DNA of 64,000 bases from Candidatus Latescibacterota bacterium (GCA_965242865.1 CBDETK010000013.1:672001-736000), one strand, 5' to 3'; positions 1 to 64,000 are shown, numbered from the stretch's first letter. Program-made: numbers and translations. Notes: a model not told the origin generated them from the letters alone.

Positions 1-1105
1 CGATGGAGGCGATGCGCTGGTGCCGCACGTAGCGTTGGACGGCGTTGACGGTCAGGAGCTGTTTGCTCAACACCGCGTCCAGCCCGATGGCCGGGGTGAT
101 GGGCATGTAATCGACGTTGTTGACCAAGGCAATGGCGCGCGGCACTTCGAGGTGCTTGGCCACGAGCGTTGAGATGATGTTGACCTCGTCGTTGCCCGTA
201 ACCGCGATAAAGGCGTCCATGTCGGCCAAGCCTTCAACGGCCAACAGATCGTAGTCCGTGCCGTCGCCTTGGATGACGAGCACATTGGCGAGTTGGTCGG
301 CGATTTGCCGGGAACGAGCGGCGCGGCTTTCGATGAGCTTGACCCGCACCTGCGCGGAAAGCCCGGCGGCCACGAACTGGCCGATGAGGCCGCCGCCGAG
401 GATGGCGATGTCCTCGATGCGGTGGTCGGTGTGGCCGGTCAAGCGGACTACCGAGGGAATGAAGTCGGGATCGCTGATGACGAAAATTCGGTCTTCGGGC
501 AGCAGGGTGGTGGTGCCGCGGGGGATCAAGGTCTGTTGCTTGCGCTGGATGGCGACGATGCGCATGGGCAGGTCGGCAAACTGCCGCCCCAACTCGGTCA
601 ATGGCGCGTGGAGCAGGGAGGACTGGCGGTCGAGGCGCGTGCCGAGCAAGACGAGCTTGCCTTCGGAAAACTCGACCAAATCGGTGGCGCTAGACTGGCG
701 AATGAGGCGGATGATGGCGTCGGCGGTTTCCTTCTCGGGGTGGATGAACTGATCGACGCCGAGCTCTTGGGGGCTCAAGATAAAGTCCGGGGCGGTGAAC
801 TCGGGGTTGCGGACGCGGGCGATGGCCGATTGGACCCCTAGCTTCTTGGCCATTCTACAGGCGAGCAGGTTGACCTCGTCGTTGGTGGTCATGGCCGCAA
901 CGAGATCCACCTGCTCAATGCCCATGCCGCGCAAGTCCTGCAAGCTGGTGCCATTGCCTTGGGCGACGATGATGTCGAGCTGTTCGCTGACGCGCCTGAC
1001 GCGCCTCGGATCGGTGTCAATCTGGGTAATGTCGTGCCCGTCTTGACTCAGTTGCTTGCTCAACTGGAAGCCGATGGCGCCGGCGCCGATGACCAAAATG
1101 TGCAT
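1..1105 (-). CDS. trkA: Trk system potassium uptake protein TrkA (3' end runs off the window)
   Basis: Manual translation from ATG at 1105: MHILVIGAGAIGFQLSKQLSQDGHDI..., AMTTNDEVNLLAC...IARVRNPEF, with a second Rossmann motif IAILGGGLIG. Absent from the ORF track because it has no stop in the window. Confidence 0.93.
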   Translation of the reverse strand, partial: MHILVIGAGAIGFQLSKQLSQDGHDITQIDTDPRRVRRVSEQLDIIVAQGNGTSLQDLRGMGIEQVDLVAAMTTNDEVNLLACRMAKKLGVQSAIARVRNPEFTAPDFILSPQELGVDQFIHPEKETADAIIRLIRQSSATDLVEFSEGKLVLLGTRLDRQSSLLHAPLTELGRQFADLPMRIVAIQRKQQTLIPRGTTTLLPEDRIFVISDPDFIPSVVRLTGHTDHRIEDIAILGGGLIGQFVAAGLSAQVRVKLIESRAARSRQIADQLANVLVIQGDGTDYDLLAVEGLADMDAFIAVTGNDEVNIISTLVAKHLEVPRAIALVNNVDYMPITPAIGLDAVLSKQLLTVNAVQRYVRHQRIASI

Positions 1106-1174
1106 GGTTTGCAGCCGAGTTTTGCAGAAAAGGGAGCGCGTAGAAGCTAAGGACGATGCGCGCTGCGTGCGAAC

Positions 1175-1489
1175 TCAGTCGATATGGAACACTTCGCGCA
1201 GGTCTTGGGCGCGCGGGCTGCCGTCCGGGTTGGTGGCCATGATGTCCTTCATGTACGTCCACCACCGCTGGCAGTCCGGCGTCGCGGCGATGCGCTGCCA
1301 GCGTTCCTCGTCTTCGAGTTCCACGTACGCAAAAAGCTGGTGGGTGTCTGGGTGGAGGAAGATGGAGTAGTTGTGGACGCCGTGTTCCTTGAGGGTCTGC
1401 TCCAGCTCGGGCCATATCGGGTTGTGGCGCGTTTCGTATTCGGCGTGTTGGTCGGGATCGACCTGCATGACAAAGGCTTTGCGGATCAT
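1175..1489 (-). CDS. rhaM: L-rhamnose mutarotase
   Basis: 104 aa, MIRKAFVM...[13 protein letters not shown]...HNYSIFL...CQRWW...LREVFHID; GGAG RBS upstream. Confidence 0.93.
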
Positions 1490-1558
1490 GATGGCTCCTT
1501 TTGGGGGTTGGGTTAAGGGATTGGGTGCGTTGGCGACCTTTAATCTACGTCACTCGCT

Positions 1559-3244
1559 TTACTGGGTGAATAGCGGATTTTCTTCGCGCTCGCGGGCTAA
1601 GATGGCGTCCCTCTCTTTGGCCTCGGCCCACGCACTGGTCTGCTTGAGATCCATCGGATGGGCCTTGGCCTGCTTGCGGCTGCCGAAGACGGCGTCCCGG
1701 AGTGCGACGAGGGTGAGTTTGTCGGACTTCTGGCGGTTGCACGGGCCGCACAGGATGGCGCGGTTGCCGAGGCGGTTGGTGCCGGTGCCCGACTTGGGGT
1801 CGAGGTGATCCAAGTCAAAGTACTGACGATTGCGCGGCGCGTCCGGCAGGCTGAACTCGCAGCCCCAGCATTGCAGCCCCCACTGGTCCAAGAGCATGTC
1901 TTTCATCTCGGCGTGGGAGAATAGGGCCTTCTGCTTGTAGCGATAGACCGGCGGCAGGTCAGCGACCGCGTCGTCGGGGTCGTCCGTGCGCTCCGGCGGC
2001 ACGTTGGTGAACCGCGCCTCGTGCTTGGCGAGGATGCGGTCGATCCAGTTGGGATCGGTGTGCTGGCTCTTTTGGCGGAGCTCGTCCACCTCGGCCTTTT
2101 TCATGCCGGCGAGATTGCACAGGATCATCGCCTTGGCGTCGTCGTTGCGGTCGATGCCGATGGACTGGCGGTCGAGGGTGCGGGCGGCGACGAGGGTGGT
2201 GCCGCAGCCGCAGAAGGGGTCGAGGACGAGGTCGCCGGGGTTGCTGCTGGCGGCGACGATGCGCTCGTATAATGAGACCGGCTTTTGGTCGGGGTAGCCG
2301 GTGCGCTCGGTGGCGTGCGTTTGCACTGGTATGATGTCGGTGATCACGTCGCAGGCCGCGTTGCCCTTGGTGGATGCCAGATACCTTTTGAGGCACGGCA
2401 CTCCTCCCTTTTTCTTGGGCCAGTATATTAGTCCGGCTGCGTCAAGGGCATCGAGGCGATCTGGCACTGTTGGGTAGGCGTCGGGCCAACCGGGGATGAT
2501 GTTGTTTTTGATGATATACTCATACATGCCGCCTCCGGTTGGGGTGCCCCAATGACGGCCCACTTTCCCGGGATCGACTCCACGCCAAGATGCACCCGAG
2601 AGGCCACTTCTGAGGCCCGCGGCGGTCAGATCCGCCGACCGCCAAGGGCCGCGCCCATCCCCGTCGTCATGCCGATAAAACTTCTTGACGTATTCGGGAT
2701 CGTGTGGCGTGTGAATTGGGTTCCATGTCGGACTATCGCCTTTGCTGTAATAGAGGATGGTGTCATGGATGGCCCCAAATTTCTTAGCGTCCGAGCGTCC
2801 ACTGGTCCGTTTCCATACAATCTCATTGCGAAAGTTTCTCGCCCCAAACACCGCGTCCATGATGCCCTTGACGTAGTGGCTCGCTGTCGGGTCGAGGTGG
2901 ACATAGATGCTGCCCGTGTCCTTGAGCACCCGCCGCATTTCGAGCAGCCGGACGCCGAGGAAGCACAGGAACGCGCCGAGGTTCTCGCTGTGTGCGTGTT
3001 CGGCGGATTCTATGACTTCGACGAGTGGCCGGTTGTCGTCGCGGATGTCGTCCATCCACGAGCGGTGGACGTTTTCTTCCCACCGCCATTGATCGACGTA
3101 TTTGCCGCCGACGGATTCGCGATTGCGGCCCGTGTTGAACGGCGGATCGGTCGCGATGAGATCGACGATGCCGCTGTTCATGCCGCGCAGGGCGTCGAGG
3201 TTGTCCATGTGGTAGATCGTGCCGGGGACGACGTTGAGGGTCAT
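1559..3244 (-). CDS. Beta-class N6-adenine/N4-cytosine DNA methyltransferase fused to a C-terminal HNH endonuclease domain
   Basis: Motif IV DPPF near the N-terminus, YPDQKP, motif I DPFCGCGTT; C-terminal CWGC...DLDHLDP...N...LCGPCNRQKS zinc-finger HNH signature. Confidence 0.88.
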   Translation of the reverse strand: MTLNVVPGTIYHMDNLDALRGMNSGIVDLIATDPPFNTGRNRESVGGKYVDQWRWEENVHRSWMDDIRDDNRPLVEVIESAEHAHSENLGAFLCFLGVRLLEMRRVLKDTGSIYVHLDPTASHYVKGIMDAVFGARNFRNEIVWKRTSGRSDAKKFGAIHDTILYYSKGDSPTWNPIHTPHDPEYVKKFYRHDDGDGRGPWRSADLTAAGLRSGLSGASWRGVDPGKVGRHWGTPTGGGMYEYIIKNNIIPGWPDAYPTVPDRLDALDAAGLIYWPKKKGGVPCLKRYLASTKGNAACDVITDIIPVQTHATERTGYPDQKPVSLYERIVAASSNPGDLVLDPFCGCGTTLVAARTLDRQSIGIDRNDDAKAMILCNLAGMKKAEVDELRQKSQHTDPNWIDRILAKHEARFTNVPPERTDDPDDAVADLPPVYRYKQKALFSHAEMKDMLLDQWGLQCWGCEFSLPDAPRNRQYFDLDHLDPKSGTGTNRLGNRAILCGPCNRQKSDKLTLVALRDAVFGSRKQAKAHPMDLKQTSAWAEAKERDAILAREREENPLFTQ

Positions 3245-4359
3245 GGGGTTGGGTCTCCTTTCGAGGACTCCTTTATGGATAATAAATCCTCGGTAATTAA
3301 ACCTACCATCGTAGGAGCACGACTGGAGAAAGAAGAATTGGGGTCGTTGCTATGAAGTTTGATGAGATCTGTCGCCTTTTCAGCGTGTCGCAATGCCAGC
3401 TCAAGGAGAGGTTTACGGTGATCTTCACCTACAAAGTCTGATAATTGTGCCCAAAGAATGACTGCATATCTAGTATAGAGACTGATAAGATCATGAGGAT
3501 CAGAACAGTCTTCAATTTTGCTTTTGATGTCCTTTACTTCCTTCCGCCAATAGGCATATTGACGCAGATTCTCTGCGTCACCAAAATACGACGGGAGCGA
3601 CGTTACCTCATTAAATGCAGACAACATTCGGTCGGGGTCTAATCTTTTTCTAAATATCAAGCCTAGACCATAATGCGCCAATCGCTTTATTTGGTCGTCA
3701 GGATTGGCCTCAATAGCATTATTGTAGTGCTTTTCTGCGGAAACATCGTCTCCGCCTTCGTAAGCGTATTTCCCTAGGCAGTATTGTACATAACTGCTTT
3801 TAAGGGCATCCTGTCTTTCAATAGCCCCATGCATATCGGGAAAAACGGTTTCTTCGGATATGGCATGGTATTTTTCTAAATGATCAAGAATTGGTTTTTT
3901 GAGGCATTTATTGATCGTGACGTATTTCATATCATCCTCGACAAAACCCCTATCCGGCCAGAACATTACGCTTTTCTGAACAATAACGCGACCTCTTGGA
4001 TTCCGCGGATTATGTATTCTTGGATCGTCAATATCTCGCTTTAAGATGACAACTCTGCCATCGTCGTCGTAGCATTTGTTGCAAGCAAATAATAGGGCAA
4101 CCAGATAGTCTTCTGTCCAATCTATTAGATTGGTAACGCCTCGGTTATGCTGCACCTCGGATTCTTCATAATCCAACATAGATGACAAAAGCTCCTTGCG
4201 GAATATGTCGATGTCGGAATCACGAATACCGTGCTTTTTGAGTTCTCGGTAAACCCCCGACGATACTTTATTATAACATTTCGGCTCACCGCGAAAGATA
4301 TAACCACCATCCTTAGCAGCTTCCTCAATATCGCGGCGAACTTCGTCAAACTTTTCCAT
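3241..4359 (-). CDS. FRG-domain protein with C-terminal TPR-like helices
   Basis: YIFRGE, VQHNRGVTNLIDWTEDYLVALLFAC, RVIVQKS; TPR-like AEKHYNNAIEANPDD...AHYGLGLIF. Visibly AT-richer than its flanks; its stop overlaps the MTase start (ATGA). Confidence 0.8.
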   Translation of the reverse strand: MEKFDEVRRDIEEAAKDGGYIFRGEPKCYNKVSSGVYRELKKHGIRDSDIDIFRKELLSSMLDYEESEVQHNRGVTNLIDWTEDYLVALLFACNKCYDDDGRVVILKRDIDDPRIHNPRNPRGRVIVQKSVMFWPDRGFVEDDMKYVTINKCLKKPILDHLEKYHAISEETVFPDMHGAIERQDALKSSYVQYCLGKYAYEGGDDVSAEKHYNNAIEANPDDQIKRLAHYGLGLIFRKRLDPDRMLSAFNEVTSLPSYFGDAENLRQYAYWRKEVKDIKSKIEDCSDPHDLISLYTRYAVILWAQLSDFVGEDHRKPLLELALRHAEKATDLIKLHSNDPNSSFSSRAPTMVGLITEDLLSIKESSKGDPTP

Positions 4360-4437
4360 GGCACTTTCCCCTTTCTTGGAGCGTTAAGGTTGCATGAGAA
4401 GCCCCGCGACGCCGCGCTGACGCCGCGGGTTTAGCAC

Positions 4438-6342
4438 TCAGAAGTTGAAGATCATGTTGCCCTCGACGCCGAAGGCCCCGTCGATGAAGAGCCACAGGCA
4501 GGCCGTGGTGAACTCGCCGAGGATCAGCCCTAAAAAGAACGGCAGCAGGGCGCGGTAGGCACGCACCCCGCCGTAGCGCAGGATGGTCGCCTTGCAGAGC
4601 CAAGCCAGAAAGATGGACAACCAGCCGTAGTACACAATGGTAAAGGTGGAGGCGATGGGAAAACCCAATGGATGCAGGGGCCACCACGTAAAGCGGTGGC
4701 GCAAAAAGAGCAGGGCCGCCATGACCGCACTCCCGCTGGCGGTGAAGGCGAGGCGCGGGGCAAACGATGGCTCAGGCGCGTTGTACACCGAGGCCATGTA
4801 CGTAAAGGGCCAGCGCGGCGCGCCGCTAAAGTACCAGCCGTGCAGGTTGATGCCGCCGTAAGTATAGGCCAAGGTCATGGTAAACCAGATCGAGCCGACG
4901 AGGCCCACGACAATGGCGGCGATTAGTGCCCCGAGCAGCCAGCGCGGCGCAGGCGAGTCGCCGGAGGTGAGCTTGAGGCTGTGCATGACGGCGTTCATCA
5001 TGTTGGCCGCAGTCTCGCCCATCCACACCGTGCTCAGGCCCAAGCCGGTCATGTTGCCGAGGCCGAGGGTCTCAGGCCCTATGCCGCGGGTGATGAAAGC
5101 CTGCGGAGCCATGGGCGTCTGGCAGCCGGGAATCCCGGCCTCGCAGACGATGCGCGACAAGCCGATAAAGACGATGAGCGCCCCGACCACCAGCAGCGCG
5201 GCCGCGTACAGGGACAGGCCGGTGAGCGTCAGCCAAGCCACCATGAAGGCCACGCCGACCGCGAGGCCGCCAAAGGCCGTGCGCGGGGCCATGAGTTCGC
5301 CCGGGGCCGGCTCGTCTTGTACGGCTTGACGCCACAGATGGCGCAGGTGGGTGCGGGCGGTCCACACCACGAACAGGGCCAGCACCAACAGGCCGCCGGC
5401 TTGCTGGTGAGCAACCGGGACTGAGCCGCCGCCCGAGGTCCAAATATCGCCCCCGCCGATCACGAGGCCGATGCGGGCAAAAATTACTTTTTCGAGGGTG
5501 TAGAACAAAAAGAAAAACCAGATGCTAAAGGAGACGCTGAGGGCCATTAGGTACGCGAGGCCCAAAATCGGCAAATTGATCCGCCAAGGCAGGCCGACGC
5601 TGCCTTGGAGCAGGGACAGGCTGCCGGTCAGGGCGATGGGCTGGAAGGCGTCGTGGTACGCGTGGAGCGAGTTCCAAGAGTGCAGCACAAGCGGCACGGC
5701 AAAGCCCAGCCACAGCAGGCGGTGCTTGAACAGGCCGCCGAGGAGGGATGGCGAGTCCGCGCCTTCGAGCATGGCCAGCGGCAGGCGGGTGAGCGGAAAG
5801 ACGAGGCGCTCGTTGGCGACCCACTGGCCTCGGAGCAACGCGCCGAGGCAAAAGAGGACCCAGTAGAAGGCGAGAATAAAGCAGGTCCAAGCGGCCAGCG
5901 GGCTAAGCCAAGCGCCCCAGGGGATGGCGCGGCCTCGGGGCAGCCCTTCGTAGAACAGGCGCACGGCCTCGGTATCGGTGGGGGCCAGCGCGGGGTGGAT
6001 GTATTCGACGAAGAGCTCCTGCCAAGCGTTCTCGGGCGTGGCGTAGTACGCCGCGCCAGTGATGACCGACAGAAAGCTGCCGGTGAAGCCGGTGGTGACC
6101 ACGACCGCGCCGACCAGCATCATGGCGTACACGGCGATGAGTTCGGCGCGGGAAAAGGCCCACGCCCGGCCCAGCATTTTGAGCAGGGGCAGGACGACAG
6201 CCGTCAGCAAAAAGAGCAACAGGACAGCGATGACCGGAATGGCATTGCTGGTGAGTTGCGAGCCCTTGACGATGAGAATGCCCCAAGGGCTTAGGATGCT
6301 GATCGCCCCGACGAGGAGCAAACCCGTGAGGATGGCGCGCAA
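4438..6342 (-). CDS. Multi-pass membrane protein, DUF6785/DUF6784-like putative transporter
   Basis: 634 aa, more than 15 hydrophobic segments, QWVANERLVFPL, RIVCEAGIP, WWPLHPLGF, RYGG...LPFFLGLILGE. Family assigned from motif recall. Confidence 0.7.
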   Translation of the reverse strand: MRAILTGLLLVGAISILSPWGILIVKGSQLTSNAIPVIAVLLLFLLTAVVLPLLKMLGRAWAFSRAELIAVYAMMLVGAVVVTTGFTGSFLSVITGAAYYATPENAWQELFVEYIHPALAPTDTEAVRLFYEGLPRGRAIPWGAWLSPLAAWTCFILAFYWVLFCLGALLRGQWVANERLVFPLTRLPLAMLEGADSPSLLGGLFKHRLLWLGFAVPLVLHSWNSLHAYHDAFQPIALTGSLSLLQGSVGLPWRINLPILGLAYLMALSVSFSIWFFFLFYTLEKVIFARIGLVIGGGDIWTSGGGSVPVAHQQAGGLLVLALFVVWTARTHLRHLWRQAVQDEPAPGELMAPRTAFGGLAVGVAFMVAWLTLTGLSLYAAALLVVGALIVFIGLSRIVCEAGIPGCQTPMAPQAFITRGIGPETLGLGNMTGLGLSTVWMGETAANMMNAVMHSLKLTSGDSPAPRWLLGALIAAIVVGLVGSIWFTMTLAYTYGGINLHGWYFSGAPRWPFTYMASVYNAPEPSFAPRLAFTASGSAVMAALLFLRHRFTWWPLHPLGFPIASTFTIVYYGWLSIFLAWLCKATILRYGGVRAYRALLPFFLGLILGEFTTACLWLFIDGAFGVEGNMIFNF

Positions 6343-6357
6343 GGGGGGATGAACCGC

Positions 6358-7599
6358 CTAATTGAGACTGCGGATGAAGTAGAGCAAGCGCTTGAACAGG
6401 CCCGGCCGGATGCCCGGGGCCTCGGTGCGCTGGGCCACCACGTGGTAGGCTTGGAGTTGGCGGTTGTCCATGGCGTGGGACCCGCCCCACAAGTACAGGC
6501 GGAAGGCGCGAAAGACGGCTTCGCCCCAGCGCTCGACAATGGTTGGGCGGTTGGCCTCAAAGCGAGCGGCCCAGTGCTCCAGCGTCAGGGCGTAATCGTG
6601 CGTTTCGTCGATTACCTCTTCCACCTTGAAGCCGTGCATGAGAAACTCTTGCAGCAGGTCGGGCAGGCACAAGTACGTGTGGGTGCCCGGGTAAATGTAG
6701 CGGCGCACGAAATTGCTCACCTTGTACTTTTCGAACGTGGCCGAAGCGTCTAAGTAAATGCGGCCCCCGGGCTTGAGGCACTTCCACACTTGCGCGACAA
6801 AGTCGCGGTAGTGGGGGATGTGCTCGATGACGCCGAAGATGACGATGGCGTCGTACGGCTCGGGGGGATCGTGCGCGAGGAAATCTTCGAGGCGAACCGC
6901 GCAGGTGGCCAGCCCGCGGTCGGCGATGAGAGCTTGGTGTAGCCGGTGCGAGTCCTCGGCAATGGTCAGGGCCGTGCAGTGGATGCCGCGCGGGCCAGCG
7001 TAGCGGGTGACGGCCCCCCAACCGGCGCCAATGTCGAGCAAGCGGTCGCCGGCTTGCAGGCGCAGGGCGCGGGCCATGGTGGCGAATTTGTGCTCGGCCG
7101 CTTGTTCGAGGGTCTCGTCGGCGCGGTGGAAGAGGACATGCGAGTAGAGGTGGTACTGGCGATCGACGAATGCTAGGTAGAAATCGTCGCCGAAGTTGTA
7201 GTGGTGGGCGATGGAGGCGCGGTTGAGGCGAATGCGGTCGCGCCAGAAAAGCTGGAGATAGGCCCGCAGCAAGAAGCCCAAGCTGGTCTTGCCCTTGACG
7301 TACTGGCGCAACCCTAGAAAGCAGCGCACGTCGCCCTCAATATCGATTTGGCCTTCGACATACGCGCGCCCAATGGCGTATTCGTCGAGCCTTTTGCCGA
7401 GCACGGCGTCGGAGTGAAAAACCACGCGAAAGGCCGGTTCGCCCGGCGGGCCTAAGTGCAAGGTCTCGCCTTGGGCAAACGTGAACTGGCAGGGGATGGG
7501 GACGTCGGCGAGGGCCGCGTGGAGGAGGCGGGCCGCGGCGCAGCGCGGCTGCGGGGGCGCGGCTGGGGTGGCGGGCTGTAACTGGGGCTGTGCGGTCAT
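6358..7599 (-). CDS. cfa: Cyclopropane-fatty-acyl-phospholipid synthase family SAM-dependent methyltransferase
   Basis: IAHHYNFGDDFY, TLEQAAEHK, LLDIGAGWG, GVIEHI, YIYPG, DYALTLEHW. Start placed at ATG 7599 (ORF track extends to 7680). Confidence 0.85.
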   Translation of the reverse strand: MTAQPQLQPATPAAPPQPRCAAARLLHAALADVPIPCQFTFAQGETLHLGPPGEPAFRVVFHSDAVLGKRLDEYAIGRAYVEGQIDIEGDVRCFLGLRQYVKGKTSLGFLLRAYLQLFWRDRIRLNRASIAHHYNFGDDFYLAFVDRQYHLYSHVLFHRADETLEQAAEHKFATMARALRLQAGDRLLDIGAGWGAVTRYAGPRGIHCTALTIAEDSHRLHQALIADRGLATCAVRLEDFLAHDPPEPYDAIVIFGVIEHIPHYRDFVAQVWKCLKPGGRIYLDASATFEKYKVSNFVRRYIYPGTHTYLCLPDLLQEFLMHGFKVEEVIDETHDYALTLEHWAARFEANRPTIVERWGEAVFRAFRLYLWGGSHAMDNRQLQAYHVVAQRTEAPGIRPGLFKRLLYFIRSLN

Positions 7600-7814
7600 G
7601 GCGTTTTTCCCGGCGGTTTCTGCGGCACCGCTGGCCGCGCAAAAGGGTAACACACTATAAAACTTCGCCCAACTCGTCAAGGAGATGGGCCAACGGAAAG
7701 AGGCTAAGTACGCGACCCGTACTTTGCGCGTACCTTTTCTGGTGTTGCCGTTGCGTCTGGGGTCGAGGGCGTCCCCGCCCTCGATCCGTACGGAAAGAAT
7801 AAGGAAAAGAGGTC

Positions 7815-9779
7815 ATGCAGGTGACAGAATGGGGTAAGATGGTATGGCGCGTCGGCGCGGTGGTGTGGTTGGGCTGGGCGTCGGTTGAGGGCCAGCAGGC
7901 GGACATCCCACGCAGCGCGTGGCCGGCCGCTTGGTTCCGGCCGCCGGTCGCGGCTTCGGCCTTGGGAGTGCAGCACTTCCGCCAAGCACCCATGCTCGAT
8001 GAAGCGGTGGCCGCCGGCGAATTGCCGCCGGTAGCCGAGCGCTTGCCCGACGACCCAATGGTGGTCGAACCCCGCGGCGAAATCGGCCGCTACGGGGGCA
8101 CGGCCCGGTTGTTTTTTGCCGGCGAAAGCCTGATCAACGTGCCCGAAGGGGTGCTGCGCCCGGGGCCGCAGATGCGGTTGAATCTGCCGAACTTTGCCCA
8201 AAAGGCCGAATACCTCAACGGCGCGCGGACCTTGCGGATTACCCTGCGTCCCGGGCACAAGTGGTCCGACGGGCATCCGGTGACGGCCGACGACTACGCC
8301 TTCTGGTTCGACCACGTGCTGATGAACGAGGAGCTCACGCCGGTCGTGGAGCCGCGCTTCAAGGGGGCGCGGATCGAAAAGCACGACGCCCACAGCTTCA
8401 GTTATCACTTTCCCCAGCCCATGCCGCTGTTTGTCAACCACCTCGCCCACAACAGTGCGCGCTTGGCGGTGCCAGCCCACTTTATGCGCCGCTACCATCC
8501 GGCGTTTGCCGACCGGGCGCAGTTGGAGCGCGAGGCCCACGCGCTCGGGTTGCAAGACTGGCGCACCTATTTCGGGGCCGTCAACAGCACGACCGATCTG
8601 ATTCCCTTCGACCGCCCGGTGCTGACCGCTTATGTCTTGGTCAGCCGCACCTCAACGCGCGCCCGGCTGCGCCGCAACCCCTACTACCCCAAGGTCGATC
8701 CCGAGGGCAACCAGTTGCCCTATATCGACTATTTGGAGGTGCAGCGGGTCGATAGCCCGGAGATCATGGCGGCCAAGGCCGCGACCGGCCAGATCGACTT
8801 TGCCGGGCGGCAGTTTATGACGGCTGACATTCCGCTGTTTAAGCGCTTTGAGCAGCGCAACGGCTATTCCACGTACGTCTGGCCGCGGCCCTACGGCTCG
8901 GACGTGGTGTTGCAGTTCAATTTGAATCACCCGGACGCAGGGTTGCGGCGAATTTTTCAGGATGTGCGCTTCCGGCGGGCCATGTCGCTGGCCATTCATC
9001 GGGAGGAAATCAACGACATCGTGTACTTTGGCCACGGGGTGCCGCGCCAGTTGACGGTGGTGCCGTCGAGCCGCTACTTCGAGCCGGAATTTGCCGCGGC
9101 GTGGGCCGAGTTTGACCCGGCGCGGGCCAAGGCCCTGTTCGACGAAATGAGGCTGGTCGATCGCGACGGCGACGGTCAGCGCGAGCGGCTCGACGGCGAA
9201 CCCTTGCAAATCACCTTGGAGTACATGATCGGGGAGACGCCCAAGCAGGTCACCTTGGACTTGGTCGCGGCTTACTGGCGCGAGGTGGGAGTGGCCGTCA
9301 ATCTCAAGCAGATCAGCGGCACCCTGCAACGGATTCGCGCCCGGGCCGGCTTGATGGACATGACGATCTGGCACGCGGACCGCAACGCGGACATCCTCTT
9401 TCCCATTGAGCCGTACTGGTACGTGCCGACCAATAGCGGCTGGGAGCAGAGCCAGTGGTCCAAGTGGACGCGGTGGTACTTTTCCGACGGCGCGCTCGGG
9501 TGGGAGCCGCCGGCCGCGATTCAGGAGCTGCTCGGCTGGTGGGAGACCTTGCGCCGCACCACGGACGAGGCCGAGCGCATCGCGCTGGGCAAGAACATCC
9601 TCCGCAGCCAAGCCGAAAACCTGTGGGCCCTCGGCGTCATTGGCTTGGGGCCGCATCCGGTCGTCGTCAGCCACCGGCTGCGCAATGTGCCGCCCCAAGG
9701 CTATTGGGGCTGGGATTCGCGCTGGACGTGGCCGTACTATCCCGAGACTTGGTATCTGGCCGAGGACGGCGCAAATTAG
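7815..9779 (+). CDS. ABC transporter substrate-binding protein, family 5 (peptide/oligosaccharide)
   Basis: Signal peptide; LPPVAERLP, LRPGHKWSDGHPVTADD, RNPYYPKVDPEGNQLPYID, FRRAMSLAIHREEI. Confidence 0.9.
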   Translation: MQVTEWGKMVWRVGAVVWLGWASVEGQQADIPRSAWPAAWFRPPVAASALGVQHFRQAPMLDEAVAAGELPPVAERLPDDPMVVEPRGEIGRYGGTARLFFAGESLINVPEGVLRPGPQMRLNLPNFAQKAEYLNGARTLRITLRPGHKWSDGHPVTADDYAFWFDHVLMNEELTPVVEPRFKGARIEKHDAHSFSYHFPQPMPLFVNHLAHNSARLAVPAHFMRRYHPAFADRAQLEREAHALGLQDWRTYFGAVNSTTDLIPFDRPVLTAYVLVSRTSTRARLRRNPYYPKVDPEGNQLPYIDYLEVQRVDSPEIMAAKAATGQIDFAGRQFMTADIPLFKRFEQRNGYSTYVWPRPYGSDVVLQFNLNHPDAGLRRIFQDVRFRRAMSLAIHREEINDIVYFGHGVPRQLTVVPSSRYFEPEFAAAWAEFDPARAKALFDEMRLVDRDGDGQRERLDGEPLQITLEYMIGETPKQVTLDLVAAYWREVGVAVNLKQISGTLQRIRARAGLMDMTIWHADRNADILFPIEPYWYVPTNSGWEQSQWSKWTRWYFSDGALGWEPPAAIQELLGWWETLRRTTDEAERIALGKNILRSQAENLWALGVIGLGPHPVVVSHRLRNVPPQGYWGWDSRWTWPYYPETWYLAEDGAN

Positions 9780-9933
9780 CCGCGCAACGGTTGCCGTTCT
9801 CTGTATATTGTGCTAATGTTTAGCGATTAAGAGCTAAGAAGCGGTTGAAAGGAGGTGAAGAGGCCGTTTGGTTGAGAAGCTCATTTTCATTTTTAACCCG
9901 TTCAAACCACCAACCCATGAGGTGAATCGCATT

Positions 9934-10887
9934 ATGAAGAAACTTTTGAGCAGCGCGACTGTTGTGGCACTCGGCATCCTGTTGCCAGCCAGTGCGGCAT
10001 CGGCCCACGTGCCGATCCCGGGCATTGACTCCGGTACGCTTTTCCAGTGGCCCGCGGGCCAAGAACCCACCTTGGATGGCGACCTTTCTGAATGGGATAT
10101 CGTCCCCGAGGATTACTACGTTCCCTTTGACTCGCACTTCGAGTATTATCTCGGCTTGGGCCACGAAAACGACGAGAGCAATCTGTCGTTTCGGGTGGTG
10201 GGGGCATGGAGCGCGGGGACCAACCGCCTCTACTTGATGATGGAGCGGTTTGACAACTATTGGGATCGCAATGGCGTGGGCGCGGTTGCCGCGGGCGATG
10301 ATAGCTGGGAAATCATGATCGACGCCGACCACGGCGGCGACCGGCACTTCGCGCTCCCGGACGATTACGACGACGACGACGAGCGCCAGCGCAACCAAGG
10401 CCGGTTTGCCCAGAACGCCCACTACGTCTGGCCGGAAATGCCCGATGCCAACCGGGCTGTCGGCTGGAAGTGGTTCTTCAACAGCCAGTCCACTTGGCAC
10501 GACGTGCCCCCGTGGGGCGCGTACGGTTTCCAGCTAGATGGCGAAGTCAACTCGGGCGAGGTCACCGCGCGCATTGAGGTGATGTCGGTCGCTTGGGACG
10601 ACTTCTACTGGATCGGCCCGGACGAGAGCCAGATCCACACCTTCGTCGAGGGCAATACCATTGGGCTGGGCTGGGTCGTCCACGACATGGATTCGGCCGA
10701 AGAGGACAACGGCGGCGCCAGCGATGGCGGCTGGGGCATCAACCCCAACATTCAGATGTGGTTCGACTGCGTCAATTGCTCGGACTTCCTGCTGGCGCCG
10801 ATCGACCCCCGCGTAGATTTCAGCAGCCTCGGCACCTCGGTCGAAGAAGAAAGCTGGGGCCGCATCAAAGCGGTCTATATCCAGTAA
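9934..10887 (+). CDS. Secreted CBM9/DOMON-like sugar-binding protein with SWG-x-IK tail
   Basis: Signal peptide MKKLLSSATVVALG...ASA; PTLDGDLSEW, AWS..TNRLY, DSWEIMIDAD; ends TSVEEESWGRIKAVYIQ. Paralog of 22358..23278. Confidence 0.65.
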   Translation: MKKLLSSATVVALGILLPASAASAHVPIPGIDSGTLFQWPAGQEPTLDGDLSEWDIVPEDYYVPFDSHFEYYLGLGHENDESNLSFRVVGAWSAGTNRLYLMMERFDNYWDRNGVGAVAAGDDSWEIMIDADHGGDRHFALPDDYDDDDERQRNQGRFAQNAHYVWPEMPDANRAVGWKWFFNSQSTWHDVPPWGAYGFQLDGEVNSGEVTARIEVMSVAWDDFYWIGPDESQIHTFVEGNTIGLGWVVHDMDSAEEDNGGASDGGWGINPNIQMWFDCVNCSDFLLAPIDPRVDFSSLGTSVEEESWGRIKAVYIQ

Positions 10888-10925
10888 CCTGTCTCATCCC
10901 AAAGAAGCCGTCTGAACCCTCTTGG

Positions 10926-11082
10926 GGCCGGCACGGGGGCCAGCACAGGCCGGCACGGGGGCCAGCACAGGCCGGCACGGGGGCCAGCCCCTAGCCCCCT
11001 AGAAATTTCAGACCGCCTCTAAATCAGTACCTTGGGGCACGTCGAACAAACCGTAGAGGCCGGCCCCCGTGCCGGCCTCTAG
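10926..11082. repeat. REP-like (GTAG family) cluster: 22-bp unit GGCCGGCACGGGGGCCAGCACA x2.9 plus an inverted GTAG-led copy
   Basis: Units start at 10926, 10948 and 10970. 11053-11082 GTAGAGGCCGGCCCCCGTGCCGGCCTCTAG is a palindromic, reverse-oriented copy. Confidence 0.75.
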
Positions 11083-11089
11083 ATCAATC

Positions 11090-11126
11090 TCTGAAGGGGA
11101 GATGCCTCTGGCATCTCCCCTTCAGA
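11090..11126. terminator. Long perfect hairpin (terminator or processing stem)
   Basis: TCTGAAGGGGAGATGCC-TCT-GGCATCTCCCCTTCAGA, followed by a short T run. Confidence 0.6.
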
Positions 11127-11153
11127 TTTCTAGGAGATGTAGGAGATGCCAGC

Positions 11154-13142
11154 ATGACCGCATTTAGAGGATGCTGCGTCGCCCTCTTGCTGGCCGCGAG
11201 CAGCCCCCCGGTGGCGGGATTGACCGTCTATCGGCTGGGCGGCGAAGGCTTGCCGCTCCCGCCCGAAGTGGCCAGCGGAACCGCTGATTTCGTCCAATTT
11301 AATTGGGCCGAACTCGACGCGGACTTGCAGGGAGTTAGCGAATCTCTGACGATGGCCCCCGACGGCATTGCCCCGTTGTTCTTTCCCGCCGATTTCAACA
11401 TCGCGCCGACCGTCAAAGATCGCGGCGGCTACTTGCAGACCCAAGGCTTTCAGGCTTGGATCGAAACCGATGATATCGTCTTGATAAACGACGGCGATCT
11501 AGAGACGGCCTATTACGAGGAAAAGGGATCGAACCGGGTGAACGTGGGGGATGACTTGCGGTTCGGCAAAACCTTGTTGTTCGACCTCGGCGGTTTATTT
11601 GCCGTCGATCGCATCCGCTTTTTTACCCGCGCCGACAACCAAGACAACTACATCGAGCTCTTTCACGTTTGGACCAACACGCTGACGATTGAAGAAGCCG
11701 GGATCAGCAGCGTGGATCTCTGCACGGCCGGGCGGACTGATAACTGCTTGGACTTCGTCAACCGGGCGCACCGCGATTTGTACAACCGCAAAGACATGTA
11801 CTTCAACGCGCTGTTGGAGGTCGAGGAAAACACCCGCTCAACCGTGGAAGTGGAACTCACCGGCGAATACATTCGGCGCGTGGTGCTGTTCGTGCCTTCG
11901 CAGCCGACGCGCGATTGGGAGATCGCCGAGTTTGAGATTTTCGCCCCCGGCTACGTGCCCAACGCCTCGTACCGGTCCAACATCCTCGATCTCGGGCAAG
12001 AGGTCGCGCTCGGGGAGCTGCGCTGGTCTGGGCGCAAGGACGCCGAGGCCACAGTCAACATCCGCAGCCAGAGCGGCAGCGATGCGGACCCCAACATATA
12101 CTGGCGGCACACCTTCCGCGGCGACGAGCAGGTCAACTACGACAGCCGGGGCCGGCCCCTAACCCTGCGGACCTACGGACGCTTGGAGATTTCCGAGCGC
12201 GGCAAGATCACCCGCGATGCCGATCATTGGGATTTTTGGTCGACGACCTACGATTTCAGCGACAGCGTAGGGACGCGCTGGTCGGCGACTAAGCCCCGGC
12301 GCTTTGTTCAATTTGCACTGGACTTTCAATCGAACATGGCCGCGGGCAGCGAGATGAATTACTTGGAGTTTACCGCGTCTCCACCGACCGTCACCGCGCT
12401 GGTGGGAGAAATCGATCCCTATCGGGCGGCAACGGCCCAAGTGACCCAGTTCACCTACGCGGTCCGCCCCACCATTGGCCTCGACGACCCCGGGTTCGAC
12501 CGCTTGGCAATATCGGCCCAAGGCGGCCGCTTGGTCGGCATCGACGATGTGCGGATCGGGGGGCAAGCGGTCGCCTTTGAGCGAGTCCAAGAAGATGGCG
12601 AGCGGCTGGTGGTGGGCGTGCCGCGGCTCGACGTGGACCGCACCGAAGAAGTGGTGGAAGTGGATTTCAGGGGCGAGATTTTTCGCTACGGAGCGACCTT
12701 TGCCGGGCGCGTGTTCGACAGCCAAACCCCGCAGGAGATTGGGCAACCCGTGCCGGCGGGCGACGCCACGCCCCTGCGCGACGGCAACACCCTTTCGGTG
12801 CAGGCTTTGGTGCTCGGCACTCGGGTCCTCGGCGCACTAGACTTGGCCGGCGGCGTGTTTACGCCCAACGGCGACGGGGTCAACGACGAGCTAGACATCG
12901 CGTACGAGCTGCTCAAACTGGTGACGCTGACCGCGACCGTGGTGGAGGTGCGGGACTTGGCCGGTGGCTTGGTGCGCCAAGTGCATCAGGGGCTGGACGC
13001 GGCCGGTCGCCACCGCCGGCCCTGGGACGGGTTGGACGAGCGCGGTCATCCGGTGGCCCCCGGGGTGTACATTTGCCGCGTTGAAGTCGAGACCGAACAG
13101 GGGCGGGAGCAGCGCACCGGGGTCGTTGCGGTGGCCTATTGA
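11154..13142 (+). CDS. Secreted protein with discoidin-like domain and C-terminal CHU_C (T9SS type B-like)/FlgD-Ig domain
   Basis: Signal peptide; FDLGG...WEIAEFEIF; C-terminal VFTPNGDGVND...VRDLAGGLVR...WDGLDERGHPVAPGVYICRV...VAVAY. Confidence 0.75.
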   Translation: MTAFRGCCVALLLAASSPPVAGLTVYRLGGEGLPLPPEVASGTADFVQFNWAELDADLQGVSESLTMAPDGIAPLFFPADFNIAPTVKDRGGYLQTQGFQAWIETDDIVLINDGDLETAYYEEKGSNRVNVGDDLRFGKTLLFDLGGLFAVDRIRFFTRADNQDNYIELFHVWTNTLTIEEAGISSVDLCTAGRTDNCLDFVNRAHRDLYNRKDMYFNALLEVEENTRSTVEVELTGEYIRRVVLFVPSQPTRDWEIAEFEIFAPGYVPNASYRSNILDLGQEVALGELRWSGRKDAEATVNIRSQSGSDADPNIYWRHTFRGDEQVNYDSRGRPLTLRTYGRLEISERGKITRDADHWDFWSTTYDFSDSVGTRWSATKPRRFVQFALDFQSNMAAGSEMNYLEFTASPPTVTALVGEIDPYRAATAQVTQFTYAVRPTIGLDDPGFDRLAISAQGGRLVGIDDVRIGGQAVAFERVQEDGERLVVGVPRLDVDRTEEVVEVDFRGEIFRYGATFAGRVFDSQTPQEIGQPVPAGDATPLRDGNTLSVQALVLGTRVLGALDLAGGVFTPNGDGVNDELDIAYELLKLVTLTATVVEVRDLAGGLVRQVHQGLDAAGRHRRPWDGLDERGHPVAPGVYICRVEVETEQGREQRTGVVAVAY

Positions 13143-13148
13143 AGGAGA

Positions 13149-15713
13149 TTGGCTATGGTCCGGGAGAAATTCGCACTGGCATTGGGGGTGGGGCTCGGAT
13201 GGTGGGGATTGGTGGGGGCGCAGAATCACGCCTTGCGCTCGGACCACGTCGTCGTAACCACCCAACGCCACTGGAGCCATTGGGCCTTTGTCGAGGGCAC
13301 GCTCGACATCGCGTCCAGCGGCGCGGTCGCGCCCGCCTTCGTGCCCAAGGATCACAACGCCGTAACCGACCTCATCCAGCACCTGCGGCGCACCGCAGTC
13401 GATCCCGACGGCGCGACCGTCCTCGACGCGATTGAGGCCGGGACCAACGCGGCCGTGGTCGCCAACCTCTTCGATGGCGACCCAACGACCTATTGGGAAC
13501 CCGACCCGGATAGCCCGCTGCGGGACTGGTGGTTCCAAGTCGATATGGGGCGGTTGATCAATGCCACGCACATCGGCTTGCAATTTGTGCCCGAGGGGCA
13601 GGGCGATCCCTTCCTGCAATTCGCAGTGCTGACGGCCGACAACGCGGACCAAGGCAACAAGGTGGCCGGCAAAGTGCCCATGCACTTGGTGTACCGCACG
13701 CCGAGCGACAACAAAAACCAGCGCACCTTTGAGTTTGACCTGAACCGAGGGGAGCTAATCGACCCGGTGCCCGGAGTGGATTTTGCCGGCGACATGGTGC
13801 GCTTCGTCCAAGTCGTAGTCACCGAAAGCGACGGGGCCCGCGCCGTTGAGGTGTCGGCCGACGAATACGACTCATTGGCCAGCCGCGACCGGGGGGACAT
13901 CGTGTTCCACAAGCAGGTGGGCGACGGAGAAGTGGAGGTCGAGGAAGCGATTTACGCGGCGATTGATCCGCAGTTGCGCGGCGCGGTGCGCTACTATCGG
14001 CGCGAGCGGCCGCGCTTGGCCGAGTTGGAGGTCTATGAGCTGGGCAAGAACATTTCGCAGGGCATGATCCTCGACCGCAATGGCAGCGCCGAAAGCTCCC
14101 ACGAAGGGTCCGTGGGCAACCTCGTCGATGGAGAGGGGACCTACTTGACCTTTAATCTCAAAGCCTTTCAGACCGGGAACGTGGCCTTTGGCGAGCGGTT
14201 TTTGGAGTTTAACCTAGGGGCTTCCTACTGGCTCGACACCGTCCAGTTGTGGTACAACCTCAGCGTGGCCGGCGGCCAGCTCGCGGGCGCCAGCTTTCAC
14301 CAGTACGAAATCCAGACTTCAGACGGCACGCCGGCCCCGGGCGGCGGCCAGTTGTGGGCGGCGCCGGCCCAAGTCCGCGGCTTGGGCACGGCGTTTGAAG
14401 TCAACACCTTTGCGCCGACGCCGGCCCGCTTTGTGCGGATAGCCTATCCCTTTTCGAGCAGCGAATCGGGCCGCGAGGGGAACAAGGCGCGCCTGCGCGA
14501 AGTGCAGATTTACGGCGAAGGATACCATCCCGAAGTGGAGCTGGAATCCGGGCTGATTCCCTTGCAGGGCGCCAAGAGCTTGGTGTCCATCGAATGGGAG
14601 GCGGACGCGCCCCCGGGCACGGCCGTGCAAATCCAAACCCGCACCGGCAATGAGGTCGCCGAAGCCTATCGCTACTACGACAGCGGCGGCGTGGAAGTCT
14701 CCGAGGGCAAGTACGCGAAGTTGGGCTTTTTTAAGAAGGGCCGGATCGACACCCTGCAAGTGGCCGGGGCCGACTGGAGCAATTGGAGCGCGCCCTACGC
14801 GCATTCCGGTGCCCCCATTGCTTCGCCCAGCCCGCGGCAATACCTGCTGTTGCGCGCCCGGTTGACCACCACCGACCCCCGGCAGGCGGCCAGCCTGCGC
14901 TCCATCCGCTTGAACTTCAATCCGCCGGTAGCCAAGCAACTCCAAGGCGAATTAGACATCGGGGTCTTTGACCGCTTGGGGGTGCCGCAGGAGGTTTCCC
15001 TGTTTGTCAAGCCGACCTTTGGGCCGCAGGATCTGGGCTTTGACGAGGTTTTGCTGCGCGCCCCGCCGGACATGGCGCTTGAGTTGGGCGCGGTTCGCGT
15101 GGGCCGTGCGTCCGAGTGGGAACCGCTCGCCGTGCAAGTGGTGGAAACGCGCCCGGACTCGCTCTGGTTGCGCCTCGACCGGCTAATCGAGCGGGGCGGG
15201 GCGGTCGAGCTGATCGAAGTGCAGTTTACCACGGCCCTGTTTTCGCCCGGGGTCGTGCTCCACGCGGCGCTGGGCAATTCGTCGTTGGCCAACTCGTGGC
15301 AACAGGTCGATCCTGCGGACGTGACCGAACTGGCCCACAGCGAGGGGCTGCAGATCGTCGCTTCGGTGCAGGACGACCAAGTGCTCGGCGACTTGGGCAT
15401 CCTGCCAGCGGTCGTGACGCCCAACGGCGACGGGGTCAACGACGCGCTGACCATTGCTTTTACCGTGCGGCGGTTGAGCGGTGCGCGCCCGGTCAAGGTG
15501 CGAATTTACGACCTGAGTGGCCGCTTGGTGCGCCGCCTCGACGCCCACAAGCCCCTAGTGGCCGGGCAATACGCGCTCGACTGGGCGGCCCAAGACGAGC
15601 AGGGGCAAGTGGTTCCGCCCGGGGTGTATATCTTGCGGATCGACGTCGATGCGGATTCGGACCGCGCCGTGCGGCAAACGGGCGTTCAGCACCTGCTGCA
15701 CGTGGCGTATTGA
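13149..15713 (+). CDS. Secreted protein with discoidin-like domains and C-terminal CHU_C/FlgD-Ig domain
   Basis: Signal peptide; LFDGDPTTYW...VDMG; WSNWSAPY; VVTPNGDGVND...IYDLSGRLVR...QGQVVPPGVYILRI...LHVAY. Paralog of the upstream gene; start may be ATG 13155. Confidence 0.75.
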   Translation: MAMVREKFALALGVGLGWWGLVGAQNHALRSDHVVVTTQRHWSHWAFVEGTLDIASSGAVAPAFVPKDHNAVTDLIQHLRRTAVDPDGATVLDAIEAGTNAAVVANLFDGDPTTYWEPDPDSPLRDWWFQVDMGRLINATHIGLQFVPEGQGDPFLQFAVLTADNADQGNKVAGKVPMHLVYRTPSDNKNQRTFEFDLNRGELIDPVPGVDFAGDMVRFVQVVVTESDGARAVEVSADEYDSLASRDRGDIVFHKQVGDGEVEVEEAIYAAIDPQLRGAVRYYRRERPRLAELEVYELGKNISQGMILDRNGSAESSHEGSVGNLVDGEGTYLTFNLKAFQTGNVAFGERFLEFNLGASYWLDTVQLWYNLSVAGGQLAGASFHQYEIQTSDGTPAPGGGQLWAAPAQVRGLGTAFEVNTFAPTPARFVRIAYPFSSSESGREGNKARLREVQIYGEGYHPEVELESGLIPLQGAKSLVSIEWEADAPPGTAVQIQTRTGNEVAEAYRYYDSGGVEVSEGKYAKLGFFKKGRIDTLQVAGADWSNWSAPYAHSGAPIASPSPRQYLLLRARLTTTDPRQAASLRSIRLNFNPPVAKQLQGELDIGVFDRLGVPQEVSLFVKPTFGPQDLGFDEVLLRAPPDMALELGAVRVGRASEWEPLAVQVVETRPDSLWLRLDRLIERGGAVELIEVQFTTALFSPGVVLHAALGNSSLANSWQQVDPADVTELAHSEGLQIVASVQDDQVLGDLGILPAVVTPNGDGVNDALTIAFTVRRLSGARPVKVRIYDLSGRLVRRLDAHKPLVAGQYALDWAAQDEQGQVVPPGVYILRIDVDADSDRAVRQTGVQHLLHVAY

Positions 15714-15762
15714 ACGAGGAGATCGCCGGTTGTGTTGTATAGCGATCCTACATCGTTCAAGA

Positions 15763-15816
15763 CTGGATTCCCGCCCCGTGTCGGAGCACGGGGTGACGTT
15801 CTGTTGCGGGAATGAC
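15763..15816. repeat. Palindromic intergenic element of the CTGGATTCCCGC...GCGGGAATGAC type with an inner hairpin
   Basis: Outer arms ATTCCCGC/GCGGGAAT; inner stem CCCCGTG-TCGGAG-CACGGGG. Confidence 0.6.
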
Positions 15817-15878
15817 CCTTCTATGCAAAAACAGGGCCGATAAACATTCCATGCTTTCAAGTCATTTAGAACTTCCAT

Positions 15879-16142
15879 ATGAACGATGTAACGAGAATTC
15901 GTTATAAGAAAGGCTATGTTTTTCACATTGAGTTCGACAACGGCGTAGCGGGAGACATTGACTTTGCCGAATACTTGGACAAAGGCCCGGTGTTCCTTCC
16001 TTTGCGGGACGAGGAGTTGTTTAGGCAGGCAACCATAGAAGGCGGCACCATCGCTTGGCCCAATGGTGCTGATGTCGCCCCTGAGACGCTATACGCAAAC
16101 ATCGTTCTCAATCGTTGCAAAAAGCAGGTCACGACGAACTGA
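15879..16142 (+). CDS. DUF2442-family protein (putative antitoxin-like, orphan)
   Basis: IEFDNG...DF...GPVFLPLRD...F...GTIAWPNGADVAPETLY signature. Confidence 0.8.
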   Translation: MNDVTRIRYKKGYVFHIEFDNGVAGDIDFAEYLDKGPVFLPLRDEELFRQATIEGGTIAWPNGADVAPETLYANIVLNRCKKQVTTN

Positions 16143-16185
16143 CGTCACGGAGAGCGCAACATTAGCTGCTAAGAGAGGAGCATCT

Positions 16186-16479
16186 ATGACTACTACCTTG
16201 AAACCGGAAATGGAGGCCCGGGTCGCGGCGTTGGCGGAACGGCTGGACGTTACCGCCCCGGACGCCCACGAGCGGGTGCTGGAAATGGCTCTCGATGCAC
16301 TAGACGCGAAAGTGCCCCCGCCGAGACACAAGATGACGCCGGAGGAGATCGCCGCGGAGAAGGCGCGTTGGCTGGAGATTGGCCGCCAGTTGCGGGCGAA
16401 ATATCCCTATGACGACGATCATCCGCCGTCCAAAGTCTGGCAAGAGGAGCTATACGATGAGCAGGGGCTGCCGAAATGA
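16186..16479 (+). CDS. vapB: VapB-type antitoxin (Rv0623-like)
   Basis: GAGGAG RBS before ATG 16186; C-terminal ELYDEQGLPK; ATGA overlap with the PIN toxin. Confidence 0.75.
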   Translation: MTTTLKPEMEARVAALAERLDVTAPDAHERVLEMALDALDAKVPPPRHKMTPEEIAAEKARWLEIGRQLRAKYPYDDDHPPSKVWQEELYDEQGLPK

Positions 16480-16865
16480 TGGTAGCCGACACCTCCGCGC
16501 TAATGGCCATTCTGATGAAAGAACAGGAGCATCGGGACTTTCTCAATGCGATACTGAACGATGGCATAGTGCTGGTATCTACGGCCACCGCCGCTGAATT
16601 GATGATCGTCGCGATGGGGAAAGGCGATGCCGTTTACCAATCAGCGGTCCAGTTTCTAAAGCAACCTTTTATCCGGCTGACGCCGCTGGACGAGCCCCAG
16701 ATGAGGGCGGCTGTTAAGGCTTATCAGCGTTTCGGCAAAGGGCGCCATCCGGCCAGCCTGAATTTAGGCGACACCTTTGCCTACGCCTTGGCGACGACGC
16801 AGCGGTTGCCGTTGTTGTTTAAGGGCGACGATTTCGTGCAGACCGATATTGGGCTCGCGGTATAG
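16476..16865 (+). CDS. vapC: VapC PIN-domain ribonuclease toxin
   Basis: MVADTSALMAIL..E, FGKGRHPASLNLGDTFAYALA, PLLFKGDDF..TD. Confidence 0.92.
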   Translation: MMVADTSALMAILMKEQEHRDFLNAILNDGIVLVSTATAAELMIVAMGKGDAVYQSAVQFLKQPFIRLTPLDEPQMRAAVKAYQRFGKGRHPASLNLGDTFAYALATTQRLPLLFKGDDFVQTDIGLAV

Positions 16866-16910
16866 TTCGACGAACTGTTCACTTCACCCCGATTTCTTCG
16901 ATTCATTGCT

Positions 16911-17714
16911 ATGATACCTCGTGAATTCAAGTTTAGCCAAAGCAGCCTAGCGGCTTTTGAGTACTGTCGGCGGCAGTTTTTGTTGCGCTATGTCGAGCGG
17001 TTGGCGTGGCCCGCGCCGCGGACCGACGCGCTCGACGAGTGGGAGGCCGCGGCCCACCGCGGGCAGGCGTTTCACCAGTTTGTGTTGCAGGAGAGCTTGG
17101 GCATGGAGGTGGAGGAGGCGGTGCGGCAAAGCGGCGATCGGCTGTTGGTCGCTTGGTGGCGCAACTGGCGCGAGCAGCCGCCGACCACCCCGGCGGGGGC
17201 AATGTTCGGGGAAACCATGATCTCCGTGCCGCTAGCCGGTCGGCGGCTCGTCGCCAAATTCGACCGCGTAGTGCTCGCCGACGATGGCCGCGCTTGGATA
17301 TTCGACTGGAAAACCGGCCGCAAAAAGCCAGCGCAAGCCACCTACACCCAAAGCTGGCAAACGCTGGTCTATCGCTTTGTCTTGATTGAGGGCAGCAGAA
17401 TTTTGACCGGAGGCCGCCCGGTCGCGCCCGACGACGTGGAGTTGATCTACTGGCACGCCCAGTACCCGCAGGCCCTGCAGCCGATTGCCTATTCGGCGGC
17501 CGAGCACGAGCGGGCGCGGGTGCTCTTGTCCGAGGCGATCACCGCCATTGAGGCCCTCCCAGACGCAGAGGCGTACGCCAAGACCGACGATGAGAGCAAG
17601 TGCCAACGCTGCGAATTTCACACCTATTGCAACCGGCCGGCCGCGCGGAGCGGGGATTGGGACCTCGACGACGACGAGCTGGACTGGACGCCGATTCCCC
17701 AAGCCGAGCTTTGA
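16911..17714 (+). CDS. PD-(D/E)XK nuclease, Cas4/AddB-like, with a probable four-Cys Fe-S cluster
   Basis: FSQSSL..FEYC, G..FH, KFDRV...IFDWKTG, Q..VY, C-terminal CQRCEFHTYC. Confidence 0.82.
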   Translation: MIPREFKFSQSSLAAFEYCRRQFLLRYVERLAWPAPRTDALDEWEAAAHRGQAFHQFVLQESLGMEVEEAVRQSGDRLLVAWWRNWREQPPTTPAGAMFGETMISVPLAGRRLVAKFDRVVLADDGRAWIFDWKTGRKKPAQATYTQSWQTLVYRFVLIEGSRILTGGRPVAPDDVELIYWHAQYPQALQPIAYSAAEHERARVLLSEAITAIEALPDAEAYAKTDDESKCQRCEFHTYCNRPAARSGDWDLDDDELDWTPIPQAEL

Positions 17715-17727
17715 CGCGGGGCGCGGA

Positions 17728-19209
17728 TCAGCCCTTGAGCGCGCCGAGCTGAATGCCGCGCACGAAGAACCGCTGGCCAAAGACAAAGAGCACGATCATC
17801 GGCAGCATCATCAGGACGCTTCCCGTCATCAAGAGCGAATAGTTCGTCCCCTGCGAGGAATCAAAGTAGCGCAGGGCCACCGGCAGGACCCGCATGTGCT
17901 CGGAGTGGGTGACGATCAGCGGCCACGTAAAAGACTGCCAAGTCCCCATAAAAGAGAAGATCGACAGCGTGATCAGCGCCGGCTTGGACAGGGGCATGAC
18001 GATGCTCCAGAAGGTCTTCCAAAGGTTGGCGCCGTCGATTTCAGCGGCCTCTTCGAGTCCCTTGGGCAGCCCGGTCATAAACTGACGCATCATAAACGTC
18101 CCAAACGCCGTGAACATGGCCGGGATGATCAGGGCTTGGAACGAGTCGAGCCAGCCGAGGCTTTTGAGGAGCACGTAGTTGGGCAGCAAGGTGACGATCC
18201 CGGGGACCATCAAGGTCGCCAAATAGAGCAGGAAGACGGCGTCGCGGTAGCGCCAGTCAAGGCGGGCAAAGGCAAAGCCGGCCATGGCCGACGTCACCAC
18301 TTGGCCGACCATCACGCAGACGGCGACAAAGAGGCTGTTCCAGCCGTAGAGCGAGAACTTGATGTCCTTGTCGCGCAAGACCCGGATGTAGTTGGACCAC
18401 ATCAAGCGCGGCTCGCTGATCTGCAACACATCGCTGCCGTAGGCGATGCGGAGTTGGTCCTCGCCGGGGAAGCGGACATAGAGAATGTCGCCCCCGGGCT
18501 TTTCCGTCAGGGGATCGTCGTCGCTGCGGAGCAGGGGAAAGGCCGAGCGAAAGGGAATGGGGTTGCCCTCGGCGTTGAGGATCGGCTCTTGCGCGTGGAT
18601 GTCCAACACGGGGTCGCCGACGCGATCCCAGGAAATATCGCGGTAGGTATAGGCCGTGCCATCGGGGCGCAACAGGGGGGTGCCGTCGGCGAGGACGACC
18701 GAGGCCGGAGGCAGTTGCTCGGCCGTGCGCCAGCTTTGGCGCTGTTGCACGAGCCGCTTTTGCCACTGGTCGCGCAGGGCTTGGGTCAGCCGCAGGGGCG
18801 TCCCCTCGACGAGGACGGGCCGCCAGCGATTTTTGTACACGGCCAAGCCGTTGCGCTCTTCGACGTTTTTGCCCGGGATGGGCTGGCCATCCGGGTCGTA
18901 GATCAGGCGGCCCTGCTGGTCGCGGATCGGGTCGCCCGGGGCGCCGAGCATCACCGGGTTGCCCAAGGTGATGCGAATGGGCTCGCCTTGGGCGTCGCGC
19001 AGGGGCTGGCCGTCGCGGGTTTTCAGTAGGTCGCCTTCGTTGCCGAGGCGCACCTCTTGCGGCCAGACATGGCTCTGAAAGACCTCGTTTTCGCTCTTGA
19101 GCGAGGTGAGCACCATCCACAGGAACGGCACGAGCGTGGTAAAGCCGAAGAGGACGAGCAGCCCGTGGCTCAGGGAGTGGATCGCGGTCTGGTGGGCGAC
19201 TTTGGCCAT
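17728..19209 (-). CDS. Carbohydrate ABC transporter permease (MalG-like) with a large extracytoplasmic insertion
   Basis: PFLWMVLTSLK, MAGFAFAR, EAA loop LEEAAEIDGA, WQSFTWPLIV; ~220-aa insert after TM1. Confidence 0.88.
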   Translation of the reverse strand: MAKVAHQTAIHSLSHGLLVLFGFTTLVPFLWMVLTSLKSENEVFQSHVWPQEVRLGNEGDLLKTRDGQPLRDAQGEPIRITLGNPVMLGAPGDPIRDQQGRLIYDPDGQPIPGKNVEERNGLAVYKNRWRPVLVEGTPLRLTQALRDQWQKRLVQQRQSWRTAEQLPPASVVLADGTPLLRPDGTAYTYRDISWDRVGDPVLDIHAQEPILNAEGNPIPFRSAFPLLRSDDDPLTEKPGGDILYVRFPGEDQLRIAYGSDVLQISEPRLMWSNYIRVLRDKDIKFSLYGWNSLFVAVCVMVGQVVTSAMAGFAFARLDWRYRDAVFLLYLATLMVPGIVTLLPNYVLLKSLGWLDSFQALIIPAMFTAFGTFMMRQFMTGLPKGLEEAAEIDGANLWKTFWSIVMPLSKPALITLSIFSFMGTWQSFTWPLIVTHSEHMRVLPVALRYFDSSQGTNYSLLMTGSVLMMLPMIVLFVFGQRFFVRGIQLGALKG

Positions 19210-19221
19210 GCGCTTGGCCCC

Positions 19222-20379
19222 TTAGTTGACCGCGCCCCGACCGAAGCGCCAGTTGAACAGGGTGATGGTAAAGATGATGACGAACATAAACCACGCCACG
19301 GCGGCCGCGTACCCGAACTCTAGGTTTTCAAAGGCCGAGCGGTAGATGTAGTAGCCGAGCGTCACGGTGTTGTCCCCGTCCTTGCCCGGGCCGCCATTGG
19401 TCATCAAGTAGGCGATCTCAAAGCCGCCTTGCAGGCCGCCGATGATGGACATGACGCATATAAAAAAGGTCGTAGGGGCGATCATCGGCCACGTGATGTG
19501 CCAAAACTGCTGCCACTTAGACGCTCCGTCGATGTCCGAGGCTTCGTACAGCTCCTCGGGCACGTTGGCGAGGGCCGCCAGATAGAGGATCATGTTGCCC
19601 CCGCCCATAGACGCCCAGATGCCCATGAAAATGATGGCCGTTTTGGCCCAGTAGGCCGCTTGCTCTAGGCCGAGCCAACTCAGCCAGCCCAAATCGACGC
19701 TGCTCGACAGCCAGTTGGGCAAATCGTCGATGCTGTCGAGGCCAGACAGGAGGGCTAGACGCCCGGACAGCCACGCCCAAGGGCCGCCGTATTCGGAGAG
19801 GCCGCTGACGATCCAGTAGAGCGCGGCCGCGGCGAGGAGGACCAACGCGACTTGGGCCGAGCGCGCGGCCGCGGCCTTGCGCGCCAGCGATTGCAGCACC
19901 AAGCCCACCCCCACCAGCACCGCGCCGCGCACCGCCAGCGAGAGATAGGGCCAAGAGAGCACGGGCAAGAGGACGGAGTTGACCAGCCCGTACTTGGGGT
20001 TGTAGAGCCACTTCCACAGCAAGAATAGCGCGACCCCGTTGGTGACGGTAGGCAGGTAGAACACCGTGCGATAGACGATGATGCCGCGCAGCTTTTGCGA
20101 GAGGACGATGGCCAACAGGAGCGAGCCGCCAATGGACAGGGGCAGGCCCAGCATGAGAAAAACCGTGTTGTACAGGTAAAACCACAGCTTGGGGTCGGTC
20201 AGCAGCCGGATGAAGTTGTCGAAGCCGATGAAGCGGGGCGCGGAGAACGTGTCCCACTGAAAGAACGCGAGGCCAAAGGAGAACAGCACCGGCAGGGAGG
20301 TGAAGACCAAAAACCCGGTCAGATTGGGCGCGAGGAAGAGCAGCGCCCAGCGCATAATTCTCTTTTCGCGGGGCTTCAA
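19222..20379 (-). CDS. Carbohydrate ABC transporter permease (MalF-like)
   Basis: LFLAPN, FIGFDNF, YRTVFYLP, LYEASDIDGASKWQQFWHITWP, FGYAAA. Confidence 0.9.
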   Translation of the reverse strand: MKPREKRIMRWALLFLAPNLTGFLVFTSLPVLFSFGLAFFQWDTFSAPRFIGFDNFIRLLTDPKLWFYLYNTVFLMLGLPLSIGGSLLLAIVLSQKLRGIIVYRTVFYLPTVTNGVALFLLWKWLYNPKYGLVNSVLLPVLSWPYLSLAVRGAVLVGVGLVLQSLARKAAAARSAQVALVLLAAAALYWIVSGLSEYGGPWAWLSGRLALLSGLDSIDDLPNWLSSSVDLGWLSWLGLEQAAYWAKTAIIFMGIWASMGGGNMILYLAALANVPEELYEASDIDGASKWQQFWHITWPMIAPTTFFICVMSIIGGLQGGFEIAYLMTNGGPGKDGDNTVTLGYYIYRSAFENLEFGYAAAVAWFMFVIIFTITLFNWRFGRGAVN

Positions 20380-22085
20380 GCGTCCATCTCCGCGCGTTGC
20401 CGCCGGGCGTAGAACGCCAAGCCGCCGCCGAGTGCCACTAGGAGGGCTGCGATTCCGAGGAGGTCGAGCATGTGGCTGCGGCTGGAGAGGGTGCGATGGC
20501 GTTTGGCCTTGGCGAGGGACTCGCGCATGCGGGCGGCCATTTCAGCGACGGCCGCTTGGCCCACCGTGGGGTTGCCCACTGCGCTGAGGTTGGGCGTGCG
20601 GCCGAGGAAGCGATAGGTCTGGCGGGCCGTTGAATCGGCTGGCTGGTACGCCGCGTTGATCAGGTTGGTGCTCAACGCGCCCTGCAAGCGGGTGATGTCA
20701 AAGGCGGCTCCGTAGGCCGCGGCCTGCTCGGCCACTGTGTGCTCCATGGCGTCGAGCAGGGCCGAGCGGTGCTGGTCCTCGTCCGGGAACTCGGGGTCGG
20801 GTTGGGAGAAATAGCGCACCGAAAACTGCTTGCGACTGCCAAAGGCATCGGCGTCTTTGGTCAACAAGTTGTTGAAATCTGGACTGGACAAGTATTCCAA
20901 AAAGTAAAAGGCCGCCCGCTCGTGCTCGGTGCCTCGGCGGATGGCCGTCACCCGCCCGCCCATCTCGGCGGCCTTGCCGCGGTCGCGGCCCGTGGGGCTG
21001 ACCTCGCCCCAAGGGCCGTCGCGCCGGCTCGGCTGGGCGCGCAGCTCCGGGTCGCTCATCCAGCGTTCCCACTCGGCGTAGGGCACGTAGCGGGGCATGG
21101 GGTAAATCTCCGTGGTAAAGCGGGCTTCGCGGCGCACCTTGATCAGCCCCCAGCGCCCGATGAGGATGGTGCCCAGTTTGCCGGCCGTGTACAGCCCGAG
21201 GATGGATTGCCCGCCCCAACCGCCGCCGCCTGTTTGCGCGGATTGGTCTTCGGCCGAGGGGACGACGTGGAAGGTGTTGACCAGATCGTACAGGTACTGG
21301 GCGGCCGCGGCGCCGGCTGGGGAATCGAGGGCGATCGCAGTGCCGTCGTCGTTGAGGAGGCGGCCGCCGGCTTGGTAGATGATGTTGTTCAGCCCCCCGC
21401 CAAAGCCCGGGCCGCCCGACCCAAAGGTCTCGTAGCGGCGGTCATCGGCACTCTTTTTGGTCAGGGCTTGGCACAAGAGGACGTAATCCCACCAAGTCCA
21501 GTGGTTCCACGGCAAGGGCGGCATGGCCAAGTTTTGCGCTTGCCGCTGGCGGGCGACCGCGTCGTAGAGCGAGCGGTTGAGAAAGGTGACGCTGGTGGTG
21601 ACGTTGTTGGGGACGGCAAAGATGCGAAAGCGCTCGTACTCGTCGGCGTCGGCCGGCGCGCCGGCTACGGGCACGGCGAGGGCGTTGCGCCGATGCAGCC
21701 AGAAGTCGTCGAGGCTCAGCTTGGCCTCGCGCATGTAGTCGTTTAGCTCGACCATGACGCCCTTTGAGGCGTAGAGCGCGAAGGTCGCATAGCTGTAGAT
21801 GTCAAAGACGTCGGGCCCGGACCCGGCCGCCGCTTGGGTGAGAATTTTTTGCACGTCCGCGCTCGGGTCGAGGACGACGCGCACCTTCTTGTCTTCGTAG
21901 AGCCGGTTGAACAGGGCCATTTGTTCGGTGCGGGCCGGATTGGGGTCTGAAGCCCAGCGGATGACCGTGTACTCGCCGCCGGCCGACGGATCGTCGGGAT
22001 AGACGGACAGGCCCCAGCGGTTGAGGGCGTACCAACCGGCCAAAATCAGGGCGAGGACGACGAGGGTCGTAGATAGATCGCGCAA
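20376..22085 (-). CDS. Carbohydrate ABC substrate-binding protein (family 1) with N- and C-terminal hydrophobic anchors
   Basis: AAGSGPDVF, MVELNDY, WTWWDY, F..GK-like YTAGKLG, AAFYFLEYL; operonic with two permeases. Confidence 0.75.
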   Translation of the reverse strand: MRDLSTTLVVLALILAGWYALNRWGLSVYPDDPSAGGEYTVIRWASDPNPARTEQMALFNRLYEDKKVRVVLDPSADVQKILTQAAAGSGPDVFDIYSYATFALYASKGVMVELNDYMREAKLSLDDFWLHRRNALAVPVAGAPADADEYERFRIFAVPNNVTTSVTFLNRSLYDAVARQRQAQNLAMPPLPWNHWTWWDYVLLCQALTKKSADDRRYETFGSGGPGFGGGLNNIIYQAGGRLLNDDGTAIALDSPAGAAAAQYLYDLVNTFHVVPSAEDQSAQTGGGGWGGQSILGLYTAGKLGTILIGRWGLIKVRREARFTTEIYPMPRYVPYAEWERWMSDPELRAQPSRRDGPWGEVSPTGRDRGKAAEMGGRVTAIRRGTEHERAAFYFLEYLSSPDFNNLLTKDADAFGSRKQFSVRYFSQPDPEFPDEDQHRSALLDAMEHTVAEQAAAYGAAFDITRLQGALSTNLINAAYQPADSTARQTYRFLGRTPNLSAVGNPTVGQAAVAEMAARMRESLAKAKRHRTLSSRSHMLDLLGIAALLVALGGGLAFYARRQRAEMDA

Positions 22086-22357
22086 GGAAAAACCCGTTGA
22101 GGATGCGAGGCGAAAGGGGCAAGTGTAAAAAAAAATGCCGGCTTGTCAATGCGCTGCCAGACTGCCGGACTGAATAACTATGCCTATTAACTAAATAAAA
22201 TTCCTTGACATGCCTGCGGATAGCGCATACATTGCCGCTTTCGTTTTTCGCCCATTCCATTAACTGTTCGTTGCCAAAGGCATCGACAAACTCCGGGCCA
22301 AGTCTTGGGCTTGGCCGCCATTCATCCAACTCATTCCATCCTATTGGAGGTTTTCAA

Positions 22358-23278
22358 ATGAAGCGCTTTAGTCTTCTCGCCTTGGTCGCGGTGATGGCTG
22401 CTTCGGCGGCTTTCGCGCATCAGGCTAATTATTTCATGCCGCAGATTCCCAACCCGGACAACATGGTCATCGACGGCAACGACGACGACTGGGGTTGGAT
22501 TGACCCGGCTTTTGCCATCAACCCGGACACCATGTTTGAGATTCTCGGCAGCGAGTGGCCCCCGGCCAAAGACGACTGGGACTGCATTCTCTACGTGGCT
22601 TGGAGCTCGGCACCCGACAACTCGCTCTACTACTTTGCGCGGGTTACGGACGATTCGCTGGGCCTGTTCGTGGAGAACCCGCAGGAGTATTGGAAGGACG
22701 ATTCACTCGAAATCATCATTGACGCCGACCACTCGAGCGAGAACTTCAACGAGACCGAGATGACCTCCGGCCAGCAGTACGGCATCCGCATTCTGCCCGC
22801 CGCCGGTCAGAAGGATACGTGGATTTTCAACGTGCCGCAGGAGAGCATCCTGTGGTCGACCGAGCGTCCGTGGTTCGTCTATGAGTGGACCCTCGACCCG
22901 CCGGACGCCCGTCCGCTGGAGCAGCCCGCGGGTAGCTCGGTGACCTATACGTACGAGGTCAAGCAGGCCGTGTGGACCTTCCACGACAAGACGGGTTCCG
23001 AGGCCAGCGCACGCCACAACTTTGCCTCGGACCAGATCATCGGTCTGACCTTCCAGTTTGACGAGACCGAGAATCCCGAGGTGGGCCGCGAAAAGCAGCC
23101 GGGCACCACGCCGGTCAACGGCGCATTCCAAGACAACTCGAATGGCTCGGACTTCATCACGGTGGAGACCGAGGGTGCTACGGGCGGCACGGGTATGAGT
23201 GGCGGTGGCGACGACGATGACGGTACGTCGGTTGAGGCCGATAGCTGGGGCCGGATCAAGAGCTACATGGCCAACTAA
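22358..23278 (+). CDS. Secreted CBM9/DOMON-like protein with SWG-x-IK tail
   Basis: GGAGG RBS; signal peptide MKRFSLLALVAVMAASAAFA; MVIDGNDDDW, YVAWS, DSLEIIIDAD; ends TSVEADSWGRIKSYMAN. Confidence 0.65.
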   Translation: MKRFSLLALVAVMAASAAFAHQANYFMPQIPNPDNMVIDGNDDDWGWIDPAFAINPDTMFEILGSEWPPAKDDWDCILYVAWSSAPDNSLYYFARVTDDSLGLFVENPQEYWKDDSLEIIIDADHSSENFNETEMTSGQQYGIRILPAAGQKDTWIFNVPQESILWSTERPWFVYEWTLDPPDARPLEQPAGSSVTYTYEVKQAVWTFHDKTGSEASARHNFASDQIIGLTFQFDETENPEVGREKQPGTTPVNGAFQDNSNGSDFITVETEGATGGTGMSGGGDDDDGTSVEADSWGRIKSYMAN

Positions 23279-23323
23279 GGCACACCGCTAGCGTCTTTAG
23301 CTAGGCGCAAGAAGTAGATGTAG

Positions 23324-23363
23324 ATAAGGGGAGATGAGGGCGACTTCATCTCCCTTTATTTTT
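23324..23363 (+). terminator. Rho-independent terminator
   Basis: ATAAGGGGAGATGA-loop-TCATCTCCCTTTAT stem followed by a T run, just after the stop at 23278. Confidence 0.75.
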
Positions 23364-23405
23364 GGGGCTTATATAGTTGTCTAAGCGGATAGGGTTTTTT
23401 TGACG

Positions 23406-23488
23406 ATTTAACCAAATTTGGCAAATTCATCAAAGTTTTTGAACTCGAATGTTTTACAAATTTAACCAAATTTAGCAAAATTTGTAAA
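23406..23488. promoter_or_regulatory. AT-rich putative regulatory region with direct and inverted repeats at the head of the cassette array
   Basis: ATTTAACCAAATTT(G/A)GCAAA at 23406 and 23460; inverted repeat TTTACAAATTT (23453) / AAATTTGTAAA (23478). Confidence 0.5.
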
Positions 23489-23553
23489 GATTTTATGCCG
23501 ATGCACCCTGCTTAGGCATCTATATAATTCCCTTATTTTTTAGAGGACGCAAA

Positions 23554-24111
23554 ATGCGGACGTATAGAACGATCATCGGGATGTTGTTGGCCGTCCTGCC
23601 AATGGGCGATGCGGAAGCGGTAGAGCAAGAGAAACGCCGCCCTTTTGACATAGAAAACAGGGGCCTGCGATTGCTCGCAAAGGTGGCCGCTGGGACTGCT
23701 TCGGGGGTCGCTGTTACAGCCATAGCTATTGATGTTCAGGCCGCAATATATCAACCTTCAGAGGTGCCCACTTCCGGCCATGAAGGGATAGCCTTTCTTG
23801 CTTACGGCGCCCTTTTCGGCGGTACGGTCGGCTTCCCAATAGGTGTGAGCGCTGTTGATCCTCACGATTCTTTCGTCGCGACACTCATGGGCGGTATTAT
23901 GGTTGGCGGGGTTGGCTATGCCTTGGTAGGAGCTGGGCGGGGCTCATGGGTATCGGTTATAGGGGGAGCGGTGGCCTTATGCGGTCCTCTTATTAGTTCA
24001 CTCTATGCGTCAGAGAAGTCGCGCCAGCTTCCTCAAGACCGCCGGGTCTCCTTCGGTTTGGTGCCGCAGCCCCAAAGGAGCTTGTCGGCGGTCGTTACAC
24101 TGCGCTTTTAA
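23554..24111 (+). CDS. Secreted or membrane Gly-rich protein with C-terminal beta-hairpin ending LRF
   Basis: Signal peptide; four Gly-rich hydrophobic segments; ends RVSFGLVPQPQRSLSAVVTLRF. Paralog of 30036..30860. Confidence 0.6.
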   Translation: MRTYRTIIGMLLAVLPMGDAEAVEQEKRRPFDIENRGLRLLAKVAAGTASGVAVTAIAIDVQAAIYQPSEVPTSGHEGIAFLAYGALFGGTVGFPIGVSAVDPHDSFVATLMGGIMVGGVGYALVGAGRGSWVSVIGGAVALCGPLISSLYASEKSRQLPQDRRVSFGLVPQPQRSLSAVVTLRF

Positions 24112-24129
24112 TTCTTTCAATAACGGGAG

Positions 24130-25008
24130 GTGCTTATGAGTGCTGCAATTACCGTGTTGTCGCGGCCTTTGGGGTCAGTGAAGCACCTTCTGGCGGCGGT
24201 CTTGGTCGGTCTGTTGGACAGCGGGTCTGCCATTGCGGACGCCAGCGACTGGTTGCCGCTGGCCGTGGGCAATTCGTGGACGTATGCACATCAATACCGC
24301 GAATACGGAAAGGACCGGAGCCAATGGACCAACTACACGGCTCAATTCAGCACACTCGGCACCCCGCAGTTCACCCTTTCGGTGTTGCGCACCGAGGTTA
24401 TCGATGGCAAGACCTACTTCGTCATCAGCGATATGCCGGAGTATTGGCCGCCGGTGCCGCCGCAGTTCATAGCAGGTAAGAAGCTACGGTGGGTAGGCGA
24501 CCAACTGATGGAGCGTACCGCCGATGGCGAGCAAGCCCTGTTCCGCTTTGGCGGCACTAGTGGAGCCAGCGGCGCCAGCGGCGAAGTTAGCTATACCGTC
24601 CCCACCTCAGAGGGAACCCTCCGCGTCACCGCACGGGAAAGCCGCTCCAAGCATACCCACGACAATCATTTCAGCTTTAGTGGCGGCGCAGAGGCCGCTG
24701 GTCCCTCTAATTGGTACGAATTGTTGGGAAGCGAGTCGGGGGCGACGGGTGAGTCGGGGGTAATGGTCGGGTTGGGGGCAGGTATCATCTTCCTAAAGGG
24801 TTTCGGTGTCCAACAATGTCAGATGGCACTCTACGGTGGCGATGCGCCGCTATTCATAAACACACAAGCAGCGAAACACGCGGTGCTCGATGGGCGTACC
24901 GTGACGGCTCGGGAAGCCAAGGCGGCGGCGGGTCAGGCTTCGTCCTCGGATGCAAGTAGCATTGAGCGACTTTCTTGGGGAGCCGTCAAACAGGAAGGCC
25001 GCGAATGA
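24130..25008 (+). CDS. Secreted PLxVGNxWxY-family protein with SWG tail
   Basis: Signal peptide; DWLPLAVGNSWTY; TEVIDGKTYFV; ends SSIERLSWGAVKQEGRE. Confidence 0.7.
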   Translation: MLMSAAITVLSRPLGSVKHLLAAVLVGLLDSGSAIADASDWLPLAVGNSWTYAHQYREYGKDRSQWTNYTAQFSTLGTPQFTLSVLRTEVIDGKTYFVISDMPEYWPPVPPQFIAGKKLRWVGDQLMERTADGEQALFRFGGTSGASGASGEVSYTVPTSEGTLRVTARESRSKHTHDNHFSFSGGAEAAGPSNWYELLGSESGATGESGVMVGLGAGIIFLKGFGVQQCQMALYGGDAPLFINTQAAKHAVLDGRTVTAREAKAAAGQASSSDASSIERLSWGAVKQEGRE

Positions 25009-25916
25009 ATCGGCTCTCGCTGGTGCTGTGCATCCTACTGGCACCGCCTGTCGCTGCACAGGATGAAGTGGTCTTTGAGGGAAGTCCAATGGATTTTCTC
25101 CCGTTGCAGGTCGGTAATCAGTGGACCTATGAGCAACACTACTTAAACAGCTTTTACAACAAATTTGAGATCGTAGAGGGGGTCGTAAGACAATATGCTG
25201 GCTGGGGCCCCAGCGCAGAATACGATCTCTCCTCGTGGAGGGCCATACGGGAGGTATGGGAGATACCCGGGTATCCTTTAACCGATCGCTATGAGCCGGA
25301 ATCGCCGTTATTCGACCTCCTCAGTGATTTTTATGTCACGCGCGAGCTAACCCTTGAAATTACTCATACTGAGACGATTGAGGGCCATGCGTACTTTGTC
25401 TTTAGCAAGCCCTCCGATTGGCCGCCCGTGCCCACTCTCTTCTTGGCTGGTCAGAAGGTGCGCTTCTCCGATGCAGGGGTTCTACTCGTGCGCCAGCAGG
25501 AGCAAGACATCCCCCTCTATGACTTTGCTCCGCCGTATATGCCTTTTACCGACCCCGACTATGTCACGAAGGACTATACCACGCCACCATATCCTGTGCT
25601 ATACGACCACTTTCTGGTCTCGCGACCCCTTCCAATTCGTCGCCTCTTATTGTTCGACCGAGCATTTGTCTCTTTTTTTAGGGTACAAAATTTCAGTAAA
25701 GTTTATTTTCTAGCAAACTATGGGCTTTTCAAATACGAGATAACTGATTTCTCCGAGCCGGGGGACCTTCCGAGCAATGAGAATACTTTTTACCCGGTCT
25801 CGGCGGTTATTGATGGCCAACCAATCGAAGCCCCGTCTGGCCTACGCCTTGGGTACACGCATGTTCAGTCCACCTCTTGGGGCCAACTCAAAGCGCGGCA
25901 CTGGCCGCGACCATAA
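25005..25916 (+). CDS. Secreted PLxVGNxWxY-family protein with SWG tail
   Basis: ATGA overlap with the upstream gene; signal peptide MNRLSLVLCILLAPPVAA; DFLPLQVGNQWTY; ends THVQSTSWGQLKARHWPRP. Confidence 0.7.
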   Translation: MNRLSLVLCILLAPPVAAQDEVVFEGSPMDFLPLQVGNQWTYEQHYLNSFYNKFEIVEGVVRQYAGWGPSAEYDLSSWRAIREVWEIPGYPLTDRYEPESPLFDLLSDFYVTRELTLEITHTETIEGHAYFVFSKPSDWPPVPTLFLAGQKVRFSDAGVLLVRQQEQDIPLYDFAPPYMPFTDPDYVTKDYTTPPYPVLYDHFLVSRPLPIRRLLLFDRAFVSFFRVQNFSKVYFLANYGLFKYEITDFSEPGDLPSNENTFYPVSAVIDGQPIEAPSGLRLGYTHVQSTSWGQLKARHWPRP

Positions 25917-25953
25917 GAATCGCTCCCACAGACTGTGGCCTTTTCCCTGCGAT
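25914..25953 (+). repeat. 40-bp direct repeat, copy 1 (left of the AlbA_2 gene)
   Basis: TAAGAATCGCTCCCACAGACTGTGGCCTTTTCCCTGCGAT; 37/40 identical to 27420-27459. Confidence 0.85.
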
Positions 25954-26000
25954 TAGGCTTGCGAACGAATGTCTTTCACCTCACCCCGGTTCGGCGAATA

Positions 26001-27422
26001 ATGGCGATGCGTATTGCTGATCTTCTCAGGCGCGAGGAAGACAAGACGCTGGAATTTAAGCGGGACGTGTCTTCACCTAAAAACCTGCTGAAAACCCTAG
26101 TGGCCTTTGCCAACACCGCGGGGGGGCGGGTGATCGTCGGCGTGGACGATCGGTCGCGCGCGTTGGTCGGGGTAGAGAACCCACTCGATGCAGAGGAACG
26201 GCTTTGCAACCTGATCGCGGACTCCATCCGACCGCGCCTAGTTCCGAATGTCGAGATGACGACGGTCAACGGCAAAACCTTGCTCGTGGTAGAAGTGTTT
26301 CTGAGCGGGTCCCGGCCGCACTGGTTGCAGGCCGAAGGCCCTGAGCACGGGGCCTATGTCCGCTTAGGCTCCACCAATCGGCTGGCCGATCGGGAATTGC
26401 TGGCCGACCTGAGACGCTCGACCGAAGGCGTTGCTTTTGACGAGCTTCCCATGCCCGAGCTGTCGGTTGCCGATTTGGACTTGGCGGTGCTCAAGGAGCT
26501 ATTCCACGACCGGCGCGACCTCGGCGAACGGGAGCTGCTCACCCTGAGACTGCTGACCAACGAGCAGGGGCGACGAGTGCCCACGCAGGGAGCGGTTTTG
26601 CTCGTCGGCCGAGAACGGGCAAGGTTTTTTCCCGACGCTTGGGTGCAGTGCGGGCGCTTTATCGGGCGGGACAAAGCGGATATTTTCGATCACGTCGAAC
26701 TGCACGACCCGCTGCCGCAAGCGGTTGAAAGCATCCTGTTGTTTCTCAAGAAACACGCCATGCGCGGGGCCGACTTTTCCGCAATCCGTCGCCGAGACCG
26801 CTGGAGCATTCCCCTTGGAATTTTGCGCGAGGCGGTCATTAACGCGCTGGTTCACGCTGATTATTCGCAGAAGGGGGGGCCTATTCGGGTGGCTTTTTTT
26901 GACGACCGCATTGAGGTCGAAAACCCCGGCATCCTCCTGCCGGGTCTGACCCTCGACGACATTCGCCAGGGCCTCTCAAAAATTCGCAACCACGTCATTG
27001 CGCGGGTCTTCCGCGAGTTGAACCTGATTGAGCAGTGGGGCAGCGGCATCCCCCGCATGTTCCGCGAGGCGGAAGAGCTGGGGCTACCGGAGTTACAGAT
27101 TGCGGAAATCGGGATGCGGATGCGCGTTACCGTGCCGTTGCCTGAGAACATCGCGGCTCTGAAGGCCACCGAACAAGCGACCGAACAAGCGACCGAACAA
27201 GTAAAACGCATTCTTAACTGCCTCAAAAGTAAACCCTTGAGCGTCCGCGAGGCCATGGATGTCCTTGGGTTACACCATCGTCCGACGTTCCTCTACAACT
27301 ACCTACATCCGGTCTTAGATACCGGCCTCGTTGAAAGGACGCAGCCCGAGTCGCCGAGGAGTCCCAAGCAGAAGTACCGCCTAACCGCAAGGGGGAAGCA
27401 GGTGCTTTTTGAAGGCGACTAA
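26001..27422 (+). CDS. Schlafen/AlbA_2 domain + RecG-C-like (HATPase_c_4) domain + C-terminal wHTH protein
   Basis: EDKTLEFKR, LVAFANTAGGRVIVGVDD, YVRLGST, LREAVINALVHADY, DRIEVENPG, IEQWGSG, (ATEQ)x3 linker, SPKQKYRLT. Confidence 0.88.
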   Translation: MAMRIADLLRREEDKTLEFKRDVSSPKNLLKTLVAFANTAGGRVIVGVDDRSRALVGVENPLDAEERLCNLIADSIRPRLVPNVEMTTVNGKTLLVVEVFLSGSRPHWLQAEGPEHGAYVRLGSTNRLADRELLADLRRSTEGVAFDELPMPELSVADLDLAVLKELFHDRRDLGERELLTLRLLTNEQGRRVPTQGAVLLVGRERARFFPDAWVQCGRFIGRDKADIFDHVELHDPLPQAVESILLFLKKHAMRGADFSAIRRRDRWSIPLGILREAVINALVHADYSQKGGPIRVAFFDDRIEVENPGILLPGLTLDDIRQGLSKIRNHVIARVFRELNLIEQWGSGIPRMFREAEELGLPELQIAEIGMRMRVTVPLPENIAALKATEQATEQATEQVKRILNCLKSKPLSVREAMDVLGLHHRPTFLYNYLHPVLDTGLVERTQPESPRSPKQKYRLTARGKQVLFEGD

Positions 27423-27459
27423 GAATCGCCTCCACAGACTGTGGCCTTTTCCCCGCGAT
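27420..27459 (+). repeat. 40-bp direct repeat, copy 2 (right of the AlbA_2 gene)
   Basis: TAAGAATCGCCTCCACAGACTGTGGCCTTTTCCCCGCGAT. Confidence 0.85.
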
Positions 27460-27467
27460 ATAGGGCA

Positions 27468-27533
27468 AAGCACCTTCTGTCGGCGGTCTTGGTCGGCCTG
27501 TTGGACAGCGGATCGGCTGTTGCGGACGCCAGC
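27468..27533 (+). pseudogene. Remnant of the signal-peptide region of a PLxVGN-family gene
   Basis: AAGCACCTTCTGTCGGCGGTCTTGGTCGGCCTGTTGGACAGCGGATCGGCTGTTGCGGACGCCAGC closely matches 24181-24246, 43507-43572 and 44554-44619. Confidence 0.8.
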
Positions 27534-27682
27534 CTGCCGACCCGCGCCCCTTAGTGGACAGCCCGTTGGAAGCGAGTTATTATACTCTACCTTTATAAAT
27601 GGACGCAGAGGACGACGCTTTGCGGACGATGGGCAAAATAGCCCTGATTCGCTGAGGAAAGAGCATGAGGAGGGCACACTTG

Positions 27683-28429
27683 ATGAGCATACGCAATTTC
27701 GCAATGAATGGGCTGTTGGCAGCCCTGTATCTGTTGGTGCTGGCCGGGTGCCTCTCGCAGGTGGGGCTGCGGCGCTTTGCCACGTTTCCCGAACCCATGC
27801 CGCAGCAAGACGAGGCCATGACCGTCCTCGACGATGGTGCTATTGTCTATGCCAAAGATCGCTTGGAGATCTCGCTGCAGGTGTTGGACGATGGCTTCCT
27901 CAATCGCCAGTTCGCGGCGAATTCGAGGAAAGGGGCTGAATCGACCAATCCATACACCTATGGCGATTGGAAGCCTTGGGGCCAAAATTGGACCCCAGCG
28001 CGCTTTACCGTGGTGTTGCTCAAGGTCAAAAACTACGAGTACCCCAAGGTCTTTATCGACCCCTCGGCGTTGGTGATCACCACGTCGAACAACCGAGTGT
28101 ACAACGCGCTCGACGGCGGTCAGCTCGAAGATTATTTCAGCCCGTATCTGCGGGCGTATGCCGGCAATCAGCGGCAGCAATTTGAGGCGACTACCGATTT
28201 GCTCAAGCGCACTGTGTATCCGCCCGACATGGTCTTTTCCGGCCAAGAGTCCACGGGCTACATCATCTTTCCGGTGCTGCACCGCGACGTGAGCGACTTC
28301 ACAGTCAGCGTCCCGGACATGGCCGTGCGCTTCGACTACAAAGGAGAGCCCGTGGAGACTCTCGACCTAGGGTTCAAATTCCAACGCGAGATTTACTACG
28401 CGCTGCATCCGCGCCCGGAGACGCCGTAA
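27683..28429 (+). CDS. Lipoprotein of unknown function
   Basis: GAGGAGG RBS; lipobox LLVLAG-C; TAATG coupling to the next gene. Confidence 0.7.
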   Translation: MSIRNFAMNGLLAALYLLVLAGCLSQVGLRRFATFPEPMPQQDEAMTVLDDGAIVYAKDRLEISLQVLDDGFLNRQFAANSRKGAESTNPYTYGDWKPWGQNWTPARFTVVLLKVKNYEYPKVFIDPSALVITTSNNRVYNALDGGQLEDYFSPYLRAYAGNQRQQFEATTDLLKRTVYPPDMVFSGQESTGYIIFPVLHRDVSDFTVSVPDMAVRFDYKGEPVETLDLGFKFQREIYYALHPRPETP

Positions 28430-30025
28430 TGCGCCGGGGCATGGCTCGCCTTGCGGCTTTGGGATGCGCCCTGTGCTTGGGGCCGCCGTGGCTGGCGGCT
28501 GACGAATGGGTGATCGGGGGGCATGGCTTGCCGTGGGGGGAGCTCGTTCAGGTGCGCGCCCAAATCGACGACCGGAGCAGTCCGGGCGCGATCCAGTTGC
28601 GCGGCTTTACGCCCGACGAGAACATCATCACCTCGCTGGCGTGGGCGTATGGCAAGCCCAACGACTTGGTCAGCGAGGGCCATGCCGCGCTGTGGGACAA
28701 TACAGCGGCCAAGAATTCCCGGTCGCTGTCCATCGTCGATGGCGACGACACCACCAGCACCGCCGACCTGTTCAAAACGGCCGGCGTCGATCAAGACGGG
28801 CGCACGTTCTTTGTTGGACCTGGGTTCGCGTGTGCCGGCCGACAGCTTGGTGTTCTTTCCGCGGCAAGAGGGGACGTATGCCAATGGCAAGCCCTTTAGT
28901 GCCGACTTTGTCCGCAAGCACCGGATTTCCGTCAGCGACGGGCTGACATATATCAACAAGCAGCCGCTGTTCACCTTGCTGCGCGACATTCCGGTCAATC
29001 CCAACAGCGTGTTCACCATGAAGTTCCCCCAGCAGTTCATTCGCTTTATTCAGCTGCGCGTGGGGTCGCGCAGTCCCTTTGAGATCGCCGAATTTGAACT
29101 GTACGGCAATGGGTTTGTGCCGCGGGCGACGTATCGCAGCCAAGTCATTGACTTGGGCGAGGTGTCCAACTACGGCACCATCTCTTGGGTGCAGCGCACG
29201 CTCGCCTTGGCCGATGGCGCGTTGGTTGCGTTGTCCGAGCCGGGGCAGACCTCGGTGGCGGTGCGGATGAAGACCGGGCAAGACGACAGCCCGCGGGTTC
29301 ACTTTCAGAAGGTGGTGGACAATGAAACGCGCGCGGTGAGCCAAGAGGTGGTCTCGGAAGCGGACTACAACAAGCTGCCTTCGGGACAGAAGGGCGACAT
29401 TGAGGACGACGCCGACAACTGGAGTCCGTGGTCGTTGCCGCTCGAATCTGGGCAGTTGATTCCGCTGCCGAGCCCGCGGCCGTATTTTCAGTTGCAGATC
29501 GTCATGGAGAGCCAATCGGTGACGCAGACGGTGCGCATCGACTCGCTGCGGATTGAGCACTCGTTGCCTCCGGCGTCGGCGGTCGTCGGCGAGATTTCCT
29601 TGGCGGCCGAACCCAACCCGCCGGCCGACATCGGCGTCATCGACAAAGACGATACCGTGGTGCTGCCGAGTATTGACGGGGGCGAAGAGGTGCTCTTTGC
29701 CTACGACGTGCGCGCCGTGATCAACGCCAACCAAAACGGCTTTGACGCCTTGCGCATCGACACGCCGACGCCGGTGCGCTTTGTCGGCTTGCAGATGGGC
29801 GAGCCGCTCGCGCCGGTAGAGCCGGATCGCGTCAGCGCGGGCGACCGCCGCCTCGAAGTGGTGTTCACCAGCCACAAGATAACCTTTGCCAACAACGTGC
29901 CGTTGCGCGTGCTCTTTGAGGGGTCGGCCGTGGTGTTCGGCACGATTTTCACCGGCACGGTGTGGGACACGCAGGCCGATATCCTCGGCCAGTCCGTGCT
30001 CGAAGGCGATGCCAATTTTGGATAG
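28429..30025 (+). pseudogene. Frameshifted, 3'-truncated paralog of the CHU_C/FlgD-tailed secreted family
   Basis: One extra base near 28810-28817 shifts RTFF into DLG; FEIAEFELYGNGFVP and WSPWS match 11154/13149; stops at EGDA-NFG before the TPNGDG domain. Confidence 0.75.
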
Positions 30026-30035
30026 AGGACACACA

Positions 30036-30860
30036 ATGCGGACCTATGGAATGGGCATCATTGCGTTGTTCGTCCTACTGCGGATAGGCGATGCGTATGC
30101 GGAAACAGAGCCAGAAGAAATCACGATCCGCATCCGTGGAGAGCACAAGGCGGTGACTTCGGCTCTGTTGGAGGCGGCTAACGAGGGGACGCCGATTACC
30201 GGGATCGCCGAGTTGGATTCCCTAGCGGCCACATACGGCCTGATGGGGATATATCACAAGTCTGGCTTTTATGGGTATCAGTTTCGGCTGACATTTCCGC
30301 CGGGTTCGGATGGGGCTGCCATTGCCGGAGCCTATGGGAACGTATCCTATATACATACACAATCGGTCGAGCCGGTCAAGCCAGTGGATTCGTACTTCCT
30401 AAACGATAGGGCTATTACGAGAATTCCGACAAAGGTAGGCGTAGGTGTGCTGACGACGGTCGGTTTGGGAACCGTATTCGTGCTAGGGGCAGGGACAGAG
30501 GGAGATGATGGTATTGGTGTATCAATTGCCGCGTCTGCAGCACTATTTTTTGGATACCCTCTTGGCGTGTACTTGGCCGATCCGGTGGAGAGTTCCTGCT
30601 GGATGACATTCATAGGTAATGGGATAGGATGGTGGGGGGGTACTTCTAGCATATTATCAGAGTGGGCCGGGTGGATAACAGTGCTTGGGACACCAGTACT
30701 TGCATCGGAGCTATCCCGGCTGTTACCCAAGCGGTTTCGCAGTCCCAACCCATTCAAATGGCTATTCGGAACGTTTGGTCAGCCTATCCCCCGCGTATCT
30801 TTCGATTTAGTGCCGCAGCCTCAAAGGGGCTTGTCGGCGGTAGCAAAGTTGCGCTTTTAA
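30036..30860 (+). CDS. Gly-rich membrane protein with N-terminal subtilase-propeptide-like domain and C-terminal LRF beta-hairpin
   Basis: TAGAGGAC..ATGCGGAC start shared with 23554; ITGIAELDSLAATYGL...FRLTFP...VEP; ends RVSFDLVPQPQRGLSAVAKLRF. Confidence 0.6.
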   Translation: MRTYGMGIIALFVLLRIGDAYAETEPEEITIRIRGEHKAVTSALLEAANEGTPITGIAELDSLAATYGLMGIYHKSGFYGYQFRLTFPPGSDGAAIAGAYGNVSYIHTQSVEPVKPVDSYFLNDRAITRIPTKVGVGVLTTVGLGTVFVLGAGTEGDDGIGVSIAASAALFFGYPLGVYLADPVESSCWMTFIGNGIGWWGGTSSILSEWAGWITVLGTPVLASELSRLLPKRFRSPNPFKWLFGTFGQPIPRVSFDLVPQPQRGLSAVAKLRF

Positions 30861-33800
30861 TCTCTCATAAAGGGAGGATATACTTTATGTCGCTTATGAT
30901 CGCAGTAATGACCCTGTTGTCTATGCTCATGGTAGATGAGACAGGGGCGGATGCGGCCAGTGATTTGAATTTGGCCGAGATGTTTTCGCCGATCTTGATT
31001 CTGACGGAAGAGACCGGCACGGACTATGACGAGACGGAGCCTATCCGCGTCATCAAACCGGAACCGGTGGAAATCGTCGGAGCGCACAATATTGCGTATA
31101 TGTGGTTTGATATACCCGGAATTGGTCAGGGAAATTACTTAGATTCAGAGTATTTTAATACCAATGACCTTTCCTTGAACGAAGATTTATTATCTAAACA
31201 ATTCTATGGGACGACTTCACCAAATAGATTCGATTTTGATAGAGGTAAGTTTGCCTTTTTAACAGGAGTTGAGCCGTTCACATTTATAGTTCGCTATGGC
31301 TCAACAAAAATGCCCAAAGCCCCAGATGGCGTTAGTTATCCCGATCACCCCGCCGGCAAGCCATATGTAATAGACCGTAGACCGTGCCTATTTTGACTAT
31401 CCCGGTAAAATCGCCAGCGAGTGGAACAATACGTACTTTGGCACAGGAGAGCAGGTCGACTATCAGATCGCCCCAATATCCTATTATAGAGGCGCGAACC
31501 ATCCCAATACGGCTTATGTGCATATATACGAGAGAACAATTGATAAGTACAAGGCTAAGTATGATCCCATCACCGTTATCCAATACAAATACTTCTACCC
31601 GTACAATGACTGGTGGAATAACCATGAAGGGGACTGGCAGGGTATCGACGTAGTGGTCAGTTCGCGGGATCCCGCTACCGCCGAATTCCTAGGTGTAGAG
31701 TATCGGTTTCATGGTGCATGGTTGAGTTACTACAAAGATTATGGCGATAAACCTGGGATAACCAATCGCGTTGTATTCGATCCGGAACGTGCCGTAAGAC
31801 TGATCGACACCCACCCGGTAGCCTATATAGGTGCTGGATCGCACGCGGCATACCCTATTGGCGGAGAAATTGAGCTCCACTTCACTGACACCGGTGGTAA
31901 TGCAGGAACAGAGGGAGCAAGTGGAACTGTAGGAGGCGACGAAGGAGTACGTGGAGAAGTAGGGGGAGACAGGGAATACATGAGCCATACGGGCTTAGTG
32001 CTCAGCACTTTAGCCGATGGTTCCCATAGCGATCTATGGGAGAGCTATAACTTGGTGCTGTTGCCCGATCCTGATCCAACCAACACCAATAACATGGGCC
32101 TTACACCAGACATGAGCTGGTTGGGAGCGCGGATACTGTGGGGGACGCCAGTGGTTCATGGCCCCGGTGGAAACAAGAGCCCAAAGGGGCCTTATAACAG
32201 AAATTACGGACCAAATAGCAAGAGCAGAGGTTGGGGGGATTTGAAGTTGTTCACCGCAAAAACGCTATACGGTGATACTTTTCACCATAGCGATTTAGAA
32301 ACACACAGCTATCACCATTGGGCCATTATCGGCGACGAGACATGGAGTGGCACAATCTCTCTGAGCGGCGATGTGGTGGTCTTTCCTGGGGCGACGCTTA
32401 CGATACAGGCCGGCACCACCGTTGAGTTCTCTCCGGACGATCGCCGCCAGTCGGATGATCGCCACCAGTTCAAGGAAGGTAACGACAGGCTCTCGGAGAT
32501 ATTCGTGTATGGCACCTTGAAGTCCGAAGGAACCAGTAGTAGTCCAGTTGTATTTAGAGGCTCCAATGTCTCGGATGATGAGCGGCATTCTGAGTTGCGT
32601 TGGGATTGGGGCGGCATCCGCATGATGGCGGGCAGTTCGGATACGGTACGCCATACTCAGGTTCGCAATGTGCCCCTCCCGTCGGTCCGTCCGACGAATC
32701 TGAGGGTGGTCGTCGGTGATGGCGCGGTGACGTTGCGGTGGGAGGAGCCGTCCCCGTCCGATGCGAGTATCACCGGGTGGCAGTATCGCACCAAGCCGGA
32801 GACTGCTACTACTTGGGGGGATTGGGAGGACGTGTCCGGGCGGTCAACGCACGAGGCGGTGGTGTCGTCGTTGGCGCACGGGTTGCGGCACCAATTTGAG
32901 GTGTGGGCGGTCAACGCCACTGGTAGCGGACCGGCGTCGGCGGTGTCGGCGTCGTTGCTGGAGGTGGCGTTCATTGAGCCGATCGACCCGGTCAGGGCGA
33001 TACGCGCACGTTACACCCTGATCGAAAGTGGCAAGCCGGTCGTCTTCGTGCGCGGCGTGCGCGGCCAAGCCGAAGATCCGGCCCTAACGGCCAACAAGGT
33101 GCAAGTGGGGGTTCAGTTGACGCCGGCGACCGACCGGCGGGTGACCATTCCCATCACCGTAACGGCCGGTTCGGCTGAGTCCGCCGACTACGAGGTGCGC
33201 GGCCTGCCCGCTTCGGGCCGGTTGGTCTTCGGTGTGGGTCGGGCCTTAAAGGAGTTCAGGATCTGGGCCAACGCCGACGCGGACTTCGACGACGAGACGA
33301 TTCAACTTAGCTTTGGGGCGTTGCCGGCGGGGGTGCAGGTGGGGCGCCCGGCGTCGGCGATGGTGACGATATACGATACACCATCGGCTCCGATGGGCTT
33401 GGAGGCGGAAGGCGGCGATGGGCAGGTGACGCTGCGGTGGGACGATCCGGACAACAGGAGCATCGCCGGGTGGGAGTATCAGCAGCGGCGCATCAGATCG
33501 TCGTGGAGCGAGTGGCTACCTATGAAAGCCAGCAACGCTCGGACGACCGAGTATTTGGTGAAGGATCTGACCAACGGGGGGAACTACCTGTTTAAGGTGC
33601 GGGCGGTCACTACGCGGGGGTTGGGGGATGAGTCGGCATCGGTGGCGGCTCGTCCGAGTTCGTTTATTGCGGAAGCGGCCCCTGGCGCGGTGCGGCTACG
33701 CTGGGACGATCCGGGGGATGCGGCGATCGACCATTGGGAGTATCGGGTGCGTCGGGTTCCGGATAAGTGGGGTCCGTGGGAGCCGATAGCAGGCAGTGCT

Positions 33801-33913
33801 GCGACGACGACCGAGCATACGGTGCGGGAGTTGGACAGCGGGGTGTTGTACCGGTTCAAGGTGCGGGCGGTTTCCTCGTCGGGGGCGGCGGTGCTGACTT
33901 TGGCGGCGGTCGA

Positions 33914-36851
33914 GGCGACGCCGCAGGTTCCCTGTCAACTGACGGGGGCGACGGATCCGACATTTGCGGAAAACGCCCCTGGGGCGGTAGGCACGTACAC
34001 GGCCAGTGCGGGGTGTGATTCGGCGTTGTCGTGGGGGTTGGCGGGGACGGATGCGCGCTTTTTTGAGTTGAAAGGGGACGGCATGTCGCGCACCCTCGAG
34101 TTCAATAGTTCTCATAGTCCTCCCAACTTTGAGCAGCCTGCCGACGCTGGCGCGAACAACACTTACGCGGTGTCGGTGTCCATCGGCGACGCATCCGTGT
34201 CGGTGACCGTGTCGGTGACCGATGCCAACGATGCCGGTGTCATTAGTCTTTCGACGACCGCGCCGCGAGCGGAGGAATCCCTCACGGCAACGCTGTCGGA
34301 CGAAGATGGCATTGCAGAGCCGGTGTATTGGACGCCCCACTATGAGAGCACCTCGGACAGGGATGGCGTAACCGGGCCGGCGTCGGAGGCGACACAGACA
34401 TGGACGCTGACCATCCCCAGCAGCCGCGTGGGGCAGCCCCTGCGCCTCCAAGCCGACTACACGGACTCTTTTGGCGCGGCGTCGGCGACGAGTGCTTTGA
34501 CTTCGCCGGTGCGCCCGGCCTCCAACCGCGCCCCGTCGGTGTCGGGTCCGGCGGCGGTGGACATAGCCGAAAACAGTTCCGCCCCGTGGTTGTTGGGCAC
34601 TTATATCGGCCGCGACCCGGATGGCGACGAGTTGACGTGGAGCGTAACAGGCACGGATGCCAGTGCGTTTGAATTGAAGGAGCCGGCGTCGCCGGGGGCG
34701 GAGCCGTCGCGGGAACTCCATTTGGCGAATGCGGCCGATTACGAAACCCAAGATAGCTTATGACGTGTGGGTGAAGGTCTCCGACGCGACACTGTCGGAC
34801 AGCCTGCGGGTGTCGGTGTCGGTCGTCAATCAGAACGAGGATGGGTCGGTGGTGCTGACGGGGGGGTTGCCGCCGGAGGTGGGCACGGCGGTGGTGGCGG
34901 GGTTGACCGACCCAGATGGGCAGATTACGGGATCGGCTTGGCAGTGGCAGCGTCGGTTGGGCACAACGGGAGCGTGGGAAGCGATTGGGGCCGGGGTGTC
35001 GGGGGCTTCATCAGCGGTGTCGGGTGCGGCCTCGGCGTATCCTGAGCTATCGAGCTACACGCCGGTGTCGGGCGATGTGGGGTGGCAGTTGCAGGCGACA
35101 GTGCGCTACCGCGATGGGCACGATCCCAACACGGAACGGATGTCCGCAAGTGATCCAAGTCGGGCGGTGGTTGGTCCGCCGGTTGCGCCGTCGGAGGTGT
35201 CGTTTCGGTCGGGGTGGACGCAGGTTCGGGTGGAGTGGTCGGCGGTGGCGGCAGCGACGGGCTACGCGGTGCAAGGGCAGAGCAAACCCTTTGATGGCGG
35301 CACATGGCCTTCGACATGGACATCATTGGCGTCTGAGGTCGTCGGCCAGCGGCGGTATGTTCACCGGGGGGTGTCGCCGGATAGCCTATATCGGTATCAG
35401 GTGCGGGCGCGGGTAGGCGAGTTGGAGAGTGCGTGGTCGGCGGCGCAGCCTTTGGCGGGGGTTCAGCCTGGGGTGGGTCCGCCGACCGGGTTTACCGCCG
35501 AGGCCGGGGCGACCCAGGCGACGCTGCGGTGGACGGGGCCGGATCACGCCAGCATCACCCAGTGGCGGTATCGGGATGTGACGGCGGAGGGGGCCGATAC
35601 GGACGGGGACTGGCTGGACGCGACGGTCAGCGGTAGTGCCGCGACGGCGTGGGTGGCTACGGTAGAGGGCTTGACAGCGGGTCAAGCGTATCGGTTTCAA
35701 GTGCGGGCGGTCAATGGGGCCGGCGGTGGTCGGCCTTCGGCGGTGAGCAATACGGTAACGCCGTGGTTGGCTCGGCCCACGGGCGGTTCGGTTTCAGTGC
35801 AGGCGGGACCGGCGCTGAAGGTTGCTTGGTCATCGGTGGCGTCGGCGACCGGCTATGAGGTGGAAGGGCAGAGCAAGCCATTCGATGGCGGGTCTTGGCC
35901 ATCGGCGTGGACGACGCAACAGGCCAACGGCGCACAGCCCTATGTGCATCGAGGGGTCGATGCCGACCGCCGCTATCGCTACCGAGTGCGGGCGCGAGTG
36001 GGCGCGACGGTGAGTGCCTGGTCGGATACGCTGCCGGGGGTGGCGGGAGTGCAACTGCCACCGGGCGCGCCGATGGGCTTGACGGCCACGCCGGGCATCC
36101 GACAGGCGACGCTTCGGTGGACCGGGCCGACGCACACCAGCATCAGCGAGTGGCAGTATAAGCGGGGCCAGATTTTGGAGCCGATCACCGCGTGGGGGGG
36201 ATGGCTGTCCATGGGGACGGCGGCGACGACGCGGTCGTTTATAGTGCGGCATCCGCTGGTGGATGGGGGGTCTTATCGGTTTGAAGTGCGGGTGCGCAAC
36301 GGCGGGGGATGGTCCGCGACGACGCGGACGGATACGGTGACGTTGCCGGTGGACACCAAGGGGCGTGTGGTGCTCTCGACGACCACGCCGCGGGTCGGCG
36401 ACGACTTGATGGCGACATTGACCGACCCGGATAACCCGACGGATGTGGGGTTTACTTGGTCGTTTTCCCTGCCGGCGGGGGTGTCGGGGGCCAACGGAGC
36501 CGATCCGCCGCCCAGCGCATTGCAGTCGGAGCCGTTGCGGGTGAGCACAGTGCATTTGGGGGTGCAGATCCGGGCGCGGGTGTCCTATGCCGATGACTAT
36601 GGTCGGCAACAGGTGCAAAGCCCCAAGACATCGGCGGTGGTGGGGCCGCCGTGGGCGCCGCGGACGTTTACGGCGACGGCCGGCGATGGGCAGGTGGCGC
36701 TTTCTTGGGAGGCGCCCTTGAAAATCGGCGGCTCGGCGATCACCAGTTACCAGTACCGCTACAAGAAGACCAGCGGTAGCTGGCCGGAGAACTGGACGAG
36801 TGCCGGCACGGCGACGAGCGCGACCGTGACGGACTTGACCAACGGCACTCC
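33914..36851 (+). repeat. ~3-kb cadherin/Fn3 stalk repeat, copy 1
   Basis: Near-identical DNA to 40271-43289, 48092-51069 and 58899-61889; boundaries approximate. Confidence 0.9.
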
Positions 36852-36913
36852 TTTTAACATAGAAAACCCGAGATTCCGGTTGCTCGCAAAGGTGAGTGCT
36901 GGAACGGCTTCGG
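36850..36913 (+). pseudogene. Remnant of an LRF-family gene fused to the end of large gene 1
   Basis: Encodes PFNIENPRFRLLAKVSAGTAS, versus PFDIENRGLRLLAKVAAGTAS at 23641-23704. Confidence 0.8.
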
Positions 36914-36929
36914 AGACAGGAGATACGTC

Positions 36930-37859
36930 ATGCTTTTTCTAATGCTTTTTTGGCTAGGCGTTTGTGCTTCCGCCGCAATGGCTATAGCCGATGAAATCAA
37001 TGAAGTCATCACCCCCATAGAACTCAATCCGCACGACTACGTCCCTTTGGCAGTGGGAAACCGCTGGACGTACGAGCATTATTATCTCAATGAATCATAT
37101 CCCGGTGGAAGTGGCTGGTACGACTTGGAATACCTGAAGGCCATGGAGATACCTGGATATCCACATGGGAGGGAGAATCCAATACCGCCCGATTCTCTGA
37201 CCTTTGTAGAGAGAATATTGACTATTGAGATCACTCATACGGAGATGATTGACGGCTTTGAGTACTTTGTTTTTAGCGGTCCCGATTATGCTTGGCCGCC
37301 CTTACCCGATTTGTTCTGGGGAGGGAAAAAGGTACGTATATCCGATGAAGATTTCTTAGTCTTCAGATGGAATGGGCAGGATCTCCCATTATATGACTTC
37401 AGCCATCATCATTTGGACCGTTATGATGATACTTATTATGACAGTTATAGGTATACAGTCATACTTCCAGGAATTGAGGAGGTGAGTGACTTCTATCGTA
37501 AGGTGGACATCCGCGGGATGGACATCTTCTTAGCCCTTTTCTCTGGCATGGACTACTATAATTCCGGTATCTACTTCAGTCGCTATATACTCCCCAGTTA
37601 CCCGGAATTGCTCTTTTTTTGGGATCATGGAGAAACCCAGTTGGTGTTTGTACACGGATATGGGATGGGGCTGTTTAATATCGCGGTGCTACGCGAAGAG
37701 TGGGTGCCTATATTTGAGACTCTCCTTACACCGATTTCAGTGAGTATTGACGGGAAAGAAATTCCATACCCCGAACATCTACCTCCTCCTTTCCTCGACT
37801 CTTCTGTTCAGCCTACATCGTGGGGACAGTTGAAAAACTCTATACTCAGGACAAAGTAG
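36930..37859 (+). CDS. Secreted PLxVGNxWxY-family protein with SWG tail
   Basis: Signal peptide; DYVPLAVGNRWTYEHYYLN; closest to 25005..25916; ends SSVQPTSWGQLKNSILRTK. Confidence 0.72.
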   Translation: MLFLMLFWLGVCASAAMAIADEINEVITPIELNPHDYVPLAVGNRWTYEHYYLNESYPGGSGWYDLEYLKAMEIPGYPHGRENPIPPDSLTFVERILTIEITHTEMIDGFEYFVFSGPDYAWPPLPDLFWGGKKVRISDEDFLVFRWNGQDLPLYDFSHHHLDRYDDTYYDSYRYTVILPGIEEVSDFYRKVDIRGMDIFLALFSGMDYYNSGIYFSRYILPSYPELLFFWDHGETQLVFVHGYGMGLFNIAVLREEWVPIFETLLTPISVSIDGKEIPYPEHLPPPFLDSSVQPTSWGQLKNSILRTK

Positions 37860-37898
37860 GTCTTTCCGATTTACACACCTTTAGAAAATGAGGATACT

Positions 37899-40800
37899 AT
37901 GATAATTCTACTGTTTTTGCTCATTAGTCTCTACTCCTCCAGCACTTGGGGCCAAGATTTCGTTTGTGGGTTTGGTCTGGCACCGGAATCCGAGAATGAT
38001 CAGGTCATGGGTGCGAGTGGCCATAATCCGGCCTTCTACCGGAGTCAAACCATCCAACCGCTGGTTCTGTTTGGAAGGTTTGATGGTGCAGCAGATCGTA
38101 CTTTAACGACACTTTGGGATCGCGAGGGCGTCGCCAATCAGCGCGCCGATTCTTTGCTATCCGTCACTCATGAAGGTAGTTTGGCGCACTATTTCTCCGA
38201 GATGTCGAATGGCACCTTGACGTTGGTCCCACCCCCCGGCGGTATTGACCTGACTTGGTATGAGGCGCAAGATGACGAGGTCTCCGATTATGTAGGATCG
38301 CCATGTGGTACTAATTGGCATGGTGGTGTGCAGCGATTTGTACGGGAAGTGATCATGGATGCCGACGCTTCTATTAACTTCAGCGATTCCATTTATGATA
38401 GAGATATGAACGGTCTGGTCGACTTGGTTATCGTGACCGTTCCACAACAGTTTGGAAGGGCGTGCGGTCCCAATGGGACGGTCTTTTACGAACACGACTT
38501 TTCCCCCCTTCTACGTATAGATGGAGTCGGCATAGAAGCTATCATCACGTCGGATGATCGGCCAAGTTTGCCTTTCATTGTAGGCGTGTTAGTGCATGAG
38601 TATGGCCACGTAATGGGCCTACCTGAGCTTTTTGACCGAGATCACCAATCCGTAAATCGGCCTCCCCGCAGACCGATAGAGCACGGAGCCGGCATCGGCC
38701 TTTGGGGCGTAATGGCTGGCGGCGAGGGATGGCCGCATGTCCCAAGTAGGTCGTCCGGCCCGAATCCCATGTCAGCGTGGTCTAGGATGGAGGTAGGGTG
38801 GCTCACGCCTAGGACCGTGGCCGCCGACACGTTGGGAGTTCAAATCCACGATGTCAATTCTTCTATGGGCGAGGTACTTGAGATTCCCGTGCCCGGTTCA
38901 AGAACGGAGTACTTTTTAGTGGTCAATCGGCAGAATACGTATAGTGAGACCCGTAGTGAGACTCAGGTGGGGAGTTACTACGACGACTTGGCTCCAGTGA
39001 GTGGTCTGGCGATCTGGCACGTTGATGAGAATGTCCAGAATTTCCCTGGAGCCCTTGATGTCAACGAAAATGAGGTCCACAAACGTGTTGATCTGGAGTG
39101 CGCTGACGGACTTTTTTTAGACCGAGGTAGGGGCAACGTGCCTAATTCTGAAATCGGAGGAGATAATCTGGACTACTGGTCAAATGATGCCACCTATAGA
39201 AGGATTCGCAATGGAAATCAAGGCGACGCGACCGATTTGTGGATCTCTGGCGCGTTCACGCCGTATAGCAACCCCTCAACAGCGGGCTACGATGGCAATA
39301 TTCAGGATGAGTTCACAGGGATCGCGGTGCGGAACATTCAGGCTCGGCCCAATGGGGTGATGCAGGCCGACATCGTCTTTCTGCCTCTGGAGCCGGCGAA
39401 CCTTCGGGCGGAAGCGGGTATCCGTCAGGTGACGCTGCGTTGGAACGCGCCAATGCCTAATGGCGGTTCAGCGATCACCGGGTATGAGTATCGTCAGAGC
39501 CTTGATGGGGGGCGCACATGGATGCCCTGGACGCCGGTGACCGGAGGATCCACGGACCGTATCCAGACAGTGGGGGAGTTGACGGCCGGTACGCTGTACA
39601 CGTTTGAGGTGCGAGCGGTCAACGCGTCGGGGTCAGGTGGGTGGGCTTCCGCCACGGCGACGCCGGTGCCGTCGGTGCCGTCGGCGTCGGTGACGGCTGG
39701 GTTTCGCCGGATTCATGTGGACTGGACGCCGGTGGCGTCGGCGACGGGCTACGATGTGCAGGTGCAGAGCAAACCCTTCGATAGGGGCCCTTGGCCGACA
39801 GCATGGTCGCCGTTGGCCACCAATACCGCCGGCCGGATCCCCAATAATAGGTCGTCGCTTCTGCGGGAGACGCACACGAGGGTGTCGCCGGATAGTTTGT
39901 ATCGGTATCAGGTGCGCTCGCGGGCGGGTGCGTCGGTGAGTGGGTGGTCGGCCCTGGTGCCGGATGCGGATGGGGTCCAGCCCGGCGTTGATGCTCCGAC
40001 GGAGTTTCAGGCGGAGGCGGGTGCTGGTCAGGTGACGCTTCGGTGGACGGGTCCGGATCACGCCAGTATTACTCAGTGGCAGTATCGGGATGTGACGGCG
40101 TCGGGGGCCGATACGCGGGGGGGTTGGCAGGACGCAGCGGTCAGCGGTAGTGCCTCAACGGAGTGGTTGGCCACGGTGGACGCCTTGACGCCGGGACAAG
40201 CCTATCAGTTTCAATTGCGGGCGGTCAATGGAGCGGGGGACGGCCAGCTGTCGGCGGTGAGCGATGCGGTGACGCCGCGGGCGCCGGTCTGCCTGCTGAC
40301 GGGGGCGATGGCTCCGACGTTTGCCGAAAACGCCACTGGAGCGGTAGGCACGTACACGGCCAGTGCCGGGTGTGGTTCGGCGTTGTCGTGGAAGTTGGAG
40401 GGGACGGATGCGAGTGCGTTTGTGGAGTTACAAGGGACGGGCGCGTCGCAGACGCTTGAGTTCAAGCGTCCTCCCAACTTTGAGCAGCCTGCCGACGATG
40501 GTGCGAACAACACCTACGCGGTATCGGTGTCCATCGGCGACGTGTCGGTGTCGGTTACCGTGTCGGTGACCGATGCCAACGATCCCGGTGTCATTGTCCT
40601 TTCGACGACCGCGCCGCGAGCGGAGGAATCCCTCACCGCGACGCTATCGGACGAAGATGGGATTGCAGAGCCGGTGTATTGGACACCCCACTATGAGAGT
40701 GCCTCGGATGGCGGCGGCGTAACCGGGCAGGCGTCGGAAGCGACGCAGACATGGACGCTGACTATCCCCAACAGCCGTGTGGGGCAGTCCCTGCGCCTCC

Positions 40801-43318
40801 AAGCTGACTACACCGACTCTTTTGGCTCGGCGTCGGCGACGAGTGCTTTGACTTCGCCGGTGCGTCCGGCCTCCAACCGCGCCCCGTCGGTGTCGGGTCC
40901 GGCGGCGGTGGACATAGCCGAAAACAGTTCCGAACCGTGGCTGTTGGGCACTTATATCGGCCGCGACCCGGATGGCGACGAGTTGACGTGGAGCGTAACG
41001 GGCCCGGATGCGAGTGCGTTTGATGAATTGAAGGAACCGGCGTCGCCGGGGGCGGAGCCGTCGCGGGAACTCCATTTGGCGAGTGCGCCCGATTACGAAG
41101 CCCAAGCGCGCTACGACGTGTGGGTGAAGGTCTCTGATGCGGCACTGTCGGACAGCCTGCGGGTGTCGGTGTCGGTGCTCAATCAGAACGAGGATGGGGA
41201 GGTGGTGCTGACGGGGGGGCTGCCGCCGGAGGTGGGCACGGCGGTGGTGGCGGGGCTGACCGATCCGGATGGGCAGATTACCGGGGCGTCTTGGCAGTGG
41301 CAACGGCGGTTGGGCGCGACGGGAGCATGGGAAGCGATTGGGGCCGGGGTGTCGGGGGCTTCATCAGCGGTGTCGGGTGCGGCCTCGGCGTATCCTGAAC
41401 TATCGAGTTACACGCCGGTGTCGGGCGATGTGGGTTGGCAGTTGCAAGCGACGGTGCGCTACCGCGATGGGCACGATCCCAACACGGAACGGACGGCCGC
41501 AAGTGATCCGAGTGCGGCGGTGGTCGGTCCGCCGGTTGCGCCGTCGGAGGTGTCGTTTCGGTCGGGGTGGACGCAGGTTCGGGTGGAGTGGTCGGCGGTG
41601 GTCGCGGCGACGAGCTACGCGGTGCAAGGGCAGAGCAAACCCTTTGATGGCGGGTCGTGGCCTTCGACGTGGACGTCGTTGGCGTCTGAGGTCGTCGGCC
41701 AGCGGCGGTATGTTCACCGGGGGGTGTCGCCGGATAGCCTGTATCGGTATCAGGTGCGGGCGCGAGTGGGCGAGTTGGAAAGCGCGTGGTCGGCGGCGGA
41801 GCCTTCGGCGGGGGTTCAGCCCGGGGTGGGTCCGCCGACCGGGTTTACCGCCGAGGCCGGGGCGAGCCAAGCGACGCTGCGGTGGACGGGTCCGGATCAT
41901 GCCAGCATTACCAAGTGGCGGTATCGGGATGTGACGGCGGAGGGGGCCGATACGGAGGGGGATTGGCAGGACGCGACGGTCAGTGGTAGTGCCGTGGCGG
42001 GGTGGTCGGCCCCGGTAGAAGGCTTGACGCCGGGGCGCGAGTATCGGTTTCAAGTGCGGGCGGTCAATGGGGCCGGCGGCGGTCGGCCTTCGGCGGTGAG
42101 CAATACGGTCACGCCGTGGTTGGCTCGGCCCACCGGCGGTTCGGTTTCAGTGCAGGCCGGCCCGGCGCTGGAGGTTGCTTGGTCGGCGGTGGCGTCGGCG
42201 ACCGGCTATGAGGTGGAGGGGCAGAGCAAGCCGTATGACGGCGGGTCGTGGCCTTCGGCGTGGACGACGCAGCAGGCCCACGGCGCACAGCCCTATGTGC
42301 ATCGAGGGGTGGATGCCGACCGCCGCTATCGCTACCGAGTGCGGGCGCGGGTCGGCGAGACGGCGAGTGCTTGGTCGGATACGCTGCCGGGGGTGGCGGG
42401 AGTGCAACCGCCACCGGGTGCGCCGACGGGCTTGACCGCCACGCCGGGCATCCGACAGGCGACGCTGACGTGGACGGGGCCGACGCACACCAGCATCGCC
42501 GAGTGGCAGTATAAGCGGGGCCAGATTTTGGAGCCGATCACCGCGTGGGGGGGGGGTGGCTGTCCATGGGCACGGCGGCAACGACGCGGTCGTTTACAGT
42601 GCGGCATCCGCTGGTGGATGGGGGCTCCTATCGGTTTGAAGTGCGGGCACGCAACGGCGGGGGATGGTCCGCGACGACGCGGACGGATACGGTGACGTTG
42701 CCGGTGGACACCAAGGGGCGTGTGGCGCTCTTGACGACCACGCCGCGGGTCGGCGACGACCTGACGGCGACGTTGACCGACCCGGATAACCCGACGGATG
42801 TGGGGTTTACTTGGTCGTTTTTCTTGCCGGTTACTTGGTCGTTTTTCTTGCCGGCGGGGGTGTCGGGGGCCAATGGGGCTGATCCGCCGCCCAGCGCAGT
42901 GCAGTCGGAGCCGTTGCGGGTGAGCACAGTGCATTTGGGGTTGCAGATCCGGGCGCGGGTGTCCTATGCCGATGATTATGGTCGGCAGCAGGCGCAAAGC
43001 CCCAAGACGTCGGCGGTGGTGGGGCCGCCGTGGGCGCCGCGGACGTTTACGGCGACGGCCGGCGACGGGCAGGTGGCGCTTTCTTGGGAGGCGCCCTTGA
43101 AAATCGGCGGCTCGGCGATCACCAGCTACCAGTACCGCTACAAGAAGACCAGCGGCAGTTGGCCGGAGAGTTGGACGAGTGCCGGCACGGCGACGAGCGC
43201 GACGGTGACGGACTTGACCAACGGCACTCCGTACTCCTTTGCGGTGCGGGCGGTCAATGGCTACGGCGACGGCACGGTCGCCTCGGCGGCGGCACGAGCG
43301 CGACGGTGCGTAGCTTGA
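37899..43318 (+). CDS. Large secreted protein 2: M6 (immune inhibitor A-like) metalloprotease head + Fn3/cadherin stalk; frameshift at a G10 run, 3' truncated
   Basis: Signal peptide; GSLAHYFSEMSNG, HEYGHVMGLPELFD, GLWGVM, PMSAWSRMEVGWL, EYFLVVNRQ, GLAIWHVDE. G10 at 42547-42556 (other copies encode WGGW) splits ORFs 37899 and 42545. Confidence 0.85.
40271..43289 (+). repeat. ~3-kb cadherin/Fn3 stalk repeat, copy 2
   Basis: Near-identical to the other copies; carries an extra 24-bp tandem duplication at 42807-42854. Confidence 0.9.
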
Positions 43319-43349
43319 CCAACGGCCAGTCCTATTCCTTCATTACGAC

Positions 43350-43460
43350 CGGCCCTACGGCGAAAATTCCAGAGGAATACAAACTCAATGTTTTACCGTC
43401 TGAACACTTAGCTTCTCGGCATCCTATCTAAGGAGGAATTATCATGCAAAACAGTATGCT
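43350..43460 (+). repeat. ~100-bp leader repeated before two PLxVGN genes
   Basis: CGGCCCTACGGCGAAAATTCCAGAGGAA...CTCGGCATCCTA..TAAGGAGGAAT.ATCATG at 43350 and at 44395. Confidence 0.8.
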
Positions 43461-44334
43461 TTTGACGCTCTCGTCTCCTATTCTGTCGCGGCCTTTGAGG
43501 CCAGTAAAGCACCTTCTGGCGGCGGTCTTGGTCGGCCTGTTGGGCAACGGGTCTGCCATTGCGGACGCCAGCGACTGGTTGCCGCTGGCCGTGGGCAATT
43601 CGTGGACGTATAGCCATAGATACAGTGACCACAATGTGGACTATAGCCAATGGACCAACTACACGGCTCCATACGGCATACCCGAGTTCACTCTTTCGGT
43701 GTTGCGCACCGAGGTTATCGATGGCCATACCTACTTCGTCATCAGCGATATGCCGGAGTATTGGCCGCCGGTGCCGCCGCAGTTCATAGCAGGTAAGAAG
43801 CTACGGTGGGTAGGCGACCAACTGATGGAGCGTACCGCCGATGGCGAGCAAGCCCTGTTCCGCTTTGGCGGAGCCAGTGGAGCCAGCGGAGCCAGCGGCG
43901 CCAGCGGCGAAGTTAGCTATACCGTCCCCACCCCAGAGGGAACCCTCCGCGTCACCGCACGGGAAAACCGCTCCGAGCACACTCACGACAATTATTTCGG
44001 CTTTAGTGGCGGCGCAGAGGCCGCTGGTCCCTCTAATTGGTACGAATTGTTGGGAGGCGAGTCGGGGGTGACAGGTGAGTCGGGGGTAACGGTCGGGTTG
44101 GGGGCAGCTCTCATCTTCCTAAAGGGTTTCGGTGTCCAACAATGTCAGATGGCACTCTACGACGACGATGCTCCGCTATTCAAAAACATACAAAAAGCGA
44201 AACACGCGGTGCTCGATGGGCGTACCGTGACAGTTCGGGAAGCCCAGGCGGCGGCGGGTCAGGCTTCGTCGTCGGACGCAACGAGCATTGAGTGGTTTTC
44301 TTGGGGGCTTATCAAGCAGGAGGGTCGCGAATGA
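43444..44334 (+). CDS. Secreted PLxVGNxWxY-family protein with SWG tail
   Basis: AAGGAGG RBS; mostly near-identical to 24130..25008; (GAS)x4 loop; ends TSIEWFSWGLIKQEGRE. Confidence 0.75.
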   Translation: MQNSMLLTLSSPILSRPLRPVKHLLAAVLVGLLGNGSAIADASDWLPLAVGNSWTYSHRYSDHNVDYSQWTNYTAPYGIPEFTLSVLRTEVIDGHTYFVISDMPEYWPPVPPQFIAGKKLRWVGDQLMERTADGEQALFRFGGASGASGASGASGEVSYTVPTPEGTLRVTARENRSEHTHDNYFGFSGGAEAAGPSNWYELLGGESGVTGESGVTVGLGAALIFLKGFGVQQCQMALYDDDAPLFKNIQKAKHAVLDGRTVTVREAQAAAGQASSSDATSIEWFSWGLIKQEGRE

Positions 44335-44398
44335 ATCCGCTTCGTGTATTGTGTGTGCTTTGCTTCGGTTCGCTAGTTTGTGCCTCCGCAGGATCGGC
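44331..44398 (+). pseudogene. Signal-peptide stub of a deleted large gene
   Basis: MNPLRVLCVLCFGSLVCASAGSA matches the start of large gene 3 (MNPLRVLLALCFGLLVCASAGFA at 45354) and then runs into the repeated leader. Confidence 0.75.
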
Positions 44399-44490
44399 CC
44401 TACGGCGAAAATTCCAGAGGAACACAAACCCCAACGTTTTACTACCTGAACATTTAGCCTCTCGGCATCCTACTCTAAGGAGGAATCATC

Positions 44491-45357
44491 ATGCGAAACA
44501 GTATGCTTTTGACGCCCTCGTCTCCCGTTCTGTCGCGGCCTTTGGGGCTTGTGAAGTGCCTTCTGGCGGCGGTCTTGGTTGGTCTGTTGGACAGCGGGTC
44601 GGCTGTTGCGGACGCTAGCGACTACCTGCCGCTGGCCGTGGGCAATTCGTGGAGGTATGCACATCGATATCGCGAATACGAAAAGGACCGGAGCCAATGG
44701 ACCAACTACATGGCTCAATTCGACACCCTCGGCACTCCGCAATTCACCATTTCCGTATTGCACACTGAGGTCATTGACGGCCATACCTATTTTGTTATTA
44801 GCGACATACCCGACTTCTGGCCGCCGGTGCCATCGTATTTCATCGCGGGTAAGAAGTTGCGGTGGGCGGGCAATCAACTGATGGAGCGCACCGCCGATGG
44901 CGAGCGGTCGCTGTTTCGCTTTGGCGGGACCAGCGGAGCCAGCGGAGCCAGTGGAGACGTTAGCAGCTATGCCATCACTATCCCAGAGGGACTCAACCAA
45001 GCCACCCGATGGGGAGGACGGTTCAACTTTGATCTTGATAACGATGACGATGACGGCGTAGGGGGAGCGAGCGACTCTGGGTCTTTTCTCGATCCCGGTT
45101 CTTGGGATCGTCCTTACGAACAAGGGGGAGCCGTATTCCTAAGGGGCTTTGGCATCGAAGATTGTGGCTTTGAAAGCGGTAGCGGCGATGCCCCTCTATT
45201 CATCAACTACCAAACAGCCAAACACGCGGTCATCAACGGGCGTACCGTGACGGTGAAGCAAGCCCGGAAAGAGGCCGCTACTCAGTCTCAGTCGTCAGAC
45301 GCAAGCAGCATTGAGTGGCTTTCTTGGGGAGCCATCAAACAGGAGGGCAGCCCGTGA
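44491..45357 (+). CDS. Secreted PLxVGNxWxY-family protein with SWG tail
   Basis: AAGGAGG RBS; DYLPLAVGNSWRY; ends SSIEWLSWGAIKQEGSP; GTGA overlap with the next gene. Confidence 0.75.
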   Translation: MRNSMLLTPSSPVLSRPLGLVKCLLAAVLVGLLDSGSAVADASDYLPLAVGNSWRYAHRYREYEKDRSQWTNYMAQFDTLGTPQFTISVLHTEVIDGHTYFVISDIPDFWPPVPSYFIAGKKLRWAGNQLMERTADGERSLFRFGGTSGASGASGDVSSYAITIPEGLNQATRWGGRFNFDLDNDDDDGVGGASDSGSFLDPGSWDRPYEQGGAVFLRGFGIEDCGFESGSGDAPLFINYQTAKHAVINGRTVTVKQARKEAATQSQSSDASSIEWLSWGAIKQEGSP

Positions 45358-48300
45358 ATCCGCTCCGTGTACTACTCGCGCTTTGCTTCGGCTTGCTGGT
45401 TTGTGCCTCTGCGGGGTTCGCCCGCGGTTCGCTTTCGACATAGCCGCACGCCAATAACCCCATCTTGGCTGCACGCGCTGATGCGTGTACGCTGGACGTG
45501 GTGCTGGTCACCTTTCGAGACACCACGGCCTCAGACACTGCAAACCATCGAAGCTATGACTATCACGATTATGACCGGCCCTTCGGTGAAGTAGGCGGGC
45601 GGCTGAGAGGCCGCTCATATCGCCTGAACGATTTTCTGCGGATGCTAGCCGGTGGCTACGACGACGATGGCGGGCATCCCACGCCCTTTGTCGGGACGGA
45701 CGTCACGGTGGCAAATGGCAGTGAGCAACTGCCCCAAGTATTCGGCAGTGTGCGGGCGTACTTCGATTCGGTGTCCAACGGCGCGTTCCAATTGCACGTG
45801 CGTATGGTTAACCCGGCCGCGGCGGGTCAGGCCGCGGGTGGCTTGCCCCGCTGGATTGAGCTGCCGGCTTCCAAAGAACACTATGCTGAGCGGGCTAGGA
45901 GAGATCAGTTCTGGAACGCCGCCTATGAAGCGACGCTGGACTCGTTGGCCGACTGGAACACTGGGATCAGCCTACCCCACCACGATTCGACCGAGACCTA
46001 CTCCTTTACCCGCCTCTTGCGCCGCAAGATTCTCTTCTTGTATTCCGGTCCCTTCTTTGACAATACCGATAGCCGAATACATCCCCGAGTGGATGTGGTT
46101 ACAGAGGAAAATCCAACCGCTCCTGATGAGGTCGGCTATCGCTACGTGATGTCGGAGCGTCAGGGGTTCGGCAACAACGATGATCGCGTCAACGAGTTCG
46201 CTGGCGTTGGTACGCACGCCCATGAAATAGGCCATCTGCTCGGCCTGAATCATGGCTTTGGGGATTGGGCAGACTCGACCGGTAGTGATCGGTACGGCAA
46301 CACGTCAGACCCCAATTATGAAGTGGACGAGGCCGCTAACCAACTAGGGTGGACATTGATGCAAGGCGGCGGCGACCAAGGACCGGAAGAGGAGGCCGGC
46401 GGCTACTCCGTGGCCTACCGCTCCTGTCCCAATCCAATCAACCCCTTCTATCTACGCGACTTAGGTTGGCTGACGCCGACAGAGATCCTGAACGCTCAGA
46501 ACGATTGAATTTCTGCTTAACCGCCGCACTACGCAGCCGTTTGGCGGGCGCTATGTCTCCTTCTATGACTATGCCGCCCCCAATGCCGCCGATCAGGGCC
46601 TGATGATCTGGCGTCGGCGCTTCAGAGTCGAGCGTCCTCTGCTCATCGTCGCCGATGAGCGACGCTACCGCGACGCCCGGGATCAGGATGCGAGCCCCAA
46701 TATCCCCGAATACTACGACATGCTCTCCGATCCGTTTGCGGCCGGTAGGATATCCGATCCCAGAGACGATCCCGGAGACGATACTAATTTCGACCAAGCT
46801 AACGTGTCGGCGGTCAATAGCCTGACCGCCGGGGCCGGCTTGCGCCAAGCGACCACAGGTATAGGGCGTAACCCGGATCCTAGGGATGTGAACTTAGCCC
46901 TGACCGACATTCGGTATGACGCTGCTGGCGACAACATCCTTGTGGACGTAGCCCTTACGCTGCCGGCAGCTCCGGACAATTTGACTGCTGAAGTCCAAGC
47001 GGGCCAAGTGACGCTACGGTGGGCTGCTTCGAACGACCCGACCGTCTCCTACCGATACCGATATCGTCCTGATACGATGCTTTGGAGCGGGTGGAGCATG
47101 ACAACCGCCACTGAGAATGGACGGATCGTAGCGACCATCGAAGCCGGAGATTTGATCAACAACACGGCGTACACGTTTGAAGTCGCGGCGGTCAACGGGT
47201 TGGGGAGAAATTCAGCCACCCTGACGGCCACGCCCCAAGCGTTAGGTCCCAGCGCGGTGAATTTTGTCGAGGATGTGACGCCCGATCAGGACGATACGCC
47301 AGCGGTGGCCACCTATACGGTGGCCGGCTTGGGCAATACCCCGAATTGGACGCTAGAGGACGACACTCGGAATGCCTTTGAGTTACAGGGCACTGGGACG
47401 ACGCAGGAGCTTCACTTCCGGCAGCCGCCCGACTTTGAAACCTTGCAGGACGCGACCTACTCGGTGACCATCCAAGCCCGCGCTGGCCAAGTCACGGTCA
47501 CACAAGCGGTGTCGGTGACGGTGGTGAATGCGGAGGAAGCAGGCACGGTGGTTGTGATGCCGACGACAGCTCATAGGGTGGGCGAGGAACTAACGGCGAC
47601 GCTGACCGACCCGGATGGCGACGTGTCGGGCGCGTCTTGGCGGTGGCACCGTCGGGCCTCGGATACGATGGAGTGGGTCACTATTCAAGACGCGACAGCG
47701 GCGACGTATTCTCTGGTGCCCGCGGATGTTGGGTACGTGCTCCAAGCGACGGTGAGCTATACGGATGGGCACGGCTCTAACAAAAGCGCCGAGAGTGCGC
47801 CGGTGCTCGGCCTGCCGAGTGCGCCGCAGGAATTTGAAGCGGTGGCCGGCAACGGGGAGGTGGCCTTGCGTTGGCAGCCGCCGGCGTTGGATGGGGGTTC
47901 GCCGATTGATGTTTATAAAGTGCTGTATTTTTCGGAGACGCAGCCGAATACGGATAAGGCTGGTTTTTCGGCGGTGTCGGGGGGTTCGTCGGCGCGGGAC
48001 ACGACGATTAAGGGGTTGACCAACGGGACGCGATACGTGTTTCGGGTGGCCGCCCATAACGAAGTGGGCAACGGGGATCGGGCCGAGGCAAAGGCGACGC
48101 CGCAGGTTCCCTGTCAACTGATGGGGGCGACGGCTCCGACGTTTGCGGAAAACGCGACTGGGGCGGTAGGCATGTACACGGCGAGTGCTGGGTGTGATTC
48201 GGCGTTGTCGTGGGGGTTGGCGGGGACGGATGCGCGCTTCTTTGAGTTGAAAGGGGACGGCATGTCGCGCACCCTCGAGTTCGATAGTTCTCATAGTCCT

Positions 48301-51117
48301 CCCAACTTTGAGCAGCCTGCCGACGCCGGCGCGAACAACACTTACGCGGTGTCGGTGTCCATCGGCGACGCATCCGTGTCGGTGACCGTGTCGGTGACCG
48401 ATGCCAACGATGCCGGTGTCATTAGTCTTTCGACGACCGCGCCGCGAGCGGAGGAATCCCTCACGGCGACGCTATCGGACGAAGATGGCATTGCAGAGCC
48501 GGTGTATTGGACGCCCCACTATGAGAGCACCTCGGACAGGGATGGCGTAACCGGGCCGGCGTCGGAGGCGACGCAGACATGGACGCTGACTATCCCCAAC
48601 AGCCGCGTGGGGCAGTCCCTGCGCCTCCAAGCTGACTACACCGACTCTTTTGGCGCAGCGTCGGCGACGAGTGCTTTGACCTCGCCGGTGCGCCCGGCTG
48701 CCAACCGCGCCCCGTCGGTGTCGGGTCCGGCGTCGGTGGACATAGCCGAAAACAGCCCCGAACCGTGGCTGTTGGGCACTTATATCGGCCGCGACCCGGA
48801 TGGCGACGAGTTGGCGTGGAGTATAACGGGCACGGATGCGAGTGCGTTTGAATTGAAGGAACCGGCGTCGCCGGGGACGGAGCCATCGCGGGAACTCCAT
48901 TTGGCGAATGCGGCCGATTACGAAGCCCAAGCGCGCTACGACGTGTGGGTGAAGGTCTCCGATGCGGTGCTGTCGGACAGCCTGCGGGTGTCGGTGTCGG
49001 TCGTCAATCAGAACGAGGATGGGTCGGTGGTGCTGACGGGGGGGTTGCCGCCGGAGGTGGGCACGGCGGTGGTGGCGGGGTTGACCGATCCGGATGGGCA
49101 GATTACGGGAGCGTCTTGGCAGTGGCAACGGCGGTTGGGCACAACGGGAGCATGGGAAGCGATTGGGGCCGGGGTGTCGGGGGCTTCATCAGCGGTGTCG
49201 GGTGCGGCCTCGGCGTATCCTGAGCTATCGAGCTACACGCCGGTGTCGGGCGATGTGGGGTGGCAGTTGCAGGCGACGGTGCGCTACCGCGATGGGCACG
49301 ATCCCAACACGGAACGGATGTCCGCGAGTGCGGCGAGTGCGGCGGTGTTCGGCCCTCCGGCCGCGTCGGTGACGGCTGGGTGGGGCCGTATTCGGGTAGA
49401 GTGGCCGGCGGTGGCGTCGGCGACGAGCTACGATGTGCAGGGGCAGGGCAAACCCTTTGATAGGGGCCCTTGGCCGGCGGCTTGGTCGTCATTGGCGACC
49501 AACATCACCGCTCTGCGGTATGCCCACCGGGGGGTGTCGCCGGATAGCCTGTATCGGTATCAGGTGCGCTCGCGGACAGATGCGGCGGTGAGTGAGTGGT
49601 CGGACCCGCTGCCGGATGCGGCCGGGGTCCAGCCCGGCGTTGATGCTCCGACGGGGTTTCGGGCGGCGGCGGGGGCTGGTCAGGTGACGCTGCGGTGGAC
49701 AGGGCCGGAACACGCCAGCATCATCAAGTGGCGGTATCGGGATGTGACGGCGGCGGGGGCCGATACGGACGGGGACTGGCAGGACGCGACGGTCAGCGGT
49801 AGTGCCTCGACGGAGTGGGTGGCTACGGTAGAGGGCTTGACGCCGGGGCGCGAGTATCGGTTTCAAGTGCGGGCGGTCAATGGGGCCGGCGGTGGGCGGC
49901 CTTCGGCGGTGAGCAATACGGTCACGCCGTGGTTGGCTCGGCCCACGGGCGGTTCGGTTTCAGTGCAGGCGGGTCCGGCACTGAAGGTTGCTTGGTCGGC
50001 GGTGGCGTCGGCGACCGGCTATGAGGTGGAGGGGCAGAGCAAGCCGTATGACGGCGGGTCGTGGCCTTCGGCGTGGACGACGCAGCAGGCCCACGGCGCA
50101 CAGCCCTATGTGCATCCAGGGGTGGATGCCGACCGCCGCTATCGCTACCGAGTGCGGGCGCGAGTAGGCGAGACGGTGAGTGCCTGGTCGGATACGCTGC
50201 CGGGGGTGGCGGGGGTGCAACCGCCACCGGGCGCGCCCACGGGCTTGACGGCCACGCCGGGCATCCGACAGGCGACGCTTCGGTGGACCGGGCCGACGCA
50301 CACCAGCATCACCGAGTGGCAGTATAAGCGGGGCCAGATTTTGGAGCCGATCACCGCGTGGGGGGGATGGCTGTCCATGGGCACAGCGGCAACGACGCGG
50401 TCGTTTACGGTGCGGCATCCGCTGGTGGATGGGGGCTCCTATCGGTTTGAAGTGCGGGCGCGCAACGGCGGGGGATGGTCCGCGACGACGCGGACGGATA
50501 CGGTGACGTTGCCGGTGGACACCAAAGGGCGTGTGGCACTCTCGACGACCACGCCGCAGGTCGGAGACGCCTTGACCGCGATGTTGACCGACCCGGATAA
50601 CCCGACCGATGTGGGGTTTACTTGGGCGTTTTTTCTGCCGGCGGGGGTGTCGGGGGCCAACGGAGCCGATCCGCCGCCCAGCGCAGTGCAGTCGGAGCCG
50701 TTGCGGGTGAGCACAGTGCATTTGGGGTTGCAGATCCGGGCGCGGGTGTCCTATGCCGATGATTATGGTCGGCAGCAGGCGCAAAGCCCCAAGACGTCGG
50801 CGGTGGTGGGGCCGCCGTGGGTGCCGCGGACGTTTACGGCGATGGCGGGCGACGGGCAGGTGGCGCTTGCTTGGGAAGTGCCCTTGAAAATCGGCGGCTC
50901 GGCGATCACCAGCTACCAGTACCGCTACAAGAAGACCAGCGGCAGTTGGCCGGAGAACTGGACGAGTGCCGGCACGGCGACGAGCGCGACGGTGACGGAC
51001 TTGACCAACGGCACTCCGTACTCCTTTGCGGTGCGGGCAGTCAATGGCTACGGCGACGGCACGGTTGCCGGTAAGCACGGGGGTGCGTATTCTGTCCACG
51101 GTGTCCTATACGGATGA
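45354..51117 (+). pseudogene. Large secreted protein 3: M6-like metzincin head + Fn3/cadherin stalk; nonsense codon, frameshift, 3' truncated
   Basis: GTG 45354 signal peptide is in frame with ORF 45465 but has TAG at 45441-45443. GSVRAYFDSVSNG, HEIGHLLGLNH, WTLM, LGWL. Frame changes near 46504 into IEFLLNRR...FYD...GLMIW, which continues as ORF 46603. Confidence 0.8.
48092..51069 (+). repeat. ~3-kb cadherin/Fn3 stalk repeat, copy 3
   Basis: Near-identical to the other copies except one Fn3 module (~49350-49680), which resembles 39680-40030. Confidence 0.9.
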
Positions 51118-51231
51118 CTATGGTGCCCAACAGGAGCACAGCGACACGACCGTGGCGGTAGTAGGACCGCCGAGTGCGCCGCGGACGTTTACGGCGACAA
51201 CCTCTCATCCCTCCAGAAAGAGAGGGTACGG

Positions 51232-51897
51232 ATGATACTTAGATGTGAACAAAGTGCGGTGAAGTGCCTGATGCTCACTGTCACTATCTGTGTGTTCGGA
51301 AGTGGGCCAGCTATCGCATTGAGCGGCTCGACTCAAAGTACCAAAGCCTGGGCCCTGCCGGCCGTTTTTGGCTTGTTTGCCCGACTGCCGACGCAAGTTG
51401 ATACCATGAGGTACTATCAGGGCTTTGACTTCAGTGCTGGAAATGCCGGAGGCGAAAGCGATAATTACGATGGGGAACTTTTCCCGGGGACCGATGACTT
51501 GGGGATGTATCAACTCACTGACATTGATGGCAGTCCTTCGACTCCGGGATATTTCCAAACGCCACTCAGTGGAGGTGGAGATATAGTTGATATAGATATA
51601 TATCCTTTCAACGTGATTTTTAGACCGCCGAGAGGTAGAGATGGGGTGATAGGATTCCAAGAGATAATTGAAGGCCATACCTATGCAGTTTGGCCGCTCG
51701 ATGGGGGGCTTGTGCTCATGTACGTCGTTGAGGTCGGTTTATGGCCACCTGACCCCGTTGGGGGGTATGCTGGCGGGGCCATCGCTAATGTCGTGATAGA
51801 GTGGATGTATGCTCCAGAGTGGATGTATGGGGAACCGACGGCCATTCAAGCGACGCCATGGGGGCGATTAAAAAGCAACATCCGCAGGGGGCCATAG
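51232..51897 (+). CDS. Secreted protein of unknown function with (P)WG-x-LK tail
   Basis: Hydrophobic N-terminus (start may be GTG 51260 region); ends PTAIQATPWGRLKSNIRRGP. Confidence 0.6.
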   Translation: MILRCEQSAVKCLMLTVTICVFGSGPAIALSGSTQSTKAWALPAVFGLFARLPTQVDTMRYYQGFDFSAGNAGGESDNYDGELFPGTDDLGMYQLTDIDGSPSTPGYFQTPLSGGGDIVDIDIYPFNVIFRPPRGRDGVIGFQEIIEGHTYAVWPLDGGLVLMYVVEVGLWPPDPVGGYAGGAIANVVIEWMYAPEWMYGEPTAIQATPWGRLKSNIRRGP

Positions 51898-53182
51898 CCC
51901 GATCTCAAACCACATGTTGTCAAGAAAAAGGAAAAATCAGATGCGTTTTCTGCTGTTTTTGCTCTTGAGTCTGTACGCCGCCAGTGCTTGGGGCCAAGAA
52001 TTCGTCTGTGCGTTCGGTCTGGAGCCGGAAGGGGTCTCGGGTGCGTCCTCGCATAATGTGGCGCACTACCAGAGGGGAACGGTCAAAATGCTGATCCTGT
52101 TTGGGAAGTTAAACGGTGCCCAAGATGCAGGGTCATTGACACAGCTTTGGAATCGGAATGAAGACGCCAGTCCACTCTGGTCCGCCGCAGACTTGTTGAA
52201 CAGCGAATTTAAGGGCAGTCTAGCGCACTACTTCAAGGAGATGTCGTATGGTGCTCTGACGCTATCGCCGGGAAGCAAGGGCATTCCAATGAAATTTTAT
52301 CAGTCGAACAACAGCACTACCGGCATCGGCTCCTATAATATACCCCAAATCCAGACGGATTGTACCGTTCCCAATTGGAAAAGAGGTATGAATGGGACAA
52401 CGACAACGAACGAAGGGATGCGGCAGTTTGTAAGGGAGGTACTCGAAAACGCTGACAAAGAGCTTAATTTCAGTCGCCTTGCGACGTCCGGTGTTAATGC
52501 CGGCTTCTCAGAATACGATGGGGACAAGGACGGGAATATCGACATCATCGGTGTAGTTACTCCGCGAACCGTTTGCAGCTATAGCGGGACCGTTTTTTAT
52601 AATATTCAATACCCCGACCCAGACAACGCTAGTAAAATGATCACTGTGGACAGAGTCGTCACCACGGATTGGAGACGAAGTTTTCCTTATATCGTCGGCG
52701 TGGTCGCGCATGAGTATGGCCATGCGATGGGGCTGCCCGAACTATACGACCGCGACCATTTCTCTTCGAATGATTCAGCAAGTCACAGTGCTGGCATCGG
52801 AGCTTGGGGGACAATGGGAAGATCAGCGTCTTGGGATCACGAAGGGGCACGACGGGAACGAGCGGTAGATGGCCCCAATCCGCTGTCAGTGTGGTCGCGG
52901 ATAAAAGTGGGCTGGATCACGGATGATACTTCTGCTCCGCGAGCAAACCAGCGTTTAGAGAGCGTAACCGGCGACAAGAGCGTCGATAATATCCACGACA
53001 TCAACTCGTCCGGCGGCAAGGTCTATAAAATTCCGATGCTTGGTTCAACAACCGAATACTTTCTCGTCGCCAATCGGCAGAATCGCTACCCGTCAATTGG
53101 AAGCTTTTACGACACCTACGCTCCGGCGAGCGGGCTGTTGATTTGGCACATTGACGAGTTAGCAAGGTCTGGCAGCAACGAT

Positions 53183-53359
53183 GCCAACCAAAACGGCTTT
53201 GACGCCTTGCGCATCGACACGCCGACGCCGGTGCGCTTTGTCGGCTTGCAGATGGGCGAGCCGCTCGCGCCGGTAGAGCCGGATCGCGTCAGCGCGGGCG
53301 ACCGCCGCCTCGAAGTGGTGTTCACCAGCCACAAGATAACCTTTGCCAACAACGTGCCG
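53183..53359 (+). repeat. 177-bp copy of 29726-29902
   Basis: GCCAACCAAAACGGCTTTGAC...AACAACGTGCCG is identical by eye in both places. Confidence 0.92.
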
Positions 53360-53363
53360 CTGC

Positions 53364-53408
53364 ATATCCCTGCTCAGTTGGGGTCGATTGAAACAGAAAG
53401 GACTGTGA
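53364..53408 (+). pseudogene. 3' remnant of a further beta-helix array gene
   Basis: Reads ISLLSWGRLKQKGL-stop, then G-ATG, exactly like the junctions inside the array. Confidence 0.8.
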
Positions 53409-53409
53409 G

Positions 53410-54081
53410 ATGCGCTTTATTTTGCTAGTCTTATGGCTACTGCTCGCCCTTTGGGAGCCAGTGGCGGCTCGGACGATTCGGGTCTCAGAAAAGGAATCAG
53501 AACACGGGGAACTGGCCTTGTATTGGGCTCTGATAGAGGCGGCTCCGCACGATACGCTGCTCGTCGCTGCCGGGTATTATGAGGGGGGTGGTATTGACAA
53601 ACCCCTGACGCTCATTGGGGCCGGAGCCGATAGCACAATAGTGGCAGGTCCCTACACGGCAATCGGGATAGGAGCCGAAGGGGTAACCATTGAAGGATTT
53701 TATATACTGGGCTTTGGGAAATGTCGTCTGACGAGTGCTATTTATTGTAATAATTGTTCTGCAACGCTCAAGCACAACATTCTCGAAGGGTGTTACTCGG
53801 CGATTACCACCTTTGATAATGCTCGACTAACCGTCAACTACAACCAACTAATAGGCAACTTCGCCTTTGAGGTTTTCCCCTTTGACCCTCCGAGTGCTAT
53901 TGACGCTCGCTTCAACTGGTGGGAGACGACGGTTGAACAGGAGATACAGGCCAAGATAGCCGCGACGATGGACGAGGTGGTGTATCGGCCTTGGCTGCAA
54001 GGTCCCGAGGAAATCTTCCGTGATCTCCCTACCTTTATATCCTTGATCAGTTGGGGTCAACTGAAACAGAAAGGACGATGA
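53410..54081 (+). CDS. Secreted right-handed beta-helix (pectin-lyase-like/NosD-like) protein, copy 1, SWG tail
   Basis: IEAAPHDTLLVAAG.YEG..IDKPLTLIGAGADSTI, GVTIEGF.I, IDARFNWW; ends ISWGQLKQKGR. Confidence 0.75.
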   Translation: MRFILLVLWLLLALWEPVAARTIRVSEKESEHGELALYWALIEAAPHDTLLVAAGYYEGGGIDKPLTLIGAGADSTIVAGPYTAIGIGAEGVTIEGFYILGFGKCRLTSAIYCNNCSATLKHNILEGCYSAITTFDNARLTVNYNQLIGNFAFEVFPFDPPSAIDARFNWWETTVEQEIQAKIAATMDEVVYRPWLQGPEEIFRDLPTFISLISWGQLKQKGR

Positions 54082-54082
54082 G

Positions 54083-54760
54083 ATGCGCTTTATTTTGCTA
54101 GTCTTATGGCTACTGCTCGCCCTTTGGGAGCCAGTGGCGGCTCGGACGATTCGGGTCTCAGAAAAGGAATCAGAACACGGGTACATGGCCTTGTTTTGGG
54201 CTCTGATTGAGGCGGCTCCGCACGATACGCTGCTCGTCGCTGCCGGGGATTATGAGGGGGGTAGCATCGATAAACCCCTGACGCTCATTGGCGCAGGGGC
54301 CGATAGCACAATAGTGGGAAGTTACAGCGGCGCGGGACTCGGGATAGGAGCCGAAGGGGTAACCATTGAAGGATTTTATATACAGAGCTACTTTGATAAA
54401 TGTCGTGGGACGAGAGCTATTGTGTGTAATAATTGTTCTGCGACACTCAAGCACAACATTCTTGAAGGGTGTTACTCGGCGATTACCACCTTTGATAATG
54501 CTCGACTAACCGTCAACTACAACCAACTAATAGGCAACTTCGCCTTTGAGGTTTTCCCCTTTGACCCTCCGAGCGTTATTGACGCCCGCTTCAACTGGTG
54601 GGGGACGACGGTTGAACAGGAGATACAGGCCAAGATAGCCGCGACGATGGACCAGGTGGTGTATCGGCCTTGGCTGCAAGGTCCCGAGGAAATCTTCCGC
54701 GATCTACCTACCTTTATATCCTTGATCAGTTGGGGTCGATTGAAACAGAAAGGACTATGA
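54083..54760 (+). CDS. Secreted beta-helix protein, copy 2, SWG tail
   Basis: Tandem paralog; ends ISWGRLKQKGL. Confidence 0.75.
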   Translation: MRFILLVLWLLLALWEPVAARTIRVSEKESEHGYMALFWALIEAAPHDTLLVAAGDYEGGSIDKPLTLIGAGADSTIVGSYSGAGLGIGAEGVTIEGFYIQSYFDKCRGTRAIVCNNCSATLKHNILEGCYSAITTFDNARLTVNYNQLIGNFAFEVFPFDPPSVIDARFNWWGTTVEQEIQAKIAATMDQVVYRPWLQGPEEIFRDLPTFISLISWGRLKQKGL

Positions 54761-54761
54761 G

Positions 54762-55436
54762 ATGCGCTTTATTTTGCTGGTCTTATGGCTACTGCTCGCC
54801 CTTTGGGAGCCGGTGGCGGCTCGGACGATTCGGGTCTCAGAAAAGGAATCAGAACACGGGTACATGGCCTTGTTTTGGGCTCTGATTGAGGCGGCTCCGC
54901 ACGATACGCTGCTCGTCGCCGCCGGCTTGTATGAAGGGGGTGGTATTGACAAACCCCTGACGCTCATTGGTGCCGGAGCCGATAGCACAATAGTGGAAGG
55001 TCACTTCACTGGACTCGGGATAGGAGCCGAAGGGGTAACCATTGAAGGATTTTATATACGGGGCTCTGGGAAATGTCGTCTGTCGAGTGCTATTTACTGT
55101 AATAACTGTTCCGCAACACTCAAGCACAACATTCTTGAAGGATGTTACTCGGTGATTACCACCGATGGTAATGCTCGACTAACCGTCAACTACAACCACC
55201 TAATATCAGGAACCTTCGCCTTTGACGTTTTTCCCTCTGACCCTCCGAGCACTATTGACGCTCGCTTCAACTGGTGGGAGACGACGGTTGAACAGGAGAT
55301 ACAGGCCAAGATAGCCGCGGCGGTGGACGAGGTGGTGTATCGGCCTTGGCTGCAAGGTCCCGAGGAAATCTTCCGCGATCTCCCTACCTTTATATCCCTG
55401 CTCAGTTGGGGCCAACTGAAACAGAAAGGACTGTGA
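54762..55436 (+). CDS. Secreted beta-helix protein, copy 3, SWG tail
   Basis: Tandem paralog; ends LSWGQLKQKGL. Confidence 0.75.
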   Translation: MRFILLVLWLLLALWEPVAARTIRVSEKESEHGYMALFWALIEAAPHDTLLVAAGLYEGGGIDKPLTLIGAGADSTIVEGHFTGLGIGAEGVTIEGFYIRGSGKCRLSSAIYCNNCSATLKHNILEGCYSVITTDGNARLTVNYNHLISGTFAFDVFPSDPPSTIDARFNWWETTVEQEIQAKIAAAVDEVVYRPWLQGPEEIFRDLPTFISLLSWGQLKQKGL

Positions 55437-55437
55437 G

Positions 55438-56121
55438 ATGCGCTTTTTCTTGCTGGTCTTATGGCTACTGCTCGCCCTTTGGGAGCCAGTGGCGGCTCGG
55501 ACGATTCGGGTCTCAGAAAAGGAATCAGAACATGGGTACTTTGCCTTGTATTGGGCTCTGATAGAGGCGGCTCCGCACGATACGCTGCTCGTCGCCGCCG
55601 GCTTGTATGAAGGGGGTGGTATTGACAAACCCCTGACGCTCATTGGTGCCGGAGCCGATAGCACAATAGTGGAAGGTCACTTCACTGGACTCGGGATAGG
55701 AGCCGAAGGGGTAACCATTGAAGGATTTTATATACGGGGCTCTGGGAAATGTCGTCTGTCGAGTGCTATTTACTGTAATAACTGTTCCGCAACACTCAAG
55801 CACAACATTCTTGAAGGATGTTACTCGGTGATTACCACCGATGGTAATGCTCGACTAACCGTCAACTACAACCACCTAATATCAGGAACCTTCGCCTTTG
55901 ACGTTTTTCCCTCTGACGAATTGCGAGGCAATAGTGGCATTGAGTCGCTCAATAGCCTGAGTTCCATTGACGCTCGCTTCAATTGGTGGGAAACGGAAAA
56001 GCAGGCCGAAATTCAAGCCAAAATATCTAGTCCTAGAAAGGATCTAATCAATGTTTCTGACCATCTAACCGAGAGTACAAAAGAATTAATCATCAACCGG
56101 GAAAACGAGGGAGATAGGTGA
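55438..56121 (+). CDS. Secreted beta-helix protein, copy 4, divergent C-terminus without SWG tail
   Basis: Nearly identical to copy 3 up to FPSD (~55917), then diverges; GTGA overlap with the next gene. Confidence 0.72.
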   Translation: MRFFLLVLWLLLALWEPVAARTIRVSEKESEHGYFALYWALIEAAPHDTLLVAAGLYEGGGIDKPLTLIGAGADSTIVEGHFTGLGIGAEGVTIEGFYIRGSGKCRLSSAIYCNNCSATLKHNILEGCYSVITTDGNARLTVNYNHLISGTFAFDVFPSDELRGNSGIESLNSLSSIDARFNWWETEKQAEIQAKISSPRKDLINVSDHLTESTKELIINRENEGDR

Positions 56122-59100
56122 TTACTATGAACCGTGCTATACTCAAAATAACCGTTCTGCTTGTTCTATTACTCGTCGGTACTGTCCATTCGGCGACCAT
56201 AACCACGTCAGGTCGTAAGGTACTAATAGACGGGGAGCCTTTCTTTGCTCTTGGCGTTTACTACCAAAGGGAGGGTTCACTTAGTACGACCCACACCTCA
56301 TGGCAAACGCTAAAGGATCATCGTTTTAATCTACTAAATCTATCCGATCCTTTTCCCGTTAGGTCCATTGATTCCCAAACGAGTCCGTACGCCTCCTCGT
56401 TTAGGGGCTTTATTACGGCGAATCAGGTGGACTTACCGTGGCTAAGCAATACTCACCAGCCCTCTTACAACAACCCTACTAATGCACAATCTATAATGCA
56501 GAACGCGGCGGCTCATGATATATACGTCATCGCAGACCAAGCTCCTTTTACACCTGATGGTGCCAGAGCATTAAACGGAACTAACCTGAGGACTTATGGC
56601 ATTGATGCCATGGGAAATGACGTCATAAATGCTACTAAGAGACAGGAATTCATTAACAATTTAGCATTGCCATCCCCTCAAGGGTGGTCTCATTTCGGTA
56701 TAGATCATGACAATTTCTTTGGGTGGAACAGTTTGGACGAACCTGTATGGTTTTGGGGGCCTTATGAAGGTACGTCCTATAAGGGGACGCCGATTCGTTA
56801 TAACGAAACTCAAGTAACGAATATGTATAATAACCTAATCTTGGATAGCTATAATAAAATCAAGGCTGTCGATAGCACTCACGTCGTATTTATGAATTTC
56901 GCATACGCTCACGGATCCGCTTTTAGTGGGGGTGCGGCCTCGTGGAATGCGGATGGCGAGTTGGTCGTCGGAGGGGATAACATTGTCGATAATTATGTAA
57001 GAGACTTAAGACGTTACAGTCAAGCGGCTGACATTATTGCCATGGATATCTATCCGATACATAGCTACAGAGGCCGGACGCGCGGTACTTGGCCTGATCG
57101 CTATTGCCTGTTCGATGATAGTAGCTTATCCGTTATTGGAAAATATCAGAAATTGCTCAATGAGCGCGTCGTAACCGATAAGCCTGTTTACCAAGTACTA
57201 CAGTCGTGGACTGGTGCCATGAGGCCAACTCTGACGACAGCAGAAGTACGATTTCAAGCGTATGATGCAATCATCAACGGGGCTGCGGGCCTACTGTGGT
57301 TTGGCTGGCATGTTCCTGCTGCGTCCTCAGGGACGGACCTTACTTGGGAGCGCACCAAGGTGCTCGTGCGCGACGAGTTAAGCGATCCCATTCTCTATCC
57401 CGTCTTGTCGGCGGATACGTCTCCCCTCCACAGTTCGGTCTCCGTCGATACGCCTGATATAGAATTCTTACTCAAGAAATACAATGGCCAGTCGTATCTT
57501 TTCGCGGCTATACTTCTTCCACGGCGACCCACAGCGCAGTAACTTTTCGTGGGTTGTGTTCACAGGCGACGAGTGCTGAGGTGCTATTCGAGTCGCGCAT
57601 GGTCACTTGCCGTAATGGGGAAATCCAAGACAGCTTCGATCCCTACCAAGTGCATGTGTATAAACTCGACAACTGGTCGGGAACACTGGCTCAGAATACG
57701 ACTTGGAGCGGCACGGTCCGAGTCTCCGGTGATATAACGGTTGGTTCGGGTACTACACTGACATTGGAGCAGGGGACCGAGGTTCGCTTTCTGGCTAACA
57801 CGGATGATACCAACGGCGGCGACGACACCGCTCGCTCGGAACTGATCGTCGAGGGCACACTCAACGCGAACGCCGGCACCATCACCTTCCGCTCGGCGAG
57901 TGCTTCTTCGTCCAATACTGATTGGTATGGCATCCGCGTGGCCACCGGCGGTCGTGCCGATGTGTCCAACGCAACGATCCGCGATGGGATGCACTGTGTG
58001 CAGACCCATCAACTCAACTCGGTCACGCTGACCGGCCTGACCTGCGGTAATGGTGCTTCGCCGGTGCGCTTTGCCGAAAACAGCACGGACGCGGTAGCTA
58101 CCTACCAAGTACTGGGAGCCTCGTCGGTTATGTGGACGCTGGGCGGCGCGGATGAGACACTCTTTACCATAAATGCTACCGGTCAGTTGAGGTTTGCTAC
58201 CCCCCCGAACTTTGAGATGCCAAGTGGTAGTGGTGCGAATCGCGATAATACTTACGAAGTAACGGTGGAGGGGTATGCCGGGGAAGTCTATACGCTTTTC
58301 CCGGTGGTTGTGCAGGTGTTTAATGTGGAGGAGGAGGGGTCGGTTTCGCTGACGGGGGGGAGGCCGGAAGTGGATCAGGTGGTGGTGGCGACCTTGACCG
58401 ATCCGGATGGCGTGGTGGGGGTTCCGTCTTGGTGGTGGGAACGGGGGTCGAGTACGACGGATACGTGGACGGAGATTGCGTTGGCACATGCTGAGTCCTA
58501 CAAGCCGCAGCGGGATGATATAGGGTATCAGCTACGGGCGACGGCGCATTACACCGACCGTCATGGCTCCAACAAAAGTGCGTCGGGGGCCACGAGTGCG
58601 TCGGTGGTCGGTCGGCCGAGTGCGCCGCGGGAGTTTGAGGCGGTCCCGGGCGCGGGTGCCGGGGAGGTGGTCTTGCGTTGGCAGCCGCCGGCGTCGGATG
58701 GGGGGTTGCCGATAGATGTTTATAAAGTGCTGTATTTTTCGGAGACGCAGCCGAATACGGATAAGGCTGGTTTTTCGGCGGTGTCGGGGGGTTCGTCGGC
58801 ACGGGACACGACGATTAAGGGGTTGACCAACGGGACGCGGTATGTGTTTCGGGTGGCCGCCCATAACGAAGTGGGCAACGGGGATCGGGCCGAGGCAAAG
58901 GCGACGCCGCAGGTTCCCTGTCAACTGACGGGGGCGACGGTTCCGACGTTTGCGGAAAACGCCCTTGGGGCGGTAGGCACGTACACGGCGAGTGCGGGGT
59001 GTGGTTCGGCGTTGTCGTGGAAGTTGGCTGGGACGGATGCGAGTGCGTTTACGAAGTTACAAGGGACGGGCACGTCGCGGATGCTTGAGTTCAAGCGTCC

Positions 59101-62100
59101 TCCCAACTTTGAGCAGCCTGCCGACGCCGACAAGAACAACACCTACGCGGTGTCGGTGTCCATCGGCGACGTATCCGTGCCGGTGACCGTGTCGGTGACC
59201 GATGCCAACGATGCCGGTGTCGTTAGCCTTTCGACGACCGCGCCGCGAGCGGAGGAATCCCTCACGGCGACGCTGTCGGACGAAGATGGGATTGCAGAGC
59301 CGGTGTATTGGACACCCCACTATGAGGGTGCCTCGGACAGCGGCGGCGTAACCGGGCCGGCGTCGGAGGCGACGCAGACATGGACGCTGACTATCCCCAA
59401 CAGCCGCGTGGGGCAACCCCTGCGTATCCAAGCTGACTACACAGACTCTTTTGGCGCGGCGTCGGCGACGAGTGCTTTGACTTCGCCGGTGCGCCCGGCC
59501 TCCAACCGCGCCCCGTCGGTGTCGGGTCCGGCGTCGGTGGACATAGCCGAAAACAGTTCCTCACCGTGGTTGTTGGGCACCTATACTGGCCGCGACCCGG
59601 ATGGCGACGATCTGACGTGGAGTATAACGGGCACGGATGCGAGTGCGTTTGAATTGAAGGAACCGGCGTCGCCGGGGACGGAGCCGTCGCGGGAACTCCA
59701 TTTGGCGAATGCGGCCGATTATGAAGCCCAAGCGCGCTACGACGTGTGGGTGAAGGTCTCCGACGCGGTGCTGTCGGACAGCCTGCGGGTGTCGGTGTCG
59801 GTCGTCAATCAGAACGAGGATGGGTCGGTGGTGCTGACGGGGGGGTTGCCGCCGGAGGTGGGCACGGCAGTGGTGGCGGGGTTGACCGATCCGGATGGGC
59901 AGATTACGGGATCGGCTTGGCAGTGGCAGCGTCGGTTGGGCACAACGGGAGCATGGGAAGCGATTGGGGCCGGGGTGTCGGGGGCTTCGTCGGCGGTGTC
60001 GGGTGCGGCCTCGGCGTATCCTGAGCTATCGAGTTACACGCCGGTGTCGGGCGATGTGGGGTGGCAGTTGCAGGCGACGGTGCGCTACCGCGATGGGCAC
60101 GATCCCAACACGGAACGGACGGCAGAGAGTGATCCAAGTGAGGCGGTGGTCGGTCCGCCGGTTGCGCCGTCGGGGGTGTCGTTTCGGTCGGGGTGGACGC
60201 AGGTTCGGGTGGAGTGGTCGGCGGTGGTCGCGGCGACGAGCTACGCGGTGCAAGGGCAGAGCAAACCCTTTGATGGCGGGTCGTGGCCTTCGACGTGGAC
60301 ATCATTGGCGTCCGATGTCGTTGGCCGGCGGCGGTATGTTCACCAGGGGGTATCGCCGGATAGCCTGTATCGGTATCAGGTGCGGGCGCGGGTGGGCGAG
60401 TTGGAGAGTGCGTGGTCGGCGGCGGAGCCTTTGGCAGGGGTTCAGCCCGGGGTGGGTTCGCCGACGGGGTTTACCGCCGAGGCCGGGGCGAGCGAGGCGA
60501 CGCTGCGGTGGACGGGGCCGGATCATGCCAGCATCACCAAGTGGCGGTATCGGGATGTGACGGCGGAGGGGGCCGATACGGACGGGGACTGGCTGGACGC
60601 GACGGTCAGCGGTAGTGCCGTGGCGGGGTGGTCGGCCCCGGTAGAAGGCTTGACGGCCGGTCAAGCGTATCGGTTTCAAGTGCGGGCGGTCAATGGGGCC
60701 GGCGGCGGTCGGCCTTCGGCGGTGAGCAATACGGTCACGCCGTGGTTGGCTCGGCCCACCGGCGGTTCGGTTTCGGTGCAAGCCGGCCCGGCACTGAAGG
60801 TTGCTTGGTCGGCGGTGGCGTCGGCGACCGGCTATGAGGTGGAGGGGCAGAGCAAGCCATTCGATGGCGGGTCGTGGCCGTCGGCGTGGACGACGCAGCA
60901 GGCCAACGGCGCACAGCCCTATGTGCATCGAGGGGTGGACGCCGACCGCCGCTATCGCTACCGGGTGCGGGCGCGGGTCGGCGAGACGGTGAGTGCATGG
61001 TCCGATACGCTGCCGGGGGTGGCGGGAGTGCAACCGCCGCCGGGCGCGCCGACGGGCTTGACCGCCACGCCGGGCATCCGACAGGCGACGCTGACGTGGA
61101 CGGGGCCGACGCACACCAGCATCACCGAGTGGCAGTATAAGCGGGGCCAGATTTTGGAGCCGATCACCGCGTGGGGAGGGTGGCTGTCCATGGGCACGGC
61201 GGCGACGACGCGGTCGTTTACAGTGCGGCATCCGCTGGTGGATGGGGGGTCTTATCGGTTTGAAGTGCGGGCACGCAACGGCGGAGGATGGTCGGCGACG
61301 ACGCGGACGGATACGGTGACGTTGCCGGTGGACACCAAAGGGAGGGTGGCGCTCTCGACGACCACGCCGCGGGTCGGTGACGACCTGACCGCGACGTTGA
61401 CCGACCCGGATAACCCGACGGATGTGGGGTTTACTTGGTCGTTTTTCCTGCCGGCAGGGGTGTCGGGGGCCAATGGGGCCGATCCGCCGCCCAGCGCAGT
61501 GCAGTCGGAGCCGTTGCGGGTGAGCACGGTGCATTTGGGGTTGCAGATCCGGGCGCGGGTGTCCTATGCCGATGATTATGGTCGGCAGCAGGTGCAAAGT
61601 CCCAAGACGTCGGCGGTGGTGGGGCCGCCGTGGGCGCCGCGGACATTTACGGCGACGGCGGGCGACGGGCAGGTGGTGCTTTCTTGGGAGGTGCCCTTGA
61701 AAAGCGGCGGCTCGGCGATCACCAGTTACCAGTACCGCTACAAGAAGACCAGCGGTAGCTGGCCGGAGCACTGGACGAGTGCCGGCACGGCGACGAGCGC
61801 GACGGTGACGGACTTGACCAACGACACTCCGTACTCCTTTGCGGTGCGGGCGGTCAATGGCTACGGCGACGGCACGGTCGCCTCAGCGGTGGCGACGCCC
61901 CAGCCGAAAAACCGCGCCCCGGATGTATCGGGTCCGGCGTCGGTGTCGGTGGACGAAAACAGCCTCACGTCCACGTCATTGGGCACGTACACTGCCCGCG
62001 ACCCCGACGGCGACGAACTGACTTGGAGCGTGACGGGGACAGATGCCCGTGCGTTTGAGTTGAAGACGCCGACGCCGCAGGGGACGAACCCGTCGCGGAC

Positions 62101-64000
62101 GCTGCACTTCCGCAACAAGCCCGATTACGAGACCCAGGACGACTACCAAGTCAGCGTGCAGGTCTCCGACGGGTCGCTATCGGACAGCCAGTCGGTCTCG
62201 GTGTCGGTCTCCGATATAAATGACGCCCCGAAGTTGTCGTGTACGGCGAACTCGGTGCGCGAAAACACCACCGATACGGCGGGCACATGCACCGCCAGTG
62301 ATGAGGATGGCGACGCGCTGACTTGGAGCGTGACGGGGACGGAGGCCAGTGCGTTTGAGTTGAAGACGCCGACGCCGCAGGGGACGAACCCATCGCGGAC
62401 GCTGCATTTTCGCAGCAAGCCCAATTACGAGGCCAAGAGCAGCTACCCCGTTACGGTGTCGGTCTCCGACGGGTCACGGGCGACGAGTCAATCGCTCACG
62501 GTGTCGGTCACCAATGCGGACGATGCGGGCAGCGTAACTCTGGCTCCAGACCCCCCCCAAGTCGGCCAGAAGCTCATCGCCACGCTCAAAGACGACGATG
62601 GGCGGGTCGTGGTGACTCGGTGGGCTTGGGAGCGGTTTCCCGAACCCTTTGGCGCGACGGGCGCGTCAGGGCTGGCCACGGGCGAGTACACGCCAGCGGC
62701 CGGGGAGGTCGGCCAGTATGTGCGGGTAACGGCCTATTATACCGATGGGCACGGGGAGAACAAGCAGGCGCAGAGCGCGCAAACCGCGGCGATTGTGGAT
62801 GTGCCGGGGGCCCCGCGGGACGTTACGGCATCGGCCGGCGACGGGCAGGTGGCGTTGAGTTGGAAGGCCCCGTTGTCGGATGGGGGGTCGAAGATTACCG
62901 GCTACCAGTACCGCCACAAGGCGGCGGGCGGCAGCTACGCTGGGTGGTCCACCACCACCACCACGAGCGCGACGGTGCGTAGCCTGACCAATGGCACAGA
63001 GTACACCTTTGCGGTGCGGGCGGTCAATGGCTACGGCGACGGGCGAGTGGCTACCGACACGGCCACGCCCCAGTCAAGCAACCGGGCCCCCTCGGTGTCG
63101 TGTACAGTACACTCGGTGGCCGAAAACAAGACCGGCACGGCGGGTTCCTGCACGGCCAGCGACCCGGAAGGCAACGCGCTGAGTTGGAGCGTGACGGGCA
63201 CGGATGCCGGTTCCTTCCAATTGACGGGCACGGGCACGTCGCGCACCCTCCACTTGGGGAGTAAAGCTAATTACGAAGCCAAGAAGCGCTACCAAGTCAG
63301 GGTGCGCGTCTCCGATGGCTCACTGTCGGATAGCGAAGCGCTCACCGTGTCGATTACCAATGCGGAGGAGGCGGGTTCGGTGGCGCTGTCTCCGGCCGTG
63401 CCGCGGGTGGGCAGGCTACTGACCGCGACGCTTACCGACCCTGATGGGGTGACAGGGTCTCCGTTGTGGGCTTGGACGCCCCTCGGCCCATCCGGGGCCG
63501 ACGACGACGATGCCGCCGAGCCTCCGGCGGTGTCTGGGGCCAATGGCTCCGCCACGAGCACCTACACCCCCACCACGGCCGGCGTTCGGATGCAGGCGAC
63601 CGCGTTCTATACCGACGGCCATGGCCCCAACAAACGGGCGCACGGAACGTCGGGGGCTGCCATCGACAAACCGGGGCCGCCGGGTGCCCTGTCGGCGCGG
63701 CCGGGCAACATCTACACGCGCGTAGATTTGAGTTGGACCGCGGCGGCGGCCAATGGTTCACCGATTACGGACTATCAGTATCGCTATAAGCGGAACGGCA
63801 CCAGCCGGTGGTCGGGTTGGTCGAGTGCAGGGACGGGAACCAGTTACACGGTATCCGGCCTCACGTCCAATACGGACTACAACTTTGAGGTGCGGGCGGT
63901 CAACGCGGTGGGGAGTGGGTCGGCCGCGTCGGCTACGGGTCGGTCGCGAGCCGAGGACGAGGACGAAGAAGAAACCGAGGACGAGGACGAAGAAGAAACC
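56118..64000 (+). CDS. Large secreted protein 5: glycoside-hydrolase-like TIM-barrel head, beta-helix, cadherin/Fn3 stalk; one frameshift; runs off the window
   Basis: Signal peptide; IDGEPFFALGVY, WNSLDEP, DIIAMDIYP, QVLQSW, EVRFQAYDAIINGAAGLLWF. One base is missing near 57510; the frame starting at 57512 (TSSTATHS...DPYQVHVY...TWSGTVRVSGD) was open at every spot checked to 64000 and has no entry in the ORF track. Confidence 0.75.
58899..61889 (+). repeat. ~3-kb cadherin/Fn3 stalk repeat, copy 4
   Basis: Near-identical to the other copies; the only one that continues in frame into further cadherin/Fn3 domains. Confidence 0.9.
63953..64000 (+). repeat. 24-bp tandem repeat encoding acidic EDEDEEET (at least 2 copies)
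   Basis: GAGGACGAGGACGAAGAAGAAACC x2 at the window end. Confidence 0.85.

Follow-up and report, generated by a model that had tools for sequence, protein, structure and literature searches.

The closest described counterpart of the genes analysed here would seem, in layout, to be the KLIKK-peptidase/potempin system of Tannerella forsythia, with the gingipains and HagA of Porphyromonas gingivalis coming next. The KLIKK proteins are T9SS enzymes of disparate classes that have a near-identical C-terminal part and are encoded in two clusters, each gene being directly preceded by a small ORF for a secreted partner that is unrelated between pairs; these partners, the potempins, have conserved signal peptides and are β-barrel, outer-membrane lipoproteins that inhibit the linked enzyme (PMC4404884, PMC9890683). 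The gingipains RgpA and Kgp and HagA are described as T9SS cargo with differing catalytic heads or none, joined to repeated adhesin modules that recur, identical or nearly so, in different genes and are used combinatorially; gene conversion occurs among them, and genes are lost or rearranged when their repeats recombine homologously (PMC5266723, PMC9328147).

We analysed a window of 64,000 nucleotides from a sponge-symbiont bacterium, probably a member of the Latescibacterota. The initial annotation of this window placed an array of giant secreted proteins at 30887–64000 and knew of no described system like it. The end of the window at 64000 is not the end of the feature, since gene A5 extends as far as genome position 736633, and the genome has a sixth gene (A6) and a second, five-gene locus outside the window; and the layout is not undescribed, because it resembles those of KLIKK/potempin and gingipain/HagA (PMC4404884, PMC9890683, PMC5266723). 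Eleven array genes encoding putative giant surface proteins form two clusters, and ten stalk copies are present genome-wide in two loci 1.7 Mb apart, locus A (A1–A6) and locus B (B1–B5). At least five head types share one stalk (90–95% identity), in line with the proposal that unrelated heads are carried on a common stalk. The genes appear to follow one plan, with a signal peptide, a catalytic head and a long Fn3/cadherin stalk, to which complete genes would add an extension and a T9SS C-terminal sorting domain (CTD). The heads would comprise M6-type or other zinc proteases, a GH-A-like glycosidase and two unannotated types, each type apparently paired with a small exported partner of its own, encoded immediately upstream.

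The likeness to the KLIKK genes would cover T9SS secretion, mixed enzyme classes, a common C-terminal part, two gene clusters and a small exported partner upstream, and the potempin β-barrel may have a parallel in the partner modelled here, which is also predicted to be all-β. In all five window pairs, a small, co-oriented, nearly abutting ORF lies upstream. By contrast, the shared part of the KLIKK proteins is described as a 30-residue motif plus an 86-residue CTD, whereas here it is a 3-kb Fn3/cadherin stalk, and the CTD, present in only 3 of 11 genes, ends in ...KMALIR rather than KLIKK. A further difference is that a glycosidase-like fold and unannotated domains occur among the heads. The partners, at 220–310 aa, are longer than potempins (98–132 aa) and mostly lack a lipobox cysteine; three of those in locus B are transcribed divergently; truncation or breakage affects most copies; and the organism belongs to another phylum. 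The comparison is one of layout rather than of sequence homology, and inhibition by the partners would be an analogy. The gingipain/HagA stalk consists of cleaved-adhesin/DUF2436 modules, which Pfam scans detected in none of the stalk-bearing ORFs here, where Fn3 and cadherin domains take that place; the present system also differs in its eleven genes, two tandem arrays, 3'-truncated copies and dedicated upstream partner for each head.

Four stalk copies of ~3 kb lie in the window, all on the plus strand. Self-BLAST placed copy 1 at 33913–36851 (91.6–93.1% identity to the other window copies), copy 2 at 40296–43296 and copy 4 at 58594–61897; copy 3, at 47793–51069, has ~300 bp more 5' homology to A5 and A6. 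Pfam scans of all stalk-bearing ORFs reported only the fn3, Cadherin, Calx-beta and Ig-like families. The four Fn3/cadherin copies reported earlier are therefore real, but with pairwise identities of 90.1–93.3% they are highly similar and not near-identical. The heads are AT-richer, as had been noted, with a GC content of 0.45–0.54 versus 0.65–0.69 for the stalks, and their GC3 is 0.49–0.59 versus 0.77 for the stalk, the genome median being 0.76. The compositional outliers are the heads, not the stalk, and the composition of each partner resembles that of its head and differs from that of the stalk.

The suggestion that recombination occurs within the stalk is borne out by several observations. 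The four-gamete test is failed by 62% of informative site pairs in the stalk, and incompatibility between neighbouring sites is 0.40, compared with 0.618 after permutation (0 of 1000 permutations reached the observed value). Copies of different loci share identical tracts of up to 917 bp, and in 22 of 45 pairs the identical tracts exceed those in all 200 shuffles. A5 and A6 are 95–100% alike in the head and flanks and differ at 223 of 2238 stalk sites; the stalk nearest to that of A5 is that of B3 (75 differences). The 3' truncation points vary among copies, which are also distinguished by in-frame indels, and the stalk dN/dS is 0.18–0.49 (median 0.31, 45 pairs). Judged from these alignments, the stalk copies are gene-conversion mosaics that nonetheless evolved under constraint.

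None of the five window genes, initially described as large genes, is an intact reading frame; A6, beyond the window, is the sole intact full-length gene. A1 (30887–36942, plus strand) joins an unannotated head to stalk copy 1, is 3'-truncated without a T9SS sorting domain and is disrupted twice, being read in three frames with two frameshifts. Its frame switches between 31264 and 31389, probably because of a 7-bp tandem repeat (TAGACCG x2) at 31371–31384; it has an extra T at ~34758 relative to nine other stalk copies, and its stalk is cut within an Fn3 domain, between ...TNGTP and F. A2 (37899–43318, plus strand), with an M6-like metalloprotease head and stalk copy 2, is out of frame and 3'-truncated and has no sorting domain. 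Its frame is lost at a G10 run (42547–42556) where other copies have G7, G8 or GGGGAGGG; the frameshifted B5 carries G8 and G6 runs at sites that are G7 in other copies. Three frame breaks sit on G6–G10 runs, and some of these lesions may be reversible. A3 (45354–51117, plus strand), a divergent zincin-like head with stalk copy 3, is a pseudogene: its GTG start at 45354 overlaps the stop of the partner S1b, it reads TAG at 45441–45443 where its paralogue B1 has TGG, and 47 bp that B1 has are missing at 46507. A4 (51914–53428, plus strand) is an M6 head cut off by rearrangement, a 504-aa ORF joined to no stalk, which from 53183 reads into a 181-bp copy of the tail of another gene. This copy (53183–53363, plus strand) is a direct repeat of 29726–29906 (99.4% identity), and the two flank the A1–A4 block; a 12.9-kb tandem unit is present as well. 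A5 (56118–64000, plus strand) has a GH-like head, a β-helix-like segment, stalk copy 4 and an extension, and past the window edge it continues into a T9SS CTD. Aligned with A6 (head identity 94.8%), it has lost 1 bp at 57510, which breaks the gene. The TAG codon, the 47-bp deletion, the A1 insertion, the A5 deletion and the break beside the 7-bp repeat all lie away from long homopolymer runs. B2, B3 and B4 (1578, 2209 and 1731 aa) are intact ORFs with no sorting domain. Heads are still open in 8 of the 11 genes (A2, the retained part of A4, A6 and B1–B5), and those of A1 and A3 are dead.

The TIGR04183/FlgD_ig sorting domain occurs in only three of the eleven array genes, A5, A6 and B5, which are the last genes; A1–A4 and B1–B4 stop before it. 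This domain is needed for surface display, so that among the array genes the terminal ones alone carry what display would require. A6 scores 25 bits with TIGR04183 (cut-off 23) and 37.9 bits with PF13860, a genome scan gave ~30 bits for each of the three domains, and the CTD of A5 lies at genome positions 736382–736609. The genome also encodes PorU (624 bits, cut-off 420) and contains 96 CTD matches, so both the sorting domain and the T9SS machinery expected for type A cargo are present. N-termini are hydrophobic in all head genes, as judged by eye. The disruption of all window copies, the restriction of the sorting domain to terminal genes and the status of the heads as compositional outliers had escaped the initial annotation.

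Three of the heads had been called M6 proteases. Those at 37899 (A2) and 51914 (A4) are M6-like and bear HExxH: the A2 head matches TIGR03296 (E 4.4e-26, 92.4 bits, under the cut-off of 110.8), and the PF05547 scores are 31.7 bits for A4, 25.3 for B2 and 21.0 for A2 (cut-off 22). All 11 aligned heads have HExxH (H233-E234-x-x-H237) without exception. The third, at 45354 (A3), is a predicted zincin: it bears HExxH and, like the B1 head, gives only weak reprolysin-type profile matches. For the A1 head, which recurs in 1510 library proteins, the Vps62/NPP1-like label found no support: no Pfam family matches it at E<=5, all 10 homologues scanned are likewise free of Pfam families over the head, and it has no PDB sequence match at E<=1 and no usable Atlas match. 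For the A5/A6 head, the GH-like label finds no Pfam match and holds at the level of fold only, through the intact paralogue: the A6 head model (pLDDT 68.2) resembles clan GH-A TIM barrels (best Foldseek E 1.7e-9, TM 0.46/0.52), with matches to GH5, GH30, GH42, GH164 and GH157 chains (E 1.7e-9 to 1e-7, TM 0.35–0.52, 9–16% identity). The A2 head shares 50–55% identity with its paralogues, compared with 61% with a head from another species; the heads are, by such sequence comparisons, probably older than the stalks.

As initially proposed, a small gene with an N-terminal hydrophobic leader (by eye) lies directly upstream of each of the five window genes, at −4 to 39 nt. All of these genes are on the plus strand. 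The partner of the A1-type head (29886–30860) ends in ...LSAVAKLRF, without an SWG tail, and belongs to no Pfam or NCBIfam family. S2, the partner of A2 (36930–37859), represents the SWG-tail (PLAVGNxWTY) family and ends in ...SWGQLKNSILRTK; none of its 246 homologues has a Pfam family, and its predicted fold is all-β and barrel-like (pLDDT 76.9). Two SWG-tail partners, S1a (43444–44334) and S1b (44491–45357), precede A3, and the pair is repeated ahead of B1 in locus B (84–96.5% identity). Two more SWG-tail family-2 genes (24130–25008 and 24975–25916, plus strand) have no stalk gene after them, and that at 24130–25008 is a third copy from the S1a/S1b pair; the gene that follows encodes a Schlafen AlbA_2/HATPase_c_4 protein. 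S3, a short SWG-tail partner of the A4 head, lies at 51232–51897 and has a near-copy at genome position 1540093. Ahead of A5, four tandem 673-bp genes for small β-helix (NosD-like) proteins occupy 53410–56121 (TIGR04247 E 6.4e-12, far under the cut-off); three are SWG-tailed and the fourth ends differently, and three more such genes precede A6. By eye, S1a, S1b and the β-helix partners have no lipobox cysteine, and S2 has ...LGVC; the conserved C-terminal SWG tail is the feature that partners share. By analogy with the potempins, each partner would most likely inhibit or handle the head with which it is paired.

The coupling of head and upstream small gene is conserved in other species, as had been suggested. 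A small SWG-tail gene adjoins an M6-type head in 5 of 6 other-species loci (four co-oriented, one divergent), and in species G013 three partner/head pairs were matched. The A1 partner shares 41% identity with its G013 counterpart, which likewise precedes an A1-type head; S3 shares 59% with the last 185 aa of the G013 M6-gene partner; and the A4 head shares 68% (300/438) with that of a full-length G013 gene of 2823 aa with stalk and CTD. Across species, head types stay with their own types of partner. Compared domain by domain, the stalk is just 40–68% identical in 11 of 24 same-genus genomes, and no match was found in 16 genomes of other genera. The G013 stalks, in a single-contig genome, are 90.6–95.6% alike. 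Related loci of two species also differ in cassette number (2 genes versus 6).

We consider that these genes probably form a lineage-specific T9SS surface-display family shaped by concerted evolution of the stalk and by birth and death of partial duplicates. Gene conversion among the ten copies at the two loci would hold the stalk at 90–95% identity, with the heads remaining old and divergent. We infer that partial duplications, both tandem and segmental, built up the arrays; with breakpoints within the stalk, these would leave a complete gene preceded by 3'-truncated copies, many of which are now decaying. Several observations sit less easily with this reading: the polarity, truncated copies upstream and the complete gene last, is the same in locus A, locus B and the G013 locus L115, which selection for an archive of heads would match too; B2, B3 and B4 are odd as mere debris, being long intact ORFs without a sorting domain; a dN/dS of ~0.3 means that copies diverged, or received sequence, under constraint; and low GC3 persists in heads and partners in other species too, which simple vertical descent does not explain.

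CdiA-CT/CdiI and Rhs loci have one complete gene and truncated orphan modules that retain part of the shared region, so that the variable end and the small gene next to it can be swapped as one by homologous recombination. In the vlhA system of Mycoplasma synoviae and pilE/pilS of Neisseria, a complete gene and arrays of incomplete paralogues exchange sequence by gene conversion. The present arrays likewise place a complete gene beside truncated modules that retain a shared stretch, but relative to CdiA and Rhs the polarity is mirrored, with a variable N-terminal end and an upstream partner, and the heads are hydrolase-like and their secretion is by T9SS. The partners carry export leaders and are therefore not cytoplasmic immunity proteins, which weakens the toxin/immunity analogy drawn initially. 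A polymorphic toxin system was rejected: the heads are M6/zincin, GH-A-like in fold or unannotated, with no toxin family found, and the partners have export-type leaders. Compared with vlhA and pilE/pilS, which also pair a complete gene with incomplete paralogues linked by gene conversion, each cassette here still has a start and signal peptide of its own and an enzyme head that differs, and stalk variation is modest and under purifying selection (dN/dS ~0.3). An archive of this kind, in which each upstream unit of partner, head and stalk stub would be a stored cassette and stalk crossover or conversion would place a stored head before a complete stalk–CTD gene and so change the displayed enzyme, might be seen as a mirror image of orphan CdiA-CT/Rhs modules or of silent pilS/vlhA cassettes; we regard it as unlikely. 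In its favour, the terminal gene alone is complete in three arrays, stalk recombination is active and crosses between loci, head likeness is uncoupled from stalk likeness (A5/A6 versus A5/B3), 8 of 11 heads remain open, cassette number varies between related loci of two species, and heads and partners have a common composition distinct from that of the stalk. Against this, truncation points and limits of 5' homology are copy-specific with no conserved junction motif, a Pfam scan found no recombinase among 10 flanking window ORFs (1559–22085), two of the three CTD-bearing genes that would serve for expression (A5 and B5) are frameshifted, the A1 and A3 heads are dead, and a deletion crossover would be irreversible. 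No alternative junction was found in public contigs, where a lone weak joint is out of register with the stalk alignment, has only 25 letters on its shorter side and is sub-threshold.

The intact B2–B4 ORFs, the run lengths of A2 (G10) and B5 (G8 and G6, against G7 elsewhere) and the stalk dN/dS of ~0.3 would also fit working genes, the truncated proteins being periplasmic or exported otherwise and A2 and B5 being phase-variable through G-run length. We give this little credence, as several lesions lie off long runs (the TAG, the 47-bp deletion, A1 ~34758, A5 57510 and the 7-bp tandem repeat), stalks such as that of A1 are cut inside Fn3 domains, and no run-length variation was seen in the public contigs compared, whose cover of the site is unconfirmed. 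That the stalk copies and their mosaicism are an artefact of assembling or polishing strain variants is very improbable. The genome was binned from a metagenome, its contamination is estimated at 6.8%, and public contigs break at repeat borders; none of those listed bridges a head–stalk junction, so this linkage rests on the assembly alone. However, a single 5.61-Mb contig contains all ten copies, separated by unique heads and flanks, the same design with its own 90.6–95.6% stalk copies is present in the single-contig genome of another species, and the copies can be told apart by their in-frame indels and truncation points. Heads and partners also have matches of up to 100% in contigs from three studies: one of 2468 nt has 0 differences over 36865–39332, and another of 1948 nt has 0 differences over 38054–40001.

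Under the favoured reading of a surface-display family with concerted stalk evolution, the shared homology has the heads on its 5' side and the sorting domain on its 3' side, so that any crossover in the stalk re-associates heads with a complete stalk. In our reading, this re-association of heads would be a by-product of the architecture, with no dedicated switch.

A self-comparison of the window returned a ~3-kb segment present four times on the forward strand (33913–36851, 40296–43296, 47793–51069 and 58594–61897) and coding for Fn3, cadherin-like and Calx-beta-like domains. The four stalks and their Fn3/cadherin character had been recognized in the initial annotation and are real; they had been called near-identical, which overstates a measured pairwise identity of 90.1–93.3%. 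The window is G000:C13:672001–736000 in genome numbering. The whole genome (6.0 Mb, with a main contig of 5.61 Mb) contains ten such segments, five in the array that starts in the window (locus A, genes A1–A6) and five on the minus strand of a second array 1.7 Mb away (locus B, genes B1–B5; 2415907–2446271). The fifth stalk of locus A lies beyond the window, at 742851–746142 in genome numbering.

The N-terminal heads of these genes are of several types. M6-like metalloprotease heads are found in A2, A4, B2, B4 and B5. The A2 head matches TIGR03296 (E 4.4e-26) with a score under the cut-off, the A4 and B2 heads match PF05547 above its cut-off, and the HExxH motif is invariant in 11/11 aligned heads. 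Their closest named relatives are from Candidatus Latescibacterota MAGs, which fill the top five rows at 44–54% identity; in the search of genome contigs, a single-head query found nothing and an alignment query gave matches. These matches, together with the type IX secretion system of the genome, make Latescibacterota the likelier phylum. The A3 and B1 heads are a divergent zincin. The head shared by A5 and A6 has no Pfam match, and its predicted structure (pLDDT 68.2, pTM 0.77, from 12 sequences) matches TIM-barrel glycosidases of clan GH-A (Foldseek E 1.7e-9, TM 0.46/0.52); an Atlas lead, present in 13% of one cluster's members, is GH42. Relatives of the A1 head number 1510 and typically have it at the N-terminus of a large Fn3 protein. 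The A1 head gave no Pfam family at E≤5, no usable Atlas match and no PDB sequence match, and no Pfam family was found on the head in the relatives scanned (10/10); its earlier label as Vps62/NPP1-like finds no support. The B3 head has no annotation.

Each of the five head genes in the window lies directly behind a small partner gene, at a spacing of −4 to 39 nt, as had been proposed from the sequence. The partners come from different families. The A1 partner ends in LRF; all others terminate in the motif SWGx[ILVM]K plus 5–10 residues, referred to below as the SWG tail. Partners of the M6 and zincin heads belong to a family with the motif PLAVGNxWTY, which has 16 members in the genome, and those of A5 and A6 are beta-helix genes, three or four in tandem. 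In locus B, three M6 partners point divergently, and upstream of B3 lie two small SWG-tail genes (L003, G000:C13:2435912–2437383, minus strand) that match the N-terminal ~110 residues of B3 at 59% identity. The B3 "partner" thus reproduces the N-terminal domain of the head as a separate gene, to which the tail is added. The A2 partner, S2, has 246 relatives, all without annotation, and gave no Pfam or NCBIfam family; no sequence in the PDB matched it at better than E 0.5. An all-beta, barrel-like fold is predicted for it. The model had no Foldseek match at E≤0.001, and autotransporter barrels and LolA-like folds equalled its top VIA-align Z score of 8.0, to a putative lipoprotein, which lies in a range that indicates a common arrangement. 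Complex prediction for the A2 M6 head and S2 scored 0.00 in two runs, which amounts to no answer and is evidence neither way.

The SWG tail, in its fuller form (T)SV(E/Q)..SWGx[ILVM]K plus 5–10 residues, is matched by no NCBIfam or Pfam model. The motif lies inside the last 25 residues in 67/90 genome-wide occurrences, corresponding to 67 ORFs (≥100 aa) drawn from several unrelated small exported protein families (the largest with 25, 16 and 6 members); 11 of the 67 adjoin an ORF bearing a type IX secretion (T9SS) C-terminal sorting domain (CTD). Examples in the window are the genes at 24130–25008, 24975–25916, 36930–37859, 43444–44334, 44491–45357, 51232–51897 and 53410–55436. The tail looks like a candidate sorting or docking tag.

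The genome has a T9SS, with a full PorU (624 bits; cut-off 420) and 96 type A sorting-domain matches; T9SS sorting domains number about 96–177. Within the arrays, A5, A6 and B5 alone end in a CTD, which also occurs in the next, unrelated gene. The remaining copies end within or shortly past the stalk, with stops at alignment columns of about 3100, 3600, 3800 and 4200–4300, and the 5′ limits of homology also vary from copy to copy. Elsewhere on the same contig, CTD matches form dense runs at about 3157996–3203556 and about 367171–408543 (G000:C13), one with about 20 ORFs of roughly 720–950 aa and the second with about 15, suggesting that T9SS cargo paralogues form tandem arrays there as well.

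All ten stalks have a mosaic structure. Among 289 informative sites in 2238 ungapped columns, 62% of pairs failed the four-gamete test, and incompatibility between neighbouring sites was 0.40, compared with 0.618 after shuffling (0/1000 permutations as low). Identical tracts beat all 200 shuffles in 22/45 copy pairs; the longest, of 917 bp, is shared by A5 and B3, which lie in different loci. At alignment columns 2000–2400, A3, A6, B4 and B1 are mutually identical, and the remaining six copies match them at about 78% identity. A5 and A6 are recent duplicates, 95–100% alike in head and flanks, yet their stalks differ at 223 positions, whereas A5 and B3 differ at only 75; overwriting of the stalk has followed the duplication. 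The recombination within the stalk that the initial annotation had envisaged is thus borne out. Stalk dN/dS for the 45 pairs ranges from 0.18 to 0.49 with a median of 0.31; this variation accumulated under purifying selection.

None of the five head genes in the window has one continuous open frame in ORF maps. The reading frame of A1 shifts in the interval 31264–31389, beside a 7-bp tandem repeat at 31371–31384 that is the presumed cause, and again at an additional T near 34758 that is absent from the nine other copies. The A2 frame is lost at a G10 run (42547–42556), where other copies have G7, G8 or GGGGAGGG. A3 has TAG at 45441–45443, where its paralogue B1 has TGG, and a 47-bp gap at 46507. 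A4 (51914–53428) consists of an M6 head alone and runs from 53183 into a 181-bp copy (99.4%) of 29726–29906, the tail of another gene; this copy is the edge of a 12.9-kb tandem duplication (53183–66271 to 66091–78798, window numbering). The same direct repeats, 29726–29906 and 53183–53363, bracket a 23.3-kb block with A1–A4. Fragments of the flanking gene (28379–29906) recur behind A5 and behind A6 at 98% identity, and the array is therefore punctuated by pieces of an unrelated T9SS cargo gene. Compared with A6, to which its head is 94.8% identical, A5 lacks 1 bp at 57510. A6 (L001) carries a 27-bp C-rich insertion (C6–C7 runs, proline-rich), opposite window position 56456 in A5, that A5 does not have, and A5 has its own 9-bp insertion close by. 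A6 is intact (2937 aa), as are B2, B3 and B4; B1 and B5 are frameshifted. Since ordinary ORFs at 1.5–22 kb of the window gave normal domain matches in 10/10 tested, the gene damage is local.

Parts of the stretch are present in 10/12 listed runs, from four studies; the named runs are sponge metagenomes, and no RNA run is among the 12. Three studies contributed contigs that match heads and partners; two such contigs have 0 differences (2468 nt over 36865–39332 and 1948 nt over 38054–40001). The contigs of four runs are short and end at repeat borders, and none of those listed bridges a head–stalk junction; one extends 29 letters beyond 53183, against a threshold of 31. In run X6, bins 43339–47340 and 51343–52676 are uncovered, which cannot be read as missing cassettes. 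A joint from 41269 to 49334 in run X5 was discounted because its shorter side has only 25 letters and the joint does not fit the register of the stalk alignment. No variant in G-run length was listed, although cover of that site is uncertain.

Heads and partners also stay paired elsewhere in the genus: in other species, an SWG-tail gene adjoins an M6-type head in 5/6 loci. Another species (G013) has an A4-like head 68% identical to that in the window, with its partner at 59% and the A1-type partner at 41%. The A2 head is 50–55% identical to its paralogues in the genome and 61% identical to a head in another species (G008). The stalk was detected only domain by domain, at 40–68% identity, in 11/24 other genomes of the genus; 16 genomes from other genera gave none. 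G013 has the same design with its own stalk, 90.6–95.6% alike across two loci. The first consists, in order, of an LRF gene, an A1-type gene of 1185 aa without a CTD, an SWG partner and an M6 gene of 2823 aa with a CTD, and the second of an LRF gene and an A1-type gene with a broken head (a 2014-aa ORF with a CTD); cassette number varies between species. Thus, the heads are old and the stalks young, the stalk evolving in concert within each genome. In a further species (G022), a 3.8-kb segment that includes a regulator-like gene and the beginning of a gene for a giant Fn3 protein is 99.8% identical between two loci in inverted orientation (L120, 1893–5731; L121, 9948–6110), another recent duplication of giant Fn3 genes in the genus.

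The arrays are probably a family of T9SS surface enzymes resembling the KLIKK peptidases of Tannerella forsythia and the gingipains of Porphyromonas gingivalis, with a stalk that evolves in concert and a turnover of partial duplicates by birth and death. That the arrays are a true head-switching archive seems rather unlikely. Heads and partners are GC3 outliers (0.49–0.59). The low GC recurs in other species, judged by total GC (G013 and G022; loci L115, L116 and L119), and has lasted despite old residence. The earlier contrast between AT-richer heads and G-rich stalks stands for the heads; the stalk itself has an ordinary composition, with GC3 at 0.77 against a median of 0.76 for the genome (1401 ORFs, each ≥500 aa). 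Against an archive, Pfam searches of the 10 ORFs at window 1559–22085 revealed no recombinase. At the window start, 1559–4359 holds a DNA methylase and an FRG-domain gene, and a gene with Schlafen AlbA_2, HATPase_c_4 and Fic-like_C matches (25935–27422) separates the spare SWG-tail genes from the array.

In a more specific form of the archive reading, which we consider unlikely, both arrays would be recombination archives of partner, head and stalk-stub cassettes upstream of one complete stalk–CTD gene, with SWGxIK-tagged partners. Homology of the stalks would let cassettes leave and enter, both inside each locus and from one locus to the other, and perhaps also between co-resident symbionts, so that the displayed enzyme could change while the T9SS-anchored stalk stays constant. 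On this reading, the low-GC3 cassettes would hint at a pool shared in this way. Partners would carry a new C-terminal SWGxIK sorting or docking signal common to about 67 proteins. Such an archive would be the N-terminal mirror of CdiA/Rhs orphan-module logic.

The preferred surface-enzyme reading has published counterparts. The initial interpretation of paired heads and partners with a recombining stalk holds in those respects, but its statement that no described system matches does not, as reports on KLIKK/potempin and gingipain/HagA describe such layouts (PMC4404884, PMC9890683, PMC5266723). In Tannerella, a small ORF precedes each KLIKK gene (PMC4404884). The products of these ORFs are the potempins, outer-membrane lipoproteins with a beta-barrel fold; each inhibits the peptidase to which it is linked, and apart from conserved signal peptides they are mutually unrelated (PMC9890683). 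Gingipains RgpA/Kgp and HagA have identical adhesin repeats in common, with combinatorial modules and gene conversion (PMC5266723), and undergo deletions by recombination (PMC9328147). The arrays analyzed here differ in their 3-kb stalk, in comprising eleven genes of which the upstream copies are truncated and decaying, in including non-protease heads, in their larger, SWG-tagged partners and in their phylum. Literature searches found no paper joining Latescibacter- with type IX secretion, and for sponge, Fn3 and cadherin only general papers on eukaryote-like proteins.

The KLIKK/potempin and gingipain design would thus extend to an uncultured sponge symbiont outside Bacteroidota. This design places unrelated enzymes on one shared secretion-and-display module and gives each a small cognate partner, which suggests a general T9SS solution for displaying a hydrolase tool-kit on the cell surface. 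The family provides a clean natural case of concerted evolution halting at a domain border, with old heads on a young, homogenized stalk. It also illustrates how arrays of truncated paralogues may be built by partial duplications. The conserved head–partner pairs, and the SWG tail on unrelated small exported proteins, are leads to candidate new inhibitor or docking families in sponge–microbe interaction.
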